Assembly: GCA_964540825.1 (NCBI GenBank)
Contig: CAZINT010000001.1
Coordinates: 348,565 to 412,564, forward strand
Length of the DNA stretch: 64,000 nt
Source of the DNA: an uncultured Gammaproteobacteria bacterium
GTDB lineage: Bacteria > Patescibacteriota > Patescibacteriia > Magasanikbacterales > GWA2-37-8
Direction: 5' to 3'
Shown here: in pieces, positions 1-64,000 of the stretch
How positions within the stretch are numbered: position 1 is the stretch's first letter
How the letters are laid out: every line of letters starts with the position of its first letter
Notes under the pieces: model-generated
What the model was told of the DNA's origin: nothing
The model's database searches: none
The model's input: only the letters and a program-made list of their open reading frames with translations
Translations under genes and position numbers: made by a program

Positions 1-55
1 ACGACAAGAACAAGAAATTGGGCCGAATAATTTACGCATTTCGGGGCTTAAGTCC

Positions 56-295
56 ATGCACGCGACACCGTATGTTGAAATGATTGTTGATGGGGAAGTG
101 GTTACCTTTATCGCTCATACTGCAGCCTATGGTTGGCAACCTGTTAGTACTGTTGAAGCGCTCAAAAAATCTGACCGGGGGAGCAAGGCTTTTCGAAAAT
201 ATGGTGCCAAGATATTTGACGAAGCACTCCGGCGGGTAAAAGAAATGTACCCTGAAGGAAGTGATCCGGCTGACGATATTTCTTTTAGCAGGTAG
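56..295 (+). CDS. hypothetical small protein
   Basis: 79-aa ORF at window edge upstream of T4SS-like ATPase; no recognisable motif. Confidence 0.3.
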   Translation: MHATPYVEMIVDGEVVTFIAHTAAYGWQPVSTVEALKKSDRGSKAFRKYGAKIFDEALRRVKEMYPEGSDPADDISFSR

Positions 296-368
296 ATACA
301 TACGCTCAAGAACGATTGTTTGCTTTATCTTGTTGTTTTTGGCTAACCATTGTATACTAGAGCTATCT

Positions 369-2642
369 ATGGATAGTCACGATCAGGCCCAAAATGAAAA
401 ATTAGCTGCCACAATTGACCCTGGGATCAATTTTTTTGGCATGACCAATTACCGGAATCAAAACCGGCGTTTTGGCATTAAAATCGATGATCGGCGGCGC
501 CATATGTATTTGGTTGGAAAGACGGGTATGGGCAAAACGACTATTTTGGAAAACATGGTGCTTAATGACATTTATTCAGGTCATGGCATTGGGCTCGTTG
601 ACCCGCACGGTGACTTTGCTGAAAAAGTGCTTAATTATATTCCACCCCACCGCATAAATGACATTGTTTATTTTAATCCATCAGACATTGATTATCCGAT
701 CGGGTTTAATATTTTAGAAGCAATTAACCCGGAGTATAAACATTTGGTTACCTCAGGGCTCATGGGTGTATTCAAAAAAATCTGGCCAGACGTGTGGAGT
801 GCGCGTATGGAATATATTTTGAATAATACAATTTTGGCGCTGCTGGATTTCCCGGGTACCACCCTCCTCGGGATTAATCGTTTGCTCGCTGATAACGAAT
901 ACCGCAAGCGTGTTGTTGCCAACCTTAAAGACCCGGTGGTAAAGGCTTTCTGGCAAACCGAATTTGCCGGGTATAGCGATAAATATAAGCAAGAAGCTGT
1001 TGCGCCTATTCAAAACAAGATTGGTCAGTTTTTGTCGGCTTCAATTATTCGTAATATTGTCGCCCAGGTAAAATCGCGTATTGATATCCGCCAGATCATG
1101 GATACCAAAAAGATTTTTATCATGAACCTCTCAAAGGGGCGCATTGGTGAAGATAATTCGCGCCTCCTTGGTGGTATGCTCATTACTAAAATCCAGCTTT
1201 CGGCCATGGAACGCGTTGATACGCCAGAACACCTGCGTAATGACTTCTTTTTGTATGTTGATGAGTTTCAGAACTTTGCGACGGAAAGTTTTGCTAATAT
1301 TTTGTCTGAAGCGCGTAAGTACCGTCTGGATTTGATTATGGCGCATCAGTACATGGAACAGCTTGATGAAAAAGTGTTGGCCGCAGTTATCGGTAACGTC
1401 GGTACGATGGTGACGTTTCGTGTTGGATCAAGTGATGCCGAAATTCTGGCTAAAGAATTTATTCCCACCTTTGTTGAAGAAGACTTGGTGAATTTGCCGA
1501 AGTATCATGTGTACCTCAAACTTATGATCGACGGCGTTGCGTCGCGTCCTTTTAGCGCCATGACCTTGCCGCCGATCGGAAGTCCGACCGGAAGTTTTGA
1601 TAAAGTTATTCGGGTGTCACGCGAGCGCTACGCTGTGAACCGCAATACGATTGAAGATAAAATTGCTCGTTGGAGCGGCATGGTGCTTCTTCCCGAAGAA
1701 GTTGAAGCCGAGCTTGCTATGGAACAAAATCAGCCGGTCTTCTTTAAAGAAGACCAGCCGCAAACTCCTCCTTCTGCACCCGCCGCACCAGCTCCGTCTC
1801 CGGCGCCCACTACTCCTTTGGGGCAAACTTCAGCTCCAGCTGCTTCGCCTCAAGTTTCTGTACCAAAATCGTCAGTATCTACCCCTGCTCCGGCTCCAGC
1901 CAGCCTCGTCAGTACGCAGCCGCAACGAACCGTTCATGTTAATCGCACTGGTCCGTTGCCAACCCCCAGTGCACCTACGCCTTCTTCAGCGCGGGTTCAG
2001 AGTATGCAGCGCACATCCGTAGTAGGTGTAGCGCAATCAGCCTCGCAACGCGAGCCTGCACGCGATGTGCCTCGTCCAGCGTCGCAAACAGTGGCAAATA
2101 GCACTGCTCCTGCCGGCGGATCCATGAATGCTGATGGCGAACGCAAGAAAAAACGGCGACGCAAAAAGAAAGGTGCTGGTGGCAGTGCTCCATCGCAAGG
2201 CGAACAAGTGCTTTTAGTTGATCCCTCCCAACAGGGGATATCGCTGAGCGCCATGCTGCCCAAAAATAATTCTTCATCAAATGATCGGCCGCGAAATGAT
2301 TCCAGGCCGCCTAGGCAGTCGCCTCCGCCCCAGCAAAATGCAGGCAGTAGCGATTCGCGTTCGACTCCGCGCGCCGATGACCGAAGCGCTCCTGAGCCAA
2401 TTAATTTAGGCGCACCCGCTCAGCCGCGAGAATTGTCACCTGCGCCGCAAGTAACCTCACCCCGAGCTCAACCTGTTCTCGCTTCGCCAGCGTCTGCAAA
2501 GCCTATTGCGGCCCCCGCGCCACAACCTGAGGTTGCGCCTCCGCCCGTCACGCCTTCACTTCCACCTGCTGCGCCCAAACCCCCAACACAGCCAACACAA
2601 TTGCAGCCCGGCCAAATTGCTCGGCTTGATATTGGACTCTAA
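369..2642 (+). CDS. TraG/VirD4-like P-loop NTPase (type IV secretion coupling-protein / FtsK-HerA superfamily) with ~300-aa Pro/Ala/Ser/Gln-rich disordered C-terminal tail
   Basis: Walker A 'LVGKTGMGKTT', Walker B-like 'FLYVDEFQNF'; start set at ATG 369 (MDSHDQ..) because upstream in-frame codons look non-coding; C-terminal 1700-2640 is low-complexity with a KKKRRRKKK patch. Confidence 0.5.
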   Translation: MDSHDQAQNEKLAATIDPGINFFGMTNYRNQNRRFGIKIDDRRRHMYLVGKTGMGKTTILENMVLNDIYSGHGIGLVDPHGDFAEKVLNYIPPHRINDIVYFNPSDIDYPIGFNILEAINPEYKHLVTSGLMGVFKKIWPDVWSARMEYILNNTILALLDFPGTTLLGINRLLADNEYRKRVVANLKDPVVKAFWQTEFAGYSDKYKQEAVAPIQNKIGQFLSASIIRNIVAQVKSRIDIRQIMDTKKIFIMNLSKGRIGEDNSRLLGGMLITKIQLSAMERVDTPEHLRNDFFLYVDEFQNFATESFANILSEARKYRLDLIMAHQYMEQLDEKVLAAVIGNVGTMVTFRVGSSDAEILAKEFIPTFVEEDLVNLPKYHVYLKLMIDGVASRPFSAMTLPPIGSPTGSFDKVIRVSRERYAVNRNTIEDKIARWSGMVLLPEEVEAELAMEQNQPVFFKEDQPQTPPSAPAAPAPSPAPTTPLGQTSAPAASPQVSVPKSSVSTPAPAPASLVSTQPQRTVHVNRTGPLPTPSAPTPSSARVQSMQRTSVVGVAQSASQREPARDVPRPASQTVANSTAPAGGSMNADGERKKKRRRKKKGAGGSAPSQGEQVLLVDPSQQGISLSAMLPKNNSSSNDRPRNDSRPPRQSPPPQQNAGSSDSRSTPRADDRSAPEPINLGAPAQPRELSPAPQVTSPRAQPVLASPASAKPIAAPAPQPEVAPPPVTPSLPPAAPKPPTQPTQLQPGQIARLDIGL

Positions 2643-2669
2643 TTACCTTATACAAAACTATTTTCTGAT

Positions 2670-3914
2670 ATGCGCTATTCTCATCTGTTTGGAAAAACCA
2701 GTAAAACAGCTCCGGCCGATGCCGAAAGCCGTAATGCCGAGCTTTTGACGCAAGGCGGCTTTATTTCAAAACAAATGGCTGGTGTATATAATTATTTACC
2801 GCTCGGTCTTAAAGTCCTTACTAAAATTCAAAATATCATTCGCGAAGAATTATCGGCTATTGGTGCCCAGGAGATCTTGATGCCGGCCATGACCCAGGAA
2901 GAAAGTTATGTAGCGACTGGCCGCAATACTATGGACGTATTGTTTCACATGCTTGGACAAGGGGATAGTAAGCTGGTCTTAAATCCTACCCACGAAGAAA
3001 TTGTGACTCCACTCGTGCAGCGCTACACTTTTTCGTATCACGACCTGCCTGTGGCGGTGTACCAAATTCAAAATAAATTTCGTAACGAGCCGCGTGCTAA
3101 GTCTGGGCTCCTGCGCGGTCGTGAATTCAACATGAAGGATTTGTATTCGTTCCATACTTCGAATGAAGACTTAGATATCTATTATGAAAAAGTTCAAACG
3201 GCGTATACCAAAATCTATCAGCGTCTTGGTATTGGCGAGCGTACGCTGTTGACCTATGCTTCAGGAGGCGATTTTAGTAAGTATTCGCACGAGTATCAAA
3301 CACTTTCCGAGATCGGTGAAGACACGATTCATGTTTGTGAAAAATGCCAGATTGCTGTTAATCAAGAAATTATTGCCGAGCAAGCAACCTGCCCCCAATG
3401 TTCAAATTCTGCTTTGATTCCAAAGAAAGCGATTGAGGTAGGAAATATCTTTAAATTGCACCAACGGTTTACCACCGCTTTTGGTTTTACGTTCCAGGAT
3501 GACAAAGGAGAAAATAAGCCTATTGAAATGGGTTGTTACGGTATCGGACCCTCGCGTATAATGGGAACGCTGGTCGAAGTTTTTAATGATGAAAAAGGGA
3601 TTTGTTGGCCAATGGCCGTTGCGCCGTATCAGGTGCATATGACCGTACTTGGCCCGGATGAGGCCGTTTTTGCAGCCGGAGAAAAACTCTATCAGGAATT
3701 ACTAGCCAAAGGAGTTGAGGTGCTTCTCGACGATCGCGCTGATGTGTCGGCTGGTGCCAAGTTTGCGGATGCTGATTTGATTGGTATTCCGCTTCGCATT
3801 GTAGTCTCGAAAAAGACCTTGGCTCAAAATGCGGTAGAAGTTAAAAAACGTAATGAAAAGGAAGCGAGTTTTGTTCTGCTCGATCAGATTGTTAATGCTC
3901 TGACAGTAAAATAA
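2670..3914 (+). CDS. proS: proline--tRNA ligase (short class II form without bacterial editing insertion; Cys-rich zinc insertion)
   Basis: Class II aaRS motifs (FRNEPRAKSGLLRGREF, GCYGIGPSRIMG), anticodon-binding C-terminal domain; 414 aa. Confidence 0.85.
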   Translation: MRYSHLFGKTSKTAPADAESRNAELLTQGGFISKQMAGVYNYLPLGLKVLTKIQNIIREELSAIGAQEILMPAMTQEESYVATGRNTMDVLFHMLGQGDSKLVLNPTHEEIVTPLVQRYTFSYHDLPVAVYQIQNKFRNEPRAKSGLLRGREFNMKDLYSFHTSNEDLDIYYEKVQTAYTKIYQRLGIGERTLLTYASGGDFSKYSHEYQTLSEIGEDTIHVCEKCQIAVNQEIIAEQATCPQCSNSALIPKKAIEVGNIFKLHQRFTTAFGFTFQDDKGENKPIEMGCYGIGPSRIMGTLVEVFNDEKGICWPMAVAPYQVHMTVLGPDEAVFAAGEKLYQELLAKGVEVLLDDRADVSAGAKFADADLIGIPLRIVVSKKTLAQNAVEVKKRNEKEASFVLLDQIVNALTVK

Positions 3915-3927
3915 AGAATGATACTGT

Positions 3928-4521
3928 ATGAACAATCAAATTGTCTTTGATATTGAAACCCAAAATACGTTTGCCGACGTCGATAATGACTTCAAGAAAT
4001 TACGCGTGTCAGTAGTGTCGCTATACTACTACGCCACCGATACCTATGAAAGTTTTACCGAAGACGAATTGCCAAAACTCTGGCCAATTTTTGAGCATGC
4101 TGATTTACTGATCGGGTATAACAGCGAACATTTCGATTTGCCGGTTTTAAATAACTATTATCTTGGTGACCTCCTGCAATTTCCAAACCTCGATTTGCTT
4201 AAAAAGATTAAAGAAAGTCTTGGAATTCGCCTTAAGCTCGACGATGTGGCGCAGGCAACGCTCGATAACGTTAAAAAAAGTGCGGAAGGTTTACAGGCCA
4301 TCCGCTGGTGGAAGGAAGGTAAGATTGATGAAATCAAGAAATATTGCGAACAGGACGTTTTGGTTACGAAAGAAGTGTATGATTTTGGACGCAAGAATAA
4401 GCAGTTGTTTTACAAGTCGTTAACCAACGAAGTTTTGCCGTTTGCCGTTGATTTTTCTTTTCCGAAACAACACTCTGAAGCGGGAGTCAAAAAAAGTATT
4501 AATTTAACTCTTCCGTTCTAG
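3928..4521 (+). CDS. DEDD-family 3'-5' exonuclease (DnaQ/RNase D-like fold)
   Basis: Exo I 'FDIETQN', Exo II 'YNSEHFDLPVL', Exo III 'YCEQDVLVTKEVY'. Confidence 0.5.
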   Translation: MNNQIVFDIETQNTFADVDNDFKKLRVSVVSLYYYATDTYESFTEDELPKLWPIFEHADLLIGYNSEHFDLPVLNNYYLGDLLQFPNLDLLKKIKESLGIRLKLDDVAQATLDNVKKSAEGLQAIRWWKEGKIDEIKKYCEQDVLVTKEVYDFGRKNKQLFYKSLTNEVLPFAVDFSFPKQHSEAGVKKSINLTLPF

Positions 4522-4527
4522 TCAGGT

Positions 4528-5703
4528 ATGGAAAAAAAATCCGTCTATCTTGACCACGCTGCCGCTACGCCACTTGAGCCGCGTGTATTGAAAACGATGA
4601 CTCCTTTTTTTAAGGAGTCCTTTGGCAATCCATCGGCAATTTACAAACTGGGCATTTCAGCCAAAACAGCAGTCGAAACCGCCCGAAAAAAAGTAGCAAC
4701 AATACTTGGCACCAATCCCGAAAATATTGTTTTCACGAGCGGGGGAACTGAAGCAAACAACTTAGCGATTCGCGGAACTGTGCGGTCGCAAGCTGCCGTA
4801 GGGAAACATATTGTGACGCTCAGCATTGAGCATCCGTCAGTGCTCGAACCGCTGCGCGAATACTATTATGAAGGGTTTGATATTACCTATGTTCCCGTAA
4901 ACGAAGTTGGTATTGTGCATCCTGAAGCAATCATCACTGCTATTACCCCGGCGACAATTTTGGTTTCGGTCATGTATGCCAATAATGAAATCGGCTCAAT
5001 TCAGCCAATTGCCGAAATTGGCCGGGCGATTCAAAAGTATCATCAAAAAAATAATACCACCTTTCCCTATTTTCACGTTGATGCCTGCCAGGCAAGTAAT
5101 TATTTGGAATTGAATGTCGAAAAGCTTCATGTGGATATGATGACGCTGAACGGTAGTAAAGTATATGGGCCAAAGGGGAGTGGCTGCCTGTATGTGCGCT
5201 CGGGAGTGATTCTTGACGCGCTTCTTGCCGGAGGCGGGCAAGAGCGCAATCTTAGATCCGGAACTGAAAATGTTCCTGCAATCGTGGGATTTGCCGAAGC
5301 GCTTACACTTGCTGATAGCCTGCGCAGCAAGGAATCCGGCCGGGTGAAAATGGTTACAGCGTATTTCTGGGAAGAGCTGAAAAAGGTTTTGCCATCAGTC
5401 CTTTTGAATGGTCCGGAAATAGGTGACGAACGTTTGCCAAATAATTTACATATTTTATTTCCGCGCCTGGAAAGCGATCAATTGCTTTTGTATCTTGATC
5501 AGGCCGGTATTTCGTGTTCCGCTGCTTCGGCCTGCGCGAGTCAGAGTCGCGAGGCATCGCATGTGCTAACCGCCATTAGCATGTCAGATCAAGCAGCACG
5601 TCAGTGTATTCGTTTTTCTTTGGGACGTAAAACAACTAAGGCCGACATCGACTATGTAGTGTCTGCAGTAGCCAAAATTTATCGAAAAATAGTCCAGTTT
5701 TGA
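4528..5703 (+). CDS. cysteine desulfurase (class V aminotransferase, IscS/NifS family)
   Basis: PLP-fold motifs 'SGGTEANNLAIRG', 'HVDACQA', active-site region 'SCSAASAC'; 391 aa. Confidence 0.8.
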   Translation: MEKKSVYLDHAAATPLEPRVLKTMTPFFKESFGNPSAIYKLGISAKTAVETARKKVATILGTNPENIVFTSGGTEANNLAIRGTVRSQAAVGKHIVTLSIEHPSVLEPLREYYYEGFDITYVPVNEVGIVHPEAIITAITPATILVSVMYANNEIGSIQPIAEIGRAIQKYHQKNNTTFPYFHVDACQASNYLELNVEKLHVDMMTLNGSKVYGPKGSGCLYVRSGVILDALLAGGGQERNLRSGTENVPAIVGFAEALTLADSLRSKESGRVKMVTAYFWEELKKVLPSVLLNGPEIGDERLPNNLHILFPRLESDQLLLYLDQAGISCSAASACASQSREASHVLTAISMSDQAARQCIRFSLGRKTTKADIDYVVSAVAKIYRKIVQF

Positions 5704-5731
5704 AAATTTTTTATATACATAGATCTTTACT

Positions 5732-6616
5732 ATGGAAAAAGATTCTCGCTACTTGCCAGAGCACGTGCAAAATCGTCATTTTGGTTTTGCTAGGTTTAAA
5801 AAATTTTTATCCGAGCAGCCCGATCTTGCAAATCATTTGGTGCCACAACAGGCCAGCGAGCTCTATGAGCTGCGTGACCCCGAAAAAATAAGTGCTTTTT
5901 TAATTGAAAAATTTTCGTTATCCCAAGAACGCGCTGAGGCTTTGGTTGATGTGATTAGGCGTGAAGAATTTAAAATTTTATTATCAAAACCCGGAATCGG
6001 ACTTTCAGAACAATTTGCCGCTCGTTTTGGTGACGATCTTTTTAATGCCCGGGATTATCAGACGGTTCAAAGGATTTTAACTGAAAACATTCCAAACGCG
6101 GTTTTAAAGGGTACGCTTTCGAGTAAAGTAATTAATATATGTGAATATAGAGGAATACCGATTGCACTTGACGAAGCGGAGCTTGAGCGAGCCGGGGTCG
6201 AATTGGGGCGACCGGACGAATTTGCCGTTGACAGTGCGCTCGCATTCGAAAAAAAAACTATTACTGACAATGACACTGAAACGTTTGCTGAAGGTAGCGA
6301 TAATCAAAAGTACTTAACGCAGGCTGGGAAAGTGCCCGAAGAGGTTGGCGCTACAACTTTTTATGATAACAAACGAGCGACATTACGATCGTCATCGCGC
6401 CCAGTTAAGGAAAATTCCAGCACTACATCTGCTCCTGAAAAAGGACCTGAAGGGAGTACCTTTTTTGTGCCACCAACACCAACACAGCCGCCCAAAACTA
6501 TTTTTGATCGTGGCACGGCAGTTAAAGATCTGCCTAAAAAAATCAAGCATCTTGATGATTTTGAGGCTCCGACTGATATTTTAAACCGTGCGCCCAAAAA
6601 AGATAAGGTGGCCTAA
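5732..6616 (+). CDS. hypothetical protein
   Basis: 294-aa ORF, no recognised domain; Pro/Thr-rich C-terminus. Confidence 0.35.
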   Translation: MEKDSRYLPEHVQNRHFGFARFKKFLSEQPDLANHLVPQQASELYELRDPEKISAFLIEKFSLSQERAEALVDVIRREEFKILLSKPGIGLSEQFAARFGDDLFNARDYQTVQRILTENIPNAVLKGTLSSKVINICEYRGIPIALDEAELERAGVELGRPDEFAVDSALAFEKKTITDNDTETFAEGSDNQKYLTQAGKVPEEVGATTFYDNKRATLRSSSRPVKENSSTTSAPEKGPEGSTFFVPPTPTQPPKTIFDRGTAVKDLPKKIKHLDDFEAPTDILNRAPKKDKVA

Positions 6617-6634
6617 ACTTCGTGAGGCTAGGGA

Positions 6635-6662
6635 TTGACAGGACGGCCGAGGCTTGTACTAT
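6635..6662 (+). promoter_or_regulatory. sigma-70-like promoter for dnaG-rpoD (TTGACA-16-TACTAT), very short leader
   Basis: TTGACA at 6635-6640, TACTAT at 6657-6662, ATG at 6675. Confidence 0.4.
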
Positions 6663-6674
6663 AGATGTACTTCT

Positions 6675-8471
6675 ATGACTGATACTCAGACAATTAAAGA
6701 CCGGGTGAGCGTCGTTCAGTTGATCCAGGAATATGTACCGTTAAAGAAATCCGGAGCCAACTGGAAAGGACGCTGCCCGTTTCATAATGAAAAATCTCCT
6801 TCTTTCATGGTGCACGAAGAAAAGCAAATGTGGCATTGCTTTGGGTGCAGTAAGGGGGGGGACATTTTTGCGTTTATCCAAGAAATCGAAGGAGTCGCTT
6901 TTCCGGAAGCACTCAAGATACTGGCTACGCGTGCCGGAGTCGTGCTCGATACTTTTAAGAGCGAAATTAATAGCAGTCAGCGCAACCGTTTGCTTGAGAT
7001 TCACGCCAAGGCAACTACCTTTTTTCACAAAATTTTACTCGATGTACCGCAAGCCAAACCGGCTCGTGAATATTTGGCGAAGCGCGGATTGGACCGCGCT
7101 GCTATTGAACTGTGGAATATTGGGTATGCACCCGAACAATGGGATTTATTGACCAAGTATTTAGTTGGCAAAGGTTGTACGCGTGACGACTTGGTGGCCA
7201 GTGGGCTCGTTATTCGGCGTGAAGATGCTGATCCCAAAACCGGTCGCGGCTTTTACGATCGTTTTCGCGGACGCATCATGTTTCCACTTTCGGATGTGCA
7301 GGGCGCAGTGGTAGGCTTTACCGGCCGTGTCTTGGTTGAAACAGAGCGTTCGGGTGGAAAATACGTGAACAGCCCACAAACGCTTATTTATGATAAGTCA
7401 CGGCTTTTATTTGGATTATCTAAAGCAAAAACAGCTATTAAGGCGCAAGGTTTTGCAGTTATCGTTGAAGGGCAAATGGATGTGATTGCGTGCCACCAGG
7501 CGGGGATGCTCAATGTCGTGGCGGCTTCCGGAACGGCGCTTACCGCTGAGCAGCTTAAATTATTAAAACGCTACACGACGACATTGTGTATTTCTTTTGA
7601 CGCAGATAGTGCCGGGCTCGCCGCAGACAAGCGGGGGATCGATGCAGCGCTCGAAGCGGGTATGGCAGTTAAAATTGTCAGTATCCCCGAGGGTGCCGGC
7701 AAAGACGCTGACGAGTGTATTAAAAAAAATAAGACAGTGTGGTTTAAGGCAGTAGAAGAAGCCAAGGGGGTTATGGAGTGGTATTTTGAGGTTGCTTTTA
7801 AAGGTAAAAATACTGCTACACCAGCCGGCAAGCAGGCGGTGGCGAGTCTGCTTGTTCCGCAAATTAATCGAATTCAATACCCTGTAGAGCGGGATTTTTG
7901 GCTCAAAGAGTTGTCGTCCCGGCTTCAAATCGACCCCTCGGTACTGGCCGAAGAAGGTCGGCGTCTGAAAGAGCCAGTCTTAAAGAATCGCTTTATTACG
8001 CAAAAAAACACCCCCAGTGCTCCAAAGGCACTGTCTCGCCCCGAACGCCTTGAGCTACTCCTTGGCGCCACCTGGTCACTCCTGAGTGCCTACCCGGATC
8101 ATTTCCCAGAGCTTAAAAATAATGGTTTTGAGGCTCGGTTTATGCAAGGATCGGCATTCATGCCCCTTTACGATTTATATGAAAAGCACTATACTATGAG
8201 CCAAGGAAGCGATTCTGACTGGCTTAAGCGGTATGTTCCGGTTAGCCCCGAGGTGTCGCTCGAAATTTTGCAGTTGCGCGCCGAACGCGACTACCCGGGC
8301 ACAACTACGGCTACGGCTTTGAAAGAACTCCAGAGTTTGGTTGTAGTAGTGAGAGAGGAGTGGCTCAAACGACAGCGCAAAGACTTGCAGTTCCGGATTG
8401 AACAGGCTGAGAGAGAAAAGAATACAGAGCTCCTCAAACAGTTGCTCCAGGAGATTCAATCGCTCGCATAA
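6675..8471 (+). CDS. dnaG: DNA primase
   Basis: CHC2 zinc finger 'CPFHNEKSPSFMV..HCFGCSKGGD', TOPRIM region 'VIVEGQMDVIA..SFDADSAG'; start moved to ATG 6675 downstream of promoter -10. Confidence 0.85.
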   Translation: MTDTQTIKDRVSVVQLIQEYVPLKKSGANWKGRCPFHNEKSPSFMVHEEKQMWHCFGCSKGGDIFAFIQEIEGVAFPEALKILATRAGVVLDTFKSEINSSQRNRLLEIHAKATTFFHKILLDVPQAKPAREYLAKRGLDRAAIELWNIGYAPEQWDLLTKYLVGKGCTRDDLVASGLVIRREDADPKTGRGFYDRFRGRIMFPLSDVQGAVVGFTGRVLVETERSGGKYVNSPQTLIYDKSRLLFGLSKAKTAIKAQGFAVIVEGQMDVIACHQAGMLNVVAASGTALTAEQLKLLKRYTTTLCISFDADSAGLAADKRGIDAALEAGMAVKIVSIPEGAGKDADECIKKNKTVWFKAVEEAKGVMEWYFEVAFKGKNTATPAGKQAVASLLVPQINRIQYPVERDFWLKELSSRLQIDPSVLAEEGRRLKEPVLKNRFITQKNTPSAPKALSRPERLELLLGATWSLLSAYPDHFPELKNNGFEARFMQGSAFMPLYDLYEKHYTMSQGSDSDWLKRYVPVSPEVSLEILQLRAERDYPGTTTATALKELQSLVVVVREEWLKRQRKDLQFRIEQAEREKNTELLKQLLQEIQSLA

Positions 8472-8501
8472 AATTATTGTCTTATATCTAATTTTACCCC
8501 C

Positions 8502-9857
8502 ATGACTGCTAAGGCCATTCTCTCTTCCGCGGCTCGTTCTAAAAAGAAGAACAAAGCCCCGAGTGTCAAACCAAAGGCAGTTTCACTTAAAAAGAAACCA
8601 GCCGCCAAAGCAGCTCAGCGTAAACCGCTCAAAGCAATTGCTAAAAAGATTCTCAAAAAACCGCTCGTAAAAAGTGTTTTAAAAAAAGGCGCTGACACCA
8701 AATCCAAGTCAGCAAGTAAAGGACCGATCAAAAAATTTGTTCCACCGCAACCGGAAATTGTGGTAGAGCCGACGATGGAGCAGATTTGGGAAATTTTACT
8801 GAAAGGCCGTAACCGCGGCTTTGTCACCGAAATTGAACTGGGCCGCGTCATGCCGCGCCCGGAATGTTACCTTGACTTGTACGAGGGTTTTTTGGATTTA
8901 ACGGATAAAAATGGTGTCACAATTGTAGAGACGGCCAGCAACTTGCTTGGTGTTGCCGGTGAACAAAAAACAACACTTAAACAGTTTCAGGGTGCCCAGC
9001 CGGATATGGATGTACCGTTTGATTTGGGTCAAATTTCTTCCGACTCGATCCAGATGTATTTACGCGAAATTGGTAAAATTCCACTGTTGAATACTGAGGA
9101 AGAAGTATCGCTTGCCAAGCGTAAAGAACGCGGTGACAAAGCCGCAGAACGCAAGCTGATTGAAGCCAACCTGCGCCTCGTTGTTTCAATTGCCAAAAAA
9201 TTTGTGGGCAAAAGTTTATCGCTCCTCGATTTGATTCAAGAAGGCAATATTGGTTTATTCCGCGCGGTGAAAAAATTTGATCACCGGAAAGGCTACAAAT
9301 TTTCAACCTACGCCACCTGGTGGATCCGCCAGGCTATTACTCGCGCTCTGGCTGACCAGTCGCGTACGATTCGTATTCCGGTCCATATGGTGGAAACGAT
9401 TAATCGCTTCCAGCAAGTTCGCCGCCGTCTCTTGCAAGACCTTGGCCGCGATCCAACAGTAGAAGAACTGGCTGCTGAAATGGGTGAAGAGGTGGAAAAG
9501 ATTCAGCATATTATCAAAATTTCTCAGGATATGGTGTCCTTGGAAGTATCGGTTGGTGACGATGATGATGACACCCAGCTGAGTGACTTTATTGAAGACG
9601 TCAAAAATATTTCTCCGGATCGTGCTGCAGCTCTCCAGATACTCCGCGACTACGTGCAATCTGCCGTTAAAGACTTGGTGCCTCGTGAACAAAAAATTCT
9701 CGAAATGCGTTTTGGTCTGACCGACGGCGTTACTCATACGCTCGAAGAAGTGGGGCAGGAATTTGGTGTTACACGCGAACGTATCCGTCAGATTGAGGCA
9801 AAAGCCTTGGAACGCATTCAGCAGTCGGATATTATTACCAAGCTCAGGGATTATTAG
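8502..9857 (+). CDS. rpoD: RNA polymerase sigma-70 factor RpoD with Lys/Ala-rich basic N-terminal tail
   Basis: Region 2 '[55 protein letters not shown]', region 4 HTH at C-terminus; dnaG-rpoD synteny. Confidence 0.85.
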
Positions 9858-9911
9858 GGTCCTCGTCTTTTGAATCAAGCTACGCTTTTTTAAGCTATTG
9901 ATTTAGAATTT

Positions 9912-10991
9912 ATGAAAATAATTTTTTCCGGTGGCGGAACACTTGGCCCGGTGACGCCGCTCTTGGCAGTTGCCGCTGCCTACAAGCAAGCTCATCCGGA
10001 CGCTGAGTTTATTTGGGTTGGGACAAAGTTTGGTCCCGAGCGTCAAGTCGTTGAAGAGGCTGGTTTAACCTTTTATCCGCTCAATGGTGGAAAGTGGCGC
10101 CGCTATCTTTCGTTTTGGAATATTGTGGATATTATCAAAATTATCGTGGGCTTTTTTCAAGCCATGATTTTTATTTGGTATGAAAAACCGGACTTGCTTG
10201 TTTCTGCCGGCGGGTTTGTCAGTGTGCCGCTGCACTATGCCGGGTCGTTCCTCGGGATTCCAACCTGGGTGCATCAGCAAGATTTGCGCGTCGGTCTGGC
10301 TAATAAGCTGATGTTTAGCGTGGCAACCAAAATTACGGCAGCGCTCGAACAAACCGCCAAGCAACTTCCATCCAAAAAAACCGAATGGATTGGTAACCCT
10401 TCGCGCGAGTTAGTCTGTCAAAATGCCAACCAGGCCTGTACGCATTTTAATATTCCTGCCGGAAGTGTGGTTATTTTTGCGGTAGGCGGGGGGACAGGGT
10501 CGAACACCATCAACCGCATGATCGTCGAAGCGCTGCCGAGCTGGCCAAAAGACTGGCATGTGATTCACTTGACCGGCAAAGAACGTTCCAGTGAATTAGC
10601 GGAGCGTGTGGCAGCAATTTTTCCCAATTACCATGCCTATAAATTTTTTACCGGTGAAATGGCTTGCGCGTATGCACTTGCTACCATCGTCGTTGCCAGG
10701 GCCGGGTTTGCGACGCTCACGGAACTGGCCGCACTTTCAAAAGCCGCCATTATTTTACCGATGGCCGGAACACACCAAGAAGAAAATGCTTCGTATTTTG
10801 CCAGTCAAAGTGGCGTAATCCAATTTCACGAAACCATGGACACCGGTTTAAAATTGGCGCAGGTAATTAAAGAATTAGCAAATGACCCGATGAAGCGCCA
10901 AATGCTCGGCAATAATTTGCATCAGCTGTTGCCTCAAACCGATGATGCAAAAATAGTTGCAATTATTGATGGTTTAATTAAAAAATTCTAA
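9912..10991 (+). CDS. murG: undecaprenyldiphospho-muramoylpentapeptide beta-N-acetylglucosaminyltransferase (GT28)
   Basis: N-terminal 'FSGGGTLGPVTPLLAVAAA', C-terminal UDP-sugar binding 'GGGTGS..ARAGFATLTELAAL' pattern of MurG. Confidence 0.75.
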   Translation: MKIIFSGGGTLGPVTPLLAVAAAYKQAHPDAEFIWVGTKFGPERQVVEEAGLTFYPLNGGKWRRYLSFWNIVDIIKIIVGFFQAMIFIWYEKPDLLVSAGGFVSVPLHYAGSFLGIPTWVHQQDLRVGLANKLMFSVATKITAALEQTAKQLPSKKTEWIGNPSRELVCQNANQACTHFNIPAGSVVIFAVGGGTGSNTINRMIVEALPSWPKDWHVIHLTGKERSSELAERVAAIFPNYHAYKFFTGEMACAYALATIVVARAGFATLTELAALSKAAIILPMAGTHQEENASYFASQSGVIQFHETMDTGLKLAQVIKELANDPMKRQMLGNNLHQLLPQTDDAKIVAIIDGLIKKF

Positions 10992-11002
10992 CGCATACTT
11001 GT

Positions 11003-11548
11003 ATGACTGAATCTATTATTTTTGGCGGTGGGTGTTTCTGGTGTATGGAAGCGGTTTTCCAAATGCTTGAGGGGGTCACCGGTGTTGCTTCCGGCTACAC
11101 AGGCGGCACAATTCCGAACCCAACCTATGAACAAGTGTGCACTGGTCGCACCGGGCATGCTGAAGCGATCAAAATTGATTTTGATCCTGCTAAAATTAAG
11201 CTAACAGATTTATTGGCGGTTTACTTTACATCGCACGACCCAACCACTTTGAATCGGCAGGGGAATGATGTGGGTACGCAGTATCGTTCGTCAATTTTTT
11301 ATAGCACACCCGAACAGCTCGAAATAACTAAAAAATTTATTGCCGAGCTTGAGGCTGATAAAACTTTTTCAGATCCTATTGTTACGACACTAGAGCCGCT
11401 CACTCTATTTTATCCAGCGGAACAATATCACCAAAATTATTACCGCAACAATGAAAGTCAACCATATTGTCAGTTCGTGATTAATCCTAAAATTACTAAG
11501 CTGCGTCAAAAATTTGCGCACTTATTAAAGCCGGGAATGACAGCTTAA
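11003..11548 (+). CDS. msrA: peptide methionine sulfoxide reductase A
   Basis: Catalytic 'GGGCFWCMEAVF' and 'HDPTTLNRQGNDVGTQYRSSIFY' motifs. Confidence 0.85.
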   Translation: MTESIIFGGGCFWCMEAVFQMLEGVTGVASGYTGGTIPNPTYEQVCTGRTGHAEAIKIDFDPAKIKLTDLLAVYFTSHDPTTLNRQGNDVGTQYRSSIFYSTPEQLEITKKFIAELEADKTFSDPIVTTLEPLTLFYPAEQYHQNYYRNNESQPYCQFVINPKITKLRQKFAHLLKPGMTA

Positions 11549-11596
11549 TAGAGGCGTGAAATAAATTTGCAGTTTAGGTGTAATAACAGAATACGC

Positions 11597-11625
11597 TTGC
11601 AACCAATTTTAGTTGCCGGTATACT
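11597..11625 (+). promoter_or_regulatory. sigma-70 consensus promoter (TTGCAA-17-TATACT) upstream of FMN-binding lipoprotein gene
   Basis: TTGCAA 11597-11602, 17-nt spacer, TATACT 11620-11625. Confidence 0.45.
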
Positions 11626-11665
11626 ATTAAAAATTATTTATTATTAACATTAATGCTCTGTTACT

Positions 11666-12250
11666 ATGAGTCAAAAGAATATCAGCAAATTTTTAGCTGT
11701 TTTTTCACTTTTAGCGGTAGCAGTCACTGCTAGTGGCTGCGGCGCAGCTGCCACAGATTCGACTAATGCTACTTTGCCAACGGATACTGGCGCAGCTATG
11801 ACTCCTTCTGATACAGGTGCGGGCGGCGATATTCGGACTGATGAAAGTATGAACGGCGGCCTGGATACGACCCCTCCGGCAACTACTACCGATACCATGA
11901 CGCCTCCTGCCAGTAATCCTCCGGCAGCTGTGCCCGCAGCAAATAAAAGTTCTTATAAAGATGGTACTTACACGGCTGACGGCAGTTACCGCTCACCGGG
12001 CGGCACTGAAGGTGTTGGCGTTACCCTTACCCTTAAAAATGATGTCATTACCAAAGTGACCGTTGTTTCGAAGGCAAATGACCCGATGTCTACTCGTTAC
12101 CAGGGTATGTTCATTGCCGGGATCAGTGATGTAGTTGTTGGTAAAAAAATTAATGAAATTAAAGTTTCTAAAATTTCCGGTTCATCGCTTACTGCCGGTG
12201 GATTTAACGATGCTGTTGTTAAAATTGAGGCTCAGGCTAAGAATTCCTAA
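11666..12250 (+). CDS. secreted lipoprotein with C-terminal FMN-binding (FMN_bind) domain; predicted ApbE flavinylation substrate
   Basis: Lipobox 'LAVAVTASGCG'; Thr/Pro-rich linker; C-terminal domain with 'KISGSSLTAGG' resembling the S-G-A-T flavinylation motif. Confidence 0.55.
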   Translation: MSQKNISKFLAVFSLLAVAVTASGCGAAATDSTNATLPTDTGAAMTPSDTGAGGDIRTDESMNGGLDTTPPATTTDTMTPPASNPPAAVPAANKSSYKDGTYTADGSYRSPGGTEGVGVTLTLKNDVITKVTVVSKANDPMSTRYQGMFIAGISDVVVGKKINEIKVSKISGSSLTAGGFNDAVVKIEAQAKNS

Positions 12251-12264
12251 ACCCACGAATAGGT

Positions 12265-13134
12265 ATGTTTTCGGCTGATTTTGAAGCGATTGGAACGCAT
12301 TGGAAAATTGATATTTTTGAAGAAATTCCAGCCGAAAGCTCCAAAAAAATTATCGAGAAAATAAAAGCCCGTATCGATGTGTTCGATCGGGCTTATTCTC
12401 GTTTTAGGGCGGATTCGCTCGTGACCGAAATGTCACACCGCGCGGGCACCTACACGCTGCCCGGCGACGCTAAGCCGATGTTTGACCTTTATCATGATTT
12501 GTACAAACGGACTAATGGCCGCTTTACACCGCTTATTGCTCAAACGTTGGTTGAAGCAGGGTATGATGCCGAATACTCGCTCCAACCAAAAGCGCTGCAT
12601 CGTCCGCCGACGTGGGACGAAGCGTTTGAGTATGCGTATCCAGAGCTTACCCTCAAACAACCCGCGCTCCTTGACGTGGGTGCGGCAGGCAAAGGGTATA
12701 TTATTGATATTGTCGCCCAAATTCTCTATACTGAAGGCGTAACAGCTTTTTGTGTCGACGCTGGGGCAGATATGTTCTACGCGCACCCTGCCAATAAATT
12801 GCTCGAAGTCGGTTTAGAAAATCCGTTTGATACCACCGAGGTAATTGGTGTGGCTACCATTGCTAATGAAAGTATCTGTGGTTCGGCAGGCAATAGGCGC
12901 GCCTGGAAAAATTTTCACCATATCATTGATCCGTCAACGCTTGCGTCGCCCCGAACGATCGCTGCAGTTTGGACAATTGCCGATAGCGCACTTCTGGCCG
13001 ATGCGCTTTCCACCTGTCTGTTCTTTGTCTCGTCAGCCACGCTTGCTCCGCACTATGATTTTGAATATGTAATTTTGTATCACGATTTTTCTATTGAAAA
13101 GTCACCATATTTTCCGGGCACTTTTTTTAAATAA
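12265..13134 (+). CDS. apbE: FAD:protein FMN transferase (ApbE family)
   Basis: ApbE-like sequence throughout (289 aa) and adjacency to FMN_bind lipoprotein. Confidence 0.7.
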   Translation: MFSADFEAIGTHWKIDIFEEIPAESSKKIIEKIKARIDVFDRAYSRFRADSLVTEMSHRAGTYTLPGDAKPMFDLYHDLYKRTNGRFTPLIAQTLVEAGYDAEYSLQPKALHRPPTWDEAFEYAYPELTLKQPALLDVGAAGKGYIIDIVAQILYTEGVTAFCVDAGADMFYAHPANKLLEVGLENPFDTTEVIGVATIANESICGSAGNRRAWKNFHHIIDPSTLASPRTIAAVWTIADSALLADALSTCLFFVSSATLAPHYDFEYVILYHDFSIEKSPYFPGTFFK

Positions 13135-13146
13135 TTAAATTGTGTA

Positions 13147-13210
13147 GCAGAGTAGGCAGAATAAGTACTAGGCAGAGTAAGTATTTGTTAACTTACTCTG
13201 CCTACTCTGC
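13147..13210. repeat. nested inverted/direct repeat element (two tandem 'GCAGAGTA' units facing two 'TACTCTGC' units); alternative hairpins
   Basis: 13147-13159 pairs 13198-13210; 13171-13182 pairs 13191-13202; the 3' arms overlap so the two stems are mutually exclusive. Confidence 0.5.
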
Positions 13211-13215
13211 TTATC

Positions 13216-14757
13216 TTGCCTAGGACTTATATTATTATGCATTTTATCGATAATTTCCTCAACAAGTTCACGATGTATCGCGTTGTCCTCTACGGCCTCA
13301 CGTTTATTTCAGCGGTTGCTTTTATTCTCAGTTTTTTAAAAATCATCGCGTTCACACCGGCAGAACTCGGCGTTTCATTTGCAGTCCTATTTGTCACCTG
13401 CGCGTCGGTTAATTGGATTTTCGCCAAACTCTTCAAAATTCCGGCAAATGTGGAGTCGGTTTTTATTACGGCGTATATTTTGTTTTTGATTCTTATCCCG
13501 ACGACTGCACTCGCTGATATTTACTGGATGGTTGGCATCGGAGCGATCGCTATGGCCTCGAAGTACCTGCTTGTTTTTCGTAAACAACATCTTTTTAATC
13601 CGGCTGCAATCGCGCTCGTTATTAGTGGGGTGCTGGGAAGCAGCTTATCGTTTTGGTGGGTCGCGACGCCATTGCTGTTGCCGGTGGTCGCTCTCGTTGG
13701 CTTTTTGATTGTTCGTAAAATTCATCGTTTTAATATTGTTATCCCGTTTTTTATTGTCGCGCTCGGTATTTTGGTGGGGAAGGGGCTTGTCGCCGGTGAG
13801 ACGCCGGGAGCGCTCCTCAAAGAATTTTTGTTATCCTGGCCGCTTATTTTCTTTGGTACGGTAATGTTGACCGAGCCACTCACCACGCCCGCCCGTAAAC
13901 ACATGCAAGTACTCTATGGAATTGTGGTGGGTATTTTATTTTCGCTTCATTTTGAATTTAAGCCAATTTTTTCTTCGCCGGAACTGGCGCTCGTTCTGGG
14001 TAATATTTTTTCGGCAATCGCCAGTCCCAAACAACGCATGGTGCTTAAATTTAAAGAGAAAATTAAACTATCGGCCAACATGTTTGAGTTCGTTTTTACT
14101 GCCCCGCGCCATTTGAAATTTATTCCCGGCCAGTATGCCGAGTGGACACTGTTCCACCCTAACCCCGATACCCGTGGAAACCGCCGCTATTTTACGCTTG
14201 CCTCAGCACCCGAAAGCCGCGAAGTCGCCATGGGCATTCGCATTTCCGACCCATCGAGCAGTTTCAAAAAGAAGCTCTGTACGCTTGCTCCCGGGGATAC
14301 GATCATGACCTCGTCCGCCGCCGGTGATTTTGTCTTGCCCCGTGATAAGAATAAAAAAATTGTTTTTGTAGCCGGGGGTATTGGCGTAACGCCCTTTGCG
14401 AGTATCATGCGTCATTTATTGAATACGAAAGAAAAAAGAACTGTAACACAGCTGTACTCGGTGCGTACGTGCGAAGATATTGCCTATCAGCCGCTGTTTG
14501 ACCAGGCAGAAAAGGAACTGGGTATTGTGACCAAATATATCGTTACCGACACTACCTGTGTACCCAAGGGCTGGGACACGCCAACAGGATATATTTCCGA
14601 CCCCACAGTTCGTCAACTGGTGCCGGATTTTAAAGAGCGACTCTTTTATATTTCCGGGCCATTTGTAATGGTAGATGCGACGCAAAAGTTACTCAAAAAA
14701 ATGGGTGTACCGAGTAGTCAAATTAAAACAGATTTTTTCCCGGGGTTTGCGGGATAA
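13216..14757 (+). CDS. polytopic membrane protein fused to C-terminal ferredoxin-NADP reductase-like FAD/NAD(P)-binding oxidoreductase domain
   Basis: About 8 predicted TM helices in N-terminal 280 aa; C-terminal 'RRYFTLASAP' (FAD RxYS-like) and 'IVFVAGGIGVTPFASIM' (NAD(P) GGxGxxP) motifs. Confidence 0.6.
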   Translation: MPRTYIIMHFIDNFLNKFTMYRVVLYGLTFISAVAFILSFLKIIAFTPAELGVSFAVLFVTCASVNWIFAKLFKIPANVESVFITAYILFLILIPTTALADIYWMVGIGAIAMASKYLLVFRKQHLFNPAAIALVISGVLGSSLSFWWVATPLLLPVVALVGFLIVRKIHRFNIVIPFFIVALGILVGKGLVAGETPGALLKEFLLSWPLIFFGTVMLTEPLTTPARKHMQVLYGIVVGILFSLHFEFKPIFSSPELALVLGNIFSAIASPKQRMVLKFKEKIKLSANMFEFVFTAPRHLKFIPGQYAEWTLFHPNPDTRGNRRYFTLASAPESREVAMGIRISDPSSSFKKKLCTLAPGDTIMTSSAAGDFVLPRDKNKKIVFVAGGIGVTPFASIMRHLLNTKEKRTVTQLYSVRTCEDIAYQPLFDQAEKELGIVTKYIVTDTTCVPKGWDTPTGYISDPTVRQLVPDFKERLFYISGPFVMVDATQKLLKKMGVPSSQIKTDFFPGFAG

Positions 14758-14759
14758 AG

Positions 14760-15365
14760 TTAGAGAATTCTTTTGAAAGGTTTTTCGGTGATTTCTCCAA
14801 ATTCATACACCCACGGAATTCCCGTTGGAATTTCCAAAGTAATAATTTCTTCAGGCGTCAGTCCTTCTAATTTCATCACCAGAGCACGCAGACTGTTATG
14901 ATGCGCAGTAACCAAAATATTTTTCCCTTGAGCTAATTCTTTCTCGATTATTTCTTCAAAATGTTTGTGCACGCGCGCAGCGGTATCGGCCAGGCTTTCT
15001 CCCTCGGGTGGGCGCGTATCGTAGCTGCGGCGCCACAGTTTTACCTGCGCTTCGCCGTGAAGTGCGATTGTCTCGGCGTGGGTTTTGCCTTGGAGAGCTC
15101 CATAATGCCGTTCGTTAAGGGCGCTAAAAGTTTGCAGCGGTAGATGTTGTTTGTTAATCGCGGCCAAGGCGATTTTGGCAGTTTCAATAGCGCGAGTCAG
15201 TAGGGAAGTGTGGACTAATGAGATGTCAAAATCAGCGAGTTTTTCGCCAGCCAGGCGAGCTTGCAATTCGCCTTCGGCCGAGAGGGGAATATCGGTTTGG
15301 CCGGTGAAACGGCCCTCGGCATTCCAGAGAGTTTTGCCGTGGCGAAGGAGGATGAGGGTGGGCAT
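14760..15365 (-). CDS. gpmA: 2,3-bisphosphoglycerate-dependent phosphoglycerate mutase (short form)
   Basis: 'LRHGKTLWN', 'LNERHYGALQG', 'LWRRSYDTRPP', 'TAHHNSLRALV', 'IPTGIPWVYEF' match dPGM. Confidence 0.8.
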   Translation of the reverse strand: MPTLILLRHGKTLWNAEGRFTGQTDIPLSAEGELQARLAGEKLADFDISLVHTSLLTRAIETAKIALAAINKQHLPLQTFSALNERHYGALQGKTHAETIALHGEAQVKLWRRSYDTRPPEGESLADTAARVHKHFEEIIEKELAQGKNILVTAHHNSLRALVMKLEGLTPEEIITLEIPTGIPWVYEFGEITEKPFKRIL

Positions 15366-15465
15366 AATTATAATCTAAGTAGCACATCGTATTGTAACAG
15401 GTGAAAAATGGATAAGCAATTGGCAATAAAAAAATAACCTTTTACGGTTACAAATGAAGAGGGCT

Positions 15466-15500
15466 GGGCGGGGCAGCCAGTGTGAGTGGCCGCCCCGCCC
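15466..15500 (-). terminator. GC-rich hairpin downstream of the islet-1 gene
   Basis: GGGCGGGGCAGCC / GGCCGCCCCGCCC arms (one mismatch), T-run on minus strand shortly after. Confidence 0.45.
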
Positions 15501-15518
15501 GTCTAGAATTTTCCCGAT

Positions 15519-16628
15519 CTAGGTGGGGGGAGTGATGAGTCCGTGCTCCCAGTCGGTGCTGAGGAATTTGGTGAGGTGCGGACGCAGCGCCTGGATGCCG
15601 GGCAATACCAGTTCGGCGTACACCGCGAGCGCACTGCCGGCCTGGGCAAAATCAAGGGCCAGCCCGGTCAGTTCGTGCATCGAGCGGTCCAGTTCGAACT
15701 CGTGACGCATCTTTCTTCCCCGGGTGTTCTGCTGGGCGATCTCGGGGATGAAGCCTAGATGGTCGGTGAGAAAAGCAACTCCCAGTTGGCGACGGTTCGG
15801 CAGGTTCTGCTGTGTAGCCACTGAACAGGAAGCGGCAGTCAGCTCGTTGCCCTGCACTGTCGCGCTGATGCTGTACTGTTGGGTGAAGATCAGGTCCGGA
15901 AGGAGGCTCGCATTGTGCATGCTGGGCCGAAGTACCGGAGGCAGGATGGCGCTGACGCACTCTTCGTAGCGATCCAGATCCACGAAGTTCGGTCCCTCGA
16001 CTTTTTCGACACGGGGCAGCGACTTCCCGAGTTCCACGCTTTCCAGCTTGCGAAGCACTTTCTCGATCAGCTTCGCTTCTTCGCTTGCCAGATAGCGGAG
16101 TGGCCCCACAAAGTAGCGGCGCGCCCGCTCGACTCGCTGCTTGAGCTGGCACCAGTGGAAGGCGATCCAGAGCGGGCCATGATCCCGTCCGATGGGGCGA
16201 CCGTCGTCGAAGGTCCACCTGCACTTGATGATGACGTGCTCGCCGATCGTCTGGCGCATCACGTTGAGGCCGAGTCGGTAACTTCCGCGCCCGAGGGCTA
16301 CTTGGCGCAAGCCCTTATAGCGCAGCGTTCCGATGCCGAACTCCACCGTGTTCTTCTGGCCGGCGAACTCGCCGCTCGCCATTCCCTCTTCGATTCTGAA
16401 GGGGGCGAGCAAATTGCTGGGCTCATGGTAGAGCGACCACTCGGTCGGCAGGAGGGCGTCACTCGGATCGACTCTGACTTCGCCATCGCCCATGTTGTGC
16501 AGAAGGAGAAAAGGGGTCGTGGGCACCTCTTCGTAATCATCCTCGCGCACTTCCCAGGCGCCGAACGGTTGGAGGAGTGGTGGAAGTTGGGGAAAGACGA
16601 TCTGGTTCTTGTAGAAACGAGCAGGCAT
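15519..16628 (-). CDS. hypothetical protein encoded in GC-rich islet 1
   Basis: 369-aa ORF; own promoter (16766-16794, minus), SD-like 'AAGGA', downstream hairpin; no recognisable domain. Confidence 0.5.
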   Translation of the reverse strand: MPARFYKNQIVFPQLPPLLQPFGAWEVREDDYEEVPTTPFLLLHNMGDGEVRVDPSDALLPTEWSLYHEPSNLLAPFRIEEGMASGEFAGQKNTVEFGIGTLRYKGLRQVALGRGSYRLGLNVMRQTIGEHVIIKCRWTFDDGRPIGRDHGPLWIAFHWCQLKQRVERARRYFVGPLRYLASEEAKLIEKVLRKLESVELGKSLPRVEKVEGPNFVDLDRYEECVSAILPPVLRPSMHNASLLPDLIFTQQYSISATVQGNELTAASCSVATQQNLPNRRQLGVAFLTDHLGFIPEIAQQNTRGRKMRHEFELDRSMHELTGLALDFAQAGSALAVYAELVLPGIQALRPHLTKFLSTDWEHGLITPPT

Positions 16629-16765
16629 TCTCTGGTTCCTTGCTCTCCCTTTCCTGGGTTAGGCTCCGGTCGTTTGTGGCGACATGCGGAGGAGTCTTGG
16701 TGACTCTCAGGAGCAGCTCTTGCGAAGTAAAAATTACTTCGCTCAGCTGTTCCGGAGAACAGGTG

Positions 16766-16794
16766 ATAGTACATCAAATAAGTGATTTTGTCAA
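16766..16794 (-). promoter_or_regulatory. sigma-70 consensus promoter on minus strand (TTGACA-17-TACTAT) driving islet-1 gene; ~130-nt leader with two hairpins (16722-16742, 16747-16762)
   Basis: Reverse complement of 16789-16794 = TTGACA; of 16766-16771 = TACTAT. Confidence 0.45.
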
Positions 16795-16812
16795 TAATAA
16801 TGTGATAAAAAT

Positions 16813-16835
16813 AAAGACGCTTTTTAAGCGTCTTT
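16813..16835 (-). terminator. hairpin AAAGACGC-N7-GCGTCTTT immediately 3' of tRNA-Lys (minus strand)
   Basis: Perfect 8-bp stem; T-run follows on minus strand. Confidence 0.45.
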
Positions 16836-16841
16836 ACTCGG

Positions 16842-16914
16842 TGGGTCGGCCGGGGCTCGAACCCGGGACCTTATCCTTAAAAGGGATCTGCTCTACCAGC
16901 TGAGCTACCGACCC
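16842..16914 (-). tRNA. tRNA-Lys (anticodon UUU)
   Basis: Manual fold: acceptor GGGTCGG/CCGACCC, D-arm GCTC/GAGC, anticodon loop CTTTTAA, T-arm CCGGG-TTCGAGC-CCCGG; 73 nt. Confidence 0.8.
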
Positions 16915-17083
16915 AATATGGGTTTCTGGTTGTTTCTAAAATGACAAGGGAAATAATAGCACAGGCTTTTATAATAATCAAGAGCCGGGATTTCCACAGA
17001 GTAGAGCCATTTTATAATTTAGACTTTTACAGGAAGTAATGATATACTAGGGTTGTTTTAGAGCTTATTTTTAGCCTAGGTAT

Positions 17084-17659
17084 ATGATCGATCCTAAATA
17101 TTTTGGCAAAGTCCGCGAAGAACTTTTGGCCTATGCCGAGAAACGACGAGAGGTCATCAAAATGACCGGCGACGCTCAGCACCAATCGAAGCGCGCTATT
17201 TTTGCCTTGCAGCGCGATGATGCTGCTGAAGCAAAAAAATGTTTGGACGAAGCCGGCGGTCTTTTGATGAGTGTGAATAAGAAATTCCAAAAGGATCAGC
17301 GTTTGTTCAACGAAGGATCCTACCGGGCAAGTCTCGAAGAGTTTGCAGAAGCGATGCTCTTCAATCAATTTCTCATGGGTAAGTCAATCGGTGAAATTAA
17401 AGGTTTTAAAGTGGATCCGGATATTTACATTAGCGGCCTCGCTGATGTTCCAGGCGAAATTTTGCGCTATGCGATTAAATCGGCAACGGAACGAAATTTC
17501 TTGATGGTCAAAAAATGTTATGATGTTTGTGAGCGCATAATTAGCGAAATGGTAGATATGGACTTGACCGGCTATAACCGCCAGAAGTTTGATCAGGCCA
17601 AGGGTGCTTTAAATAAATTACAGCAGGTAGTGTACGAAGTAAGTTTGCAGCAGAAATAA
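17084..17659 (+). CDS. hypothetical all-alpha protein (possibly translin-like)
   Basis: 191-aa ORF, predicted helical; family assignment uncertain. Confidence 0.45.
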   Translation: MIDPKYFGKVREELLAYAEKRREVIKMTGDAQHQSKRAIFALQRDDAAEAKKCLDEAGGLLMSVNKKFQKDQRLFNEGSYRASLEEFAEAMLFNQFLMGKSIGEIKGFKVDPDIYISGLADVPGEILRYAIKSATERNFLMVKKCYDVCERIISEMVDMDLTGYNRQKFDQAKGALNKLQQVVYEVSLQQK

Positions 17660-17681
17660 ATCCAGCGCGCTAAACCCTGGA

Positions 17682-17699
17682 TTCCCGCCTGCGCGGGAA
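17682..17699 (+). terminator. short hairpin TTCCCGC-CTGC-GCGGGAA after previous CDS
   Basis: 7-bp GC-rich stem; no clear T-run. Confidence 0.3.
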
Positions 17700-17726
17700 T
17701 GACACGTTGAATGAAAATATCAGTAT

Positions 17727-19013
17727 ATGCTCAAAAAAATGCTTCATTGGGTAGTACCGCATGTAAAAGATTGGCAGTACGGACAACCAGGCAAAAAATT
17801 AATTGTGATTGGTGTAACTGGAACGAAAGGCAAATCCAGCACCTGCCGTTTTATTGCCTCTGTGCTTGAAGCGGGCGGGTATAAAGTTGGTATGATGACT
17901 ACGGTAGAATTCCAGATTGGCGCTGAGCGATTTCCAAATAAACAAAAAATGAGCATGCTCGGTCGCGGGCAGATTCAGGAAATGCTGGCCAAAATGGTAA
18001 AGGCCGGCTGTCAGTACGCGGTGGTAGAAACATCGTCGCAGGGGATACTCCAGAATCGTCACCTGGGCGTGCATTATGATATTGCCGTGTTTACCAATTT
18101 AGGGCGCGAGCATGTCGAGGCGCATGGCAGTTATGAAAATTTGCGTGCCGACAAGGGAAAACTTTTTAAAATTTTAAAAACCGAGCCGAACAAAATTTTG
18201 AATGGCAAAACAATTCCGAAAATAAATATTGTTAATAGCGATGATGCGGAAGCGAAATTTTTTGCGGCGTTTCCGGCCGACGAACATTGGTCGTATGGAA
18301 CAACAATGTCAGATAATCCGCGCCACGTGTTGGCTGAAAAAATTGTGCCCACGAGTAGAGGGGTAGATTTTGTAGTGCGGGGGCAACCGTATTACTTGGC
18401 AGTTTTGGGTGCTTTTAACGCTGCCAATGCCACGGCCGCAATTACCGTCGGGCTTTCTCAAGGAATTGATCCCGCAAAAATTGCTAAAGGCCTGGCAGCC
18501 GTTACATCGATTGCCGGTCGGATGCAGTTTGTTGATGTGGGGCAACCTTTTAAGGTGTTTGTAGATTACGCTCATGAGCCCATGAGCCTCACCGCCCTTT
18601 TTACGGCCCTTAAAACAGTCATTGGGCCGACGCAGCAGGTAATTGGAGTGGTGGGTTCAGACGGCGGCGGGCGCGATAAGGGTAAGCGAGCTGAAATGGG
18701 CCGCATTGCCGGAAAATTGTGCGACCTGGTAGTAATTACTGATGTTAATTGCTACGACGAAGACCCAACCGAAATTGCCGAGATGCTGGCGGCGGGCGCG
18801 CGCGAGGCGGGTAAAAAAGAGGGCGTTGATTTATTTGTTGTACTTGATCGAAAAGCGGGGATAACCAAAGCCCTGGAGCTGGCAAAACCCGGCGATGCGG
18901 TCGCGATTACGGCCAAGGGAACAGAGCCATACATTGCGGTAGCAAATGGAAAACAAATTCCCTGGGACGATGCCGCTGTAGCCAAAGAAATACTAACTGC
19001 AAAATATCGCTAA
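17727..19013 (+). CDS. Mur ligase family protein (MurE-like UDP-N-acetylmuramoyl-tripeptide ligase, short form)
   Basis: ATP-binding 'GVTGTKGKSS', 'LGREHVEAHGSYENLRADKGKLF', 'DYAHEP' motifs. Confidence 0.6.
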   Translation: MLKKMLHWVVPHVKDWQYGQPGKKLIVIGVTGTKGKSSTCRFIASVLEAGGYKVGMMTTVEFQIGAERFPNKQKMSMLGRGQIQEMLAKMVKAGCQYAVVETSSQGILQNRHLGVHYDIAVFTNLGREHVEAHGSYENLRADKGKLFKILKTEPNKILNGKTIPKINIVNSDDAEAKFFAAFPADEHWSYGTTMSDNPRHVLAEKIVPTSRGVDFVVRGQPYYLAVLGAFNAANATAAITVGLSQGIDPAKIAKGLAAVTSIAGRMQFVDVGQPFKVFVDYAHEPMSLTALFTALKTVIGPTQQVIGVVGSDGGGRDKGKRAEMGRIAGKLCDLVVITDVNCYDEDPTEIAEMLAAGAREAGKKEGVDLFVVLDRKAGITKALELAKPGDAVAITAKGTEPYIAVANGKQIPWDDAAVAKEILTAKYR

Positions 19014-19016
19014 AGT

Positions 19017-19649
19017 ATGCTTGCGCGTAAAATTAATTTAGGCCAAGATGAGCGTATTGATCAGGTGATATACCAGCATTATTTTCGTTTTATCGGAAAG
19101 TATTTTTTTGCTGCCATTCTTTTATTGAGTATTTCTTTTTTTAGTGTTTGGCTTTTACACCATGATTGGTGGGGCGAAGCGCTTTTGATCGGAGGTATTA
19201 CTATCGGCTTCTATACGCTGGTTCGCACCTGGCTTGTGCATACGGGCAACCTGCTCGTTATAACATCAGAGCGCGTTGTTCGCGTACAGCGGCGCGGGTG
19301 GTTTGATGAACTGGTTACCTCGATCGCTTTTGAAGCTGTTAGCAACACAACTATCCGCAGGCAGGGGATTTGGGGTCGCTTTTTTAAATATGGAACACTG
19401 GTGCTCTACAGCGCAGAGGATGGTCTCGCTCTCGAAATGTCGTTTGTGCCCGATCCAGAGCTCGTCGAGCAAAGCTTGTTCGATCAGCAGCGGCAGCTGA
19501 ACAATGCTGCTCAGCGAACTGATCGCGATGGAGTATACGGCCGTTTTTTAATGCTGCTGCCCGATTTTTCATTGAGTCAGCTCACCGCTGCCGCGGAGGC
19601 AATAGAACGCCAGATTAGCGAGCAAGAGCGTATTGGCCCAAAGACATAA
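19017..19649 (+). CDS. membrane protein with bacterial PH-like (DUF304-type) domain
   Basis: Two TM helices followed by soluble domain; weak family resemblance. Confidence 0.35.
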   Translation: MLARKINLGQDERIDQVIYQHYFRFIGKYFFAAILLLSISFFSVWLLHHDWWGEALLIGGITIGFYTLVRTWLVHTGNLLVITSERVVRVQRRGWFDELVTSIAFEAVSNTTIRRQGIWGRFFKYGTLVLYSAEDGLALEMSFVPDPELVEQSLFDQQRQLNNAAQRTDRDGVYGRFLMLLPDFSLSQLTAAAEAIERQISEQERIGPKT

Positions 19650-19728
19650 AAGTGCTATACTATTGTTGCCGCGCCGCTTACCGTGTACGGTATCTTTTCA
19701 TTAAGCAACACGAACATTTTATTGCGTT

Positions 19729-20133
19729 ATGCGCCAGAAGTCTGATAGTACCTGGAAAAGAATTTTTTATTCACGCTGGTTCTTGGCCGCACTTTTTGTG
19801 TTGTGTTTCTTGGTAGTATTTGCCTACGCGCGCGCATATTATGCTGATTATCAGGTGGGGCAACAAATCAAGCGTTTGCAAGAAGAAACTAAAGCACTGC
19901 AAGCAAAAAAAATTGAAACGATTGAACTTTTAAATCATGTAAAATCGCCTGCTTTTGTAGAGGAACAAGCTCGAGAAAATTTAAATTTGGTAAAACCAGG
20001 TGAAAACATGGTTATCATAACTCCTCCCCAAAAAGTTCGTGGACAACCTTCGAAGGATGTGATACAACCAGATGAACCGGTAGTTTCGAACCCAAAACAA
20101 TGGTGGAATTACTTTTTTAAACCAAAATCTTAA
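19729..20133 (+). CDS. septum formation initiator family protein (FtsB/DivIC-like)
   Basis: Single N-terminal TM then coiled coil 'QQIKRLQEETKALQAKKIETIELLNHVKSPAFVEEQARENLNLVKPGE'. Confidence 0.5.
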   Translation: MRQKSDSTWKRIFYSRWFLAALFVLCFLVVFAYARAYYADYQVGQQIKRLQEETKALQAKKIETIELLNHVKSPAFVEEQARENLNLVKPGENMVIITPPQKVRGQPSKDVIQPDEPVVSNPKQWWNYFFKPKS

Positions 20134-20154
20134 TTAATTTATAATCAGTTTATT

Positions 20155-21198
20155 ATGGATTCTTCTGAAATGAAGCAGCAAACCGTTACTGAACCGACGG
20201 TGCGTTTAAAATCAGCCAAAGCCAGTGCTAAACATTTTTGGTATGGTATTGGTATTTTTGCAGCTGCAGTTATTGTTGTTGGACTAGGTATTGGCTTGTA
20301 TGCGGTGTACGGCCGTTTGTCCACCAAACCTGCAGTAGTTACTTTTGCGCGCGTGCTTCGTTTGCCGATTGCCAAAGTGAACGGCCAAACTATTTTGTAT
20401 AGTGAATTTGCAACTGATCGCCAGGCAATGACCCTGGTCAATCAGTATGATAAGGCAAATAATGGACCAACCGCAGGCTTAACGCCTGAACAGCAAACTG
20501 ACCAGGTACTTTGGCGCCTTATGAACAATCGTTTGGTGGCTTCAGCAGCAGCGAAATATGCTATTAAGCTTGATCAAACCCAGGTTAAACAGATTCATGA
20601 CGAAATTCTTAAGAAATTCGCTACACCTGCCGATGCAGACAAAGAACTCGCCACCCGGTATGGTTGGAATATGGACACGTACACCAGCAAGGTAATTACC
20701 CAGTATGTGCTCCAAAATCAAGTGGTAGACGCTATAAGTCAGGACGAAAATTGGCGTGCTGTAGTTAAAGATCATGCTCAAAGTGTTTTGGCAAAACTTA
20801 AAGCCGGCGGTGATTTTGCTACCCTTGCGCAGCAGTATAGTGAAGACACTGACACGGGGAGTAAGGGTGGCCAGCTAGACTGGTTCTCAGTCGGTCAAGG
20901 CAAAATGGTTCCTCAGTTTGAACAAGCTGCTCAGAACCTTAAAAAGGGCGAATATACGCAAGAGCTCGTTGAATCACCCTATGGTTTTGATATTATTAAA
21001 TTAGAAGACACACGCACAGTCAAAGAAAAAGATGCTGTAACCGGTAAAGATAGTAACGCTACACAGATCAAGACTGCGCATATTGTTTTTGCCTATGCCA
21101 ACTTGTCGACATATCTTGATTATTTGGCAAGTAAAGCCGATGTACATGTGTATGGAAAAGCAAATAATCCCTTTGCAGTACGCCCGGTAGCTCAATAA
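20155..21198 (+). CDS. parvulin-type peptidyl-prolyl cis-trans isomerase (SurA/PrsA-like) with N-terminal TM anchor
   Basis: PpiC domain 'KGGQLDWFSVGQGKMVPQFEQAAQNLKKGEYTQELVESPYGFDIIKLED'. Confidence 0.65.
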   Translation: MDSSEMKQQTVTEPTVRLKSAKASAKHFWYGIGIFAAAVIVVGLGIGLYAVYGRLSTKPAVVTFARVLRLPIAKVNGQTILYSEFATDRQAMTLVNQYDKANNGPTAGLTPEQQTDQVLWRLMNNRLVASAAAKYAIKLDQTQVKQIHDEILKKFATPADADKELATRYGWNMDTYTSKVITQYVLQNQVVDAISQDENWRAVVKDHAQSVLAKLKAGGDFATLAQQYSEDTDTGSKGGQLDWFSVGQGKMVPQFEQAAQNLKKGEYTQELVESPYGFDIIKLEDTRTVKEKDAVTGKDSNATQIKTAHIVFAYANLSTYLDYLASKADVHVYGKANNPFAVRPVAQ

Positions 21199-21213
21199 AA
21201 ATTTTGACTAAGG

Positions 21214-21240
21214 GAGCGAGGGGATTTCCTTCGCTCTTTG
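21214..21240 (+). terminator. Rho-independent terminator after PPIase gene
   Basis: GAGCGA..TCGCTC imperfect stem followed by TTTGTTTT. Confidence 0.45.
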
Positions 21241-21244
21241 TTTT

Positions 21245-21394
21245 GCGGGTATATTTCGAAATATACCCGCGGCGTTCGCAGTAAATGCTCAAGCTGCGGC
21301 TTGGCATTTCCTACTCACTTGCGGGTATGCTCTGGCATACCCACTCATTCAATGAAAATGACAAAATAAATTTTGTCGCTTTACATTTCATTTC
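21245..21394 (+). repeat. two ~75-bp units each beginning 'GCGGGTAT' and containing an acceptor-stem-like hairpin, in register with tRNA-Gly that also starts GCGGGTAT
   Basis: GCGGGTAT at 21245, 21321, 21395; perfect palindrome GCGGGTATATTTCGAAATATACCCGC (21245-21270); hairpin GGGTATGC-TCTG-GCATACCC (21323-21342). Confidence 0.5.
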
Positions 21395-21468
21395 GCGGGT
21401 ATAGTATAGTGGTAATATGCGACCTTCCCAAGGTCGAGCGACGGGTCCGATTCCCGTTACCCGCTCCA
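21395..21468 (+). tRNA. tRNA-Gly (anticodon CCC), CCA encoded; atypical T-loop (TCCGATT)
   Basis: Manual fold: acceptor GCGGGTA/TACCCGC, D-arm GTAT/ATAT, anticodon stem CGACC/GGTCG loop TTCCCAA, T-stem ACGGG/CCCGT. Confidence 0.7.
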
Positions 21469-21522
21469 TATACACAAGTCAACTTGGGTTTAAGCTGGCG
21501 CGTGAAAATTAATGTAGCTTGT

Positions 21523-22389
21523 ATGCCTGATAAATTTACCGCCACCTGGATTTCTCATACTTCTTCAAGTGATTTTTTGCGCTGCCCGAGGGCGTATTAT
21601 TTAAAGCATGTCTATCGTGACCCAAAAACGAATCATAAAATAAAAGTAATGGCCCCGGCCCTTGCGCTTGGCCAGGCAGTGCACGAAGTTTTGGAAAGTT
21701 TATCGGTTTTACCTAAAAATACTCGCTTTTCAGAGTCACTCATTGCCAAGCTGGATACGGCGTGGGAAAAAGTAAAAGGGAAAAAAGGCGGTTTTATCGA
21801 TGCAGACGTTGAGTACAAATACAAAATGCGCGCGCAAGAAATGCTGAGGCGGGTGATGCAAAATCCCGGGCCCTTAGCTGGCCTTGCTGTAAAAATCCAA
21901 ATGGATCTGCCCTATATATGGTTATCTGAAGAAGATAATATTATTTTGTGTGGTAAGGTCGACTGGCTTGAATATTTGGTCGAGACAGACACAGTACATA
22001 TTATTGATTTTAAAACAGGTAAATCTGAAGAAGATCCGGATTCGCTGCAGCTGCCGATGTATTTACTTCTCGTTAATGAATGCCAGAAGCGGCCTGCTTC
22101 TAAAGCCAGTTATTGGTATTTGGATAGCGGTTCCGCATTGACGCCAAAAGAATTGCCCGACATTGAAAGTGCGCGCAAGAAGGTGCTCGACGTGGCTCGT
22201 CAAATGAAAGTGGCCCGTCAGATCGAGCGTTTTAAATGCCCTGAGGGGGAGGGTGGATGCTTCGCCTGTAAACCAATGGAAATGATCGTGCGCCATGAAG
22301 CAGAATTTGTTGGCAGCGATGAATACAATTGTGATGTCTACGTTTTAGACAAGGCCGAAGAAGAAAATCGCGAAGGAATTATTTTGTAG
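21523..22389 (+). CDS. PD-(D/E)XK nuclease, Cas4/RecB-nuclease-domain-like, with 4-Cys Fe-S cluster signature
   Basis: N-terminal Cys 'LRCPRAYY', 'GKVDWL', 'IIDFKTGK', 'QLPMYLL', C-terminal 'CPEGEGGCFACKP'; start moved to ATG 21523 to clear tRNA-Gly. Confidence 0.6.
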   Translation: MPDKFTATWISHTSSSDFLRCPRAYYLKHVYRDPKTNHKIKVMAPALALGQAVHEVLESLSVLPKNTRFSESLIAKLDTAWEKVKGKKGGFIDADVEYKYKMRAQEMLRRVMQNPGPLAGLAVKIQMDLPYIWLSEEDNIILCGKVDWLEYLVETDTVHIIDFKTGKSEEDPDSLQLPMYLLLVNECQKRPASKASYWYLDSGSALTPKELPDIESARKKVLDVARQMKVARQIERFKCPEGEGGCFACKPMEMIVRHEAEFVGSDEYNCDVYVLDKAEEENREGIIL

Positions 22390-22415
22390 GAAATTTTAAT
22401 AGTGGTGTGCATATA

Positions 22416-22452
22416 AAAAACAACGCCTTGTCAGCGCTGTTTTTAATTTTTT
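22416..22452 (+). terminator. Rho-independent terminator after Cas4-like gene
   Basis: 11-bp stem (one mismatch) AAAAACAACGC..GCGCTGTTTTT followed by T-rich tract. Confidence 0.45.
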
Positions 22453-22454
22453 AA

Positions 22455-22513
22455 CATCCGGGCTCACATTGGGTAACAAATTTTGTTGCGCAATGTGAGC
22501 GGCCCGGATGTGT
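22455..22513 (-). terminator. long imperfect inverted repeat downstream of islet-2 lipoprotein gene
   Basis: CATCCGGGCTCACATTG ... CAATGTGAGC(GG)CCCGGATG arms, internal spacer itself palindromic. Confidence 0.4.
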
Positions 22514-22569
22514 GGTGATTCGAGCTGCACCGGCTGCATGGTGCGTCCGGCCGCTCGAGGGAGGTCAGG

Positions 22570-23325
22570 CTAGTTGATCTTGAGCACGCGCCCCTTGAGG
22601 AGGCAGGTGGTGCTATCTCCGCACTCCTTGGTGTTCACTCCGTCGAAGGAGTACTGGAAGAACAGGACCTGCTGGAACTCCTGCCCGGAGACGAACGCGC
22701 CCGTGTCCACCGTCTGGGTCATCTGCACCGACGTGTTCGCCGGCACCTTGAACGCGAGGTTCTTCGGCTGCGCGTCCGACGGGTAGAGCACGTAGAACAT
22801 GTCGTGGCACTGCGTGCTGTTCGTGGCGTGGAGCGGGGCGGGGGACCAGTTCATGACCCGGTGTGCGTCGTCGACGCCGCCGACGTAGAGGTCGGCGTTG
22901 GCCATGAGGCGGGTCGCGCTCGTGTAGAGGTGCGAGTACGGATGCACCCAGACGTCGGTGGCCTCGGCGGTGAAGTTCGCCACCAGGACCTGCTGCCCGG
23001 GCATCTGCACCACGGACCCGCCCGGACTTTTCACGAGGTCGAGGGACGCCGAGACGACCCCCGGCACGCCCGTCGAGGCGCTCGACTCGGGGTCCTTGAA
23101 CGAGTCGTTGTCCATGCAGAAGCGGACCATCATCGGACCGGGCGGGGGGATGTCCTGGCAGACGTAGACCCCTTGGCCGTCCTTGACCGTGTACTGGTCC
23201 GACCGGCAGTCCGGCAGTTGAAGGGCGTCCTTGGCGCCCGTACCGCCGCACCCACCGGAGAGGACCGAGCTGGCGAGAAGACCGAGGCCGAGAAAAGAAA
23301 TGCTGGAAACCGCGCTGCGCCGCAT
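22570..23325 (-). CDS. secreted lipoprotein, function unknown, in GC-rich islet 2
   Basis: Signal peptide plus lipobox 'VLSGGCGG'; strong SD AAGGAGG 7 nt upstream of ATG; Cys-containing extracytoplasmic domain. Confidence 0.5.
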   Translation of the reverse strand: MRRSAVSSISFLGLGLLASSVLSGGCGGTGAKDALQLPDCRSDQYTVKDGQGVYVCQDIPPPGPMMVRFCMDNDSFKDPESSASTGVPGVVSASLDLVKSPGGSVVQMPGQQVLVANFTAEATDVWVHPYSHLYTSATRLMANADLYVGGVDDAHRVMNWSPAPLHATNSTQCHDMFYVLYPSDAQPKNLAFKVPANTSVQMTQTVDTGAFVSGQEFQQVLFFQYSFDGVNTKECGDSTTCLLKGRVLKIN

Positions 23326-23365
23326 GCACTACCTCCTTGGTAGCCGAGCAGGGCACCTTGCCCCG

Positions 23366-23409
23366 CAGACGGTACTAAGAGAAATACGTATTTCTCTTAG
23401 TACCGTCTG
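23366..23409. repeat. 44-nt near-perfect palindrome (21-bp arms) in 5' region of islet-2 gene
   Basis: CAGACGGTACTAAGAGAAATA-CG-TATTTCTCTTAGTACCGTCTG. Confidence 0.55.
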
Positions 23410-23604
23410 ACTACCGTATGTGCATGATTGCGGCATGCAACCAAAACAGGCTAGCATATTTTTATATATTTGTCAAGGATAGTATTTATTATTTCGGCTA
23501 GAATAAGGTAAAAATTTACTCTTTTTTTCATGAGTGCACATTTGCTTTATGTAGTCGCTAGAGTATACTAGGTACAAAATTTAGTTGTGCATGTAGTTTT
23601 TTGT

Positions 23605-24948
23605 ATGACCAGAAAAAAGAAAATAACCATTGATTTTAACACCGAATTTGGCCGGGCATTCGAATTGATGGAGAAAACCCGCCAGAATGTTTTTATTACC
23701 GGGCGTGCTGGCACTGGCAAATCGACGCTCCTCAGTCATTTTCGCGATACAACCAAAAAGAATGTCGTAGTTCTGGCGCCAACAGGTGTGGCGGCCGTGA
23801 ACATCGCGGGTCAGACAATTCATTCTTTTTTTCATTTTAAACCTGATGTAACGATACAAAAAGTGCGGCGCACTAAAGTGTCCGAAGGAGAGGCGGTTAC
23901 CTATCAACGGCTCGAGACAGTCATAATTGACGAAATTTCCATGGTTCGCGCCGATCTTTTGGATTGCATCGATGTATTTTTACGCCTGCACGGCCCTAAT
24001 TCGAGCAAACCTTTTGGTGGTGTACAGATGATTTTTATCGGTGACTTGTTTCAGTTGCCGCCCGTGACAACAGCTGACGATACCAAGATTTTTGCCGGGC
24101 ACTATGCAAGCCCTTACTTTTTTTCGGCGCACGTATTTTTGCCGGGCCAACAAGAATTATTTGGCGAGCAATCAGGTTTTACAATGGAACGCATTGAACT
24201 TACGAAAATGTATCGTCAAAAAGATGCAGAGTTTATCGGCCTTTTGAATAGCATACGGAGTACAACTGCGGGGAAGGCTGAATTTGATGCTTTGAATGCG
24301 CGGCTTAACCCGGCGTTTGAACCTGCGCCGGAGGAAATGTATATGTACCTTACGACTACTAACGCTATGGCTGATGAAGTAAATGCGCGCAAGCTTAGTC
24401 AGCTCGAAACAGACAATTATTTTTTTAAAGGTCAGATGAGCGGAAAATTTGATGAAAAGTATTTACCAACTGCACCGGATTTAAACATTAAGATTGGCGC
24501 TCAGATAATGATGCTCAATAATGATCTTGGTGGACGCTGGATTAACGGTACTGTGGGCCGCATTGAAGGCGTAACTGATGGGGGAGACGGTGAGCCTCGA
24601 GCGATTGAGGTGCTGCTTGAAAATGGCAGCGTCGAGCTCGTTACCCCGCATCGCTGGGATATTTATAATTTCAGCTACAATGCTGACTCCAAGCGTATCG
24701 AGTCTGAATCGGTCGGTACCTTTACCCAATACCCGTTAAAATTGGCCTGGGCCGTAACGATTCATAAAAGCCAAGGGAAAACGTTTGAACGGCTCATTAT
24801 TGATATTGGACGCGGCACGTTTTCAGCCGGGCAATTGTATGTCGCACTTAGCCGGGCCACAACGCTTGAGGGGCTGGTTCTGAAACGCCCGCTCCAAAAG
24901 CACCATATCTGGCTCGACCCCAAAGTGGTGGCATTTATGAATGAATAA
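23605..24948 (+). CDS. SF1B DNA helicase, Pif1/RecD2 family
   Basis: Walker A 'GRAGTGKST', 'VVVLAPTGVAAVNI', 'IIDEISMV', hallmark 'IGDLFQLPPV', 'TIHKSQGKTFE', 'ALSRATTLEGLVL'; GTG 23587 or ATG 23605 start. Confidence 0.7.
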   Translation: MTRKKKITIDFNTEFGRAFELMEKTRQNVFITGRAGTGKSTLLSHFRDTTKKNVVVLAPTGVAAVNIAGQTIHSFFHFKPDVTIQKVRRTKVSEGEAVTYQRLETVIIDEISMVRADLLDCIDVFLRLHGPNSSKPFGGVQMIFIGDLFQLPPVTTADDTKIFAGHYASPYFFSAHVFLPGQQELFGEQSGFTMERIELTKMYRQKDAEFIGLLNSIRSTTAGKAEFDALNARLNPAFEPAPEEMYMYLTTTNAMADEVNARKLSQLETDNYFFKGQMSGKFDEKYLPTAPDLNIKIGAQIMMLNNDLGGRWINGTVGRIEGVTDGGDGEPRAIEVLLENGSVELVTPHRWDIYNFSYNADSKRIESESVGTFTQYPLKLAWAVTIHKSQGKTFERLIIDIGRGTFSAGQLYVALSRATTLEGLVLKRPLQKHHIWLDPKVVAFMNE

Positions 24949-24982
24949 ATGCTTTATAACTTACATAAATAATAATCTGTGT

Positions 24983-25480
24983 ATGAAGAACTATAAAATT
25001 AGTGTAGGGCTCATAGTTTTGGTGGGGGTCCTTATGGCTTTAGGCGCTTGGTACTTTGTGGGTCTGGTGCCTCCGCAAAGAATTGACGTATGTACGGCTG
25101 AAGCAAAACTTTGTCCCGACGGATCGGCAGTGGGGCGGACGGGTCCGCACTGTTCTTTTGCCGCTTGTCCCAATGAAACTGTGACATCAACAATTGGTCT
25201 AAGCCTCTTGGATAGTGGCACGCTCAGCGGCGTCACACTGCGGCCGCTTGCAATCCTCGAAGACAGCCGCTGCCCGCGTGGAGTTGTGTGTATCTGGGCA
25301 GGGCGGGTGGTTGTTCAAACTGAAGTTACGATTGGAAAGGTTGTGTCAAAGCTTGATCTAACTTTAGGTCAATCGGTGTCTTATGAGGGTGCGGTGATTG
25401 AACTCGTCGAGGTAACACCTGAAAAAATTCCGGATAGTGCAGCAGATACCTATCATTTTAAATTTACTGTAAAGCGTTAA
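24983..25480 (+). CDS. hypothetical secreted or membrane-anchored protein
   Basis: N-terminal hydrophobic segment, Cys pairs; start ambiguous (24941 or 24983). Confidence 0.3.
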   Translation: MKNYKISVGLIVLVGVLMALGAWYFVGLVPPQRIDVCTAEAKLCPDGSAVGRTGPHCSFAACPNETVTSTIGLSLLDSGTLSGVTLRPLAILEDSRCPRGVVCIWAGRVVVQTEVTIGKVVSKLDLTLGQSVSYEGAVIELVEVTPEKIPDSAADTYHFKFTVKR

Positions 25481-25543
25481 ACTGTCAGTCAGTACGCAAG
25501 TATGGTATACTGCACGTAGAAATTTTATTTTAATACATTTTGT

Positions 25544-26059
25544 ATGTGTCACGACACAAACATGTCTATGGAAAAATCGGGTAGCTGTATGGGTTACTGC
25601 TGCCGCAAAAATACAATCTGGAATGTGGTGCTCAAACTTTTTCTAGGAGTCGCGCTTTTTATGCTTGTTTTTTGTATCGGAGCAGCGTCGGTGGTCCGAA
25701 TGACTCGTGGTCGCGTCAGTCGCACGGAAGCCGGTGGTTACATGATGGGTGCGGGGCAGGGGATGATGCAAGGAAATGTTGGTATGGGCTGGAGTGATGA
25801 CCGTGGCATGATGCGCTCGGGACAAGCAGTTGAATGGAAGCGATTATTTGGTTCAATTACCAAAATTGAAGCAAATAAAATAAGTATCCTCGATAATGCT
25901 GCTACCGAAGAAACAGTTCAGAGTCAGCAGGACACAATTATTATTGTGGCTGGTAACGAAGCAGGTTTGGCTGCACTTAAACCTGGGCAGAACGTGGTAA
26001 TTGTTTACCAAGTTGGTCAGGATAAAACCCTGCAAGCTAAAACAATTAGTGTTCAATAA
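25544..26059 (+). CDS. hypothetical membrane-anchored protein with Gly/Met-rich segment
   Basis: TM helix then 'MMGAGQGMMQGNVGMGWSDDRGMM' low-complexity stretch, then globular C-terminus. Confidence 0.35.
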   Translation: MCHDTNMSMEKSGSCMGYCCRKNTIWNVVLKLFLGVALFMLVFCIGAASVVRMTRGRVSRTEAGGYMMGAGQGMMQGNVGMGWSDDRGMMRSGQAVEWKRLFGSITKIEANKISILDNAATEETVQSQQDTIIIVAGNEAGLAALKPGQNVVIVYQVGQDKTLQAKTISVQ

Positions 26060-26074
26060 GATACTATACTTTTT

Positions 26075-26106
26075 AAAAATACTCTGATAGTTATCAGAGT
26101 ATTTTT
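26075..26106. terminator. bidirectional terminator, perfect palindrome between convergent genes
   Basis: AAAAATACTCTGATA-GT-TATCAGAGTATTTTT. Confidence 0.5.
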
Positions 26107-26445
26107 TTAACCATAGATTTGATTTGTTGGCACTGCAGCCGGTTTAGCGAGCACACTTTCGATGCGGGCCATTTCTGCTTCCACAACCGGGCCATCGTAA
26201 TCACCGGAATGAGCAGTAACGCCGCTATAGACCGGAGCCTTTTGATCGAGATGCAGGTTGAAAAGCCATTCGTCACGGTTTTCTTCCAAGTACAAGTGAA
26301 AACGGGGAAAGAGTTCGCCGTGAAACCGTTTGGCGAAACTTTTAATGTTGCCATTACGATCGCGTAAAAGGGCGTAGCCAGCCCGGCGAATGAAGAGTTC
26401 GGGGTCGGGGAGGGTAGTTTTAAGGATTCTCAGTTGCATAGGCAT
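26107..26445 (-). CDS. hypothetical protein
   Basis: 112-aa ORF convergent with upstream gene; no motif recognised. Confidence 0.4.
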   Translation of the reverse strand: MPMQLRILKTTLPDPELFIRRAGYALLRDRNGNIKSFAKRFHGELFPRFHLYLEENRDEWLFNLHLDQKAPVYSGVTAHSGDYDGPVVEAEMARIESVLAKPAAVPTNQIYG

Positions 26446-26483
26446 TTATAGTAGCATTTTTAGCCAAAATTGCAAGGAAAGGG

Positions 26484-26512
26484 TTGACAAAAGACTTAAA
26501 ATGTGCTATAAC
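26484..26512 (+). promoter_or_regulatory. sigma-70 consensus promoter (TTGACA-17-TATAAC) for islet-3 gene
   Basis: TTGACA 26484-26489, TATAAC 26507-26512; SD GAGGGGG then ATG 26590. Confidence 0.45.
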
Positions 26513-26589
26513 GCGTTATTCGTTTCAGCCAATTATGCTGAGCGAAGGCACATTTTACCGCGGTCACTCAGTCCACAGAGAGGGGGTTA

Positions 26590-27193
26590 CATGCCCATGT
26601 CGAAGTATGGTATTCGTTTTCTCCTGTCCTTTAACACCAAGGCGCTGAAGGGGGCCTTGGTTGGTTCCGACACCTCCGGCTACAGCCTCACCATTGGTGC
26701 TGGATTTCAGGGTGGGTGTGGGGAATGGCGAGGCAACTCTTACAGTGTTCGCCAGCCGCCCCGGGATATCGTCATCTTTGATCACTCGGTGCTGGTGGGT
26801 CTCGGCAAGATCGACCTCATCACCCTCGGTCTGTGCCTCAGCATCCTTGATGCCCGAGAGGCTCGCCAGATCCCCGATGGCGACACCGCCTTCATCGACA
26901 CCCGTAACCCCCGCTACCTGCACTTCTGGCGGTTGGTGGAGGACGCTGTCCAGAACCGGACCAGCAGCTTCGAGCACGCTGCCCCGCTCGATGTCGATCG
27001 GGTCATGGGTTTCGTCGCTTGGTTCCGGTTGAACCTGGATGTTCTGGTGGATATGGGCGCGGCAAAGACAGATGTCGTGGACGTCACTGATTTCGTCCTG
27101 GCGGCGCAGGAGTACCTCAAGGCGCTCCTTGGCGGGAACGAGCATCTCCTCGCACTGGCGCGGAGTTGGAGGGCTGCAGAGGTCGCTGCCTAG
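26590..27193 (+). CDS. hypothetical protein in GC-rich islet 3
   Basis: Plus-strand frame preceded by consensus promoter and SD; 201 aa (MPMSKYGIRF..); no recognisable domain. Confidence 0.4.
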
Positions 27194-27210
27194 CCGGGCA
27201 GCAACCAATC

Positions 27211-27249
27211 GGTCGGCAGCGTGATTCACTATCACGCTCCCGACCGACC
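27211..27249 (+). terminator. long interrupted hairpin after islet-3 gene
   Basis: GGTCGG-C-AGCGTGAT-TCACT-ATCACGCT-CC-CGACC. Confidence 0.4.
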
Positions 27250-27261
27250 CGTACCTTATAA

Positions 27262-27290
27262 TTGACACTATTTATTTCTAATACTATACT
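27262..27290 (+). promoter_or_regulatory. sigma-70 consensus promoter (TTGACA-17-TATACT) for tRNA-Thr
   Basis: TTGACA 27262-27267, TATACT 27285-27290, tRNA begins 27307. Confidence 0.45.
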
Positions 27291-27306
27291 AATCACCACA
27301 TAACCA

Positions 27307-27377
27307 GCCTCCTTGGTTCAGTGGTAGAACAGCGGTATCGTAAACCGCATGCGCCAGTTCGATTCTGGCAGGAGGCT
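27307..27377 (+). tRNA. tRNA-Thr (anticodon CGU)
   Basis: Manual fold: acceptor GCCTCCT/AGGAGGC, D-arm GTTC/GAAC, anticodon stem GCGGT/ACCGC loop ATCGTAA, T-arm GCCAG-TTCGATT-CTGGC. Confidence 0.8.
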
Positions 27378-27529
27378 CATCGTCAAATCATATAACTTGT
27401 AACGTGTATCTCAGGCATAGTAGTACGCTTGAGATATGAGATGCAAGATTCGAGCTATATGATCTATCCACATTCCGTTTTCAAGCGGGATTTTTTATTT
27501 ATTGTAAGTATGTTATACTAACCAAACTT

Positions 27530-28210
27530 ATGATTACTTTACAAGGCGTTTCAAAATTTTATACTACTGCTTCGGTCGGACTCCGTGATGTTAACCTCTC
27601 TATTGAGCCTGGGGAATTTGTTTCAATTGTTGGTCAGAGTGGAGTTGGTAAAACAACTCTGGTTAAACTCCTTATTGCCGAAGAGCAGCCGACAAAAGGC
27701 AGGGTGGAAATTGGCGGCTGGGATATTACCCGCATTGGACGCAATGATATTCCATACCTGCGCCGGCAAATTGGCGTTATTTTTCAGGATTTTAAATTGT
27801 TACCTAAAAAAACCGTTTTTGAAAACGTTGCTTTTGCTTTAGAAGTTGCGGGGACTGCCCCGGCGCGCATTAAACAAGTGGTACCCCAAGTACTCGATAT
27901 TGTCGGGCTTGCCGGTAAATATGATCGCTATCCTAATCAGATCTCGGGCGGAGAGCAGCAGCGTGTTGTAATCGCGCGTTCACTCGTGCATACTCCTAAA
28001 ATTATTGTTGCCGATGAACCAACCGGAAACTTAGATTCGATTAATACCGAAGAAATTATCACTATCCTCAAAAAAATTAATGAATTTGGAACAACGATCG
28101 TTTTGGTAACACACAATCGTGAAGTCGTTAATCAACTTCGCCGCCGCGTCATCACGCTCCATGATGGAAAAATTATCAGCGATGAGGCCGAAGGAAAATA
28201 TGTTTTGTAG
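27530..28210 (+). CDS. ftsE: cell division ABC transporter ATP-binding protein FtsE
   Basis: Walker A 'GQSGVGKTT', signature 'LSGGEQQRVVIARS', Walker B 'IIVADEPTGNLD'. Confidence 0.85.
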   Translation: MITLQGVSKFYTTASVGLRDVNLSIEPGEFVSIVGQSGVGKTTLVKLLIAEEQPTKGRVEIGGWDITRIGRNDIPYLRRQIGVIFQDFKLLPKKTVFENVAFALEVAGTAPARIKQVVPQVLDIVGLAGKYDRYPNQISGGEQQRVVIARSLVHTPKIIVADEPTGNLDSINTEEIITILKKINEFGTTIVLVTHNREVVNQLRRRVITLHDGKIISDEAEGKYVL

Positions 28211-28213
28211 CTT

Positions 28214-29122
28214 ATGACTTCATTCCTGCGCATTATTAAATTTGCTTTTCAAGACATTGCCCGCAATTTGGGCTTGTCGTTTATGACCGTGTTTATTTTG
28301 GTCCTCATGCTTTTGTCGATCAATATTTTGTGGTCGGTGCAAGTAGTCACCACAGAAGCGGCCGGGCTTATCAAAAATCAAGTCAATGTTAGCTTTTATT
28401 TAGTATCAACTGCTACCGATAAAAATATTGCCGATCTCAAAAATTTTATTACTTCTTTTTCAGAGGTTACGAATGTCGAAGTGCTGTCTCGCCAAGACGT
28501 GCTTGCCTCGTTTCAGCAGCGCCACCAAATGAGTCAGGAGGTTCTTGATGCGCTCAAAGAGCTTGGCGGCAACCCTTTTGGGCCTACGCTCGTGGTTACG
28601 GCCAAACAGCCCGAAGACTATACCAAAATTATCAGTGCGCTTGATGTACCTGAATACCGTCCGCTTATTGAATCTAAGAGTTTTGATGGTCACGAAGAAG
28701 CCATTACCACTATTCAAAATATTACTAATCGGGTAGAAAACGTCGGCCTCGGCTTATCGCTCATTTTTGCTGTTATTTCATTCATGATTATTTTTAATAC
28801 TATTCGAGTAGCGATTTATACTCAGCGTACTGAAATCAGTATTAAACGTCTGGTAGGGGCTAATAATTGGTTTATACGCGGCCCTTATTTGGTAGAGTCG
28901 GCCCTGTTTACCTTGCTCAGCGTTATTGTTACGGGCCTCATTATTTATAAGGCTTTTGGCCTCATTGACCCCTACCTCAGCGTTGTTTTCCCGACCGGCT
29001 TTTCCTTGACAAATTACTACCATTCACATATCCTTACGTTGATTTTAGTCCAGGGTGGAGCGGTATTATTCTTGACCGTACTCTCGAGCGGCCTTGCTAT
29101 GCAGAAGCATCTAAAGGTCTAG
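28214..29122 (+). CDS. ftsX: cell division permease-like protein FtsX
   Basis: Adjacent to ftsE; N-terminal TM, periplasmic domain, C-terminal 3-TM FtsX-like module. Confidence 0.75.
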   Translation: MTSFLRIIKFAFQDIARNLGLSFMTVFILVLMLLSINILWSVQVVTTEAAGLIKNQVNVSFYLVSTATDKNIADLKNFITSFSEVTNVEVLSRQDVLASFQQRHQMSQEVLDALKELGGNPFGPTLVVTAKQPEDYTKIISALDVPEYRPLIESKSFDGHEEAITTIQNITNRVENVGLGLSLIFAVISFMIIFNTIRVAIYTQRTEISIKRLVGANNWFIRGPYLVESALFTLLSVIVTGLIIYKAFGLIDPYLSVVFPTGFSLTNYYHSHILTLILVQGGAVLFLTVLSSGLAMQKHLKV

Positions 29123-29142
29123 TTTGGAGGGTACAGCCACGC

Positions 29143-29169
29143 ATTCCGCCTTCTTGGCGGAATTTTTAT
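29143..29169 (+). terminator. Rho-independent terminator after ftsX
   Basis: ATTCCGCC-TTCTT-GGCGGAAT then TTTTAT. Confidence 0.5.
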
Positions 29170-29240
29170 TCGGGGATCGTCTAAAGGTAGGACAGCAGCC
29201 TTTGAAGCTGTTTATCTAGGTTCGATTCCAACCAGTGGAT
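29170..29240 (+). pseudogene. degenerate tRNA-Gln-like copy (intact 5' half incl. anticodon loop CTTTGAA; T-stem and 3' acceptor strand do not pair)
   Basis: TCGGGGA-TC-GTCT-AAAGGTA-GGAC-A-GCAGC-CTTTGAA-GCTGT-TTAT-CTAGG-TTCGATT-CCAAC-CAGTGGA; same architecture as 29274-29347 but 3' half unpaired. Confidence 0.3.
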
Positions 29241-29273
29241 TGAACCTTTAACAAGTTGGCTAACATAACACAC

Positions 29274-29347
29274 TCGGAGTTCGTCTAACGGCAGGACAGC
29301 GCCCTTTGAAGGCGCTTATCCAGGTTCGAATCCTGGACTCCGAACCA
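29274..29347 (+). tRNA. tRNA-Gln (anticodon UUG), CCA encoded
   Basis: Manual fold: acceptor TCGGAGT/ACTCCGA, D-arm GTCT/GGAC, anticodon stem GCGCC/GGCGC loop CTTTGAA, T-arm CCAGG-TTCGAAT-CCTGG, then ACCA. Confidence 0.8.
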
Positions 29348-29365
29348 AGTAATCTAACTTCCAAA

Positions 29366-29392
29366 AAGTTCGCTTAATCGCGAGCTTTTTTT
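29366..29392 (+). terminator. Rho-independent terminator after tRNA-Gln
   Basis: AAGTTCGC-TTAATC-GCGAGCTT (one U.G) followed by TTTTT. Confidence 0.5.
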
Positions 29393-29463
29393 GTTGCTCG
29401 CCATAGGTCGAAAACAAAAATTACCTTGGCATTTATGAATCCTTAAAGGGTTCCCAGCTTACC

Positions 29464-29802
29464 ATGGCACTTGAGACTTTCCTGCTGACTAGTTCAGACG
29501 GAAAGGTAGAGCGCCTAAACCTAATCTGCCAAGGTATGGGGTCAGCTGGGAATTTTCTAAGGATTTTTTATATGTCTAATTGTATGAGGCTATACCACGA
29601 TCGTTTTAACTCAAACGGAATTATGTACGGCCAAGAGAAGCCGGTTCGTTGGGGTCGGGTGGTCCTGTTTATAGCGGTGTTAATTGCTGTGCTCTACGGC
29701 GCGCGTTTAATTCAAAATTATCGAGCCCTTAAAACTATATGCAAACAACAACCTGCGGACATGACGTGTCAGGTGACGATGCGCGAAACGTTGGCAATAT
29801 GA
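29464..29802 (+). CDS. hypothetical protein (weak)
   Basis: 112-aa ORF between tRNA-Gln and phage genes; C-terminal TM; may be non-coding. Confidence 0.25.
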   Translation: MALETFLLTSSDGKVERLNLICQGMGSAGNFLRIFYMSNCMRLYHDRFNSNGIMYGQEKPVRWGRVVLFIAVLIAVLYGARLIQNYRALKTICKQQPADMTCQVTMRETLAI

Positions 29803-29864
29803 CTTGTTGTGCAGGATGCCAGGATCGTCACCGTGACAGCTTAGAAGAATAAAATTATTTTCTT

Positions 29865-30152
29865 ATGCAGCTTATAAAAATAGATGGGACAACTACTGAG
29901 GTCGAGCCGCAAAATGGTAAAAAGTTTTCCCTTGATGAGCTTCGAGGCTATGTCGGAGGAACTATCGATACGGTCAGGCTTCCCAAAAGCGGTAAGTACA
30001 TGATCGTAAATGATAATGGCAAGCTGGACGGCCTGCCAAAAAATGAAAGGGCTACTGAAATCTGGAAAAAGGAATTTCCGATCAGTGAGTATCCGCACAA
30101 TAATGACGAATTGATTGTGGGGGATGTGCTGATGGGATCTCTCCAAGAATAG
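29865..30152 (+). CDS. DUF3846-like phage protein
   Basis: N-terminal pattern 'MQLIKIDGTTTEVEPQ..SLDELRGYVGGTIDTV' typical of DUF3846. Confidence 0.45.
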   Translation: MQLIKIDGTTTEVEPQNGKKFSLDELRGYVGGTIDTVRLPKSGKYMIVNDNGKLDGLPKNERATEIWKKEFPISEYPHNNDELIVGDVLMGSLQE

Positions 30153-30209
30153 AATTTAAAAACCCGCCTGCGTTCGAGCGCAAAGCGGATTTAATCAGAA
30201 ACAACATTT

Positions 30210-31022
30210 ATGTCTACAAAGAAAGATACCTCATTGGTGAAGACCGGTCAAGAAGGTCTAAGCCAAGAACAAATCGCTCTTATTACGCGCACTATTGCCA
30301 AGGGAGCCTCACCAGACGAATTACAGCTCTTTATTGGCCAATGCAACCGGACTGGCCTCGACCCCTTCTCGCGTCAAATTTATGCGATCAAACGCTGGGA
30401 TAGTCGTGAACAACGAGAAGTAATGGGCATTCAAGCAAGCATTGATGGTCTACGTTTGGTAGCTGAACGAACAGGTAAGTATGCTGGTCAAACACCGGTT
30501 GAGTGGTGTGGTAGTGATGGACAGTGGGTAGACGTATGGCTTAAAGAAGGACCACCAGTTGCAGCAAAAGTCGGCGTACTTCGCAAAGACTTTTCCGAAC
30601 CGTTAGTGGCTGTAGCAAAGTATAGAAGCTACGTTCAGACCTTCAAAAATAAACAAACCGGAAAATTTGAACCATCGAGCTTCTGGCAGAAAATGCCTGA
30701 ACTTATGCTCGGCAAGGTGGCGGAAGCATTGGCTTTAAGAAAAGCATTCCCTCAAGAACTGAGCGGACTTTATACAACCGAAGAAATGTCCAACGCCGAC
30801 GAGCAGCAATTTAAGGAACCTCCAAAAAAACCAGAAACCAAAGAAGAAGCCGCAGTTGAAGGTGAAGTGGTAGGAGAAAAAAAAGAAGTAACTGGTACAC
30901 CGCCTAACGAATCTGAATGTACTAACTGTGCAAAATTGATTACACCGGCAGAAATTGGTTTTTCTAAAAGACGCTACGGCAAAGCACTTTGTCGTGAATG
31001 TCAGAAAGGAGCACAAGTATGA
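30210..31022 (+). CDS. recT: RecT-family single-strand annealing recombinase with C-terminal zinc ribbon
   Basis: '[23 protein letters not shown]' RecT signature region; C-terminal CxxC..CxxC. Confidence 0.7.
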
Positions 31023-31849
31023 GCGAATCCTCCACTCCAGTAGTAACTAAACTCTATAAAGGCAAAGTTACAGTTGAGTTTTTTGACGAATGGCTCAATC
31101 CAGAAACAAAACGAATTAACACGCATGTTTATTTGGTGAATGGCAAACGTTGCCCAATTTCCGTTACTAAGGTAACCGGAAAACTCGATAAATCAGATGT
31201 ACTGAAAAAATGGGCCGTTGACCAAGCTAAAGACTACCTGCTCGAGTTGATCGAAAGTGGTGCTGCCGTAACAAGTGAGGACGTTCTTGAAGCCGCAAAA
31301 CAGCACACGATCAGACTCGCTAAAGCTGCTACGAGCGGTACGTTAGTTCACGAATGGGCTGAGCAATACATCAAGGGTCAAAACCCACCCATGCCAGAGG
31401 AAGACAATGTTACTAATGGAGTCATGGCATTTCTTGACTGGGTCAAGGAGTACGATGTGCGATTCATTGCCAGTGAAAAACTTGTCTACAGTAAAAAACA
31501 CGGCGTTGTTGGGCTTATGGATTGTAAATTTACCATGGGGCGCGAAGACCACAAGATCATTCACGCTGGGGATTTTAAAACAAGCTCAGGTATTTACACT
31601 GAAATGCGTTACCAAGTTAGCGGCTACCAGGCGATGGACGAAGAAGAAAGTGGCTGCGTCTATGGTGATAAATGGATCATGCGATTTGCTAAGGACGATA
31701 AGTACGACAAAAAAACTGGAGTACTCATTGAAAAAGCCGGTACCTTCGAAGCAAAAATGTTCCCTAGAGAAGAACACGAAAAGGACTTTGCCGCCTTCCT
31801 TGGCCTTTTAGCCGTAACAAAAAGAGAAGACGAATTACACGCTAAATAA
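31019..31849 (+). CDS. PD-(D/E)XK family nuclease (probable exonuclease partner of RecT)
   Basis: ATGA overlap with recT stop; '[17 protein letters not shown]' D..(D/E)xK-like motifs; position after RecT. Confidence 0.45.
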
Positions 31850-31864
31850 CTATTAAATTCTACT

Positions 31865-32107
31865 ATGGAAAACACAAAAAAGACCTTAACACCCTTCGAA
31901 CGCCTAGTTGATTTTATTGAGCACTACGAAAGCGATACTTTCTCGGCTGATAAAAGAGAAGTAACACACAAAGAAGCTGAAGTTATAGCCGAGCGCTTAA
32001 TTGTAGAAATGATTGAGGATGAGATTGATGGTGTTACGCTTAGTGGCATTCTTCTCGATCTTCGACCCGAAGAGAGCGACGAAGACGACGAAGAGCAAGA
32101 ACAGTAA
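31865..32107 (+). CDS. hypothetical acidic small protein
   Basis: 80-aa ORF with acidic DE-rich tail. Confidence 0.4.
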   Translation: MENTKKTLTPFERLVDFIEHYESDTFSADKREVTHKEAEVIAERLIVEMIEDEIDGVTLSGILLDLRPEESDEDDEEQEQ

Positions 32108-32286
32108 AAATTTTAGCTTGCCTGTCCGGTGTTCGCGGTCGTTGGAGAAGCGAACACCGGCAGGATTGGCCAGAATTGTTTACGAGCTAATTTTCGGGCT
32201 GGGAAAGCATGGGTATCGTAGCGGCGTAAGTTGCTAAGGTGCACATCCAGCCTTGAAGTTAACTCATAAACATAAGTGCTTTCCTT

Positions 32287-33171
32287 ATGACAAAAGACAA
32301 GCTGTACTTCCCGCACGACAGTAATGCCCGGCAAGATCCCAAGATTGTCGCGTTGATCAGTAAATACAAAATGGAGGGGTATGCGTGGTGGTGGATCATT
32401 ATCGAGACACTCCGCGAACAGGAAAACTATCGCCTGGACCTTTCTCAAGAATACAACCTTTATGCGATCGCATTGCAAACGCAAAGCGAAAAAGAACGCA
32501 TAAAACAGTTCTTAAAAGACTGTATTACGGAGTTTCAGCTCCTAAAAACAGATAAAAAAGAAAAATTTATTTGGAGTGAGTCGCTGTTGAACCGTATGAA
32601 GCACAAAGACGAAAAGTCTCAAAAAGCCCGAGAATCAGCGCAAAAACGATGGGGGCAAGTACCTAGCGAAGGCAATGCGAACGCATTACCGACGCAGAGC
32701 GAACGCAATGCTAAAAAAGGAAATAAAGAAAACAAAGATATTGTTGTAGCTAACGCCACTAAAGGTTCAATAAAAATTAACGACGCACTTATGCCATTAG
32801 AAGAAGTTACTTACGAGGCTGAAAATAACCCGAGTGGCAAAACCAAGTATGGGCGAAAAACGATGATGCTCTTCGCACGCTGTTACCTTGAGGCAGCCGG
32901 TATACAGCTTGAGCCGGGTGCAATATACGACGCAAATAAAATCAGCCCGGGATTATCAAAACTCTACAAGCAGCTCAAAGACCCGGACCGGGTACTCGAT
33001 GGGTTAAGGATCGCTGGCCGGTACTTCGGAAGCAAGGGGCTCGATTGGACACCTATCACGGTTTGGAAGAATTGGGAAAAAATCTGGCAATGGCACAAGG
33101 ACGGTGAAAAAACAGATAGAAACGGTGTTGCCGCACGCCACCAGGACGTGGCAGAAAGGAGGGCGCTATGA
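32287..33171 (+). CDS. phage replication initiation/replisome organiser protein (DUF4373 Lin1244-like N-terminal domain)
   Basis: 'YFPHDSNARQDPKIVALISKYKMEGYAWWWIIIE' matches DUF4373 pattern; directly upstream of DnaB. Confidence 0.5.
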   Translation: MTKDKLYFPHDSNARQDPKIVALISKYKMEGYAWWWIIIETLREQENYRLDLSQEYNLYAIALQTQSEKERIKQFLKDCITEFQLLKTDKKEKFIWSESLLNRMKHKDEKSQKARESAQKRWGQVPSEGNANALPTQSERNAKKGNKENKDIVVANATKGSIKINDALMPLEEVTYEAENNPSGKTKYGRKTMMLFARCYLEAAGIQLEPGAIYDANKISPGLSKLYKQLKDPDRVLDGLRIAGRYFGSKGLDWTPITVWKNWEKIWQWHKDGEKTDRNGVAARHQDVAERRAL

Positions 33172-34514
33172 GCAAACATGAAAATCACTACGACGAAACA
33201 ATGGAGCGCTCAGTCCTCGGATCGCTGCTCCTCGACAAAGAAGCAATCTACAAAGTTTTAGACGCACTCGAACCGGCAGACTTCTATTTTGAAAAACATC
33301 AAACCATTTACCGGGTACTTCTCGAACTGTTCAAAGCTGGTCGGGAAATTGACATGGTGCTTATTGGTCAGGAATTAGAAGCGCAGCAGTTGGTAAAAAG
33401 AATTGGCGGTTATGCTTATCTCGCTGAGCTCACCAACGCCGTCGCTACTTCCTCAAACATTGAGCACTACGCCGAAATCGTCAAAAGCCATTCCATTCGT
33501 CGCCAGCTGCTCGAAGCGCAACAAAAGAACCTTTCGATCATAGCTGACCATGAAAAAGACATTGGCACCGTCCTCGCTGAGACGCAGGGCAATATCGTTA
33601 AAATCAACGCGATCAATAAAACGGATGATTCGATCAAAGCTATTCTCCGCGAACTCGAAGAAGCTCAGGAGGCCTATTCTGTCAGGCGTGAGAATGGGCA
33701 GCAGTACATCGGCTACCGCTCCGGTATCGACAAAATTGACCAGCATATCGACGGCATCCGTCCCGGGCATATCTGGGTAGTCGGTGGCTGGACCTCAACC
33801 GGCAAAACGCAGTTTGCGCTCAATATAGTCAACAGCCTGCTCGAGCAGAGCGTGCCAACGGCAATTATCAGCCTCGAAATGAGCCGGGTGGATACCCTGG
33901 CCCGTCTGATAGGTATCAGGACCAATATGAGCTCTATGGCTGTCATTAAGGGTCGGAATGACGTTCAATCCGCGCACCAAATCGAGAGCTCCAAAGACTT
34001 CTTTCACCGCTCCCCGCTGTACGTCCACACCACTTTCTTTGACATCGAAAAAATAAAAATGTTGATCCGTAAGGACGTTTACACGTTGGGCGTGAAGTTT
34101 GTTTTGGTGGACTACGTTCAGAACATCATTAGCGAAGAGAAAGCCATGCGTGAGTATGATCTGCTCACTCAATCGGCCGTGGCGCTCCAGGCAATTGCTC
34201 GTGAGCTTGGAATCACCATCTACATTGTTTCTCAGATCAGTAACGAAAGCGAAAAGGGCAATGGCGCTGGCGCTGGGTTCAAAGGAACAGGTGCGCTCGA
34301 AGCAGTTGCTGACCTCGCCATTCGTCTTGAGAGAGATCGCAAAAAGGAAGGAGCTGACGACCTGTATGTGCCGGTAAAAATAACGATCTTTAAAAATCGC
34401 CATGGCTACACTGGCAAAATTGATAGCTACTGTATGTGGCTGAAAAGTGGAAAGTATGACGACTCGGTCATTTACATTCCACCGGAGGCACGGAGCAAAT
34501 ATGTCAGAAGTTAG
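33168..34514 (+). CDS. dnaB: replicative DNA helicase (DnaB family), phage-encoded
   Basis: N-terminal domain 'ERSVLGSLLLD', Walker A 'GGWTSTGKTQFALN', RecA-like core motifs; 448 aa. Confidence 0.8.
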   Translation: MSKHENHYDETMERSVLGSLLLDKEAIYKVLDALEPADFYFEKHQTIYRVLLELFKAGREIDMVLIGQELEAQQLVKRIGGYAYLAELTNAVATSSNIEHYAEIVKSHSIRRQLLEAQQKNLSIIADHEKDIGTVLAETQGNIVKINAINKTDDSIKAILRELEEAQEAYSVRRENGQQYIGYRSGIDKIDQHIDGIRPGHIWVVGGWTSTGKTQFALNIVNSLLEQSVPTAIISLEMSRVDTLARLIGIRTNMSSMAVIKGRNDVQSAHQIESSKDFFHRSPLYVHTTFFDIEKIKMLIRKDVYTLGVKFVLVDYVQNIISEEKAMREYDLLTQSAVALQAIARELGITIYIVSQISNESEKGNGAGAGFKGTGALEAVADLAIRLERDRKKEGADDLYVPVKITIFKNRHGYTGKIDSYCMWLKSGKYDDSVIYIPPEARSKYVRS

Positions 34515-34740
34515 AGTATTCAGATTGCATTATTGTTCTCGATGCCACGGCAAGTATCAAAACAATGTAACGGTCTTTCACGACCCCACTAATCCCTATG
34601 AACCTATCAAATACACCGATTACGACTGTCCTTGCGGCTTCTCCTACCACTTCAAACCTCGAGCAGGTGGCCGAAATAATTCCTCGGACCAAGCTCGGTC
34701 GAGCAGTGGTAGGGAAAATGATCAACTGTCGCTTCTGTAA
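34501..34740 (+). CDS. small Cys-rich (zinc-binding-like) protein, translationally coupled to dnaB (weak)
   Basis: ATG overlaps dnaB stop; 'CSRCHG..CPCG' motif; C-terminal part low complexity. Confidence 0.2.
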   Translation: MSEVRVFRLHYCSRCHGKYQNNVTVFHDPTNPYEPIKYTDYDCPCGFSYHFKPRAGGRNNSSDQARSSSGRENDQLSLL

Positions 34741-34843
34741 AGGACAAGCCAGGATCTACTTGGAAGCTCGTCAGTATCGGGTGAACTGTGCCACGTGTGG
34801 TGATGATACATATTTAAAAAATTATAATCATCCTTCTTTATGA
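34719..34843 (+). CDS. small zinc-ribbon protein (weak)
   Basis: 'MINCRFCKGQARIYLEARQYRVNCATCGDD'; two CxxC pairs. Confidence 0.2.
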
Positions 34844-35355
34844 GCGCTCCTGAAACAATTCAAAAGCGCTGGCGCGAAATGATGCAGGCTAAACTCGCCA
34901 ACGTAAAAAATATTAAGCAACTAGAGGGCTCTGACCCCAACGTAAAGCGCATTATGGAGACACTCAGGAGTTTTTACCAGCACAAAATTGACGTAGTACC
35001 TGTGCCAGAGCTGACCAATACCGGAGGGCACCTTCTCGGACACTACGTGAGTGTGGCAACGACTTCTTCAATAAAACGCGCCGAGCGTGATGCGGCCGAG
35101 CAGTGCTACGAAGAAATACTCTCATCCCTGACTTTAATGAATCGTAATGATGAAGTTGGTGTTACGGAAGCTCGATCAATGGCCAAAGAGCAAATGGGTG
35201 AATTTGCCACGGAGATTGTTTGGCGCGAGCAGCACAAAAACGCCTACGAAGCGATTGTGGATAGTACGGAAAAAACCATCTCATTTATCCAAAGCATCAT
35301 TAAAACCAAATTAAACGAGCGAGCAAGTGGAAAGCTTGCTGATGAAACAACTTGA
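34840..35355 (+). CDS. hypothetical phage protein
   Basis: 171-aa ORF, predicted helical. Confidence 0.4.
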   Translation: MSAPETIQKRWREMMQAKLANVKNIKQLEGSDPNVKRIMETLRSFYQHKIDVVPVPELTNTGGHLLGHYVSVATTSSIKRAERDAAEQCYEEILSSLTLMNRNDEVGVTEARSMAKEQMGEFATEIVWREQHKNAYEAIVDSTEKTISFIQSIIKTKLNERASGKLADETT

Positions 35356-35725
35356 TATGTTGAAACTTAGTGAGGGAACAAAAAATAAGTTATTGGCAGA
35401 TTCGTATATGGAACGTTGCGCCGCTTGCGGTAAAACTGGGACTCAGTGGCACCATGTGATGTTCTGGGGTCGGCAGCTGGACTTATGGTGGGCCATCGTC
35501 CCGGCTTGTCCCGAGTGCCATAAGCTCGTTGATACGAATAAGTCCATTGATGAGGATGGAAACGTAATGCGCGAGTTATTTCAGTGGGTGGCAATTCTTC
35601 GAATGCCGCTCAAAATGAAAGCGCAGTACCGAAAGTATGATTGGGATTTTGAACGACGTCGGCTTGATCGAAAATTTGTTGAAAACTATTGGTTTATAGC
35701 TTTAAAAATTCAGCATCATTATTAA
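35327..35725 (+). CDS. hypothetical Cys/His-rich protein (possible HNH-like or zinc finger)
   Basis: 'CAACGKTGTQWHHV..CPECH'. Confidence 0.3.
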   Translation: MESLLMKQLDMLKLSEGTKNKLLADSYMERCAACGKTGTQWHHVMFWGRQLDLWWAIVPACPECHKLVDTNKSIDEDGNVMRELFQWVAILRMPLKMKAQYRKYDWDFERRRLDRKFVENYWFIALKIQHHY

Positions 35726-35915
35726 CTAAACAAAGGGGTATGAATTTTTTAAAAAAGGTAAAACGCACGTTGGGTCTGCTTGCTACTTGTCGGGTCTGCG
35801 GCAATGAGTGTAAAAACATGGTCGATAAAATCAGACGTCAACAGATCGTTAAGTATTGCCAAAAGATCTGCCGGTTACGACGGCACAACTCAACTATTTA
35901 ATTATAATTTTTAAT

Positions 35916-37283
35916 ATGCAGCAACAAAAAATCAAAGTGGTGGAAGCGTACGAATCAAAAACTAACCCACGTGGAAATAATTTTAAAGGCCAAGCATTTA
36001 AAGATTTAGTGGCGAGCATAAAAGAAAAAGGCGTTCTTGTTCCCGTCCTCGCTCGTTTAACTGGATCAATTGGAAAAGAACCTCATATAGAAATTATTGC
36101 TGGTTCTCGTCGTTTCCGAGCGGCTAAAGCGGTAGGGCTTGAAGAGATCCCGGCATACATTGTGGAAATGACTGATGACGAAGCGCGGGAGGCTCAGATT
36201 ATCGAAAATTTGCAGCGTCAGGACGTACATCCGCTTGAGGAAGCTGAGGCCTATAGCCACATGATCAAAACGACAGCAGATATTAAAGCCGTAGCCGCTA
36301 AAGTCGGCAAAAGCGAATCATACATCCACAACCGGATTATGCTTTGTAACTTAGCCGAGGAAGTCAAACAGGCTTATCGGGAAGGTGAAGTCAACGACGG
36401 ACATGCTGTGGAGATAGCACGCCTTTCCCCGGGCGGCGATCAACAAAAAACACTTACCCACATAAAACAGGAAACATCCTTTGGCCGGTCCCTACCAGTT
36501 AGACTGCTTAGTACATGGATTGAAATCACGTTTTTTAATGAGCTCGCTTTTCAACCCTGGCTCAAAGATAAAGAAGCGATGGCGGCTGTGGGGCTCTGCA
36601 AAGAGTGTCCACCCGAAACTAATACTCTATTTGGAGAAGTAAAGGAAGGAGCTTGTAGCACCACCCGTTGCCACAAACGCAAGATGCAAAAATATATTCA
36701 GTGGATGAAAGAGAAAACGCCTGGCTTGATACTGGTGAGTACTGAATACGGCAGCCGTCCCGGGATGATCAGTGAGTACGATTATGAGTTGGTCGCTAAA
36801 GGCACAAAGAATTCAAAACCAGGGCTCATTGTCCATGGCAAGAACCGGGGCAAGCTGATTACCGTCCTAGTAAAAAATCAGCCGGTGAATCAGATGACAC
36901 CTGAAGAAAAGGCGGCACACGAAAAAAAGATGAAACTCGAGCGTGAGGCTGAAAAGAAGAAACAGGAAGCCGAGACCACACGGGAAAATCGTAAAATGGA
37001 AGAAACCCTAAAAAATATTACCTGGCCTTTAAAAGAAAAACACCTTGCCCCCCTGTTTACCATACTGACGGAACATGCGGACGGTCTTGATGATATAGCA
37101 AAACGCCGGAAGCTTGAAGGCAAACGAGATGAGGAAGGCGATTACGAAAATGTCCATGAAACTATTAAAAATTGCTTTGGCGCATCTGACCCGCTGACTA
37201 AAATGCAGATGATCGTGGAAGTGGCGTTAATGCAAATGTGGTCTGGTAACGATCGAAGCCAGATGATGAAAAAGTTTAACTAA
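35916..37283 (+). CDS. ParB/Srx-domain nuclease-like protein
   Basis: ParB N-terminal box 'IEIIAGSRRFRAAKAVGLEEIPAYI', 'ENLQRQDVHPLEEAEA'; long C-terminal extension with Cys cluster and Lys/Glu-rich coil. Confidence 0.65.
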   Translation: MQQQKIKVVEAYESKTNPRGNNFKGQAFKDLVASIKEKGVLVPVLARLTGSIGKEPHIEIIAGSRRFRAAKAVGLEEIPAYIVEMTDDEAREAQIIENLQRQDVHPLEEAEAYSHMIKTTADIKAVAAKVGKSESYIHNRIMLCNLAEEVKQAYREGEVNDGHAVEIARLSPGGDQQKTLTHIKQETSFGRSLPVRLLSTWIEITFFNELAFQPWLKDKEAMAAVGLCKECPPETNTLFGEVKEGACSTTRCHKRKMQKYIQWMKEKTPGLILVSTEYGSRPGMISEYDYELVAKGTKNSKPGLIVHGKNRGKLITVLVKNQPVNQMTPEEKAAHEKKMKLEREAEKKKQEAETTRENRKMEETLKNITWPLKEKHLAPLFTILTEHADGLDDIAKRRKLEGKRDEEGDYENVHETIKNCFGASDPLTKMQMIVEVALMQMWSGNDRSQMMKKFN

Positions 37284-37300
37284 CTTATTTATATTTTCAT

Positions 37301-37732
37301 ATGGAGGCTACACCACAACAAAAAGCGGAGCGCGCTATGGAGATTTGTTCTGAGATCGAAGCGAAAAAACAGGAATTGGCTGATTTGTTTGAGGGGGGGG
37401 GCGTAGAGGAAAATATGATCGTTCCTAAAAAAAGGAAATATACCAAACATGTTAAAACTGAGGGTACAAAATCTGACAGTAAAACGATAAAAACGAATGG
37501 TGTTGTAAAAACGTGTTGTGGTTCTCGAGGATGGAAGCACAAATCCGACTGTTCGAATAAGCTGCCACCAGCTTTACGCGCTACCCAGGAAGCAATGACC
37601 GGGGGTGCGGAGGGTGATGGTAAGGAGCAAGAACTCCGTTGTGGTCAGTGTGAAGATCGATTTACCGGTGTGCTCCTGGACGCTGTTTGTCCGAGCTGCA
37701 ACTCAACGGATGTTTATAAAATGTATCTCTAG
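37301..37732 (+). CDS. hypothetical protein with C-terminal zinc ribbon; contains G9 homopolymer
   Basis: 'RCGQCED..CPSCNS'; G-run at 37393-37401 inside CDS. Confidence 0.4.
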   Translation: MEATPQQKAERAMEICSEIEAKKQELADLFEGGGVEENMIVPKKRKYTKHVKTEGTKSDSKTIKTNGVVKTCCGSRGWKHKSDCSNKLPPALRATQEAMTGGAEGDGKEQELRCGQCEDRFTGVLLDAVCPSCNSTDVYKMYL

Positions 37733-37735
37733 TAT

Positions 37736-37955
37736 GCAATGGCAAAGATTGATGCACTACAAATGCCCGAAGTGCGGCCTCGATCTTTATAAAGATGATC
37801 CGGGTGTTAACTGTTCCAGCATTAACACCCCTACACCATGCGGTTTCTTTATCAAGAAAGAACGGCTAGAAAAGATTAGGCAAGATATGGCGAAGCCAAA
37901 GTCAAGGTGTGGTGGAGTTTTCTTTAATTCAGGGCAGGGTCCCATTAAACAATAG
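37736..37955 (+). CDS. small zinc-ribbon protein
   Basis: 'YKCPKCGLDLY..CSSINTPTPCG'. Confidence 0.3.
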
Positions 37956-37958
37956 AGT

Positions 37959-38363
37959 ATGCAGTTGGAACATCAATTCTGTTCTCCCGAATTGTCAAAA
38001 CGATTAAAGGAATTGGGGGTGTCCCAAAGCAGTTTATTTTGGTGGGCAGAGAATCATGACGAGGAAATAGTATTGCTAGTTTATGAAACAGATGTTGGCT
38101 TTATTCTTCCCAGCGGCGGCGGTTTTGATCCTAGACTGCTTAATAATTGCCGGATGTTTTCAGCCTTCACCGTTGCTGAGCTGGGCTCAATTCTTTGGCA
38201 CAAAGCTTCACCAGAAAATATTCTAAAAGCATATGGAGTAGTGTTCAATGTTTCAGGTACGACGGTAATCACTGCCGAGGGTTTATCTCAATGCATGGAA
38301 AACCCTGAACTCGGTGCAAAAATGTTGATTTATTTGTTGGAAAATAAGCTGATAAATCTATGA
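37959..38363 (+). CDS. hypothetical phage protein
   Basis: 134-aa ORF. Confidence 0.4.
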   Translation: MQLEHQFCSPELSKRLKELGVSQSSLFWWAENHDEEIVLLVYETDVGFILPSGGGFDPRLLNNCRMFSAFTVAELGSILWHKASPENILKAYGVVFNVSGTTVITAEGLSQCMENPELGAKMLIYLLENKLINL

Positions 38364-39130
38364 CTACTAAAAAATGTACCTGTTGGACAACCTCCTGTTC
38401 AGTTGCTCATTGGAAGACTTGCCCCCTCTACACCCCACCAGCACAGGAAGAGAAAAGAAAGGAGTGTGAAGTAGAGTGGAAAGAATATTGTGGGCATGAA
38501 ATTTGTTCTGGACATACTGTTGTTTGTGGTGAACCGTTGCCGTGTAAAAAACATCCTATGCCGCCCCAAGAAAAAGAACTTGAGTCTAAGGACTACCAGC
38601 CAGTTCCAGTGTCAACGGCTCGGACGATAAGCGAGGTCTTTAAAAAAGACATGGTTGTAATTGTGTCGTGGGATTTTGCTCACAACAAACTACATACTAC
38701 GACCTTTGGCAAGACTGAAAAAGATAAACATATTGCAGCCAAAATAGGCGATGCGATGCCGAATAAAATTTTACAGCTCGGCACTCAGCCAGAAAACCCA
38801 GTTGAAGATTTTAGACGAGATGAACTAGAGGTCGCCTGCCAAGAAGCCGCTGCCAAGGCGAGGGAGGAAGTTTGTATTTGCGCTGCTATCAAATTTGAAA
38901 AGTCAAACGGCGACATAGTAATTATTCGGGGCCATCGCCATGCCGACTGTTTCCTGAACATCAGCCGCCGTGAAGAAAAATTTAAAGAGTTAAAGCAAGG
39001 ATTTATTACCTCAAACAATCGTTTCGTTGATCGAGAAGAGGGTTTTAAACTAATGCTCGCCGTTGGATGGAAGTCGGCAAGCCCTGATGGTTATCACGGA
39101 AATCAACTTTATAGCGAGGATTTATATTAA
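38360..39130 (+). CDS. hypothetical phage protein with Cys-rich N-terminus
   Basis: Multiple Cys/His in first 70 aa; 256 aa. Confidence 0.4.
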   Translation: MTTKKCTCWTTSCSVAHWKTCPLYTPPAQEEKRKECEVEWKEYCGHEICSGHTVVCGEPLPCKKHPMPPQEKELESKDYQPVPVSTARTISEVFKKDMVVIVSWDFAHNKLHTTTFGKTEKDKHIAAKIGDAMPNKILQLGTQPENPVEDFRRDELEVACQEAAAKAREEVCICAAIKFEKSNGDIVIIRGHRHADCFLNISRREEKFKELKQGFITSNNRFVDREEGFKLMLAVGWKSASPDGYHGNQLYSEDLY

Positions 39131-39156
39131 TTTTCAATCACTCAAGCAATAGGAGT

Positions 39157-39924
39157 ATGCGATTTCACTCTCAAAACTTAAATGAATTGCCGGGAGATAA
39201 GTACGGTCCGATGTGGCGTGAAGGAAGGTGCTGGTTTTACTTCACAGATCGTACAAAGCTCAATGTCGAGTGGAGCATTTTAAAAGGCTGGCGAACTGCG
39301 GCGGGTATTGATCTCGGTGAACACGACCACGCATTTATGCTTCACTTGTCCATTGTCAAACTGTTTTCTTTATACATTAGCTTCGATAATCCGTGGCTCA
39401 ATCGAATAGTAGAAAAATTCACTACAAGAAAAAATCAAGGTTATGGAAATGGTCGATCAATCGGAATTTCATTATGGCCGGAAGGAAGTATTCATGTAGA
39501 GCTGTGGAGTGATCCAACGGCATATAAATCTTCGGACCCTAAGTGGTGGAAGTTCACTATAGATTTTCCTAAGCTGCTGTTTGGTCGGCAGAATTGCACC
39601 ACAGAAACACTTGAGGAACGCGATGTGCTTGTGCCCATGCCAGAAAAAGCCTACCCAGCAAAAGCGAAGCTAGTCCTGTACACCTGGAAGCGTCCGCGCT
39701 GGTTCCCAAAATCGTTTACCCGGGTTGAAATAGATGTGCCCGGAGGAATACCAAAAGAAGGTAAAGGCGAAAATAGCTGGGACTGTGGCCGCGATGCAAC
39801 CTATGGAATAACGACCGGTTCTTGTAAGACCATTGCCGAGGGTGTAGGAGTTTTGGTCGGTAGCGTTCTACATGATCGCGTACGTCATGGTGGTTGGGAC
39901 GACTGGAACTGGCAAAAATCTTAA
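39157..39924 (+). CDS. hypothetical phage protein
   Basis: 255-aa ORF. Confidence 0.4.
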   Translation: MRFHSQNLNELPGDKYGPMWREGRCWFYFTDRTKLNVEWSILKGWRTAAGIDLGEHDHAFMLHLSIVKLFSLYISFDNPWLNRIVEKFTTRKNQGYGNGRSIGISLWPEGSIHVELWSDPTAYKSSDPKWWKFTIDFPKLLFGRQNCTTETLEERDVLVPMPEKAYPAKAKLVLYTWKRPRWFPKSFTRVEIDVPGGIPKEGKGENSWDCGRDATYGITTGSCKTIAEGVGVLVGSVLHDRVRHGGWDDWNWQKS

Positions 39925-39934
39925 TTTATTTTGT

Positions 39935-40306
39935 ATGTCTAGAACTAAAGATAGAAACACTCAAGAAGAACAAGAAAGGATTCTGGTACTCGCTGAAAGA
40001 GTGAAACTGATGTTTGGGTTTTGTGTTGATTTGATACCCGACCTTGATCTCTTAAAGCGGACTGTTGACGGAACTGCTGATCGATACTCTATGGCATTGT
40101 CGGCTGCACCAATCCTTGGAGCTTTTGGACAGGATTATGAGGAGATCGCTTTTAAAAATCAGCTTGAACATGAACGAGCCAAAGCCCTTTGCAATCTTAT
40201 AGAAACGCTAGACAGAACAGAAAAAGAAAGGCAAGAGTTTGTAAAAAATCAGGGAGTAAAAGCAAGAGGGCGAGCTGATATTGTTCGAATGTTAGGGCTA
40301 GGTTAA
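39935..40306 (+). CDS. hypothetical phage protein
   Basis: Start moved to ATG 39935 to avoid overlap. Confidence 0.35.
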   Translation: MSRTKDRNTQEEQERILVLAERVKLMFGFCVDLIPDLDLLKRTVDGTADRYSMALSAAPILGAFGQDYEEIAFKNQLEHERAKALCNLIETLDRTEKERQEFVKNQGVKARGRADIVRMLGLG

Positions 40307-40311
40307 AAAAT

Positions 40312-40382
40312 GATGGCGTGGTTTGGCAAAGGTAAGCACGCCCCCTCAAGGGGAGGTCCGGGCTCGAAACCCGGCGCCATCG
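40312..40382 (+). tRNA. tRNA-like element with anticodon-loop CCTCAAG (anticodon UCA, would read UGA); possible phage opal-suppressor or tRNA-derived structure
   Basis: Perfect 7-bp acceptor GATGGCG/CGCCATC, D-stem GTTT/AAGC, anticodon stem 4/5 bp, perfect T-arm CCGGG-CTCGAAA-CCCGG; but 2-nt variable region and C33 are atypical. Confidence 0.3.
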
Positions 40383-40402
40383 ACTTCTCTCAAGGAGCAG
40401 CA

Positions 40403-40669
40403 ATGAGACGAAGAAGACGCAAGTACTACGACGAGCATCACCTGTTTCCTAAGAGCCGTTTTCCACAACATCGGTCTGCTACCTGGAATAGACGGCCCAT
40501 GCGACGAAGCAGGCATACCGCCTGGCACCAGCTGGTTGATAATAAATCCCCGTTGGAAGCCCTGCTCGATTTGTTCTACGAGTTTACCCCGCACGATATT
40601 GATAAACTGCGGGATGATCCGGCGCTTGACGCGTTTCGTGCTCTCCTTGATCGACTGCCGTCGAAGTAA
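40403..40669 (+). CDS. HNH endonuclease (small, phage packaging-associated type)
   Basis: 'YDEHHLFPKSRF' HNH core then 'WNRRP..HTAWH'; position upstream of terminase genes. Confidence 0.45.
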   Translation: MRRRRRKYYDEHHLFPKSRFPQHRSATWNRRPMRRSRHTAWHQLVDNKSPLEALLDLFYEFTPHDIDKLRDDPALDAFRALLDRLPSK

Positions 40670-40719
40670 AAGAGTTTGTCCGTTCTCAGAGGGGGAAAAA
40701 CGGACACTATCTCTTTATT

Positions 40720-40905
40720 ATGAAAGTTGATCGACACTTTAAAATTAGCCGGGGCCAGCGATGGAAAGATAAAAAGACAGGGTTGCTGATAGAGATAGCG
40801 GCTGTTTCTAGCGAGCATGTGCGTACGCGCAATTGTTACGGTTCACCAAAATCACACACAATTGCAAAACGGGTTTTATTTAAATTTTGGGAATTAGTCA
40901 GTTAA
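40720..40905 (+). CDS. hypothetical small protein
   Basis: 61-aa ORF. Confidence 0.25.
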   Translation: MKVDRHFKISRGQRWKDKKTGLLIEIAAVSSEHVRTRNCYGSPKSHTIAKRVLFKFWELVS

Positions 40906-40909
40906 CAAT

Positions 40910-41170
40910 ATGCCGGAAGAAGAAAAACCAACATTTCCTCAGTTAGTATGCGAAAACTGCGGCTTTGTTAATCAGCTTGATTTTAACCCAAAAGTCCAAA
41001 AGGAAAAGCTGAGCAACACCATGTGCCAAAGCTGCGAGCAGCACGCCTATTGGTCCTATTACTGGCGCGAGAACCAATTGATCAGCACGCACCACTGGGT
41101 TTGTTGGGTGGCAATTATGGAAGCTATCCGGAAACGCTCAATGCGTCTTCGGGATGTATTACATAAATAA
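40910..41170 (+). CDS. small zinc-ribbon protein
   Basis: 'CENCGFVN..CQSCEQ'. Confidence 0.3.
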   Translation: MPEEEKPTFPQLVCENCGFVNQLDFNPKVQKEKLSNTMCQSCEQHAYWSYYWRENQLISTHHWVCWVAIMEAIRKRSMRLRDVLHK

Positions 41171-41176
41171 GTAGGT

Positions 41177-41371
41177 ATGCTAACCAAGGAGCAGGAAAAA
41201 AAACTTATCATCATTCGTAAGCGCTTTGTTAAAAAGTACGGCGCGAGCAAGTGGCAAAAATTTCAGCGCTATACCACGGTGCTCAAAGTGAGCAGTCGTG
41301 ATATGGCTCGGTTTATGGAATGCTCCCGAACAACGGCCCGTTATTGGATGGAAGAAGTGAAAAAACTCTAG
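41177..41371 (+). CDS. hypothetical small protein (possible HTH)
   Basis: 64-aa basic ORF. Confidence 0.3.
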   Translation: MLTKEQEKKLIIIRKRFVKKYGASKWQKFQRYTTVLKVSSRDMARFMECSRTTARYWMEEVKKL

Positions 41372-41421
41372 CCCACCCATACCCTGTAAATTTTGCTAAC
41401 ATAAAGGTTTTATAGACTATC

Positions 41422-41447
41422 CACAGCCAAAAATTCGGCTGTGTTTT
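41422..41447 (+). terminator. Rho-independent terminator at early/late junction
   Basis: CACAGCC-N8-GGCTGTG followed by TTTT. Confidence 0.45.
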
Positions 41448-41691
41448 CATTTCATCTACAATTAAGCTACTTACTTTGCCCTTATTCTTTTTTTATGCAA
41501 AAGCTATGTAAAAAAGGTGGGAATAAATGACGCTTTTTTATGAGCGCCTTTTTTATTTGTTATGAATTTTGCTAACGAAATGCGCTGGGCCGCTCGGCAG
41601 CCGTTTGAGATCCGCCTACCGTGGAAAGATCGAATGGCTTCCTGGATCGTCAAAAAAGTGTTTCATGCGATTTTATACTTGATAAAACTCT

Positions 41692-41898
41692 ATGAAAATT
41701 CTTGAGACATTGCACGAGATGATCAAAGCAAATCCTAAGATTCAGATACTCCGTGTTAACGAAGCACAAGCGCGAGAGTACCATCAGTATCTTGTCGAGT
41801 ACCACCTCAATACTCCGCCAGCCTTTGAGGAGATGAGCAGTAAAATGCAATATTTAGGACGTAAAATTGAAGTCTATGATGATACCAGCAACGGATAA
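41692..41898 (+). CDS. hypothetical small protein
   Basis: 68-aa ORF. Confidence 0.3.
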   Translation: MKILETLHEMIKANPKIQILRVNEAQAREYHQYLVEYHLNTPPAFEEMSSKMQYLGRKIEVYDDTSNG

Positions 41899-42145
41899 AA
41901 TTATCGTAAGAACAGAAAAAAAGGAAGAAACAACTGTTTCCGGAATAGTTTTGCCGGATTCGGTTGATCGCCAGATTCCAGGTAAGGGGAAGGTGGAGGC
42001 GGTAGCTGAAAATTTAAAGTATGTACCGGTTGGCAGCATCATTCATTTTGATCACTGGAAAGCGCACGAACTTGAGGAGAATCTTTTAGTCATCGATGTT
42101 AAAGATGTTCTAGTGTATGAGTCAGCAACCAGTCAAAAAGACTAG
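41867..42145 (+). CDS. groES: GroES-like co-chaperonin (cpn10), phage-encoded
   Basis: 'DKIIVRTEKKEETTVSGIVLPDS..KGKVEAV..VGSIIHF' aligns with GroES mobile-loop and roof regions; alternative start 41879. Confidence 0.6.
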   Translation: MKSMMIPATDKIIVRTEKKEETTVSGIVLPDSVDRQIPGKGKVEAVAENLKYVPVGSIIHFDHWKAHELEENLLVIDVKDVLVYESATSQKD

Positions 42146-42401
42146 TCCGGGCGAACGAATGTGGCCTTACCGCCAAGCGACTGTTCGCGGTTGGAATGGG
42201 AATAATCTGAAAGTCGTTTTTAATAAAGACCAGAAGTGTTTTGATGGCGATGTGATCATGCTTGAGATTGAAGGAGTCCAGGCGTACGTAAGCCGGGATG
42301 ATCTCGGCGAGGTACTGATCAACGGCTACGCCGAAACTAAAGCATATCGAGATGAGCTTGAGCGTGAAGGGAGAGATCTCAAGAAACAAGGAGTTTTGTA
42401 A
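42117..42401 (+). CDS. hypothetical phage protein
   Basis: 94-aa ORF. Confidence 0.35.
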   Translation: MSQQPVKKTSPGERMWPYRQATVRGWNGNNLKVVFNKDQKCFDGDVIMLEIEGVQAYVSRDDLGEVLINGYAETKAYRDELEREGRDLKKQGVL

Positions 42402-42416
42402 AACTAATAGGAGGTT

Positions 42417-42911
42417 ATGGAAAAAGTTTTGACGCCGGAGCAATGCTACGTTCCGCCCCATTCAACAATTTGCCGGAAAGTCGTCCAAAAAGATATTAAG
42501 CGAGTGATCAAGGACGGCCAGCTGATGTTTGAGCTCTGCACGGCACCAGTTGGGAACTACCGGAGAGCCTACGCCATCGCTCATTCACAAATTACCGATA
42601 AAGATCCGCTGCGCTTCTTCGTTACTAGCAGCCAGGCCGTTATCATAAACCCGGCCATTGTACGGAAGACCGAAGCTCTAAAACATGAGCTCGAAGGGTG
42701 CATGACTTTTCCGTTGGCCAAGCCTGTCCTGAAGGGTAGATCGTACCGCTGCGAGGTTGAGTACCAGACGATTGATCCGGACGGCAAACTGACCGAGGTC
42801 CGGGTCTGGCACCTGAAGGGAATTGAAGCGCGGATGATACAGCATGAGATTGATCACCTTAACGGAATTTATCTTTATCCCTTTGATGTATGGCAGAAGT
42901 TATCGACCTAG
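42417..42911 (+). CDS. def: peptide deformylase, phage-encoded
   Basis: Motif II 'EGCMTFP', motif III 'QHEIDHLNG', motif I-like 'YAIAHSQI'. Confidence 0.65.
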   Translation: MEKVLTPEQCYVPPHSTICRKVVQKDIKRVIKDGQLMFELCTAPVGNYRRAYAIAHSQITDKDPLRFFVTSSQAVIINPAIVRKTEALKHELEGCMTFPLAKPVLKGRSYRCEVEYQTIDPDGKLTEVRVWHLKGIEARMIQHEIDHLNGIYLYPFDVWQKLST

Positions 42912-43129
42912 CTAAAAGCGCCGAACAACGGAAGCTTCAGCAAACCGGTGAGCTTTATTCAAAGCTAGCCAACGATTTATTCACCAAACTAGCAGCGGAA
43001 GGATTAAACACTCATCAGATCACTCAGTTCCTCGCTATTACCGCCCAGGTATGGGGAAGCAAAACGAACGACTTCCTTTCTGAAGTAGATCCCCAGCTAA
43101 TTATATGCCCCAGTTCGAATACCGAATAG
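42890..43129 (+). CDS. hypothetical phage protein
   Basis: 79-aa ORF. Confidence 0.3.
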   Translation: MAEVIDLAKSAEQRKLQQTGELYSKLANDLFTKLAAEGLNTHQITQFLAITAQVWGSKTNDFLSEVDPQLIICPSSNTE

Positions 43130-43341
43130 AAATAATCGCTAAATCAGAGTTCTTGCCGAAACTGAATGAGCTGGGACAACAGGGATGGGAAATGTGTTTC
43201 GCGGTTCCCCTTGAGATAAATGTACTGGGAAATTTCACTACAACAAGGGAATGGCGATTCGAGTGCGTGCTGAAACGAGAGATCCCGAGGTTCGTGCTGC
43301 AATTCATCAATAAGCCGGACCCCTATGGCTCATCAGAATAA
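43105..43341 (+). CDS. DUF4177-like small protein
   Basis: 'FEYRIEII..LNELGQQGWEM' pattern. Confidence 0.4.
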   Translation: MPQFEYRIEIIAKSEFLPKLNELGQQGWEMCFAVPLEINVLGNFTTTREWRFECVLKREIPRFVLQFINKPDPYGSSE

Positions 43342-43906
43342 AACCAAGTTTAAAACTAAAAAGAAGCCGGTCGCTAAGAAGAAGACACTAGAGCTTGTAG
43401 TAATGCCTAACTGGCAGCCAGCACCTAAACATGCAGGAGGGCGACCTACTAAGTATCTACCGGAATATTGTGAGAGGATAATCAAATACTTTGATGTTCC
43501 GCCCTATGAGAGATTCGTTACCATGTTCGGTCCAAAGAACGTTGCAAATCCTTTACCAACACTCGCTGGATTCGCTGCCAGGATAGGAGTTGATGAAGAT
43601 ACGCTCGGTAATTGGTGTAAGGAATACCCGGAGTTTCTCGGTGCGGTAAGCAAGGCCAAGGCAATTCAGAAGCATATCCTAGTAACTAATGGCTTAATGG
43701 GCGGCTATAACAGCCGTTTTGCAACACTGGTGGCTACAAACTTTACTGATATGAAGATGCCAAGCAATGACGTGCCGCAGCTTCCGACCGCAGTGATCAA
43801 CGTTATTGAATTGCCAAAGCGCTATGCCCCAGCTATCGACGGACAACCCATCCTTAAACCAAAAGCAGGAGAGTACATTGACGCCGACGAAGTGGACTCC
43901 GCATGA
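43325..43906 (+). CDS. terminase small subunit
   Basis: 'GGRPTKYLPEYCERI..GFAARIGVDEDTLGNWCKEYPEFLGA' TerS HTH signature. Confidence 0.6.
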   Translation: MAHQNKTKFKTKKKPVAKKKTLELVVMPNWQPAPKHAGGRPTKYLPEYCERIIKYFDVPPYERFVTMFGPKNVANPLPTLAGFAARIGVDEDTLGNWCKEYPEFLGAVSKAKAIQKHILVTNGLMGGYNSRFATLVATNFTDMKMPSNDVPQLPTAVINVIELPKRYAPAIDGQPILKPKAGEYIDADEVDSA

Positions 43907-45296
43907 AGGGCCTCAAACTCTGGCACTAAGCATTGAAGTATACGAAATGCTTTATGGTGGTGCCAGAGGTGGAGGCAAGACAGAAGCCGGTATCATGTGG
44001 CTGATCTCTGACGATTACTATAAGAATGGTTTGTTTCGAGGTTTGGTCATCCGTAAGAACTTTACGGATTTAAGCGATTGGGTTGATCGTGCTGAGCGTA
44101 TCTATGTACCGCTCGGCGCTCGACGAGTCGGCGATAACTTTCACTTCCCCAGCGGCGCGAAGATTCTCACGGGCCACTTGAAAGACAAGAGTGCTTACGA
44201 AAAGTACCAGGGCCACGAGTACCAGCGCATGTTGATTGAGGAGTTAACGCATATTCCCCGGGAAGAAGATTATTTGAAGCTCATTGCCAGTTGTCGCTCT
44301 ACAGTACCAGGTTTAGTTGCTGCGATATTCGCCAGCGCGAACCCTACTGGCCGAGGACATACGTGGGTAAAGAAACGTTTTGTTAAAGGACCCGGAGTTC
44401 CAAAGTACCCGACTACGATTTTCAAAGATCCGGAGAGTGGTCGCACCAGAATATTTATCCCGGCTGACATTGAGGATAATCCGACGCTCATTAAAAACGA
44501 TCCAGGCTATGTTAATTTCCTAAACTCCCTTCCTGCTAAATTACGCAAGGCTTGGAGGCAAGGGAATTGGGATATTACTGACGGCCAGTTCTTTGAGGAA
44601 TGGCGACAAGATGTGCATGTCTGTGTTCCGTTCGATATTCCCAAAGAGTGGAAGCGGTTTATCTGTATGGACTACGGTTTTGCCAAACCGTCCGCTGTGT
44701 ACTGGTGTGCGGTTGATCCAAAGACTGGACGGGTTTACACCTACCGCGAGCTCTACGTTACCCAGCACACCTACGAAATGCTTGCTGAGGCAATCTGCCG
44801 GTTAACTCCTGCCGAGGAGCGTGATCTGATTGATTGGATGGTAGCTGATAGTTCGATAAAGGATAGTGGCCAAGAAACTGGCCGCACCGGTCTCGATATT
44901 ATGGAGACGACCTTTATTGAAAAGAATTGGATGCTTTCGATCCGCATGGCAACTAAGGGTCCGGGAAGCAGAAAGAATGGTTGGAACTTGGTTCGAAGCT
45001 ATCAACGCGTTCAGTATAGCGAGGAAGGCCTCCCGATTACACGCTGGCAAGTCTTTGATACTTGCGTGAAACTGATTGAGGTATGGCCGCAACAGATGTA
45101 TGACGATCTTGATCCTGAAGATTTGGACACCGATGGCGAGGACCATGCGCCTGACGCAATCCGGTACGGCTTACGCGCTCTCAATGAGCCGTGGGATCAG
45201 AAACCGAAGGAGCCGCCACCGCCACCATCAAACCCTGTACTGACTGATGACGAGCTTTACTATCGTATTGAAAAACAAAAAAAATATAGACGTTAA
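43806..45296 (+). CDS. terminase large subunit (ATPase plus RNase H-like nuclease)
   Basis: Walker A 'YGGARGGGKTEAG', C-terminal nuclease acidic residues; true start uncertain (in-frame TTG 43878 would cut the ~100-nt overlap with TerS). Confidence 0.75.
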   Translation: MNCQSAMPQLSTDNPSLNQKQESTLTPTKWTPHEGPQTLALSIEVYEMLYGGARGGGKTEAGIMWLISDDYYKNGLFRGLVIRKNFTDLSDWVDRAERIYVPLGARRVGDNFHFPSGAKILTGHLKDKSAYEKYQGHEYQRMLIEELTHIPREEDYLKLIASCRSTVPGLVAAIFASANPTGRGHTWVKKRFVKGPGVPKYPTTIFKDPESGRTRIFIPADIEDNPTLIKNDPGYVNFLNSLPAKLRKAWRQGNWDITDGQFFEEWRQDVHVCVPFDIPKEWKRFICMDYGFAKPSAVYWCAVDPKTGRVYTYRELYVTQHTYEMLAEAICRLTPAEERDLIDWMVADSSIKDSGQETGRTGLDIMETTFIEKNWMLSIRMATKGPGSRKNGWNLVRSYQRVQYSEEGLPITRWQVFDTCVKLIEVWPQQMYDDLDPEDLDTDGEDHAPDAIRYGLRALNEPWDQKPKEPPPPPSNPVLTDDELYYRIEKQKKYRR

Positions 45297-45302
45297 AATA
45301 TT

Positions 45303-47351
45303 ATGGCTGATACTAAAGTCTTACCATCAGACTCCGACCCGATTGATTGGGCGAAGGATGATGACACTACAATCATTCGTAAGATTAACGCTCGCATCAG
45401 CGACGCTGATTCTTTGCATACCAAGAAGATGGCAGAGTATAAGCGAGCAAGCGCATACTTGGACGGTCATCCTGAACGCGTTGACTCTACAAAAGAGGCC
45501 ATGATTTTTAATCCGATCTTTCCTATCGTTCGTAACATGGTAGGGCTCACGACGGACTCCCGGCCACACCCTAGCGTCAAGCTCAGTCGCATACCGAAAG
45601 ATATGTCGCGTGAGGAGATTCAAGGTCTCATGGAGACTGGTGATAAGCTTGAGCATAGCCTGGATGATTGGTGGGAAGATGAGCGTATGCAGAGCGCCTT
45701 GCAGAGAATTGTTTTAGGGCTTTACACCTATTCCGACTTCTTCCTTGTTCCGTATTGGGACGAAGAACGGGGCGATGTATGTGTTTATGAAGCCTCACCG
45801 AAACATATCAAGCTCGATCCAAATGCGGACCGGGCTTCCGAGGGTGACTGCTTCATTCTCGAGATATTCCGGTCAAAATCAAAAATGTACGCCCAGTTTG
45901 GCGAGGAGAAATGCAAGGACCTTGTATTCTCTGATCATAAGGAGCTCCGGGAGTTTGAGCGTGATGGCGTTGAGAATGATTCCAATACTAAGTTGATGAA
46001 GAATGTTTGTAAGCTCGAGATTTATATTGAACGTGAATGGTGGGTCTACAAGTCGGGAGACAAGATTCTCGATAAGATCCCTTCACCGGTGTACGTCCCC
46101 GATGCTCTCAAGCAGAAAGAACGGATGAAACAATCGGTTGAGGCTAAGTACAAAAAAGGAGGAATAGGCGGAATGATAACCAGTGCGGCAGATACAATCA
46201 AAGGCGCTTTAGGAATGGAAACAACGGATGACAAAATGGGGGTAGAAATTGATCAGATGATGGGAGCCTTCGAGCCGAAAGAAAATTATCTCCGCTATCC
46301 TAAGTTGCCCATCATTCACTTTGAGACGTACAGGATGAGTGGTGAGCTCTACTCGCGCTCTACAATGGAGCTTTCCATCTCGATCGTAGACGAGATCTCT
46401 CAGCGCAAACAGGACATTTCACTAAACTCGGCTTCGACCGGTAAACCAAACACAGTCGTTGACGGAAACCTGTATAACGAAGCTGATGCTGATAAATTAC
46501 AACTGGGCTCTGCCAATAATGAAGTTGTTCGTCTCAAGACTACGGGTGGTAAGTCATTAAACGACTCAATCCGTGTTCTTCAAGGAACACCGTTACCGGC
46601 TCAATTCTTCGATGACCTGAATAACAGCATGGCCCAGCTCGATACGCTCTGGGGTCACCACGAAGTCAGTAAGGGAGCTGGAGATCCATCGAGCCGCACT
46701 AAGGGAGGCATCCTGGCTCTACAGGAGGCCGATCAGACACCGATCCGCTATGTTTCAAGGAACATCGAGGACGGTTTGCAAGAGCTCTTTGAGTGGGTGG
46801 TACAGATCCGTAAGCTGAAAATGAAGGATGGCATTTCAGTAGGGGAAGATTATATTGATTATTCTGAGGTAACTTCGATGCACCGTACGTTTGTTAAATC
46901 TGGTTCGATGATGCCGGTCAGCAAAGAGCAGCAGCGAACCCAAGCACTCGAGGAGTACAGATTGAGCGCAATTGATCCGCTGACTTACCACGAACGGGTT
47001 GGTGATGCAGATCCCGAAAAGACTGCGAAACGTCTGGAAAGCTGGCTACAGAGCAAAACCATTTTGAGCGATGACATTGGCAACCAGCAGGAGCGCGTCG
47101 TTGAGAAGCTCAAGCTGATTAAAGCCGGTAGACAAGATGAAGTCCAGGTTGAGCAAGATGATGATCCTACGGTGCACCACGATATGCTACTTATGGCTCT
47201 AAAGTCCGGACAGTTCTCGCCCGAGCAGGAAAAAATCATTGGCGGTTTGATTGAACAATACGCCCAGTTAGTACAGCAAGGTCAAGGCCAGCAGCCACCT
47301 GCGGGCCAGCCCACCGGTCAACCACCGGCTGCGACACCTGAAGTAGCTTAA
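45303..47351 (+). CDS. putative portal protein
   Basis: 682-aa ORF immediately after TerL, size and position typical; Gln/Pro-rich C-terminal tail; no motif-level proof. Confidence 0.5.
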   Translation: MADTKVLPSDSDPIDWAKDDDTTIIRKINARISDADSLHTKKMAEYKRASAYLDGHPERVDSTKEAMIFNPIFPIVRNMVGLTTDSRPHPSVKLSRIPKDMSREEIQGLMETGDKLEHSLDDWWEDERMQSALQRIVLGLYTYSDFFLVPYWDEERGDVCVYEASPKHIKLDPNADRASEGDCFILEIFRSKSKMYAQFGEEKCKDLVFSDHKELREFERDGVENDSNTKLMKNVCKLEIYIEREWWVYKSGDKILDKIPSPVYVPDALKQKERMKQSVEAKYKKGGIGGMITSAADTIKGALGMETTDDKMGVEIDQMMGAFEPKENYLRYPKLPIIHFETYRMSGELYSRSTMELSISIVDEISQRKQDISLNSASTGKPNTVVDGNLYNEADADKLQLGSANNEVVRLKTTGGKSLNDSIRVLQGTPLPAQFFDDLNNSMAQLDTLWGHHEVSKGAGDPSSRTKGGILALQEADQTPIRYVSRNIEDGLQELFEWVVQIRKLKMKDGISVGEDYIDYSEVTSMHRTFVKSGSMMPVSKEQQRTQALEEYRLSAIDPLTYHERVGDADPEKTAKRLESWLQSKTILSDDIGNQQERVVEKLKLIKAGRQDEVQVEQDDDPTVHHDMLLMALKSGQFSPEQEKIIGGLIEQYAQLVQQGQGQQPPAGQPTGQPPAATPEVA

Positions 47352-47355
47352 GCCT

Positions 47356-47544
47356 ATGCCAAAAGAATACGAAGAAATGCGTGACAAATTTATCAAAGAG
47401 GGAATGAGCGAGAAAGAAGCTAAAGCCAAGGCGGCCAAACTCTACAATGATAAACACAAGAAGAATCCGGTTAAGGATGATGAGAAAAAAGAAAAGGCTC
47501 ATGAGGAAAATAGTTATGGTAAGTTCGCTAAAAAGCTGAAGTAA
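47356..47544 (+). CDS. hypothetical small Lys/Glu-rich protein
   Basis: 62-aa ORF. Confidence 0.35.
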   Translation: MPKEYEEMRDKFIKEGMSEKEAKAKAAKLYNDKHKKNPVKDDEKKEKAHEENSYGKFAKKLK

Positions 47545-47642
47545 AAAACAATTTAAAAAAGTTTGCAAACTTTATCCCTTGAAAGGCATGGCCATGCTTT
47601 TAAGGAAGTGGTTCTGCAAACTCCACTTCGCTTAAAAGCGCC

Positions 47643-47675
47643 GGTCGTGTCTTCCAAGGACACGACCTTTTATTT
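47643..47675 (+). terminator. Rho-independent terminator
   Basis: GGTCGTGTC-TTCCAAG-GACACGACC then TTTTATTT. Confidence 0.5.
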
Positions 47676-47739
47676 ACCGCTCCTCGCTTACAGGCAGTCG
47701 CAAGGCTCTCCTCGAAGGCGAAAGTGGAAATGTATTTTT

Positions 47740-48705
47740 ATGCCAGAACAACCAATCGTCCCCGAAGGTCTCTCCATTTCTGAAGCATTTGATAAAGGGC
47801 TCGCAGCCGACGCCGCGCAAGTTGGTGGCGGTGGAAGTCCAGATAATGCCAACAATGGCAGTCCAACAACCGGAGGCGACGGTGCTCCGCCGAAACCAGG
47901 AGAACAAGGAGGTAAACCACCGCAACCACAGCCCGATCCTGAAGAAATTGATGATGACGGAAATCCTATTAAAAAAAATGATTCACCTCCGACTCAACCG
48001 ATTATCGATCCTGATACCGGTAAGTACGTAGGTGAATACACTAAGGAACGGTTTGATGGTCTGATGGGTCAGTGGCAGAAAGATCGTGCCGAAGCACTTC
48101 GTGTAGCTGATCTTGAAAAGGAAATTGCCCGGCTCAAAGGTGATGGTGGAGGGGACGGAAAGCCAGCTGTTCCTGGTACCGAACCTCAAAAAGACTTCGC
48201 ACTTCCTCCGGAGCTCGCTAACGCTGATGAGGAAACAAAGAATGGTTATCAGGTTGTGATGCGAGGCATTCAAAGTCAAATTTCTGGGCTTGAAAAGAAT
48301 ATTTTAAGCAAAGTCCTGGGTGTTATAAACGCTCCTCTCAAGGAGGAAAATGAGATAACAACCAAAATCAGTAGTGAAATGACCGAGCTTAAAATTTCCG
48401 GCGGCAAACTCTTTGCTGATAATACTAAGGAAATCCTTGATTTTGCAGCTAAAAATGAGTACCCACTCGGAACACTCAAACAGGCTTTCAACGCCTGGAA
48501 GAACGAGCAGGAACTTACCGGAAGAATCAAGACGCTTGAAAAAGGCAAAGAAGTCATTACAGAAATTGAGAAGGAGGAAAATAAACGCGGCACGCTTCCA
48601 AAAACTTCTAAGACTGTTGCCGACACCATGCCAAGTTTTGACGTGGAACGTGATGGGAGCAAATCTATGGATGATATTTGGGAAGAAGCCAAGAAACTCA
48701 TTTAA
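47740..48705 (+). CDS. putative scaffolding/head-assembly protein (acidic, coiled-coil-rich)
   Basis: Start moved to ATG 47740 after terminator; Gly/Pro-rich N-term then coiled-coil; lies between portal and capsid. Confidence 0.4.
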   Translation: MPEQPIVPEGLSISEAFDKGLAADAAQVGGGGSPDNANNGSPTTGGDGAPPKPGEQGGKPPQPQPDPEEIDDDGNPIKKNDSPPTQPIIDPDTGKYVGEYTKERFDGLMGQWQKDRAEALRVADLEKEIARLKGDGGGDGKPAVPGTEPQKDFALPPELANADEETKNGYQVVMRGIQSQISGLEKNILSKVLGVINAPLKEENEITTKISSEMTELKISGGKLFADNTKEILDFAAKNEYPLGTLKQAFNAWKNEQELTGRIKTLEKGKEVITEIEKEENKRGTLPKTSKTVADTMPSFDVERDGSKSMDDIWEEAKKLI

Positions 48706-48725
48706 CTTACTTATTAAATATTACT

Positions 48726-49730
48726 ATGGGAGTCGTTGACTGGGGTCGTTTGACCTCTATAACACAATCACTTGTGTTGCCCGCTGTAGTGCACCAGCTG
48801 AAGACTGAAAAACCTCTCTTGGGTTACCTTCTTTCTAAGGCCAAGAAACGCACTTCTGGCGGTGTTCGTATCGAACAGCCGGTTACGTACGCACGTAATG
48901 CTAACGGAGGTTGGTATAACGGTAACGAACGCTTGAACACCAACCAAGAATCAACCCGTACCCGCGCCTTCTTCGACTGGAAATCCATTAACCAGCCGAT
49001 CGTGATCAACAACATGGAACAGTTCAAGAACGGTGCTAAAAGTGGTGATAAGGAGCAAATTGTTGAGCTCCTCAAACAGGAAATGGAAGAAGCTAAAGAA
49101 TCCATCTCCAACAACCTTGTTTCTGCCGCTTTTGGCGATGGAAGCAGCGCAAGTATTTCAGGTGTCCTCAACAGCTCAATGAATGGTCTCCGTAATCTTA
49201 TTGATGATGGTTCTGAAGTTACCTCTTTGGGTGATATTCCTTACGCATCGTATGCCTGGTGGCAAGCTCAGGTAGAAGCCGGAGTTGGCTCTCTTACCTT
49301 GGCCCACATGGCGGTTCAGTACAGCGCCGCTTCGAGCGGTATGACTGGGGTTGAAGCAGTAGATAAGATTTTCACCACCGAAACATTGCTCAACGCCTAC
49401 GAAGCACTCCACCAAGCAAACATCCGCTGGAACAACCCGGGCTCTGGCACCACCATCAATCCTTCAGGAATGAAGCTGATGTACCGTGGCGCTGAACTCG
49501 AAGCAGACGAAGGCTGCCCAAGCGGTTACATGTTCGGTATGAACTCTCGCTATTTTGACTTCCTTGTTGGTGATCACCCTGACTTCCCAACCGATAAGAA
49601 CGGTTTTGCTGTTTCTCCAATGCGCGAACCAGTTGATCAAGACGGCAAGGTTGGCTTTATCCTCATGTACTGCCAGCTCATCAACAAACGCCCATCTCGC
49701 AGCTTCAAATCCTACGGGTTGACCGCTTAA
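48726..49730 (+). CDS. putative major capsid protein
   Basis: ~335-aa ORF after scaffold-like gene; start at ATG 48726; position-based. Confidence 0.45.
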   Translation: MGVVDWGRLTSITQSLVLPAVVHQLKTEKPLLGYLLSKAKKRTSGGVRIEQPVTYARNANGGWYNGNERLNTNQESTRTRAFFDWKSINQPIVINNMEQFKNGAKSGDKEQIVELLKQEMEEAKESISNNLVSAAFGDGSSASISGVLNSSMNGLRNLIDDGSEVTSLGDIPYASYAWWQAQVEAGVGSLTLAHMAVQYSAASSGMTGVEAVDKIFTTETLLNAYEALHQANIRWNNPGSGTTINPSGMKLMYRGAELEADEGCPSGYMFGMNSRYFDFLVGDHPDFPTDKNGFAVSPMREPVDQDGKVGFILMYCQLINKRPSRSFKSYGLTA

Positions 49731-49763
49731 GAGTGGGTTTAAATCACAGTTAACATTATCCCT

Positions 49764-50015
49764 ATGGGGAACAGAAACCATGCCGAACATCACTCATCGT
49801 TTAAATACGACGACGTGGAAAATAGTTCGGAAACCTGGGCTTCTGGTAACACTAAGACCGTTATAAATGCGGCAGTACGCTCCAACAGCTTTATCCTCAT
49901 TATGTGGGGTGGAGCACATGCTGGCAGCTACTACGTTACTTGTTCAAATGGATCTTTCACTGTTACCAACAGCGAAGCTCTCAGCGGCGTCCCATTTAAA
50001 TATCGTATTCTCTAA
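49764..50015 (+). CDS. hypothetical phage protein
   Basis: 83-aa ORF. Confidence 0.3.
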   Translation: MGNRNHAEHHSSFKYDDVENSSETWASGNTKTVINAAVRSNSFILIMWGGAHAGSYYVTCSNGSFTVTNSEALSGVPFKYRIL

Positions 50016-50019
50016 CCCT

Positions 50020-50709
50020 ATGCAAAACAAAAATCTATTGAAAGGGATCGGGGTTGCGGTATTGGGAGTGCTGATCATCGGCATTGCCGGGGCCAGCGCC
50101 ATGCCAACCCCCGGAACATTCATGGATAAACTTGCTTATTTTGCCGGTATTCGCCTTGGCGATAACCTCGCAGAGCAGGTCAAACATGATGTTTCCGTCT
50201 CTCTCCAATCCGGAGATCCACAGGATAGTCAGTTCTATTCTGAACAGCGCGAAGGTGCAGCTGGTGATACTTACAGTTTGCCTAAAGTGGCACAATCGAT
50301 TGTTGCGACGAGCACGGCGGTTGGTGTTACTCAGCTTAATTCAGCTTCGACCACTTATGGTCAAATGCTGAATCCAACAAGAGCTAACGGTGGACGTACT
50401 CGCTATCTCACTAGATTGTTGTTCGTGTCTCAAGATTCTTCAGGTACTTACCTGAGCGGCTCCTTGATCATGGACTTTAACACTTCAACCAATCAGTACG
50501 CTTCAAATACCGTGCCGATTGCTTCGAATGCGTTTACCACGTCCACACAACCGGTCGAGCTCGGATTCAACATGTCCTCCACCACGCTGACAGCAGTAAA
50601 TCAGTGGAAGCATATTTGGAACCCGGGTGAGTTCTTGAACTGTACTACCAACCGGATTACCTCCTCGACGTACGGAACGTGTTACGCCGAGTACTTAACT
50701 CTTGATTAA
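50020..50709 (+). CDS. hypothetical structural protein with N-terminal TM/signal
   Basis: Start ATG 50020; Ser/Thr-rich. Confidence 0.4.
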   Translation: MQNKNLLKGIGVAVLGVLIIGIAGASAMPTPGTFMDKLAYFAGIRLGDNLAEQVKHDVSVSLQSGDPQDSQFYSEQREGAAGDTYSLPKVAQSIVATSTAVGVTQLNSASTTYGQMLNPTRANGGRTRYLTRLLFVSQDSSGTYLSGSLIMDFNTSTNQYASNTVPIASNAFTTSTQPVELGFNMSSTTLTAVNQWKHIWNPGEFLNCTTNRITSSTYGTCYAEYLTLD

Positions 50710-50718
50710 CATAATCCT

Positions 50719-51183
50719 ATGCCGGAAATTCAAAGCGACGTTAACACCCTAGGAGGTGTTTGTGGCGCGATCAAAGTGGAGGGAAACAGAGAGTTTATCT
50801 ACGCCTATTGTGCCGGTGCCGAAACCCGGGGCAATGTTCGTGTGATCACCTTTGATGGTGATGAAGAAACCAACCCAACAGCTGCTACGCCTGCTACGAG
50901 CACGGTGTACCAGCGTGTTGTGGTGGCGACTCAAACCACGACTGCCGCAGGTTTCCAATGGTACCAATACAAGGGCGATGCCGAAGCCTTGGTTGAAGGT
51001 ACAACCGACGTTGCTAAGGATGACTTCCTTGAAGTCTTGAATACCGAGACTTCCTTTAAAAAGGACGCTTCATCCCGCAGCACGAACTCGGTTGCTATCG
51101 CCCAAGAAGCACAGGCAGCCAACTCTGCTGTACTGACCAACATCTACTTGCTAGGTGAACGGTCGCTTGTCGCCGCTTCCTAA
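50719..51183 (+). CDS. hypothetical phage structural protein
   Basis: 154-aa ORF. Confidence 0.4.
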   Translation: MPEIQSDVNTLGGVCGAIKVEGNREFIYAYCAGAETRGNVRVITFDGDEETNPTAATPATSTVYQRVVVATQTTTAAGFQWYQYKGDAEALVEGTTDVAKDDFLEVLNTETSFKKDASSRSTNSVAIAQEAQAANSAVLTNIYLLGERSLVAAS

Positions 51184-51190
51184 GCTTTTA

Positions 51191-51215
51191 GCTCCGCTCT
51201 GTTTCAGGGCGGAGC
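51191..51215 (+). terminator. hairpin GCTCCGC..GCGGAGC
   Basis: 7-bp stem, AT-rich tail. Confidence 0.35.
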
Positions 51216-51244
51216 AATAAAGTTTATTCATTAACCATATTTTT

Positions 51245-51802
51245 ATGGCTAATAGCAATGTCGTAACGTTGGATCAAGTGCCAAAAGACTTTGATCCGGA
51301 AGTAGTTAAGGGTGTTTATAACCCTTTAAATGTGGAGTTTTCCGTCCTATTTGGGGGAAAAGAAGTAGTTCTGGGCCCTGGCGAGTATAAGCCTTTCCCA
51401 GAAACAAAAGCGGTCCATATCGCCAAACACCTTGCGAAGAAAATTCTTACTTCCGGCATGAATGATTTTCTACTCAAGAATTTTCCAGGCATGGATGAAA
51501 TGGGTCGTGAAAAATGGAAGATGAACATGAAGACGTTTTATACCAAACAAGACGTGGTCCAGCTGGCAACTCAGCTTGTGTTCGACTTTGAACTTGGTGA
51601 GCCGCTCCCAGCCAAAAAGGAGCTTGAACACAAATTTAAAGAAAGAATGGTTAGTGAAAAAACCGATGCCACAGTTGCCGCAAAGGAACCTTCTGAAGAT
51701 GATTCCGATGATGATGAAGACGGGGTAGATGCCAAAGAAGGCAAGCAAGCTGGTGCAAAGTCTGCCCCTATAAAAGGTGGCACAGTAGCAAAAGGAAAAT
51801 AA
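51245..51802 (+). CDS. hypothetical phage protein with acidic C-terminus
   Basis: 185-aa ORF. Confidence 0.4.
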   Translation: MANSNVVTLDQVPKDFDPEVVKGVYNPLNVEFSVLFGGKEVVLGPGEYKPFPETKAVHIAKHLAKKILTSGMNDFLLKNFPGMDEMGREKWKMNMKTFYTKQDVVQLATQLVFDFELGEPLPAKKELEHKFKERMVSEKTDATVAAKEPSEDDSDDDEDGVDAKEGKQAGAKSAPIKGGTVAKGK

Positions 51803-51812
51803 TTTAAAAAAA

Positions 51813-51833
51813 ATCAGAGGCTAATCCTCTGAT
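51813..51833 (+). terminator. hairpin ATCAGAGG-CTAAT-CCTCTGAT
   Basis: Perfect 8-bp stem. Confidence 0.35.
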
Positions 51834-51892
51834 TGGGGAGAGCGATGAAAGTGGGTTCCCTCCTTCCTGCCTGTAATCGTAATTCCCAGTAA

Positions 51893-52606
51893 GTGGATTA
51901 TATGAAACTCACAACTACACTCCAAAATTATCGTGATGCTATTAAAAAGAAATTGCATATCCCTGTTGGCCAAGATAATGGCGAATGGTCGGATGAATAC
52001 ATAATGGATGCAATTAATGAATCGCGCCGTGCATTTTGGGAGAAAGCACGTTATCGCGCTAAATACGGCGTTGCTTATTTTGATACTGCCGTGGGCGTAG
52101 CTGAGTATGATCTGACAGCAAAGAGTATTGAGGACATTGATTTTGTTCGTTACTACAATGGCACGCGCAGAGTCATTTTAGACTTTATGCCGCTGGAAAG
52201 TTACCTCGCTGCTACAGAAACGGCACAGAGCGGCGAGCCGCGCGGTTGGACCATATTTGATAATGAGCTAAAGCTCTATCCAACACCTCCGGCCGTTGTT
52301 GTGCATGGTATCGAAGTCTGGGGCACAAAAGAGCTTACCAATTTGGAAGCAGACGGAGATGTTGATGGCGATATTGAGGATAGGTACATGCCCTTGATCG
52401 TACGCTACGCTCTGGGTTTGTGTTGGGATGAAGCAGAGCAACATGATGAAGCTAACCGCCACTATACTATTTTTGAAAAGCGTTTTGATGAAGCTGCTTT
52501 TGCCATCAATAGCATGACGATGGGACAAAATACGCCTGGCGCTGGACGACGTCCTCGCCGAGATAATGAGCTGAGCGAACGCAGATTTAATACTCCTATT
52601 GGTTAG
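51893..52606 (+). CDS. hypothetical phage structural protein
   Basis: 237-aa ORF. Confidence 0.4.
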   Translation: MDYMKLTTTLQNYRDAIKKKLHIPVGQDNGEWSDEYIMDAINESRRAFWEKARYRAKYGVAYFDTAVGVAEYDLTAKSIEDIDFVRYYNGTRRVILDFMPLESYLAATETAQSGEPRGWTIFDNELKLYPTPPAVVVHGIEVWGTKELTNLEADGDVDGDIEDRYMPLIVRYALGLCWDEAEQHDEANRHYTIFEKRFDEAAFAINSMTMGQNTPGAGRRPRRDNELSERRFNTPIG

Positions 52607-54305
52607 TATGCCAGTGATTGGAAAAAAACAATTCAATGGCGGTGTGAACGAGGAGGACTTCTTGTCCGATCTTGATGCCAATGAGCTGCGTAAAGCAGTT
52701 AATGTTGTTTTGACTAAAAGCGGTTCTTTGAAAAAAAGAGAAGGGACGGAGCAGTATGGTACCGACGTTGGAACAGATCCCGTTTTTGCTCTCAAGGGTT
52801 TTACTGATGATGGAGGTGTGATGCGCCGGTTTAAGATGATCGGCACCACTTTAGTTGAGTACAGCGCTGGCTTATGGAACACCGCAGTTAAAAGCAGTTT
52901 AACGGCTGGCAAATACTTACGAATGAGCGATATTAAGGTTGCTTCTACAACACCAACAGCCTCCGGATTGACGGCTACAGCTGGGTCAGATTATTCCCTT
53001 ACAGATACCGGCATTGCTTGGACCCCAAATGCTTATCGAGACTTTATTGTAAAAATTACTGGTGGAACTGGTGCTGGCCAGGTAAAGACTATTTTGGAAA
53101 ATACCACAGAAATTCTTTATGTTGATGGCAGGTGGGATGTTAACCCTGATAGTTCCAGTGTCTATTCAATTTTTCCAAAAGTGGTTGCGCTGGTTTGCAA
53201 CAACGGAACCGACACAGCCTTTAAGGTAATTCAAACTACCGCCACGGATCTCACCACGGTTCCTAAATTTACCCAGCAAGTTGTCGTTAATAATCGTTTG
53301 TGGGGCATTTTGGGTACCAAGGTCTACTGGTCCGATCTGGCCAACGGTGAGGCCTTTGCTGGTTACAGCTACATTGATACCGGCGAGGATCTAGTTTCGA
53401 TCGGCCAGGCTGGGGACTCGGTTGCGGTCTACTCAAAGACGAAGACTGGCCGGGTATCTGGAACTAGCCCTGACACCTTCAATTTTAAATGGCGCGATAA
53501 AGCCCGTGGCTGCATTGCTCCTAACTCGGTAGCTGGATGGGGGATTTTCAGCATTGTACTCGCCCAGGACGGGGTTTACGCCTTCGATGGGGAAACAAAC
53601 CACCTGGTCAGCAAAAAGGTCGCACCGTCCATTACGGCAATGAAATCAAGCCTTAAAGCAGACAGTTTCGGCTTCGTTTTTGAGAATAAGTACTATTTGC
53701 TCTACGCCACGAATAGTACGAGCACGGTAAAAGATAAAATGCTCGTTATGGATCTGATCTGGTCAAATTTGAGCGATCTAACTGGTTACGGTGGGGTTTG
53801 GACCCATTTTGAGGGTATCAATTGCAACGTCATGGGTGTCTTTAGCGACTCGAACGGGCTTAACAAATTGTATGTTGGTAAGTCGGACAATTCGAAGGTG
53901 GTAAACCTCTACAATGGCGGTTACAACGACGAAGGTTCATCAATCAAGTTCGATGTTGAGGATCGTGAATATGATAACAATTCAGTGGGCACCATGAAGA
54001 AGCTGGGATGGTTTTACTACGAAGGGGCCATGCAGAGTGTAACTAGCACTTTGCAGGTATATAAAAATCTCGATGCTGCCGGGTTTGAACTGGTTGGAAC
54101 GATCAATCATTTACAAGCCGGTGCTCTCTGGGATGTGGCAACGTGGGACGTAGGGGTTTATAGCGAAGCTAATCGAAAGATCCAGCGACTCCGGCCCGGC
54201 GGCCGAGGCCGTACCTGGCAACCAAAGTTTTATAACAATGCTGCTGATGAGCCTATTGAGATATTCAAGTACGAACAGCAGATGGAATCTTATAAGTATC
54301 ACTAG
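52599..54305 (+). CDS. hypothetical large phage structural protein (tail/baseplate candidate)
   Basis: 568-aa ORF in late module. Confidence 0.45.
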   Translation: MVSMPVIGKKQFNGGVNEEDFLSDLDANELRKAVNVVLTKSGSLKKREGTEQYGTDVGTDPVFALKGFTDDGGVMRRFKMIGTTLVEYSAGLWNTAVKSSLTAGKYLRMSDIKVASTTPTASGLTATAGSDYSLTDTGIAWTPNAYRDFIVKITGGTGAGQVKTILENTTEILYVDGRWDVNPDSSSVYSIFPKVVALVCNNGTDTAFKVIQTTATDLTTVPKFTQQVVVNNRLWGILGTKVYWSDLANGEAFAGYSYIDTGEDLVSIGQAGDSVAVYSKTKTGRVSGTSPDTFNFKWRDKARGCIAPNSVAGWGIFSIVLAQDGVYAFDGETNHLVSKKVAPSITAMKSSLKADSFGFVFENKYYLLYATNSTSTVKDKMLVMDLIWSNLSDLTGYGGVWTHFEGINCNVMGVFSDSNGLNKLYVGKSDNSKVVNLYNGGYNDEGSSIKFDVEDREYDNNSVGTMKKLGWFYYEGAMQSVTSTLQVYKNLDAAGFELVGTINHLQAGALWDVATWDVGVYSEANRKIQRLRPGGRGRTWQPKFYNNAADEPIEIFKYEQQMESYKYH

Positions 54306-54473
54306 TATATGGACGATCCACAAAATAAACCTGATCCCGGCACTACCGAAAATTATATTGTCAGTATCACAGTGCCACGCAGTCCACGTCCGGGCACGCA
54401 GTGGTTCAACCCTTCGGACGGAAAACTTAAAATTTTTAGAGACACCCGAAACGGGTGGTCAAACATTAACTAA

Positions 54474-55946
54474 ATGCCTATGAAAAAGATCCTTTTCTTT
54501 CTTGCCCTCACTGCCGGTTGTTTGTCGGCAGGCGTTACAACGGCCAAATTGGTTGATTTTTACGCAGAACGTGGTCAGCAGCTTCCAAGCGTTGCCGCAC
54601 GTGCGGTGAGTGCCTTACAGTGTCGGCTTGTAAAAGCTCCAGCTGAGTATACTGGCACCCAAATCCAGAATAACCAGCTCGAACAGTGTTTGCGCTCTGA
54701 ACAAGGTGAGGGTTTACTCTCCGGCACGGTTACTAAACCCTACACTTTTTCACCAAACACGGTGATCCGATCGAGCGAAATAAATTCAAACTTTGACACG
54801 CTTTATACGCTGGTCAATGGCCAGCTCGAGAACGTAAATATTAAGTCGGGTGCCGCGATTGATGCCAGTAAAATTTCTGGCACAGCGATTATTTCCAATC
54901 CGTCGGCTGCACAGACTATTTCAGCCACCACCACCTTTACCGGCACCGTCCTTGTTTCTACGACGAACGGTTTTTTTGCTGTACCAAGGGTTACTACCGC
55001 ACAACGTGCGGCCCTCTACGGGCTAGAAAACGGGGCCATGGTCTACGACACTACGCTTGGCCAGATGATGGCCTATGAAGGTGGGTCGTGGGCTGGCTTA
55101 AGCGCTTCTGCGGTCTCTGCGGTTGCTTCCTTAACTGGTAAGGGCGTGGTTGAACTATCAACTGGTCTTGAAGCGGCTAGTAGCACACCAGCAGGATCGG
55201 GGAATACTGACGCTCCGCTTGTCCTGCATACCGGGATTGCTACCACTACTCCCTATACCACAGGAAATTTTGTACCGATTACAAAAGCTAACGGCAAACT
55301 AGATACAAGTTTTTTTGATCTTACAGCTAACTTTTTATGGTCTGGCACGCATCGGTTTACTGGTCCAACATTTGTTAGTAGTAGTTTAAACGTCAGCTCT
55401 ACGCCTTCAATGCCCTTTCTTGTTGACACCATAACGTCTGCTACGACTACTGCCAGCTCCACCTTCCCAAAACTCATTACACAGCAAATCGGAAGTGGTA
55501 GCACTGCATCAACTACGATGATAAATCCGCTTGTGGTGAACGCTCCGATCAGTTGGACGAAGACTTTGGGTCCTGCAAATATTGTGGCAGGTCAATTTAG
55601 TAAGGTATTGAACGATACAACGGATATTACTGTTACTCACAACATGGGGATCGCTCCGAACTTTATTAGAATAAGTTGTATGCATGCCAATGCTTCTGGC
55701 ATCAGTGTCTCTGAGGGAACCTATACTTCAGCTGGCCAAGGTAGCACTTATTCTTCCATCGATAATGGTAATGGTACGAGTAGTGTGATGGGGCAGGATG
55801 GAAACATTATTCACCTTGAAAATTCCGCCAACTCCTTGCTGGTTGCTTCGATTTCTGCGGTTGGAGTGAATACCTTTACACTCAGCGTCTCTTCAAATCA
55901 AAATGCTGGAAACACCCGTCGCTGTCAATATTCGGCCCATCTTTAG
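54474..55946 (+). CDS. tail fibre-like protein (paralog A) with signal/anchor and conserved C-terminal 'NQNAGNTRRC' domain
   Basis: Ser/Thr/Gly-rich beta-type composition; C-terminus homologous to 56237-57499. Confidence 0.5.
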   Translation: MPMKKILFFLALTAGCLSAGVTTAKLVDFYAERGQQLPSVAARAVSALQCRLVKAPAEYTGTQIQNNQLEQCLRSEQGEGLLSGTVTKPYTFSPNTVIRSSEINSNFDTLYTLVNGQLENVNIKSGAAIDASKISGTAIISNPSAAQTISATTTFTGTVLVSTTNGFFAVPRVTTAQRAALYGLENGAMVYDTTLGQMMAYEGGSWAGLSASAVSAVASLTGKGVVELSTGLEAASSTPAGSGNTDAPLVLHTGIATTTPYTTGNFVPITKANGKLDTSFFDLTANFLWSGTHRFTGPTFVSSSLNVSSTPSMPFLVDTITSATTTASSTFPKLITQQIGSGSTASTTMINPLVVNAPISWTKTLGPANIVAGQFSKVLNDTTDITVTHNMGIAPNFIRISCMHANASGISVSEGTYTSAGQGSTYSSIDNGNGTSSVMGQDGNIIHLENSANSLLVASISAVGVNTFTLSVSSNQNAGNTRRCQYSAHL

Positions 55947-55962
55947 TTAGTAATTTTTATTT

Positions 55963-56235
55963 ATGGAAAAAAAATATCTCATCATAGCGTGGGCAGTAAT
56001 AGTCCTGATAGCGGTCGGGACATTCTCTAGCGTCTGGAATGCTTACACTCTCCACCAAAGACAGCCGCCAGCAGTTGAAGATCAGCTGAGCGCAAATTCA
56101 CAGAATGGTTTGCCCGGCATTTATAAAGTGACGCCTGGCACGCTCCCGGACGGAGAAGGTACAGCTATCCTCACCGATAGCCATGGCCAAGTGATTGCTT
56201 CGCCTTCATCCATTGTTACCCTTAACACAAATTAG
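55963..56235 (+). CDS. truncated tail-fibre N-terminal anchor fragment
   Basis: TM helix plus 'GLPGIYKVTPGTLPDGEGTAILTDSHGQVIASPSSIVTL', homologous to N-terminus of next gene. Confidence 0.35.
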   Translation: MEKKYLIIAWAVIVLIAVGTFSSVWNAYTLHQRQPPAVEDQLSANSQNGLPGIYKVTPGTLPDGEGTAILTDSHGQVIASPSSIVTLNTN

Positions 56236-56236
56236 T

Positions 56237-57499
56237 ATGCAGCGATTACATAAAATCTTGGGTGGTATAGCGGTAGGAGCATTTTTTATCGTAGCCTCTC
56301 TTTTTAACCCGGAGAGTGCTTTGAGTGCGCTTACTAAGTATGGCCTGCCGGGGATTTACAATTCAAGCCAATTCACCCTGACTGACGGTAGCGGCTCGGC
56401 TCTTTCGACCGACTCAAACGGGCGATTGATCCTTTCTCCTTCCTCGAACATTACTATTTCGGGGGGTGTAAATGGCCACTGGTACCCTTCCAGTAATAAT
56501 ACGAAGGACTTGGGTTTTCCAACCTCCTCATGGAGGAATTTAAGCGTTTCGGGGACCGCTCAAATCGCAACGCTTGTTGTCGGGCCGGGGGGTTGTATCG
56601 GGTGTTCGAGTGGTGGAATAGCCACGGTACCAAGTGGTGGAACCGGTCGAGATGCTTTTACAGCGAACACCGTCCTACTTGGCAATGGTACGAGCGCTCT
56701 TGCGACAACCACGCTCGGCACGAATGGTCAGGTGCTCACGCTCGTTAATGGTGTTCCAACCTGGCAAACAACGAGCACTGCTGCTAATATCTCCGGCAAT
56801 TTACCTGTTACCGCTTTAAACAGTGGCACTAGCGCTTCAAACGCTACTTTCTGGCGCGGCGACGGAACCTGGTCAAGCGTGCTGCAAAGTACCTTTGGTG
56901 TGATTGGTGACTTTGCCGTCAATACCAACAAATTTAATGTTACAGCCAGCAATGGAAATACCGCGATTGCTGGAACTTTGGCAGTAGTCGGTAATACAGC
57001 TTTGACCGGAACTTTGGGAGTAACGGCCACATCAACTTTCACGACTACCACGGTGGCCAGCACGACCATCACACGGGCGAATGTTAATACGCTAGTTGTG
57101 GGCTCCTGTACGGGTTGTGGGGGAACGGCAACTTACTACGCTAGTACCTTTTCTAAAGCAATCAATAATACTACCGACATTGTTTTGGCCCACGGTCTTG
57201 GTAAAACACCTTCTCTGATTACCGCTGACTGTCCCTATGCTTCTGTTCGCGGTTATTCTCAATCAAACGGTGCCTGGACAGCTGGTAGTACTGCGAATAG
57301 CTACGCTTGGAGCGAAGGAGGTTCGGCAAATGGTAGTGGCATGAGTAACTCCGCAAATTTAATCCATATTGAAACTGCAACTGATGGGGCTATTTTTGAT
57401 GCCACCGTCGGTTCCGTTGATGCTACAAATATTACTTTGACTGTCAGCAACAATCAAAATACCGGTAACACCCGTCGTTGCACCGTTACTGCACAATAA
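56237..57499 (+). CDS. tail fibre-like protein (paralog B)
   Basis: N-term 'GLPGIYNSSQFTLTDGSGSALSTDSNGRLILSPSS' and C-term 'SNNQNTGNTRRC' shared with paralog A. Confidence 0.5.
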   Translation: MQRLHKILGGIAVGAFFIVASLFNPESALSALTKYGLPGIYNSSQFTLTDGSGSALSTDSNGRLILSPSSNITISGGVNGHWYPSSNNTKDLGFPTSSWRNLSVSGTAQIATLVVGPGGCIGCSSGGIATVPSGGTGRDAFTANTVLLGNGTSALATTTLGTNGQVLTLVNGVPTWQTTSTAANISGNLPVTALNSGTSASNATFWRGDGTWSSVLQSTFGVIGDFAVNTNKFNVTASNGNTAIAGTLAVVGNTALTGTLGVTATSTFTTTTVASTTITRANVNTLVVGSCTGCGGTATYYASTFSKAINNTTDIVLAHGLGKTPSLITADCPYASVRGYSQSNGAWTAGSTANSYAWSEGGSANGSGMSNSANLIHIETATDGAIFDATVGSVDATNITLTVSNNQNTGNTRRCTVTAQ

Positions 57500-57535
57500 A
57501 AATAATTAAAATTATTTAATTTTATTGCATTTTTT

Positions 57536-57793
57536 ATGCCAGAAGCAAACGAAACAAAAATCATTGTCCCTGAAAAAACTGTGCCTGCGTCCGGGTATAA
57601 ACTTCACTCGTACACAATTGATCCAATCCGCAATTTATTGAACGTTGTACTTTCTAAACTCGATGAGAACGGGGAGCGGATTGACGAAACAATGGTGGTG
57701 AGCTCCATCGACTGTTCTGAACACGCTATGGAAATCAATGAAATAATTAATTCATTGGTAGCCGCGCAGCTGCCTGGCGCACAACTTGAATAA
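57536..57793 (+). CDS. hypothetical phage protein
   Basis: 85-aa ORF. Confidence 0.3.
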   Translation: MPEANETKIIVPEKTVPASGYKLHSYTIDPIRNLLNVVLSKLDENGERIDETMVVSSIDCSEHAMEINEIINSLVAAQLPGAQLE

Positions 57794-58148
57794 TATGGCG
57801 GATATGGAGGTACACGTAGACAAACACGTTGATGTTAATAAACATATCGACGTCACTAAAACTTATTTACCCATTACTGCAGTGGTGGCGATGGCTGTAG
57901 TTATAATCGCTGGCGGGATAGCCTGGGGAACTCAAAGAAACGAGCTACGCGTGCTGGCGTTGCAAGTAGAAGAATTAAAACAAGCAACCGCACTACAAAT
58001 CACCGAAGTAAAAGCGGATTTAAAGGATGTACCGACTCGCAAGGAGTATGAAGGCCTTACTCGCAACTACGACGCTTTAACCAATAGTTACGAGCGTTTA
58101 GACGCCAAGCTCGATAAGGTAACCGAATATTTTAATATTAAAAAGTAA
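57786..58148 (+). CDS. single-TM coiled-coil protein (holin/spanin-like candidate)
   Basis: 'ITAVVAMAVVIIAGGIAWG' TM then coiled coil. Confidence 0.35.
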   Translation: MNNMADMEVHVDKHVDVNKHIDVTKTYLPITAVVAMAVVIIAGGIAWGTQRNELRVLALQVEELKQATALQITEVKADLKDVPTRKEYEGLTRNYDALTNSYERLDAKLDKVTEYFNIKK

Positions 58149-58153
58149 TTTTT

Positions 58154-59248
58154 ATGCCAGAAATTGATATTTCAAAATTTGAAAACCTGGGCGTGCTCGA
58201 TGAGCTTATGCGCGAGACGGACCATATCCGCGGCTTGGAAGCTGAAAAAGGAAGCCCTGTTTTTGTTAAAAAAATGGAGCCAATTCAGACAAGCGAAGGT
58301 GAAGTAATTGATTGGTCTCCGTATGAACCGGAAGCTGAATTACAGAAAAAAGGTAGTTTTGAGAGTAATGCATGTGTCAGTTTTTCGGGCAACAATGTTA
58401 CAGAATACCTCGCTAACTTTGAAATGGCTCGAGATCCAGAGTTCAAAAAAGTACTGGAAATGCTCGGCTTGGTAAAAAATGGTAAGGCAAATTTTTCAGA
58501 TCGGCGCACGGCAAAAGGGAGTGGCACTGATCCAGACAAAGGAAACTACGTTAGTGCTGTTGATGACTATCTGCGTAATTTCTTTTTCTGCCCTGAAGAC
58601 ACCTGGCCTTTCCCAGAAGGAATGACACGAGCAGAGTTTTATGCTGCTCTACCGGTAGAGGTGCGTGATTTCGGTAAAAAATTGAATGAGTATCTTAAGC
58701 TTTGGACCCAGTATTGCAAAAATGCGGTCGTGAACGGCATAACGGTTCCTTATTCCTCACCAGAAGAATTGTGGGAGAGCCTGCAAATTTCGCCGGTTTG
58801 GGTTTCGGTGATGATCCCTTATCAAATGGATGGTGAGTTTATCCGCAGCGAAGAACCTATGGCCGCAATTCAGGCGGGGTATCGCCCTTACGGGCATCGT
58901 ATCTTGGTTCGAAAAGGTGTCAAAGGTAAATACTATGAAGGACATGACAACTATCGAAAGCAGATCGTTAAATTTGATTGGGACTACCCATTTGGCTCCT
59001 GTAAGATTATGCAGTTTGAAAAAAAAAGCTTGGCGGAATTTATTCAGGTTGGAAACTCAATCGCATTTTTAGCAAAGGGTGGAAAATTGGCCGGGAAATA
59101 TATCGGCTATGGCGACAGCGATGAGAAAGATGGTGTGGCTGGGGGTGATGTCTTGAAAGCAGTACACGGTAATTATTCCAAAACAAAACCACGCACAGTG
59201 CTCGATGAGTTTCCTCCGAACTACGTTGGTAAATTATTCATTAAATAA
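58154..59248 (+). CDS. hypothetical protein, possible Cys-His peptidase-like endolysin candidate
   Basis: 'SNACVSFSGNN' Cys and downstream His residues; position between membrane proteins. Confidence 0.35.
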   Translation: MPEIDISKFENLGVLDELMRETDHIRGLEAEKGSPVFVKKMEPIQTSEGEVIDWSPYEPEAELQKKGSFESNACVSFSGNNVTEYLANFEMARDPEFKKVLEMLGLVKNGKANFSDRRTAKGSGTDPDKGNYVSAVDDYLRNFFFCPEDTWPFPEGMTRAEFYAALPVEVRDFGKKLNEYLKLWTQYCKNAVVNGITVPYSSPEELWESLQISPVWVSVMIPYQMDGEFIRSEEPMAAIQAGYRPYGHRILVRKGVKGKYYEGHDNYRKQIVKFDWDYPFGSCKIMQFEKKSLAEFIQVGNSIAFLAKGGKLAGKYIGYGDSDEKDGVAGGDVLKAVHGNYSKTKPRTVLDEFPPNYVGKLFIK

Positions 59249-59254
59249 AAAAGT

Positions 59255-59665
59255 ATGGAACTCAGCTCTCCACGTTTTAAACTTGTTCTGTGCGACTTCA
59301 AAAAGGTTGTCGTCGGTATGCTGATTGCTGCAGCTGGAGCAGCGCTTACCTACCTGCAAGACGCTATCCCGGCCATTGATTTCGGCCAGTACGCCCTGTT
59401 TGCAGTGGCTCTAAACACAATGATCGTCAACACATGCCGTAAGCTTCTTGCTGCCAAAGTGAGTGGTCAGCCCTTTGATAAAGAACAGCTAAAAAAATTA
59501 GCCATTGGTACAGCTGTTGGTTTGGCCGGAGTTGTTGCAACCTATTTTCAAGGAGCAGCTGAACATCTTGATCTTGGGACGTATGGGCCAATGCTCGTCG
59601 CTATTAACTCCACTTTTCTCAACCTCGGCCGCCTCTGGATTGCGGAACACGGGAAGCTCATATAA
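59255..59665 (+). CDS. small multi-TM membrane protein (holin-like candidate)
   Basis: Hydrophobic helices 'VVVGMLIAAAGAAL', 'ALFAVALNTMIV', 'AIGTAVGLAGVVATYF'. Confidence 0.4.
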   Translation: MELSSPRFKLVLCDFKKVVVGMLIAAAGAALTYLQDAIPAIDFGQYALFAVALNTMIVNTCRKLLAAKVSGQPFDKEQLKKLAIGTAVGLAGVVATYFQGAAEHLDLGTYGPMLVAINSTFLNLGRLWIAEHGKLI

Positions 59666-59698
59666 TGGCTTATATTAGCCAAAATAAGGCATATCACT

Positions 59699-60334
59699 AT
59701 GGCAATTGTAAATGGTCAAAAAGGTATCTGGGTAAAAAAGAAAGGCGATGCTTCGCCGGTCTTTGTTGGTTTGGGCCAGGCTGATACGCCGGATGAACAG
59801 ATCGAGGCGAGCAAACAGGGTATTCTAAAAAGTATCGGTGGCAATGTTGAATGGTCCGGCGAAGACCCAAGCGACTTTAACATTCAGGCGGCAACCGGTA
59901 ACGTAAAGGCGTTTACGCCAGCGACTCCCGATGTTGTCGGGGACACCTATTTTGATACCCTGTTAAAACAGACTCAGCAAGAATACCAAGCGCAGCGTGG
60001 ATTGGCGCAGCAAAGTTACTCTCAATTTACCCAGCAGCTCAAAGAGTCTAGGCAGCTCTTTAACAAAAATTTGGAGCAGTCCTATGGCAAAGCTCTGCAA
60101 AAAGTTAACGTGAACGCGTATGATCGTGGTGTTGGTGATAGTGGGGTTAAAACTGAAAATTTTAGAGACACCACGAAGGATAAAGAGTATACCAACGAAC
60201 AGCGTGATTTCGAAGACAAGCAGCGCGAGGCTATTGCTTCCACTGATTTACAGAACAGGCTCGATGCGATTGGTCGCACCGAGGAACGTGCCAGGGCATC
60301 GTTTAAAAGCCCGTACGGTCAATACTCATACTAA
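59699..60334 (+). CDS. hypothetical phage protein
   Basis: 211-aa ORF. Confidence 0.4.
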   Translation: MAIVNGQKGIWVKKKGDASPVFVGLGQADTPDEQIEASKQGILKSIGGNVEWSGEDPSDFNIQAATGNVKAFTPATPDVVGDTYFDTLLKQTQQEYQAQRGLAQQSYSQFTQQLKESRQLFNKNLEQSYGKALQKVNVNAYDRGVGDSGVKTENFRDTTKDKEYTNEQRDFEDKQREAIASTDLQNRLDAIGRTEERARASFKSPYGQYSY

Positions 60335-60336
60335 TT

Positions 60337-62064
60337 ATGCCTACTAACCCTTATGCCACGGCCGCGCGTGTAGATCCACAACGCGAGCAACAGGCTTTAC
60401 TCAAGCTCAAGCAGAATCCTCAGAAGTTGGCCGAACTTGGCCTTGCACCTGACGAGGATTTCTCTACGATTAAAAGTGATCCGGTTAAGTATAACCGGGT
60501 GCTTTCGTATGTGAAGGGGGAGGCATATAAAAATCCTGCGTACAGCGCTGTTACTGGGGGTGTAACCAAGCCAGAGTTTGCTCAAGGGCAGCTCGGCCCC
60601 GATTACTCAAAGACTGCTTCAGAGTACAGCGCTAACCGTGGGGCCGAGCTTAAGAGTACCTATAATGTTGATCCGCTCAAGAGCCGTGCTGACGAATACC
60701 AAGCTGGGAGTTATTCTGCCCTGCCTCGTATTACTGAAGAAGTTAAAAAGAAAGGTGGCTATGATGTTGAAGGTTTGAAAGATAATTTTACCAAGTTGCA
60801 AACTGGCTATGCGGACGCATACCGACGTTTTGTTGCTGGCGAGCTGGCACCAGCTGAATATGCAGCTAAAGTTTCAGAGCTCAGCACCACCGCTCGATCG
60901 CTCGAGAAAGCTCAAACTGGGCTTAAACAAGAGGTAGATGCAGCGGTTGGCAATTACAATACTTCTGCCGCGCGTGCAAAGAATGAGTTTGATAATGCCT
61001 ACGCTAAGTATGCCGAAACGCTGAAGACAGATACGGCCGGGTATGCTGATACGCGAGCTGAAAAGCTGAAGGCAGCTGAAGCGATGTACGAAAGCGTCAA
61101 ATCTCTCCTGGATGAAGCTCAGAAGGACGCGAAGGGTGAGCTCCGCGAAGTTGGTGGAAATCTCTATCAGGTTACGTATGACGATGCTGGCAAAGCAGTT
61201 ACTAAGCTTGTACAGAGAAAGGGCGGTGGTGGAACTGGCGGGGGCGATGGCACAATTCCGGTGGCTCCAATCTCAATTGTTCCAGGCCAGCAGCCTGTAG
61301 CGGCCGGTCCAACATTTGAAGAATTTGTTAAGCAAAAACAGAACGAACAAGGGATCTCGTTTACTCCGGCTGCTAAAGCTAAATTGAAGGTAGAGTACGA
61401 TCAGAAATTCCCGGCGAAACCCCAACAATCCACCCAAACCACGGCGGCGGATATTAGCAAATTTGATCCAACAGTGCAGCGTATTATTCGTGGCACGATG
61501 AAAGTTGAGGATGTCGGTGAGGTTGAGTATCGAAAATTAAAAAATCAAATCAACCAGGCTGAACAGATGGGTCTTATCAAAACAGCAGATCCAAATAAGT
61601 ACACCCCGGAGAATGATAACCAGGCAAAATCTGCCGGTTTCGCCACGCGTATTTCCGAGGCCAATAAAATCTTTGAGGATATTGAACCTGATATTAACAA
61701 CCTCAGTGCTTCGAGAATGTTCTATGAACGTAAAGCCCCTAATCTTTTAAAGTCAGAAACATTCCAGCAACAGGAGCAGGCCGAACGCGACTTTATAAAT
61801 GCTGTTCTTCGTCGCGAGTCCGGTGCCGCTATTTCGCCGTCTGAGTTTGAAAGTGCAGCTAAGCAGTATTTCCCTCAACCTGGCGATTCCAACTCTGTAC
61901 TTCAGCAAAAGAAAAAGAACCGGGCCACCATTTTCAATAATATTTCCCGTGAAGCTGGTGAAGGATTCAAGGTTGAAGATGGAGTCCCGGCAGCTGCCGA
62001 AGAAAAAGTTATCAATGGCGCTCGCTATACAAAGGTAAACGGGGGCTGGCAGTTGGCGCAATAA
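60337..62064 (+). CDS. hypothetical large phage protein
   Basis: 575-aa ORF, coiled-coil-rich. Confidence 0.45.
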   Translation: MPTNPYATAARVDPQREQQALLKLKQNPQKLAELGLAPDEDFSTIKSDPVKYNRVLSYVKGEAYKNPAYSAVTGGVTKPEFAQGQLGPDYSKTASEYSANRGAELKSTYNVDPLKSRADEYQAGSYSALPRITEEVKKKGGYDVEGLKDNFTKLQTGYADAYRRFVAGELAPAEYAAKVSELSTTARSLEKAQTGLKQEVDAAVGNYNTSAARAKNEFDNAYAKYAETLKTDTAGYADTRAEKLKAAEAMYESVKSLLDEAQKDAKGELREVGGNLYQVTYDDAGKAVTKLVQRKGGGGTGGGDGTIPVAPISIVPGQQPVAAGPTFEEFVKQKQNEQGISFTPAAKAKLKVEYDQKFPAKPQQSTQTTAADISKFDPTVQRIIRGTMKVEDVGEVEYRKLKNQINQAEQMGLIKTADPNKYTPENDNQAKSAGFATRISEANKIFEDIEPDINNLSASRMFYERKAPNLLKSETFQQQEQAERDFINAVLRRESGAAISPSEFESAAKQYFPQPGDSNSVLQQKKKNRATIFNNISREAGEGFKVEDGVPAAAEEKVINGARYTKVNGGWQLAQ

Positions 62065-62073
62065 ATAAATTCT

Positions 62074-63543
62074 ATGCCTACTCAGATTAAAAACTTTATT
62101 TCCGACCAAGAAATGGCCGAGCTCGAAAAGCAGGGTAATACTACACCGGCCATTAAAGCGCCGCCTGCTTTTATTTCTGATGCTGATATGGCAAAAATGC
62201 AGCCAAAGAAAAAAGGATTTCTTAGAAGTTTTGCTGAAGGAATAGTGCGTCCATTTGGTGAATTTGCGGTTTCATTAGAGAATGCTGCTGAAGCAACGGA
62301 GGCTTTGGTGAAAGGTAAAGGGGCCGCAGTAGCCGATCAGAAGTTAGCTCAAAATATAAAGCTGCCATTTATAGGAGAAACAAAACCGGCACTTACTGGC
62401 CAGGAAGGGTTTGTTGAAGGTACAAAAAAGATGGCTGGTTATGGTTTGGACATTGGGTCCAATTTTGTGGGTATGCAGGGGTTGGGACAGTTGGGGAAGG
62501 CTGGGGCTAAGGGGGCAGCACTACAGGCTGTTAAGCAGGGTGCTAAGTATGGGGCAGCTACAGGGGCTATAAACAGCGGAGGGGTGGCTCTGGAGGAGAA
62601 TAAGGGGGCCAGGGAGGTTGCCACTGATACCGCAACCGGGGGCATTTTTGGTGGTGTTTTGGGTGCGCTCGGCGGTGCTGCCTCAGGAGCCGGCGGCAAA
62701 TTCTTCCGTAAGGTTGGTCAGGCCGTTAAAAACAGAACCCCGGAAGGTGTGGCAGAGAAAGCCGCTTCTGAAGCTATGGATGTTTTGACCCCTGAACTTA
62801 GTAAAACAAAGGGCATCCAGGCTGTAAAAAGGACTGGTACTGAAGTTACGAATGAACTGGGCGAAATTGCTCTTAAGACTGGTAAGCGCGAGCATGAGAT
62901 GGCTGAAGCGGTGAAGGATCTTGTTACTCCAAAAAAGACCATGAGCCAGAACCTCGAAAGTGTTAAGGGTGGTTTGGCAAGGGAGGCAGAGAACGCGAAG
63001 GCCTTATTGCAAAGCCGGGACGTTCCTTTTACTCGAGCAGAGTTGAAAAAACACTTATCGGGTGTGAAGCTTCCCTCGAGCGTAAAGCGTGATGATTATT
63101 TGCGTGGTTTGTATGATGATGTAACTGAGCGCTTCTTTGACCTGCTCGAAGAAAATCCAAAAAAACTTTCTTCTATTTTGGATAATCGGAAAGCGCTTGA
63201 TAAAATCGTTGAGGAGGAGATCCCGAATATTTGGAGCGAAACACGCCACAGCCCATTGCAAAAATCGTTTACAAGCTTCCGCAATAGCCTGCATGATTTT
63301 ATTGAGAAAAAGGCTGGTCCAGAAATTGGAGGTGAATTTCGTGATAGTCTGAAGAAGCAAAGCTTGATGTATGATGCGATCGACAATTTGGCACCGAAGG
63401 CTTTCAAGGAAGTCGGTACGAATGCTCCTGGGCGTATTCTACAAAAACACCCGATCCTTAAAAAGATCGGGCGAGACGCTGCTTTAGGTGCTGGAGCGGC
63501 ATTAGGAGGAGGAGCAATTATGAGGGGTCTTCTTGAGAACTAG
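62074..63543 (+). CDS. hypothetical Gly/Ala-rich phage protein
   Basis: 489-aa ORF with GxGxxG-type low-complexity core. Confidence 0.45.
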   Translation: MPTQIKNFISDQEMAELEKQGNTTPAIKAPPAFISDADMAKMQPKKKGFLRSFAEGIVRPFGEFAVSLENAAEATEALVKGKGAAVADQKLAQNIKLPFIGETKPALTGQEGFVEGTKKMAGYGLDIGSNFVGMQGLGQLGKAGAKGAALQAVKQGAKYGAATGAINSGGVALEENKGAREVATDTATGGIFGGVLGALGGAASGAGGKFFRKVGQAVKNRTPEGVAEKAASEAMDVLTPELSKTKGIQAVKRTGTEVTNELGEIALKTGKREHEMAEAVKDLVTPKKTMSQNLESVKGGLAREAENAKALLQSRDVPFTRAELKKHLSGVKLPSSVKRDDYLRGLYDDVTERFFDLLEENPKKLSSILDNRKALDKIVEEEIPNIWSETRHSPLQKSFTSFRNSLHDFIEKKAGPEIGGEFRDSLKKQSLMYDAIDNLAPKAFKEVGTNAPGRILQKHPILKKIGRDAALGAGAALGGGAIMRGLLEN

Positions 63544-63650
63544 TGTCATGTTTTCCGGTTTTGAAGATATGGTCCCATACCCGGCCAACTAAGACTCCGA
63601 CTGCTCCACCGACTAAGAGAATGATGATAGTGTTCATAATTAAAATAAGA

Positions 63651-63929
63651 TTATTCAACGGTTTCTAAGTTATCTAAAGCTTCGCCCATCTCATCGTAGC
63701 TTTCCCAGGCGTAGTATCTCGCGTCCTCGATATTACTGTTGGCTTGTTCGAGCATATCCTGATTTTCCTGTAGCTCGTCCTCCTTTATTCTTAGGTCGTA
63801 ACTGAGGTTACTATTATCAGCTTCGAGTTCTTGTATGGTTTCATTCTTGGTTTTGATCTTCGCACCCATCGCTATAATGATGATGGCTAGGAAAATTATT
63901 AAACCAGTTTTACCTGGTGACTCATTCAT
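63651..63929 (-). CDS. hypothetical TM plus coiled-coil protein on opposite strand (possible start of a divergent module)
   Basis: 92-aa minus-strand ORF; a ~31-aa TM peptide ORF also lies on minus strand at ~63547-63639. Confidence 0.35.
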   Translation of the reverse strand: MNESPGKTGLIIFLAIIIIAMGAKIKTKNETIQELEADNSNLSYDLRIKEDELQENQDMLEQANSNIEDARYYAWESYDEMGEALDNLETVE

Positions 63930-64000
63930 AGACTCCTCCTTAAAATTTAAATGGATTAGTGGGATCAGGTATGTTTCTCTTATAAAGAGTTATGCCCTTA

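Follow-up and report, generated by a model that had tools for sequence, protein, structure and literature searches.

In a 64,000-nt stretch of DNA (the whole of it is called the window below, and all coordinates refer to it) we find a temperate podovirus-like phage of Candidatus Magasanikbacteria (Patescibacteria/CPR) that has cut the tRNA-Gln gene of its host and that probably replaces it with a tRNA-Gln of its own, an arrangement known as tRNA-dependent lysogeny. The pattern matches the one described by Guerrero-Bustamante & Hatfull (mBio 2024, PMC10865867), and we therefore class it there, in a new phylum. The initial annotation had proposed a tRNA-targeted, site-specific prophage junction of unusual geometry, and an empty-site strain (L148), from which the window diverges exactly at 29229, bears this out. 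It had also taken the intact tRNA for the resident gene and the copy upstream of it for a decayed duplicate; relatives and the empty-site strain show these roles to be reversed.

Host locus downstream of ftsX

The host side of the junction consists of the following features.

27530-28210, + strand: host ftsE (Pfam ABC_tran 9e-36), left chromosomal flank together with ftsX
28214-29122, + strand: host ftsX (Pfam FtsX 1.5e-12, FtsX_ECD 1.8e-10), left chromosomal flank
29143-29169, + strand: hairpin and T-run (ATTCCGCC-TTCTT-GGCGGAAT TTTTAT), terminator-like, between ftsX and the native tRNA
29170-29229, + strand: severed native tRNA-Gln(UUG) of the host, of which the first 60 nt, up to and including the T-loop, remain (the stump); host side of attL

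The stump and the first 60 nt of the intact tRNA form a 60-nt direct repeat with 82% identity (blastn E 8e-4, within the window), so the similarity on which the initial annotation relied is real. The term half, however, understates it, since the repeat spans the acceptor 5' strand, D-arm, anticodon arm, variable loop, T-stem 5' strand and T-loop, and ends after GGTTCGATTCC. In line with the initial annotation, pairing of the T-stem and acceptor is impaired in the upstream copy (acceptor 3/7, T-stem 3/5), and its cloverleaf retains 15/21 pairs; all 21/21 form in the intact copy, as they do in the native tRNA-Gln of the empty-site strain. Scoring of both copies agreed with this: ARAGORN called a tRNA-Gln(UUG) at 29274-29347 and nothing at the stump, and the Rfam tRNA model gave 61.9 bits for the former versus 26.8 bits, below the gathering score of 29, for the latter. 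A functional, if odd, tRNA at the stump is ruled out by that Rfam score and the 15/21 pairs.

Identity and position both connect the stump with the host. It is identical at 60/60 positions to the orthologous tRNA-Gln of L083 and to that of L148, and the same 60-nt stretch of the intact copy matches these genes at just 49/60. About 37 Magasanikbacteria relatives have a single tRNA-Gln(UUG) after ftsX, mostly within ~20-70 nt of it. The distance from the ftsX stop to the tRNA start is 48 nt for the stump, 51 nt in L083 and 49 nt in L098, and the hairpin/T-run sequence at 29143-29169 is identical in L083. Tandem tRNA-Gln genes after ftsX were found neither in the 37 relatives scanned nor in the empty-site strain; the relatives have one UUG copy per 20-kb locus, and one of them has a separate CUG gene. 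Sequence comparison with these loci thereby identifies the stump at 29170-29229 as the host's own tRNA-Gln(UUG), severed at the T-loop. The sequence 3' of tRNA-Gln is variable between relatives, and L097 carries a relic 3' tRNA fragment at the ftsX/tRNA-Gln locus.

Left junction and empty site

29219-29229, no strand assigned: putative common core GGTTCGATTCC (T-stem end and T-loop); right limit fixed, left limit taken from the related phage L152
29230-29273, + strand: phage arm beside the core (AACCAGTGGATTGAACC...), a 44-nt spacer ahead of the phage tRNA; absent from L148 and L083

The empty-site strain is 98.5% identical to the window over a shared 822 bp that ends exactly at 29229. Past this point L148 reads TAGTCCCCGAAC, a terminator and host genes, with its tRNA-Gln uninterrupted. 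The homology of L083 to the window also stops at 29229, and its tRNA likewise runs on as TAGTCCCCGAAC. Judged against L148, L083, L098 and other orthologous loci, the insertion point lies after nucleotide 60 of the host tRNA-Gln(UUG). This exact left junction, established by alignment, shows the DNA from 29230 onward to be inserted: 44 nt, a complete divergent tRNA-Gln(UUG) and a full phage genome. The existence of so close a strain without the insertion also counts against the alternative, raised initially, that the phage genes are ancient domesticated residents.

The phage arm at 29230-29273 completes neither the T-stem nor the acceptor stem. The native tRNA is not rebuilt at the left junction because the phage sequence that follows the core provides no usable tRNA 3' end. 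In an alignment, the arm shows a faint likeness to a tRNA 3' end (TGGA..GAACC).

The right limit of the core, 29229, is the point where the window departs from both L148 and L083. Its left limit comes from L152, in which the host-identical sequence starts at GGTTCGATTCC; the core length of 11 bp is thus taken over from a phage whose integrase is only 58% identical. This 11-mer has a single occurrence in the window.

The Logan assembly of SRR11567520 breaks within the stump, one contig ending at 29196 and the next beginning at 29200. At k=31 such contig ends match a 63-nt repeat over 29167-29229, which would fit a phage-borne tRNA 5' part that rebuilds the native gene at attR. Other genomes in SRR11567520 with the same tRNA could equally well cause these breaks. 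Logan contig L150 contains the left junction independently, with 30 nt of the native tRNA on its left.

Phage-borne tRNA-Gln

29274-29347, + strand: complete tRNA-Gln(UUG) with encoded CCA, phage-borne (ARAGORN; Rfam tRNA)
29363-29397, + strand: intrinsic-terminator-like hairpin (11-pair stem; fold z -3.6) with a T7 run, downstream of the phage tRNA

Comparison with the empty site of L148 places the intact tRNA-Gln within the insertion, and it is therefore carried by the phage. It is identical to the native gene at 58/72 positions, with five compensatory double changes in the stems and the U1-A72 pair kept. These five compensatory changes point to two independently maintained tRNA lineages, not to a decaying duplicate. 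The nearest of 38 Magasanikbacteria tRNA-Gln genes matches it at 63/72 positions, and its T-loop, GGTTCGAATCC, has one mismatch to the core. ARAGORN found no other tRNA-Gln within the window, and the flanks of the phage gene gave no similarity that would point to a donor host. The share of CAA among Gln codons is 49% for the sampled host genes and 45% for the phage genes.

The phage tRNA begins 44 nt in from the junction, has the orientation of the stump and is followed by its own terminator. Since no terminator lies between the stump and the tRNA, integration may put the phage gene under the control of the host tRNA-Gln promoter.

Prophage body and integrase

29865-63543, + strand: prophage body in the window (Pfam and PHROG matches)
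63545-64000, - strand: small membrane-protein genes at the window end (translations)

The phage-like genes noted initially downstream of the tRNA are indeed present. They start at 29865 with a DUF3846 protein, followed by RecT at 30210 and an exonuclease at 30998, and all lie on the + strand to ~63.5 kb. Further along are genes for a replication initiator, DnaB, a ParB-like protein, peptide deformylase and the small and large terminase subunits, as well as virion genes (portal, major capsid protein, SU10-type adaptor and internal virion/tail proteins). The best known match of the major capsid protein is the TM7 phage DolZOral124_53_65, at only ~25% identity. The AT skew changes at ~29-30 kb from ~-0.06 to +0.2.

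The initial annotation had remarked on the lack of an integrase. None is encoded within the window; however, one is present ~1.9 kb past its end, on contiguous DNA. Beyond the window follow a 160-aa ORF, a 252-aa ORF and then the tyrosine integrase P0126 (363 aa), at ~65.9-67.0 kb in window numbering. P0126 has a Pfam Phage_integrase match, matches phrog_1 at 1.9e-31 and conserves the catalytic residues R137, K171, H242, R245, H268 and Y277; its identity to GenBank phages is at most 28%. Logan contig L149, which is 100% identical to window 63616-64000, continues for another 2.6 kb and breaks off within the integrase gene. For each of FtsX, RecT and the integrase, the contig on record is 416,063 bp long.

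We estimate that the prophage extends from 29230 to 67.4 kb in window numbering, or ~38 kb. A search of the window for further copies of the tRNA or its pieces returned only chance 11-13-mers, and attR must therefore lie outside it. At the far end we expect the last ~12 nt of the native tRNA (TAGTCCCCGAAC) after a short T-loop core, and not a piece of the intact tRNA. The gene next after the tRNA in L148 and L083 encodes a 314-aa protein, for which the lysogen's contig has no recorded homologue, so the right-hand flank is possibly not the same as in the empty-site strain.

Related phages

The most informative relative is L152, whose integrase is 58% identical and whose RecT region shows ~72% nucleotide identity. 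In L152, int and a small ORF are followed by GGTTCGATTCC and an intact tRNA 3' end, and RecT comes after 219 nt of host flank. No tRNA gene is present on the recovered contig, and the arm to the left of its core, with no ARAGORN call and nothing in Rfam at E<=1, is not a tRNA 5' part. From this arrangement, L152 appears to be a tRNA-restoring relative that carries a normal restoring tRNA 3' fragment.

RecT relatives in IMG/VR reach at most 70% identity among the matches listed, and a tRNA-Gln was found at none of the 60 loci scanned of the 80 listed. Searches of viral, metagenome and genome collections with DnaB, the integrase and exact patterns of the tRNA and junction recovered no copy of this phage elsewhere; the single match obtained with the tail-end protein was irrelevant.

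Proposed mode of lysogeny

We propose that the tyrosine integrase recombined a short attP core (~GGTTCGATTCC) with the T-loop of the host tRNA-Gln(UUG) downstream of ftsX. The first 60 nt of the native tRNA have stayed behind as a dead stump, and its last ~12 nt would be expected at the far junction. The phage tRNA-Gln, which has the same anticodon, would then supply CAA/CAG decoding in the lysogen, and its expression may come from transcription that starts at the host tRNA promoter and reads through the stump. We infer the core length in this phage, the non-restoration of the gene at attR, the single-copy state of the host tRNA and the dependence of the lysogen on the phage tRNA.

If this scheme is correct, expression of the phage tRNA would be coupled to the integrated state, and the lysogen would decode CAA via a phage allele that differs from the native one at 14/72 positions; where there is no separate tRNA-Gln(CUG), CAG too would be decoded by this allele. 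CPR genomes are tiny and presumably have single-copy tRNA genes, which would make the phage tRNA gene essential to the lysogen. It seems to us an evenly balanced question whether this is the first tRNA-dependent lysogeny from the Candidate Phyla Radiation and from any host that is not Gram-positive, with a T-loop core, coupling to a host promoter and a phage allele that decodes CAA. A CPR example would show the strategy recurring in a very distant phylum. To our knowledge, well-delimited, apparently intact CPR prophages are still scarce. Together with the empty-site strain, which matches it at 98.5% over the common flank, and the restoring-type relative L152, the lysogen offers a clean natural comparison.

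Comparison with known systems

tRNA-dependent lysogeny has been shown experimentally in mycobacteriophages (Guerrero-Bustamante & Hatfull, PMC10865867). Its members are the mycobacteriophages Fionnbharth/K4, LeBron/L, Cain/K6 and Gaia/X and the Gordonia phages BrutonGaster, OneUp and Mollymur; the core is short (~8-17 bp), and a functional tRNA is rebuilt at neither attL nor attR (PMC10865867). How frequent the strategy is outside actinobacteriophages was left open in that work. The prophage described here resembles these systems in its tyrosine integrase, in an attB within a host tRNA gene and in a phage-arm junction without a rebuilt tRNA. A divergent phage-borne tRNA is common to them too: the one here agrees with the host gene at 58/72 positions and with the closest bacterial gene at 63/72, and that of Fionnbharth is 88% identical to its nearest. 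The pairing of such a phage with a long-att restoring relative that has no tRNA gene is also shared: L152 has this role here, and Boilgate, Ximenita and Omega have it among the pairs of Table 2 in PMC10865867.

There are also clear differences. The host is a member of the CPR and not an actinobacterium, and the target is tRNA-Gln(UUG) rather than a tRNA for Lys, Ile2 or Leu. Crossover occurs in the T-loop, whereas the cores of attB-4 and attB-11 start in the anticodon region, judged by the 43-44-bp restoring cores that cover the gene's 3' half. Only 44 nt separate the phage tRNA from the crossover, and it is co-oriented with the stump, whereas that of Fionnbharth lies elsewhere, overlapping gene 37. 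Lactobacillus johnsonii prophage Lj965 is a further non-actinobacterial candidate: as described in the Discussion of PMC10865867, to which our comparison is confined, it has a junction without a rebuilt tRNA and encodes a cognate tRNA, although its host belongs to a different phylum and the phage itself is different.

Classical integration of the T-loop class (Ms6 at tRNA-Ala, PMC1762012; the 'J' sites of Islander, PMC4383910) likewise involves a tyrosine integrase and a crossover within the symmetric DNA of the T-loop/T-stem. In that class, however, attP matches the tRNA as far as its 3' end, with regeneration of the gene, whereas here the sequence beyond the core is degenerate and attL forms no tRNA. 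L152 appears to be of the classical T-loop type. The Islander signature, an intact tDNA of host plus element with the displaced fragment at the opposite end, differs from what we see, as the fragment and the element-derived tRNA are 44 nt apart on the same side. Islands with a 5' fragment (159/3919 in Islander, PMC4383910) also have a 5' fragment of the target tRNA upstream of the element, but their regenerated tRNA is at the far end, whereas here a complete tRNA lies inside the element, 44 nt from the fragment. An Islander-type search for a tRNA plus a displaced 3' fragment rejects this geometry, and such elements are therefore systematically missed or mis-bounded.

Other phages with CPR hosts, namely TM7 phage DolZOral124_53_65 and the Absconditicoccaceae prophages (bioRxiv 10.1101/2024.03.08.584096), are tailed as well. 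Unlike the prophage here, the Absconditicoccaceae prophages were reported without tRNA genes in that preprint.

Alternative explanations

The mirror image of the proposed geometry would have attP hold approximately the first 60 nt of tRNA-Gln, so that a native-type gene is rebuilt at attR and the tRNA at 29274 is accessory cargo. We consider this unlikely, yet it has several points in its favor. Elements that displace a 5' tDNA fragment are the known minority mentioned above, the Logan ends at 29196/29200 are those expected of a 63-nt repeat (29167-29229) that occurs in the sample in two contexts on its left and two on its right, and L152 shows past exchange of att-flanking host DNA in this phage group. 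However, the Logan breaks could also come from other CPR genomes that share the tRNA, and in L152, the only relative with a visible integrase-side arm, the arm left of the core contains no tRNA 5' part. Moreover, it would be an unexplained coincidence that the sole tRNA of a 38-kb phage has the anticodon of the target and lies 44 nt from the crossover, and in the mycobacteriophage survey (PMC10865867) the restoring phages were without a cognate tRNA.

Alternatively, the 44 nt and the tRNA-Gln, perhaps to ~29.86 kb, could be the remnant of an older island whose tRNA was later entered by the 38-kb phage. Tandem arrays are common at tRNA hot spots (125 in Islander, PMC4383910), and the variable region 3' of tRNA-Gln and the relic in L097 would suit such a history. 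A composite element of this kind would predict the phage-type tRNA 3' end (…CCTGGACTCCGAACCA) at attR. In L152, though, the integrase-side arm joins a native-type tRNA-Gln 3' end and flank at GGTTCGATTCC, which is the partner expected for the 29229 junction and not for the T-loop of the intact copy (GGTTCGAATCC), and the interval 29348-64000 contains no second copy of the core or tRNA fragment. We therefore regard the composite as improbable.

Also improbable is an assembly chimera in which a free phage with a tRNA-Gln-like attP was joined to the host contig via shared tRNA sequence, the sampled cells having no integrated copy. Transfer RNA genes are classic mis-join points, and in the independent Logan assembly contigs break off to either side of the stump. 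Against this, FtsX, RecT and the integrase are all on record from the 416,063-bp contig, and L150 holds the junction independently with its 30 nt of native tRNA. The 11-bp core is also too short for a mis-join; the 63-nt repeat would be required, and that repeat would itself mean a tRNA-Gln-targeting temperate phage that gives exactly this junction.

Classical integration into the intact tRNA at 29274-29347, with a 3' fragment at the far end and the upstream copy an unrelated decayed tandem duplicate, is the commonest geometry (3' fragments in 3760/3919 Islander islands, PMC4383910) but can hardly apply here, as the intact tRNA and the preceding 44 nt are absent from the 98.5%-identical empty site and from all relatives, the relatives have only the native-type gene, at the stump position and never in tandem among the 37 scanned, and it is the stump (60/60) rather than the intact copy (58/72) that agrees with that gene.

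Other elements near the junction

29430-29575, + strand: intergenic element of strong structure, in which a long, imperfect hairpin that contains an internal junction precedes a U-run
29572-29802, + strand: 76-aa ORF with one hydrophobic segment (gene call on Logan contig L150)
29767-29835, no strand assigned: imperfect inverted repeat with ~14-bp arms (~29767-29780 and 29821-29835)

Three further features lie between the phage tRNA and the first phage gene. The element at 29430-29575 folds at -57.5 kcal/mol (z -6.1) with 26-nt inverted-repeat arms, and 0/200 shuffles fold equally well; it matches no Rfam family, and no counterpart was found in L152. The 76-aa ORF has no Pfam or PHROG match. 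The inverted repeat had been listed initially among the peculiarities of the junction. It does exist, but its fold (-31.1 kcal/mol, z -1.8) is only modestly better than shuffles and it has no role in the att geometry; we rejected it as a part of att, since it is weak and 540 nt away from the junction. It adjoins a promoter-like GTGACA-17-TATTTT (29833-29861) upstream of the DUF3846 gene and is possibly an operator or terminator.

A severed host tRNA-Gln gene at the prophage junction

ARAGORN identified four tRNAs in the window, among them a tRNA-Gln(UUG) at 29274-29347 that scores 61.9 bits against the Rfam tRNA model. Upstream of it, 29170-29229 forms a 60-nt direct repeat with 82% identity to the first 60 nt of the intact gene, a likeness that extends through the T-loop (GGTTCGATTCC versus GGTTCGAATCC), with none beyond. 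The upstream copy does not qualify as a tRNA, since it was not called by ARAGORN, its Rfam score (26.8 bits) falls below the gathering score of 29, and 15 of 21 cloverleaf pairs are possible. This scoring of both copies confirms the intact tRNA-Gln and degenerate upstream copy described in the initial annotation. The sequence around them is organized as follows.

Left of the junction: ftsE and ftsX, host flank
From 29865, + strand throughout: phage gene block, with DUF3846, RecT and exonuclease genes first
Further phage genes, + strand: replication initiator, DnaB, ParB-like protein, peptide deformylase and both terminase subunits
42417-42911, + strand: the peptide deformylase (Pfam Pep_deformylase, 1.2e-16), among the early and middle genes
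Structural genes, + strand: portal, major capsid protein, SU10-type adaptor and internal virion proteins

Peptide deformylase is an auxiliary gene better known in cyanophages. AT skew shifts sharply at the host/phage boundary.

With FtsX as the query, scanning species-representative genomes placed the host in Candidatus Magasanikbacteria (Patescibacteria/CPR). About 37 relatives have one tRNA-Gln(UUG) after ftsX, mostly ~20-70 nt away, and in the window it is the degenerate copy, 48 nt past the ftsX stop, that fills this slot. In a relative whose FtsX is 95% identical (L083), the tRNA up to nucleotide 60 and the intergenic region before it are the same as in the window. After nucleotide 60, L083 continues into TAGTCCCCGAAC, a normal T-stem and acceptor 3' strand, whereas the window reads AACCAGTGGATTGAACC; the last base of blastn homology is exactly 29229. 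An empty-site Logan contig from a different sample (L148) is 98.5% identical over 822 bp, also ending at 29229, and past the junction carries the remainder of the native tRNA, then a terminator and host genes. Because homology to both stops at 29229, the upstream copy is the resident host tRNA gene, severed after nucleotide 60, and the DNA from 29230 on is an insertion with the intact tRNA-Gln 44 nt within it. Together with the phage genes from 29865, these comparisons bear out a tRNA-targeted prophage junction, but "duplicate", the earlier term for the upstream copy, does not hold. The geometry noted as unusual is real, and would be explained by a severed host stump and a replacement tRNA brought by the phage.

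The intact and native tRNA-Gln genes are identical at 58 of 72 positions, and both keep 21/21 stem pairs and U1-A72; five compensatory double substitutions separate them, affecting the acceptor stem twice, the anticodon stem twice and the T-stem once. The closest match to the intact tRNA in a set of 38 Magasanikbacteria tRNA-Gln genes agrees with it at 63/72. Given these values, the intact tRNA is a CPR-type tRNA-Gln foreign to this host. It has its own terminator-like hairpin, and its flanks showed no resemblance to the relatives' tRNA loci. CAA accounts for 45-49% of Gln codons, so a tRNA with a UUG anticodon is needed.

A terminator-like hairpin and T-run at 29143-29169 (+), conserved in L083, stops one base before the native tRNA-Gln and leaves no space for a dedicated promoter. 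Therefore, the native tRNA, and the phage tRNA once integrated, may arise from the ftsEX transcript through read-through and processing. In another relative, of the Magasanikiibacteriota (L097), an intact tRNA-Gln (11175-11246) is followed after 51 nt by a 38-nt fragment (11297-11334) spanning the anticodon loop to the 3' end. This looks like what remains of a classical integration of the anticodon-loop type at the same tRNA, which would make the locus a recurrent integration hot spot.

Integrase, related phage and far end

A Logan contig from the lysogen's sample (L149) is 100% identical to window positions 63616-64000 and reaches 2.6 kb past the window end; the ftsX and RecT regions also have 100%-identical copies in that sample. 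The window end falls inside the element. The extension holds a pair of unknown ORFs as well as a tyrosine recombinase gene up to codon 223. The complete product of this gene (P0126, 363 aa), the window FtsX and the window RecT are each recorded on a 416,063-bp contig. P0126 matches phrog_1 "integrase" (1.9e-31), retains the catalytic R-K-H-R-H-Y residues, and has only two detectable relatives in a set of 5.8 billion proteins. The initial annotation saw no integrase, which is correct for the window but not for the element; no repressor, which it also proposed to look for, was identified anywhere in the element. A C-terminal CxxC...CxxC that resembles a zinc ribbon is common to P0126 and its two homologues (C319, C322, C335 and C338 invariant; P0126 residues ~319-339, at ~66.9 kb, past the window). 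Such an extension is atypical for lambda-type integrases.

One relative, 58% identical, lies on an ENA contig (L152) in the order integrase, 56-aa ORF, ~190 nt of non-tRNA sequence, GGTTCGATTCC, AAGTCCCCGAGCA plus 219 nt, and a RecT gene with ~72% DNA identity to the window's. Over the stretch of AAGTCCCCGAGCA plus 219 nt, the contig matches the 3' end of tRNA-Gln and the flank after it in another relative (L085) at 95% identity; no complete tRNA was found in L152. Since its int-att-RecT order is a circular permutation of the window prophage, we read L152 as the probable attP region of a sister phage with a classical, restoring tRNA 3' fragment. Host-identical sequence in L152 begins at GGTTCGATTCC, which suggests a core of ~11 bp. 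The restoring phage thus lacks a tRNA gene, whereas the window phage, not restoring at attL, has one. In L152 (regions 1155-1392 and 1798-2243), 242 nt of host DNA lie between the att core and RecT and span the tRNA-Gln T-loop to 3' end, both terminators and the next host gene's first codons. This suggests capture by aberrant excision, and the same excision looks to have deleted the segment that in the window phage holds the tRNA and the DUF3846 gene.

A more distant homologue (46% identical; L151, 271-1822) is followed by a 52-aa ORF and, ~170 nt past it on the opposite strand, a complete tRNA-Gln(CUG) with its 3' end toward the integrase, which could mark a classical junction or be a further cargo tRNA-Gln next to an att site.

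The integrase gene should end at ~67.0 kb in window numbering. In L152 the core follows the integrase stop by ~400 nt, which by analogy would put attR at ~67.4 kb, ~3.4 kb past the window end, and the prophage would therefore measure ~38 kb.

Comparison with tRNA-dependent lysogeny

A mechanism of this kind has already been described as "tRNA-dependent lysogeny" (Guerrero-Bustamante & Hatfull, mBio 2024, PMC10865867). There, a tyrosine integrase uses an attB inside a tRNA gene, a core of 8-17 bp means that the tRNA is not reconstructed, and lysogeny requires a phage-encoded tRNA of the same isotype, which complements the lost one; related phages have 43-52-bp cores, restore the tRNA and lack a phage tRNA (PMC10865867). 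Those authors considered the mechanism possible beyond actinobacteriophages, citing Lj965 of Lactobacillus (PMC10865867). The case in the window agrees in its integrase, in its attB, in an attL that does not restore the tRNA and in a cognate tRNA on the phage, and the sister phage (L152) parallels the restoring relatives. It differs in host phylum and tRNA identity, in a crossover within the T-loop, and in a phage tRNA 44 nt from the crossover and co-oriented with the stump. The junction is best classed as a probable instance of tRNA-dependent lysogeny in a new, poorly studied host phylum, in which the phage's intact tRNA-Gln would replace the severed host gene in the lysogen. The phage T-loop (GGTTCGAATCC, 29323-29333) and the putative core in the host gene (GGTTCGATTCC, 29219-29229) are one base apart, a difference that might keep the phage tRNA from being targeted by its own integrase.

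The main alternative, though an unlikely one, is that attP carries the first ~60 nt of the tRNA and the native gene is rebuilt at attR. Islander lists 159 of 3919 islands with the 5' part as the displaced fragment. Moreover, in the Logan assembly of the lysogen's sample one contig ends at 29196 and the next begins at 29200; with k=31, 29167-29229 must have two left and two right contexts in the sample, exactly the pattern that a 63-nt attL/attR repeat would give. However, non-lysogenic cells plus another CPR species sharing the tRNA would produce these breaks equally, the matching arm of L152 is not tRNA-like, and it would take an unexplained coincidence to place a cognate tRNA next to the att site. 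Classical integration into the intact tRNA, a composite element and an assembly chimera are less probable still, being opposed by the empty site, the L152 junction and an independent Logan junction contig.

Other features of the element and host flank

Intergenic positions 29430-29575 (+), which lie after the terminator of the phage tRNA and ahead of the first phage ORFs, can fold into a long and very stable hairpin that contains an internal junction (-57.5 kcal/mol, z -6.1); a U-run follows. No Rfam family matched this element and L152 has no counterpart of it; it could act as a small RNA of the phage or as a site in the DNA itself. At 63545-64000 (-) and in L149, two to three small membrane-protein ORFs break the otherwise all-plus prophage, directly preceding two ORFs of no known identity and then the integrase; their roles may be in lysis, exclusion or lysogeny. 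The host part contains two G+C-rich patches (15000-17000 and 22000-24000; 0.53-0.56 versus ~0.46 elsewhere), each with long ORFs overlapping on both strands, such as 15519-16628 (-) and 15879-16703 (+).

Follow-up and report, generated by a model that had tools for sequence, protein, structure and literature searches.

How does a phage genome with no integrase in view come to lie in the chromosome of a small-genome symbiont, and is it still a working prophage? The 64-kb stretch of DNA analyzed here (the window) raises this question, as its left 29 kb are chromosome, encoding ProS, DnaG, RpoD, MurE, FtsE, and FtsX, while a phage genome, co-directional on the plus strand and 96% coding, occupies the remainder from ~29230 to beyond 64000. 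FtsX is 95% and 91% identical to its counterparts in two MAGs, and the host is, on sequence grounds, a member of Candidatus Magasanikbacteria (Patescibacteria/CPR), a lineage of small-genome symbionts such as the first-pass annotation had supposed. We propose, with a probability of roughly 0.7, that the element is an integrated and apparently intact short-tailed prophage, inserted at a tRNA-Gln(UUG) site of the Candidatus Magasanikbacteria chromosome and maintained there by tRNA-dependent lysogeny.

The left junction (attL) was placed to the base by comparison with two empty sites, those of the closest genomes L044 and L059 (Candidatus Magasanikbacteria MAGs), with which blastn synteny stops at 29229. 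The junction at ~29230 lies within the T-loop of a conserved FtsX-linked tRNA-Gln(UUG). Of 65 related loci, most of them from Magasanikbacteria/Patescibacteria, 45 were found to have a tRNA-Gln, nearly always directly 3' of ftsX. On the host side, the 5' two-thirds of this gene (29174..29229, plus strand), recognized by the L044 alignment, synteny, and Rfam, equals the L044 tRNA-Gln exactly up to ...GGTTCGATTCC, the right limit of the att core as visible at attL, and is divergent beyond. With its last ~12 nt lost, the truncated gene reaches 26.8 bits with Rfam, below the 29-bit threshold, and its acceptor stem is unpaired, the 3' strand being absent. The junction does not restore the host tRNA, and the missing 3' piece (TAGTCCCCGAAC) is absent throughout the window.

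On the element side, a spacer (AACCAGTGGATTGAACC..., 29230..29273, plus strand) without counterpart in the two empty sites leads to an intact tRNA-Gln(UUG) with encoded CCA (29274..29347, plus strand; ARAGORN; Rfam, 61.9 bits), which begins 44 nt inside the junction, is likewise absent from the empty sites, and is followed by a terminator-like hairpin (29363..29390, plus strand). This second tRNA-Gln is identical to the host-type gene at 58 of 72 positions and to the best of 46 Magasanikbacteria-lineage tRNA-Gln genes at 63 of 72, and its longest exact run in common with the truncated host tRNA is ~9 nt. No match to it was obtained in IMG/VR or JGI metagenome contigs, and it is therefore without an independent free-phage copy. 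The element had initially been thought to start at 29865; with the left boundary corrected to ~29230, it takes in the tRNA-Gln and a 112-aa ORF with a hydrophobic segment and no family match (29464..29802, plus strand).

Pfam and PHROGs searches covered every plus-strand ORF of 40 aa or more from 29464 to 63543, 51 in all. Their order runs from early recombination and replication genes to packaging, head, neck, fiber, lysis-like, and ejection-protein genes, so that recombination, replication, packaging, head, short-tail, fiber, and ejection-protein modules are all represented; every module in view is intact, and the hallmark genes are free of frameshifts. No nucleotide similarity to the element was found among 50,697 phage records. 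The hallmark matches bear out the first-pass annotation: the element is of phage origin, and its replication, packaging, and head modules look complete. DUF3846, RecT, the nuclease, the DUF4373 initiator, DnaB, both terminase subunits, and the capsid all received family matches. The early region comprises DUF3846 (29865-30152; E = 1.7e-8), a RecT annealing protein (30210-31022; E = 2.5e-32) with a CxxC pair at its C terminus, an exonuclease (30998-31849; phrog_298, E = 2.8e-24), a replication initiator of the Lin1244_N family, formerly DUF4373 (32287-33171; E = 6.7e-15; phrog_2562), and a DnaB helicase (33168-34514; Pfam and PHROGs). Small proteins follow (34598..35901), three of them with paired CxxC and none matching Pfam or PHROGs. 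At least six small Zn-ribbon proteins had been claimed; at the level of the motif, we count paired CxxC in five small ORFs, in addition to those appended to RecT and ParB. The presumed ParB-nuclease, a protein of 475 aa (35856..37283; Pfam and PHROGs), is retained for its ParB_N and HTH_ParB match, and neither candidate for the HNH protein has a family match. Beyond ~12 small or medium ORFs, some of which match PHROGs of unknown function (37301..41898), lie a Cpn10/GroES-like co-chaperonin (41867-42145), a small ORF, and a peptide deformylase (42417-42911), the first and last of which are recognized by Pfam and PHROGs and kept in the relatives L109 and L201. These two genes, together with the adaptor and nozzle-like genes described below, are additions to the earlier gene list.

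The late region, also on the plus strand, begins with the terminase small subunit (43325-43906; GP3_package) and large subunit (43806-45296; Terminase_6N, 22.2 bits for a cut-off of 22; phrog_979, E = 6e-38), the latter 40 to 60% identical to proteins of IMG/VR contigs. Directly 3' of TerL, a protein of 682 aa (45303..47351) is the probable portal, as the first reading had it, by position and size, with weak matches to phrog_332 (6.6e-11) and phrog_64 (3.7e-4), no Pfam or PDB sequence match, and 48 to 63% identity to the post-TerL gene of relatives. The scaffold-like gene (~47740..48705, start uncertain) keeps that name by position, being without a family match. The major capsid protein (48726..49730; phrog_9953, E = 2e-38) was modeled with AF2 (pLDDT 76), and the model has the HK97 fold, matching the capsids of cyanophage A-1(L), SU10, Mic1, and HK97 with E values down to 2e-11; its relatives, at 53 to 74% identity, belong to Patescibacteria MAGs and to contigs of ~34 to 41 kb. 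Three head- or neck-associated ORFs kept in relatives complete this module (49867..51802). With TerL and an HK97-fold capsid, the element belongs to the tailed phages (Caudoviricetes).

Next come an SU10-type head-to-tail adaptor (51893..52606; PF24175, E = 4e-19) and a nozzle-like virion protein of 565 aa (52608..54305; phrog_3287, phrog_511), the best conserved late protein with 60 to 75% identity among relatives. No tape-measure, tube, or sheath family was matched among the 51 ORFs, the longest of which has 682 aa. Two fiber-like proteins (54474-55946 and 56195-57499), with a small ORF between them, are alike over their C-terminal 140 aa (37% identity), in keeping with the duplication first suspected, and PTL_trimer occurs at the corresponding position in relatives. 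The probable lysis region (57536..59665) would consist of a 120-aa TM/coiled-coil protein (phrog_736, a weak spanin match), a 364-aa protein without assigned function, and a 136-aa multi-TM protein, the term holin-like being retained here for transmembrane character. Three large proteins of 211, 575, and 489 aa (59699..63543), poorly conserved among relatives, resemble internal virion or ejection proteins (phrog_342 and phrog_35431, weak). Altogether, the adaptor, nozzle-like, and ejection-protein-like genes support a short-tailed, podovirus-like virion with an SU10-type neck, as had been anticipated from the missing tape measure. At 63543 the strand switches to a leftward block, seen here as short TM ORFs of 32 and 92 aa (63545..63929, minus strand), beyond which one more minus-strand gene reaches the window edge, and the element runs on past 64000.

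The absence of an integrase from the visible 34.8 kb, already remarked upon at first, extends to the whole 64-kb window, host part included, in protein-family scans; nor was a recognizable repressor found in the visible 34.8 kb, where one may be hidden among the many small ORFs without family match. According to our preferred explanation, the integrase is out of view because the window likely ends ~3 kb short of the right end of the element. The more distant relative L215 carries, in this order, late genes, a tyrosine integrase (Phage_integrase), an attP segment resembling a tRNA 3' end, and early genes, and its homolog of the ORF at 58154 directly precedes a TM protein and the integrase. From this gene order, the integrase of the present element is expected just past the window end, at ~64 to 67 kb. 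Moreover, in the 37.4-kb contig of L201 the capsid gene lies 19.4 kb from the left end, versus 19.5 kb between attL and the capsid gene in the present element. Should the L201 contig represent a complete genome with this layout, the element would total ~37 kb, with its right end near 66 to 67 kb. L215 and L201 are only moderately related to the element (DnaB, 60%; capsid, 71%), and the extrapolated right end is soft, since conservation among relatives is poor beyond the fiber genes.

The same absences of integrase and recognizable repressor could instead signify a defective, grounded prophage that has lost its integrase and lysogeny module and can no longer excise, its tRNA-Gln now serving as the working copy of the host, and the broken host tRNA would favor keeping such an element. 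We consider this unlikely, given intact modules, 96% coding density, hallmark genes without frameshifts, and a right end beyond the window, precisely where L215 keeps its integrase. Less likely again is a temperate lineage with no integrase of its own, inserted by a host (Xer-like) or unrecognized recombinase and made survivable for the host by the phage tRNA-Gln. No integrase was found in the visible 34.8 kb, in the initial 7 kb of the related element of L046, or in L111-type relatives, whose genomes are partly seen; the more distant CPR phage P0055 occurs both as a free genome of 36 to 37 kb and as an insertion in a contig of 617 kb, and no Pfam integrase was found in the 10 kb flanking its attP on each side. 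Nevertheless, the tRNA T-loop is a typical target of phage tyrosine integrases, L215 encodes one beside its tRNA-fragment attP, and each integrase-free case rests on a partly seen genome.

Integration itself could be questioned, as a single junction is visible and many relatives are separate contigs of ~34 to 41 kb, which would suit a free, possibly lytic phage erroneously assembled onto the chromosome through a tRNA-like sequence. Such an assembly artefact is very improbable: the break falls exactly at the T-loop of a tRNA, a classical integrase target; the ~9-nt exact run, at most, between host and element tRNAs is far below assembler k-mers; GC content is similar across the join (0.471 versus 0.461), with a tetranucleotide correlation of 0.85; and in L046, an independent Magasanikbacteria MAG, a related element (DnaB 78%, initiator 62%, and ORF 34840 63% identical) is found, likewise oriented, at the same tRNA-Gln locus, where it follows an intact tRNA-Gln. 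Finally, the phage-plasmid-like lifestyle first envisaged from ParB, a replication initiator, and the integrase missing from view, to which DnaB may be added, with an episome kept by ParB and its own initiator, can hardly be upheld against the continuity of the element with 29 kb of chromosome across a site-specific tRNA-gene junction, the L046 element at the same locus, the lack of any ParA-type family match or repeat array (centromere candidate) in the element, the wide distribution of ParB_N/HTH proteins in ordinary phages (18 PHROG families matched), and a capsid without meaningful match in 72,556 plasmids.

An integrated prophage dependent on its own tRNA has precedents among the actinobacteriophages Fionnbharth, LeBron, Gaia, Cain, and others (Guerrero-Bustamante and Hatfull, mBio 2024, PMC10865867), in which a phage tyrosine integrase, an attP/attB common core of ~8 to 17 bp, and the disruption of an essential (single-copy) host tRNA define tRNA-dependent lysogeny. 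To date, only actinobacteriophages have been shown to use it; the same paper also cites the Lactobacillus johnsonii prophage Lj965. As in those phages, attB and a host tRNA gene overlap, the gene is left unrestored at the junction (here attL, the one in view), and an intact tRNA lies inside the inserted DNA; close relatives also differ in tRNA rebuilding, Cain versus Ximenita there (PMC10865867) and the window element versus L046 here. The present case differs in its CPR host, in the tRNA concerned, Gln(UUG), in its podovirus-like virion, and in a phage tRNA located 44 nt from the crossover. The element thus agrees with tRNA-dependent lysogeny in every visible feature, the required integrase and attR being expected beyond the window.

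We propose that a tyrosine integrase, probably encoded at the right end, at ~64 to 67 kb, would have recombined a short attP core with the tRNA T-loop in a site-specific manner. The phage tRNA-Gln would compensate for the broken host gene, as tRNA-dependent lysogeny implies, and the prophage-borne tRNA would then be necessary to the lysogen, on the assumption that the host tRNA is essential. The element tRNA occupies the place where relatives have just a tRNA 3' fragment in attP, and imprecise excision from a previous host may have supplied the complete gene. Rebuilding of the tRNA at attR would require the 5' 60 nt to be supplied by the phage.

In its virion genes, the element resembles Escherichia phage SU10 (Kuravirus), with an SU10_adaptor, a nozzle-like protein directly 3' of it, no tape measure, and an HK97-fold capsid whose model matches the SU10 capsid chains; capsid, portal, and nozzle have no detectable sequence similarity to any solved structure. 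It departs from SU10 in a genome of about half the size, in being temperate, and in a different early module. The nearest deposited capsids, at 25 to 28% identity, are those of TM7 phage DolZOral124_53_65, Myxococcus phages Mx8/Mx9, Stenotrophomonas phage BUCT555, and Manatee Spring metagenomic phages. All are very distantly related to the present element. Mx8 is a temperate short-tailed phage, and the TM7 phage, too, has a CPR host.

The view that little has been described of the phages of small-genome symbionts now holds only in part, as surveys of groundwater metagenomes have reported prophages and temperate phages of Patescibacteria, ~40 kb long in ultra-small CPR genomes, with lysogeny common (PMC12455944; PMC12911398). 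The main text of the former contains neither "integrase" nor "tRNA" and that of the latter no "integrase", and the prophages detailed in PMC12455944 are from Paceibacteria, whereas the one described here resides in Magasanikbacteria. CPR prophages have thus already been reported, and the present element adds to their known kinds.

The left 29 kb of the window is ordinary chromosome, with genes for ProS, DnaG, RpoD, MurE, FtsE, and FtsX. Our FtsX scan of 185,579 species genomes yielded 65 loci, the closer of which belong nearly all to Candidatus Magasanikbacteria or other Patescibacteria, and the best matches reached 95% (L044) and 91% identity (L059). A tRNA-Gln gene is present in 45 of these loci, nearly always just downstream of ftsX. 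Many of the closest host MAGs (L044, L045, L046, L048, L059, and others; CAZ... TPA assemblies) bear the record title "uncultured Gammaproteobacteria," a label that is probably wrong, since FtsX and tRNA synteny group them with Magasanikbacteria/Patescibacteria. The chromosomal part also encodes a VirD4/TraD-like coupling-protein homolog (261-2642, weak NCBIfam matches), a PD-(D/E)XK nuclease (21373-22389, a mechanical ORF call that overlaps tRNA-Gly, the TTG start at 21373 being probably set too early), and a helicase resembling RecD/TraA (23587-24948); all three are perhaps left over from another mobile element.

At the nucleotide level, synteny with L044 and L059, both of which carry an empty site, ends at position 29229, within a tRNA-Gln-like sequence that scores 26.8 bits against an Rfam threshold of 29 and is not called by ARAGORN. 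This copy follows the L044 tRNA-Gln base for base through ...CTAGGTTCGATTCC, after which the window has AACCAGTGG... and L044 has TAGTCCCCGAAC, leaving the host tRNA without the 3' strands of its T and acceptor stems. Neither this lost 3' piece (TAGTCCCCGAAC) nor any of the genes lying past the tRNA in L044 and L059, such as those of a FAD-dependent protein and an ABC transporter, occurs in the window. An intact tRNA-Gln(UUG) with an encoded CCA (61.9 bits) stands 44 nt beyond the break, with a terminator-like hairpin between it and the early genes. It is identical to the host-type tRNA at 58 of 72 positions, with differences in the acceptor and anticodon stems, and shares no more than 63 of 72 with any tRNA-Gln gene from the FtsX loci (46 genes); a search for a free attP with this tRNA in IMG/VR and JGI metagenomes gave no matches. 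Because of the synteny break and the order downstream, we place the start of the element at ~29230, its own tRNA-Gln included, instead of at 29865 as in the first-pass annotation. The element runs beyond 64000, and neither attR nor att repeats were found within the window.

Another Magasanikbacteria MAG, L046, whose FtsX is 69% identical, has a related element, oriented alike, immediately downstream of its tRNA-Gln (L046 10972-17950). The annealing protein, exonuclease, initiator, and DnaB follow one another as in the window, with identities of 78% for DnaB, 62% for the initiator, and 63% for ORF 34840. The tRNA-Gln at the L046 insertion is intact, and the two elements would form a natural pair, one with the tRNA rebuilt and the other with the tRNA broken and a tRNA of its own. 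Past the T-loop, the window reads CCAA..., in agreement with the L046-type T stem (CCAAG) and not with the host's own (CCTAG), which fits a right half of attL that would come from the phage. That related elements have inserted independently at one tRNA in two genomes speaks strongly for site-specific integration and against an assembly artifact.

The first-pass annotation had noticed the lack of an integrase, and Pfam scans indeed gave no integrase family match anywhere in the window, including the chromosomal part (e.g., beside tRNA-Lys at 16.8 kb). None was present either in the visible part of the L046 element, which covers 7 kb up to the contig end. A more distant relative, L215 (DnaB 60% identical, with homologs of ORFs 58154, 40310, and 34598 and of the initiator), suggests where to look for it. 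Its late genes are followed by a 321-aa homolog of ORF 58154 with a small TM protein, by a Phage_integrase gene (PF00589), and, ~320 bp further on, by a tRNA T arm and 3' acceptor-like segment (GCGTGGGTTCAATTCCCACCCGTACCTCA, 29 nt; non-significant alone as an Rfam match), hairpins, and early genes. We consider this region (L215 4801-6100) to be a likely int-attP arrangement for the phage group. Integration of an L215-type genome would leave the tRNA and early genes next to attL, and the integrase would come to lie at the opposite end, adjacent to attR; the attL picture in L046 and the window agrees with that layout. By analogy, the integrase of the window element probably lies past the window end. 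Since the strand switches at 63543 and small minus-strand TM ORFs follow, a differently organized block begins there. The attR would end ...GGTTCGATTCC-TAGTCCCCGAAC, followed by host genes like those past the tRNA in L044 and L059.

Two other readings would account for the lack of an integrase. A decayed prophage is improbable, and a phage that integrates without an integrase of its own is harder still to credit. A hint of the latter comes from P0055, a more distant phage having only the replication module in common with the window element (DnaB 55%), in which neither a tRNA nor a Pfam integrase lies within 10 kb of attP in either direction. P0055 occurs both free (L196/L198, 36-37 kb) and integrated behind an ftsQ-like gene on a contig of 617 kb (L197; ERZ5996431 NODE_2), with identical DnaB. 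Its junction, at L197:7101 (within L197 7026-7383), has an imperfect shared core, AGTGTC(GC/TT)ACA(A/T)TATATCTTGG; compared by eye with the E. coli dif consensus, the core loosely resembles a dif-type site. Copies of P0055 that are otherwise 99.9% identical contain unequal numbers of a 36-nt tandem repeat within an early protein of 238/262 aa (L196 13152-13398 versus L197/L198 13152-13470). An assembly join of a free phage to the chromosome is unlikely, given the break within the T-loop, the recurrence in L046, and a GC content of 0.471 versus 0.461. The phage-plasmid-like lifestyle proposed at first is contradicted by the chromosomal junction, the missing ParA, and the absence of plasmid relatives, the capsid having no meaningful match among 72,556 plasmids.

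The element is densely coding, with 51 plus-strand ORFs filling 29464-63543 (coding density, 96%) and no credible minus-strand gene in that interval. All 51 were scanned with Pfam and PHROG profiles, whose matches back the early genes listed previously (DUF3846, RecT, the exonuclease, the DUF4373 [now Lin1244_N] initiator, DnaB, and ParB_N/HTH_ParB), as well as TerS, TerL, and the major capsid protein; the portal is only probable. To these we add a GroES-like Cpn10, a peptide deformylase, an SU10-type head-to-tail adaptor, and a nozzle-like protein. The structure of the capsid candidate, modeled from 32 homologs (pLDDT 76), matches the HK97-fold capsids of cyanophage A-1(L), SU10, Mic1, and HK97; the nozzle, adaptor, and portal sequences had no match in the PDB. 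The fibers are duplicated as described, with a C-terminal domain common to both genes (37% identity), and tape-measure, tube, and sheath families are absent from the window in Pfam/PHROG scans, in keeping with the reported lack of a tape-measure-sized gene. Other first-pass assignments fared less well: the HNH candidates (35327-35725 and 40310-40669) have no family match in Pfam or PHROG, and the small putative Zn-ribbon proteins are recognized by paired CxxC motifs. The block from Cpn10 to peptide deformylase (41867-42911) lies just upstream of the terminase, a position of the deformylase conserved in the relatives L109 (4257-4772) and L201 (3409-4198); Cpn10 stands beside it in the window and L201. 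A motif, (A/T)TTTTTATGCCAGAA, spans the starts of three late genes (47734-47748, 57530-57544, and 58148-58162). Proteins starting with Met-Pro are encoded by ~11 to 12 of the 51 element genes versus 3 of 27 host genes, and no obvious Shine-Dalgarno sequence lies upstream.

The capsid has 33 homologs among 5.8 billion proteins, one of which is the source protein on an NCBI contig of 416,063 bp. The others (39 to 74% identical) were recovered from metagenomes or from MAGs of Patescibacteria; one is embedded in a contig of 137 kb (L109), and several are on contigs of 34 to 41 kb. The late module is common to the relatives at 45 to 75% identity, with mosaicism in the early and far-right regions. 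In L201 (37,370 bp), 19.4 kb separate the capsid gene from the left contig end, versus 19.5 kb from attL in the window; should the L201 contig cover an entire genome organized alike, the element would measure ~37 kb and end near 66 to 67 kb. Queries with capsid, nozzle, and DnaB did not reach the right ends of relatives, as contigs break in the fiber region or the 10-kb flanks stop short, and RecT was too widespread to inform. The last window protein had no match in genomes and metagenomes, almost no homologs of it existing. Another branch of the capsid family (L111/L204/L208/L211) has its early genes inverted relative to the late ones, with a tRNA-Met(CAT) between the modules (e.g., L111 4706-4778) and, in the L111-type relatives, no integrase in view. 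No nucleotide similarity to deposited phages was detected; their nearest capsids, from a TM7 phage, Mx8/Mx9, and BUCT555, are 25 to 28% identical.

The visible features of the element match tRNA-dependent lysogeny, in which the attB site falls within a tRNA gene, the core does not extend far enough to restore the tRNA, and a cognate tRNA on the phage makes good the loss, close relatives differing in whether they rebuild it (Guerrero-Bustamante and Hatfull, PMC10865867); for the phage Fionnbharth, stable lysogeny was examined after deletion of the phage tRNA. Like those phages, the window element has its attB in a tRNA gene and a tRNA-Gln(UUG) of its own; the host tRNA is not rebuilt at attL, and the relatives would split on rebuilding (L046 with a rebuilt tRNA, the window element putatively without). 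The phage tRNA-Gln would replace the broken host copy in the lysogen. It may have been captured from the rebuilt tRNA of a former host through imprecise excision, a speculative origin that is reasonable because the full tRNA sits where L215 has only a tRNA fragment. Such lysogeny has been shown only in actinobacteriophages, plus one Lactobacillus hint (PMC10865867), and surveys already describe Patescibacteria prophages and temperate phages (PMC12455944, PMC12911398). Both are therefore known kinds, and the interest lies in the host lineage, the rebuilt/unrebuilt pair, and a phage family without a nucleotide-level relative in phage databases.

With the element, a family of podovirus-like phages of Magasanikbacteria gains a reference genome that is well delimited and almost complete, and its pairing with L046 offers a route to study the evolution of tRNA-rebuilding versus tRNA-carrying systems. 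CPR genomes are tiny, with probably minimal tRNA sets. If the right end has an integrase and an unrepaired tRNA, tRNA-dependent lysogeny would reach the Candidate Phyla Radiation. If a prophage disrupts a tRNA that is probably single-copy and supplies the sole working copy itself, its host would find it hard to lose, which bears on why lysogeny is reported to be common in Patescibacteria.

What the first reader, a model, noticed from the sequence alone, without database searches (positions are those of the whole stretch)
40312..40382. Phage-borne tRNA-like element with UCA anticodon (would decode UGA) immediately upstream of the HNH and terminase genes
The element has a perfect 7-bp acceptor, a D-arm, a perfect 5-bp T-arm with a CTCGAAA loop, and a 7-nt anticodon loop CCTCAAG. 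However, the variable region is only 2 nt and position 33 is C, so it may be a non-canonical or decayed tRNA. Host genes in this window use TGA as stop. A phage-encoded opal suppressor would therefore imply stop-codon reassignment during infection, as reported for some phages of recoded hosts. Alternatively it could be an integration target or regulatory RNA for the late operon.
Basis: seen in the sequence. Interest (0 to 1): 0.6.

Follow-up and report, generated by a model that had tools for sequence, protein, structure and literature searches.

The report
Broken tRNA gene beside mini-HNH gene
The element is a real tRNA-derived sequence in a prophage, but its anticodon arm is about four bases too short to read any codon, so it is most likely a crippled tRNA gene travelling with a small HNH-type nuclease gene, not a device for reassigning the UGA stop codon.

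Summary
A tRNA covariance model built without the element, run unfiltered over the whole window, scores it 29.1 bits (E about 1e-6). The next background hit scores 9.5 bits. Rfam's tRNA model gives 28.5 bits against a cut-off of 29, but only when its speed filters are relaxed. Default ARAGORN and the default Rfam scan miss it.

It is intergenic. Twelve of 16 homologues of the downstream protein start at ATG 40403, so the annotated 118-aa ORF that runs through the element is over-extended.

The defect is confined to the anticodon arm. Both covariance models align it as a 4-bp stem with a 5-nt loop, four positions short. Three registers are possible: UCA, CUC, or no anticodon loop at all. All of them lack U33.

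The prophage shows no in-frame TGA. An opal suppressor is therefore not supported.

The downstream gene belongs to an uncharacterised family of about 88-aa HNH-like proteins. tRNA-like genes turn up unusually often near its homologues, several with intact acceptor, D and T arms but abnormal anticodon arms.

Best reading: a non-decoding tRNA relic or mimic inside a GC-rich tRNA-plus-HNH cassette. Interest is modest.

The parts
40312..40382 (+). tRNA-derived element, 71 nt, 66% GC
   Evidence: Custom tRNA model, filters off: 29.1 bits, E about 1e-6 window-wide, next background hit 9.5 bits. Rfam RF00005: 28.5 bits against a gathering score of 29. ARAGORN calls it only at relaxed thresholds. Its GC is in the top 0.1% of 71-nt windows in the prophage.
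40312..40318 (+). Acceptor stem, 5' strand GATGGCG. It pairs perfectly with 40375-40381 (CGCCATC); the discriminator is G40382, followed by ACT rather than CCA.
   Evidence: Sequence; model alignments.
40321..40337 (+). D arm. The models' version is GU[uug]GC / GCAC.
40339..40357 (+). Defective anticodon arm plus variable region, CGCCCCCTCAAGGGGAGGT. The models align CCCC/GGGG closing CUCAA, with positions 31, 32, 33 and 39 missing. The UCA triplet is at 40346-40348 and the CUC triplet at 40345-40347.
   Evidence: deletions in the alignment; ARAGORN gives CTC in bacterial mode and TCA in mitochondrial mode; the minimum-energy fold pairs CCCC/GGGG around UCAA.
40358..40374 (+). T arm, CCGGG-CTCGAAA-CCCGG. 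Five perfect pairs; loop has U55 C56 G57 A58 but C54.
40304..40306 (+). TAA stop of the upstream ORF (39872-40306). The element begins 5 nt later.
40392..40397 (+). AAGGAG Shine-Dalgarno sequence, 5 nt before ATG 40403. Strong Shine-Dalgarno sequences are rare in this prophage.
40403..40669 (+). Small HNH-like gene (88 aa). Conserved motif D.HH.FP.S.FP...WN.R...RH.AWH.L.GN..P. The true start is here, not at 40310 or 40313.
   Evidence: 33 homologues. 12 of 16 start at the column of this Met. PHROG HNH hit E=3e-4; no Pfam hit. AlphaFold2 pLDDT 92.7 with a beta-beta-alpha core. Foldseek top hits are HNH domains, but at E about 1.
40307..40669 (+). GC-rich island (54% against a prophage mean of 46%) made up of the tRNA-like element and the HNH-like gene; a candidate mobile cassette.
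   Evidence: top 1.1% of windows of the same length.
43325..45296 (+). Terminase small subunit (43325-43906) and large subunit (43806-45296). Given for context only; 2.9-3.4 kb downstream of the element.
   Evidence: PF16677, PF03237.

Best explanation
The element is a tRNA gene that has lost its decoding end. The acceptor stem, D arm and T arm are intact. The anticodon arm plus variable region is 2-4 nt too short, with no U33 and no well-formed 7-nt loop closed by 5 pairs, so it cannot read UGA or any other codon.

It fills the 96-nt spacer between an upstream phage ORF and a small HNH-like gene. Together the element and that gene form a GC-rich island inside a prophage. That prophage lies next to a tRNA-Gln in a genome that uses the standard code and is probably patescibacterial.

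Inferred mechanism (not shown):
- The tRNA gene and the mini-HNH gene travel together as a free-standing, homing-endonuclease-type cassette, as SegB does in the T4 tRNA cluster.
- The lesion in the anticodon arm is either decay or a cleavage-resistant allele.
- The 12-bp acceptor/T-arm stack is the minimal substrate for RNase P and 3'-end processing. The transcript is therefore probably still cut here, releasing the HNH mRNA with its strong Shine-Dalgarno sequence.
For: Derived from a tRNA:
- Unfiltered custom model: 29.1 bits, E about 1e-6. It is the sixth hit in the window, and the next is 9.5 bits.
- RF00005: 28.5 bits.

Intergenic, not coding:
- Homologues of the downstream protein are 80-101 aa, and 12 of 16 begin at the Met encoded at 40403.
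- GC at second codon positions of the supposed N-terminal extension is 0.65, against 0.36-0.45 in real genes.

Not a decoder:
- Both models delete 4 positions in the anticodon stem-loop.
- The three registers disagree on the anticodon.
- No in-frame TGA occurs in the prophage.

Cassette and link with HNH:
- The element and the HNH-like gene form a GC island.
- In L147, a sub-threshold tRNA-Phe-like gene (23.5 bits) ends 10 nt before a homologue of the HNH-like gene, with AGGAGG in between.
- tRNA-like genes also lie near homologues in L138, L143 and L144. That is 5 hits in 38 kb, against 3 canonical tRNAs and no aberrant one in 94 kb of control phage loci.
- L143 and L144 are 97% identical up to a breakpoint 12 nt after the L143 tRNA-like gene.
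- Precedent: the T4 SegB homing endonuclease sits in the phage tRNA cluster (PMC2330249, seen).
Against: - Neither conservation nor covariation could be tested.
- The closest homologue of the HNH-like gene (64% identity, L135) has no tRNA-like neighbour. The pairing is therefore not obligatory.
- Nuclease activity of the HNH-like protein is not shown, and its fold matches are not significant.
- RNase P processing is inferred only.
- The cloverleaf is not the minimum-energy fold in a longer context, and folding energies are unremarkable (z = -1.4 for the element alone, -0.6 with flanks).
Confidence: 0.62

Rival explanations
1. A functional tRNA-like RNA without an anticodon. It would be kept for its acceptor/T-arm module and work as a processing signal, an mRNA 5'-end or stability element, or a decoy for tRNA-binding enzymes. 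It would belong to a recurrent class linked to the mini-HNH family.
For: - In four independent tRNA-like genes near HNH-like homologues, the acceptor, D and T arms are fully paired, and only the anticodon arm is remodelled into a tidy hairpin.
  - Window: 4 bp with a 5-nt loop.
  - L143: CGUGG/CCACG with a 3-nt loop.
  - L144: AGGGA/UCCCU with a 4-nt loop.
  - L138: a 7-bp stem with a 13-nt loop.
- Neutral decay would be expected to hit all arms.
- Four of the tRNA-like genes are followed within 10-20 nt by a strong Shine-Dalgarno sequence and a start codon.
- The best Rfam match after tRNA is the processed tRNA mimic mascRNA, at 23.8 bits.
Against: - The sample is small.
- The four anticodon-arm shapes differ from one another.
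- The sequences are not alignable as one family.
- There is no conservation or covariation data and no expression data.
- One partner (L147) has a normal Phe anticodon loop.
Confidence: 0.22
2. A working opal-suppressor tRNA (anticodon UCA) that reassigns or reads through UGA during infection.
For: - The UCA register gives a 7-nt loop with 4 of 5 stem pairs (in mitochondrial mode).
- Late phage genes have 0 TGA stops in 34, against 6 in 14 early genes and 7 in 51 late genes of three related phages.
- A related phage contig (L082) carries a solid tRNA with anticodon CUA, at 61.8 bits.
- A patescibacterial phage with tRNA-Gly-sup(UCA) has been described (PMC13059738).
Against: - It has C33 instead of the universal U33, a 2-nt variable region, a G.A mismatch in the stem and C54.
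- The covariance models prefer a different register.
- No in-frame TGA occurs anywhere in the prophage, and coding density is 94.6% in the standard code.
- TGA terminates early phage genes and host-like genes.
- TGA use in the host-like region (2 of 30) already explains the late-gene pattern.
- The acceptor stem lacks the Gly identity pairs.
Confidence: 0.04
3. The element is simply the 5' part of the coding sequence of a 118/119-aa protein, as in the public annotation, and its tRNA shape is coincidental.
For: - The ORF 40310-40669 is open and in frame, and the public record calls the 118-aa version.
- Most genes of this prophage lack a Shine-Dalgarno sequence and start after A/T-rich leaders like the one before 40310.
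Against: - 12 of 16 homologues start at the Met of 40403, and the few longer ones have unrelated N-termini.
- Second-codon-position GC of the extension is abnormal.
- The tRNA-model E-value is about 1e-6 for the whole window.
- A strong AAGGAG sits 5 nt before ATG 40403.
Confidence: 0.05
4. A chance GC-rich hairpin cluster, or another kind of structured RNA or site such as a terminator or an attachment site, with no tRNA ancestry.
For: - Default ARAGORN and the default Rfam scan miss it.
- Relaxed ARAGORN calls occur at 0.07-0.2 per 64 kb.
- Folding z-scores are weak.
Against: - There is a 20-bit gap above background in the unfiltered model scan.
- The primary-sequence hallmarks are present: U8, G10, GG in the D loop, G53-C61, U55 C56 R57 A58.
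- No T-run follows the T arm, so it is not an intrinsic terminator.
- It does not resemble the junction tRNA-Gln.
Confidence: 0.05

Closest known systems
Phage-encoded tRNA genes and their pseudogenes or fragments (tRNA fragments in prokaryotic mobile elements: bioRxiv 10.1101/2022.07.05.498093; the functional pseudo-tRNA 'tRNA-Other' of Bacillus cereus: PMC3399842; both seen)
   Same: It is tRNA-derived and lies in a mobile element or prophage. It scores well below canonical tRNAs (28-29 bits against 47-75) and is not usable for decoding.
   Different: It is not a truncated fragment. Both acceptor strands and the D and T arms are complete, and only the anticodon arm and variable region are shortened.
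Suppressor tRNAs of stop-codon-recoded phages (bioRxiv 10.1101/2021.08.26.457843) and the patescibacterial phage RSA-ATP1 tRNA-Gly-sup(UCA) (PMC13059738)
   Same: It is phage-borne, lies upstream of the late genes, and a UCA triplet can be placed at positions 34-36 in one register.
   Different: The cloverleaf is non-canonical: C33 and a 2-nt variable region. The phage has no in-frame TGA, and both host and phage use TGA as a stop.
Free-standing homing endonucleases inside phage tRNA gene clusters (T4 SegB, PMC2330249; T5 HNH enzymes from my own knowledge)
   Same: A small nuclease-type ORF lies directly next to a tRNA or tRNA-like gene. Presence varies among related phages, and a mosaic breakpoint lies at the tRNA-like gene.
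   Different: The protein here is an uncharacterised 88-aa HNH-like family with no separate DNA-binding domain and no shown activity. SegB is a GIY-YIG enzyme.
Processed tRNA mimics such as mascRNA (RF01684)
   Same: An acceptor/T-arm module with a stunted anticodon arm. This is the best non-tRNA Rfam match, at 23.8 bits.
   Different: mascRNA is a eukaryotic family. The score is far below its gathering score of 42.5, and processing was not tested here.

Membership tests
Canonical tRNA (Rfam RF00005 / ARAGORN) | Reaches the family's curated score or the program's default threshold | tested here: not met
   RF00005 gives 28.5 bits against a gathering score of 29, and only with relaxed filters. 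Default ARAGORN makes no call; at 95% thresholds it does. This is a narrow miss.
Canonical tRNA (Rfam RF00005 / ARAGORN) | 7-bp acceptor stem, 5-bp T stem, T loop with U55 C56 R57 A58, G53-C61, U8, GG in the D loop | tested here: met
   Sequence and model alignments. The one exception is C54 instead of T54.
Canonical tRNA (Rfam RF00005 / ARAGORN) | 5-bp anticodon stem closing a 7-nt loop with U33 and a purine at 37; variable region of at least 4 nt | tested here: not met
   The models delete positions 31, 32, 33 and 39. The UCA register has C33, a G.A mismatch and a 2-nt variable region. The CUC register has C33, two mismatches and a 3-nt variable region.
Phage suppressor tRNA / stop-codon recoding | In-frame copies of the reassigned stop codon in phage (late) genes | tested here: not met
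   All prophage ORFs are contiguous in the standard code, with 94.6% coding. No same-frame ORF pairs are split by TGA.
Phage suppressor tRNA / stop-codon recoding | Anticodon complementary to a stop codon in an otherwise functional tRNA | tested here: not met
   UCA is only one of three registers, and the tRNA body is defective.
Phage suppressor tRNA / stop-codon recoding | The reassigned codon is avoided as a terminator in the genes expressed together with the tRNA | tested here: inconclusive
   Late genes have 0 TGA stops in 34, early genes 6 in 14, and the host-like region 2 in 30. Related phages have 7 in 51 late genes.
HNH / His-Me finger nuclease (the neighbouring gene) | Sequence-profile match and a beta-beta-alpha-metal fold with conserved His/Asn | tested here: inconclusive
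   phrog_12434 E=3e-4. Pfam gives no HNH hit. The model has pLDDT 92.7 with strand-strand-helix. Foldseek top hits are Cas9, Gme and Cap5 HNH domains at E about 1. H12, H13, N29, H38 and H42 are invariant.
Free-standing homing endonuclease associated with phage tRNA genes | Recurrent adjacency to tRNA genes, and presence/absence variation among related genomes | tested here: met
   5 tRNA-like hits in 38 kb around homologues, against 3 canonical and 0 aberrant in 94 kb of control loci. L135 lacks one. L143 and L144 have a breakpoint at the tRNA-like gene. The sample is small.
Free-standing homing endonuclease associated with phage tRNA genes | Site-specific DNA cleavage of the endonuclease-free allele | not testable with these tools
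   This needs purified protein and target DNA.
attP or tRNA fragment at an integration junction | Identity to the 3' part of the host target tRNA, and an adjacent integrase | tested here: not met
   The element does not resemble tRNA-Gln or the other host tRNAs beyond general tRNA consensus. The flanking ORFs show no integrase domains.
mascRNA-type tRNA mimic (RF01684) | Reaches the gathering score | tested here: not met
   23.8 bits against 42.5.

The most novel reading that the evidence does not exclude
Uncultivated phages, probably of Patescibacteria, carry a class of tRNA-like genes. These keep a perfect acceptor/D/T core but replace the anticodon loop with a closed or oversized hairpin. 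They sit at mosaic junctions, directly in front of a strong ribosome-binding site, and often in front of a previously undescribed 88-aa HNH-like protein. On this reading they are functional partners of that protein rather than decaying tRNAs. They could be RNA-processing or expression signals, or cleavage-immune alleles created by the nuclease.
Probability: 0.2. Interest if true: 0.65.

Novelty: new member of a known kind. Interest (0 to 1): 0.3.

Why it matters
- It removes a false lead. This prophage does not recode UGA.
- It corrects an over-extended gene call. The public 118-aa ORF swallows a tRNA-derived element.
- It exposes a practical trap. The default speed filters of Rfam's cmscan, and ARAGORN's default threshold, both miss a tRNA-derived element that an unfiltered covariance model separates from background by 20 bits.
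- If the recurrent pairing of anticodon-defective tRNA-like genes with a mini-HNH family holds in a larger sample, there are two possibilities. It could be a new example of homing endonucleases shaping phage tRNA clusters, or a new use of the tRNA acceptor/T-arm module in phage gene expression.

Tried and rejected
Searches for sequence homologues of the element:
- An exact 25-mer in IMG/VR gave nothing.
- A degenerate T-arm plus acceptor pattern in JGI metagenomes gave one chance hit inside a CDS.
- blastn-short against all fetched loci gave nothing.

Searches for relatives of the surrounding genes:
- Large-terminase relatives in IMG/VR (80 loci, at most 50% identity) share none of the genes around the element.
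- Large-terminase relatives in GTDB species genomes gave only distant prophages, and the source genome is not a representative there.
- Closer relatives by large terminase (about 60% identity by tblastn, 62-63% in the protein search; L081-L085) share the deformylase, GroES, terminase and portal genes but not the 40.3-41.7 kb segment.
- The HNH-like family is absent from IMG/VR and from GenBank phages.

Other dead ends:
- A word-indexed protein search with the 119-aa ORF found only itself. The exhaustive HMMER search was needed to find the family.
- The Shine-Dalgarno argument for the start codon is weaker than it looks, because most genes in this prophage have no such sequence. The homologue N-termini settled the start instead.
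- A hairpin around the ribosome-binding site of the HNH-like gene is not significant.
- No promoter-like or terminator-like site lies next to the element.
- The minus-strand reading was rejected: the D-arm G.U pair becomes C.A, and there is no T loop.

Full report
**Observation**

- a perfect 7-bp acceptor stem;
- a 4-bp D stem (one G.U pair) with GG in the loop;
- a perfect 5-bp T stem with loop CTCGAAA;
- a possible 7-nt loop CCTCAAG with C at position 33;
- a 2-nt variable region.

Three things were not mentioned. The proposed anticodon stem has a G.A mismatch. Position 54 is C. Other registers are possible.

**Is it more than chance?**

The first tests were negative. Default ARAGORN found four tRNAs in the window (Lys 16840-16914 on the minus strand, Gly 21395, Thr 27307, Gln 29274) but not this element. 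Rfam at gathering thresholds agreed. An E-value scan of 201 nt listed only the tRNA mimic mascRNA, at 23.8 bits.

That turned out to be a filter effect. When only 86-96 nt were submitted, RF00005 matched 40312-40382 at 28.5 bits, half a bit under its gathering score of 29.

For an unbiased, window-wide test I built a covariance model from 16 canonical tRNAs, without the element, and ran it over all 64 kb with filters off:

| Hit | Bits |
|---|---|
| Four host tRNAs | 66-75 |
| Broken tRNA-Gln, 29170-29237 | 37 |
| The element | 29.1 (E about 1e-6) |
| Next background hit | 9.5 |

The element is therefore tRNA-derived.

ARAGORN calls it only at 95% thresholds, as tRNA-Glu(CTC). Such relaxed calls arise 0.07 times per 64 kb in random sequence and 0.2 times in real phage DNA. 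ARAGORN alone would not have been convincing.

Folding energy is unremarkable: z = -1.4 for the element alone and -0.6 with flanks.

**Coding or not?**

An ORF runs from ATG 40310 through the element into the downstream gene. The public record annotates the 118-aa version; in the 5.8-billion-cluster protein database this protein matched only itself. Most genes of this prophage have no Shine-Dalgarno sequence, so the AAGGAG before ATG 40403 is not decisive.

An exhaustive HMMER search found 33 relatives. They are 80-101 aa long, and 12 of 16 aligned members begin at the column of the Met encoded at 40403. The few longer members have unrelated N-termini. The supposed 31-aa extension has GC of 0.65 at second codon positions, against 0.36-0.45 in real genes here.

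The element is therefore intergenic. It begins 5 nt after the TAA of the upstream ORF and ends 20 nt before ATG 40403.

**What is wrong with it as a tRNA?**

Both covariance models align the anticodon arm as CCCC/GGGG closing CUCAA. Positions 31, 32, 33 and 39 are missing, CUC falls at positions 34-36, and AGG-U forms the variable region.

| Source | Anticodon | Defects |
|---|---|---|
| Both covariance models | none, or CUC by position | 4-bp stem, 5-nt loop, 4 positions deleted |
| ARAGORN, bacterial mode | CUC | two stem mismatches, 3-nt variable region |

(ARAGORN results are.) No register has U33. By established tRNA structure, the U33 turn, the 7-nt loop and a variable region of at least 4 nt are needed for decoding and for the L-shaped core. 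A decoding role is therefore very unlikely.

**Is UGA reassigned?**

No.
- Positions 1-29.3 kb carry cellular-type genes: DnaG, a Mur ligase, FtsE/FtsX.
- From about 29.4 kb onward the window is a prophage: RecT, DnaB, ParB, peptide deformylase, GroES, small and large terminase, and an SU10-type portal seen in relatives.
- Prophage ORFs are contiguous in the standard code, with 94.6% coding, and none is split by TGA.
- TGA ends 6 of 14 early genes, four of them in ATGA overlaps.
- TGA ends 0 of 34 late genes. This is lower than in three related phages (7 of 51) but close to the host-like region (2 of 30).

I record the late-gene avoidance as a curiosity, not as evidence for a suppressor.

**The neighbouring gene**

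The 88-aa product of 40403-40669 has no Pfam hit and a weak PHROG HNH hit (E=3e-4). Invariant residues are H12, H13, W28, N29, H38 and H42. The AlphaFold2 model has pLDDT 92.7 with a strand-strand-helix core. Its best PDB matches are all HNH domains (Cas9, Gme, Cap5) but at E about 1. 'HNH-like' is reasonable; 'HNH endonuclease' is unproven.

The element and this gene together form a GC island: 54% against 46% for the prophage, in the top 1.1% of windows. The element alone is 66% GC, in the top 0.1%.

**Comparative evidence**

No sequence homologue of the element exists in IMG/VR, in JGI metagenomes (one chance hit inside a CDS) or in any fetched locus. Phages related by large terminase (about 60% identity by tblastn, 62-63% in the protein search) share the late module but not the 40.3-41.7 kb segment. 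Some of them carry tRNAs: tRNA-Met just upstream of the small terminase gene in L083 and L084, and a tRNA with anticodon CUA in L082.

The informative comparison is around homologues of the HNH-like gene:

| Locus | Position | Bits | Anticodon arm and other features |
|---|---|---|---|
| L147 | 3920-3990 | 23.5 (RF00005) | normal Phe loop, short D arm, encoded ACCA; ends 10 nt before the homologue, AGGAGG in between |
| L138 | 1226-1307 | 57 | 7-bp stem, 13-nt loop |
| L143 | 3358-3429 | 48 | can fold as CGUGG/CCACG with a 3-nt loop |
| L144 | 303-371 | 41 | AGGGA/UCCCU with a 4-nt loop; missed by ARAGORN |
| L147 | 3114-3198 | 19.4 | long, class II-like |

The last four rows come from the unfiltered model scan of 38 kb around homologues. 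The same scan of 94 kb of control phage loci found only three canonical tRNAs, and nothing between 12 and 66 bits.

L143 and L144 are 97% identical up to a breakpoint 12 nt after the L143 tRNA-like gene, and they carry different tRNA-like genes beyond it.

Four of these tRNA-like genes, including the window's, are followed within 10-20 nt by a strong Shine-Dalgarno sequence and a start codon.

The closest homologue of the HNH-like gene (64% identity, L135) has no tRNA-like neighbour.

**Interpretation**

Shown:
- The element is tRNA-derived and intergenic.
- It has a defective anticodon arm.
- No UGA recoding occurs in the prophage.
- The downstream gene belongs to a small HNH-like family that is enriched for nearby tRNA-like genes, many of them with abnormal anticodon arms.

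Inferred:
- The tRNA gene and the mini-HNH gene form a mobile cassette of the free-standing homing-endonuclease type. The precedent is T4 SegB in the tRNA cluster (PMC2330249).
- The anticodon-arm lesion is decay or a cleavage-immune allele.
- The intact 12-bp acceptor/T-arm stack is still likely to be cut by RNase P and 3'-end processing enzymes (from established knowledge of minihelix substrates). That would separate the HNH mRNA from the upstream message.

Rivals:
- A functional anticodon-less tRNA mimic is the main rival (about 0.2). Lesions that spare every other arm favour it. It cannot be tested without more sequences or RNA data.
- A working opal suppressor, a coding N-terminal extension, and a chance match are each at about 0.05 or below.

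**Comparison with known systems**

The element fails the defining anticodon-loop features of a canonical tRNA and narrowly misses Rfam's cut-off. It fails the defining feature of phage stop-codon recoding, which is in-frame stops (bioRxiv 10.1101/2021.08.26.457843; and PMC13059738 for a genuine patescibacterial phage tRNA-Gly-sup(UCA)). It most resembles phage or mobile-element pseudo-tRNAs and tRNA fragments (bioRxiv 10.1101/2022.07.05.498093; PMC3399842), and it sits in a homing-endonuclease-like setting.

**Verdict**

The finding is real but ordinary in kind: a new member of a known kind. The exciting reading is not supported. A modestly interesting side observation, the recurrent pairing of mini-HNH genes with aberrant tRNA-like genes, deserves a larger survey.

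Noticed in passing
window 29170-29237 and 29274-29347: Two tRNA-Gln(UUG) copies lie in tandem at the left edge of the prophage. The first (37 bits with my model) has an intact 5' part through the T loop, but its T-stem and acceptor 3' strands have been replaced. The second is intact (70 bits; 61.9 bits with Rfam). This looks like integration into the host tRNA-Gln, with the phage supplying a complete replacement copy. No integrase lies next to it, so the right end is probably beyond 64 kb.
   Followed up: partly
window 38360-64000 compared with 29464-38363: None of 34 late-region genes ends in TGA (25 TAA, 9 TAG). Six of 14 early genes do, four of them in ATGA start/stop overlaps. Late genes of three related phages use TGA in 7 of 51 cases.
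   Followed up: partly
L082 645-717 (-): A related phage contig (large terminase 62% identical) carries a well-formed tRNA with anticodon CUA, which would make it an amber suppressor. It scores 61.8 bits with Rfam. The genes on that contig were called at normal lengths in the standard code. I did not check for in-frame TAG.
   Followed up: no
L143 3358-3429; L144 303-371; L138 1226-1307; L147 3114-3201 and 3920-3990: tRNA-like genes near homologues of the HNH-like protein have perfect acceptor, D and T arms but odd anticodon arms (a 3-nt, 4-nt or 13-nt loop) or a short D arm. The one in L144 is invisible to ARAGORN. Control phage DNA shows none.
   Followed up: partly
L144 200-302 and L147 3822-3919: Both tRNA-like genes are preceded by a similar leader. 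It consists of a small hairpin (AGCCTAA...TTAGGC) followed by a long hairpin whose base is CGCUG...CAGCG. Rfam reported the L147 copy as a spurious mir-550 match. Its function is unknown.
   Followed up: no
window 40310-40669: The public 118-aa gene call is probably over-extended by 30 codons at its 5' end. The family start is ATG 40403.
   Followed up: yes
window 41867-42145 and 42417-42911: The prophage carries a GroES-like co-chaperonin and a peptide deformylase just upstream of the terminase genes. Both are conserved in the related phages L081 and L082.
   Followed up: no
window 40677-40706: An 11-bp hairpin (TGTCCGTTCTC...GAAAAACGGACA) lies directly after the stop of the HNH-like gene. 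It may mark the 3' end of the GC-rich cassette.
   Followed up: no
window 40250-40450 compared with 40305-40390: Method note. Rfam cmscan in E-value mode missed a 28.5-bit tRNA match when given 201 nt and found it when given 86-96 nt. A negative result from filtered scans should not be read as rejection.
   Followed up: yes
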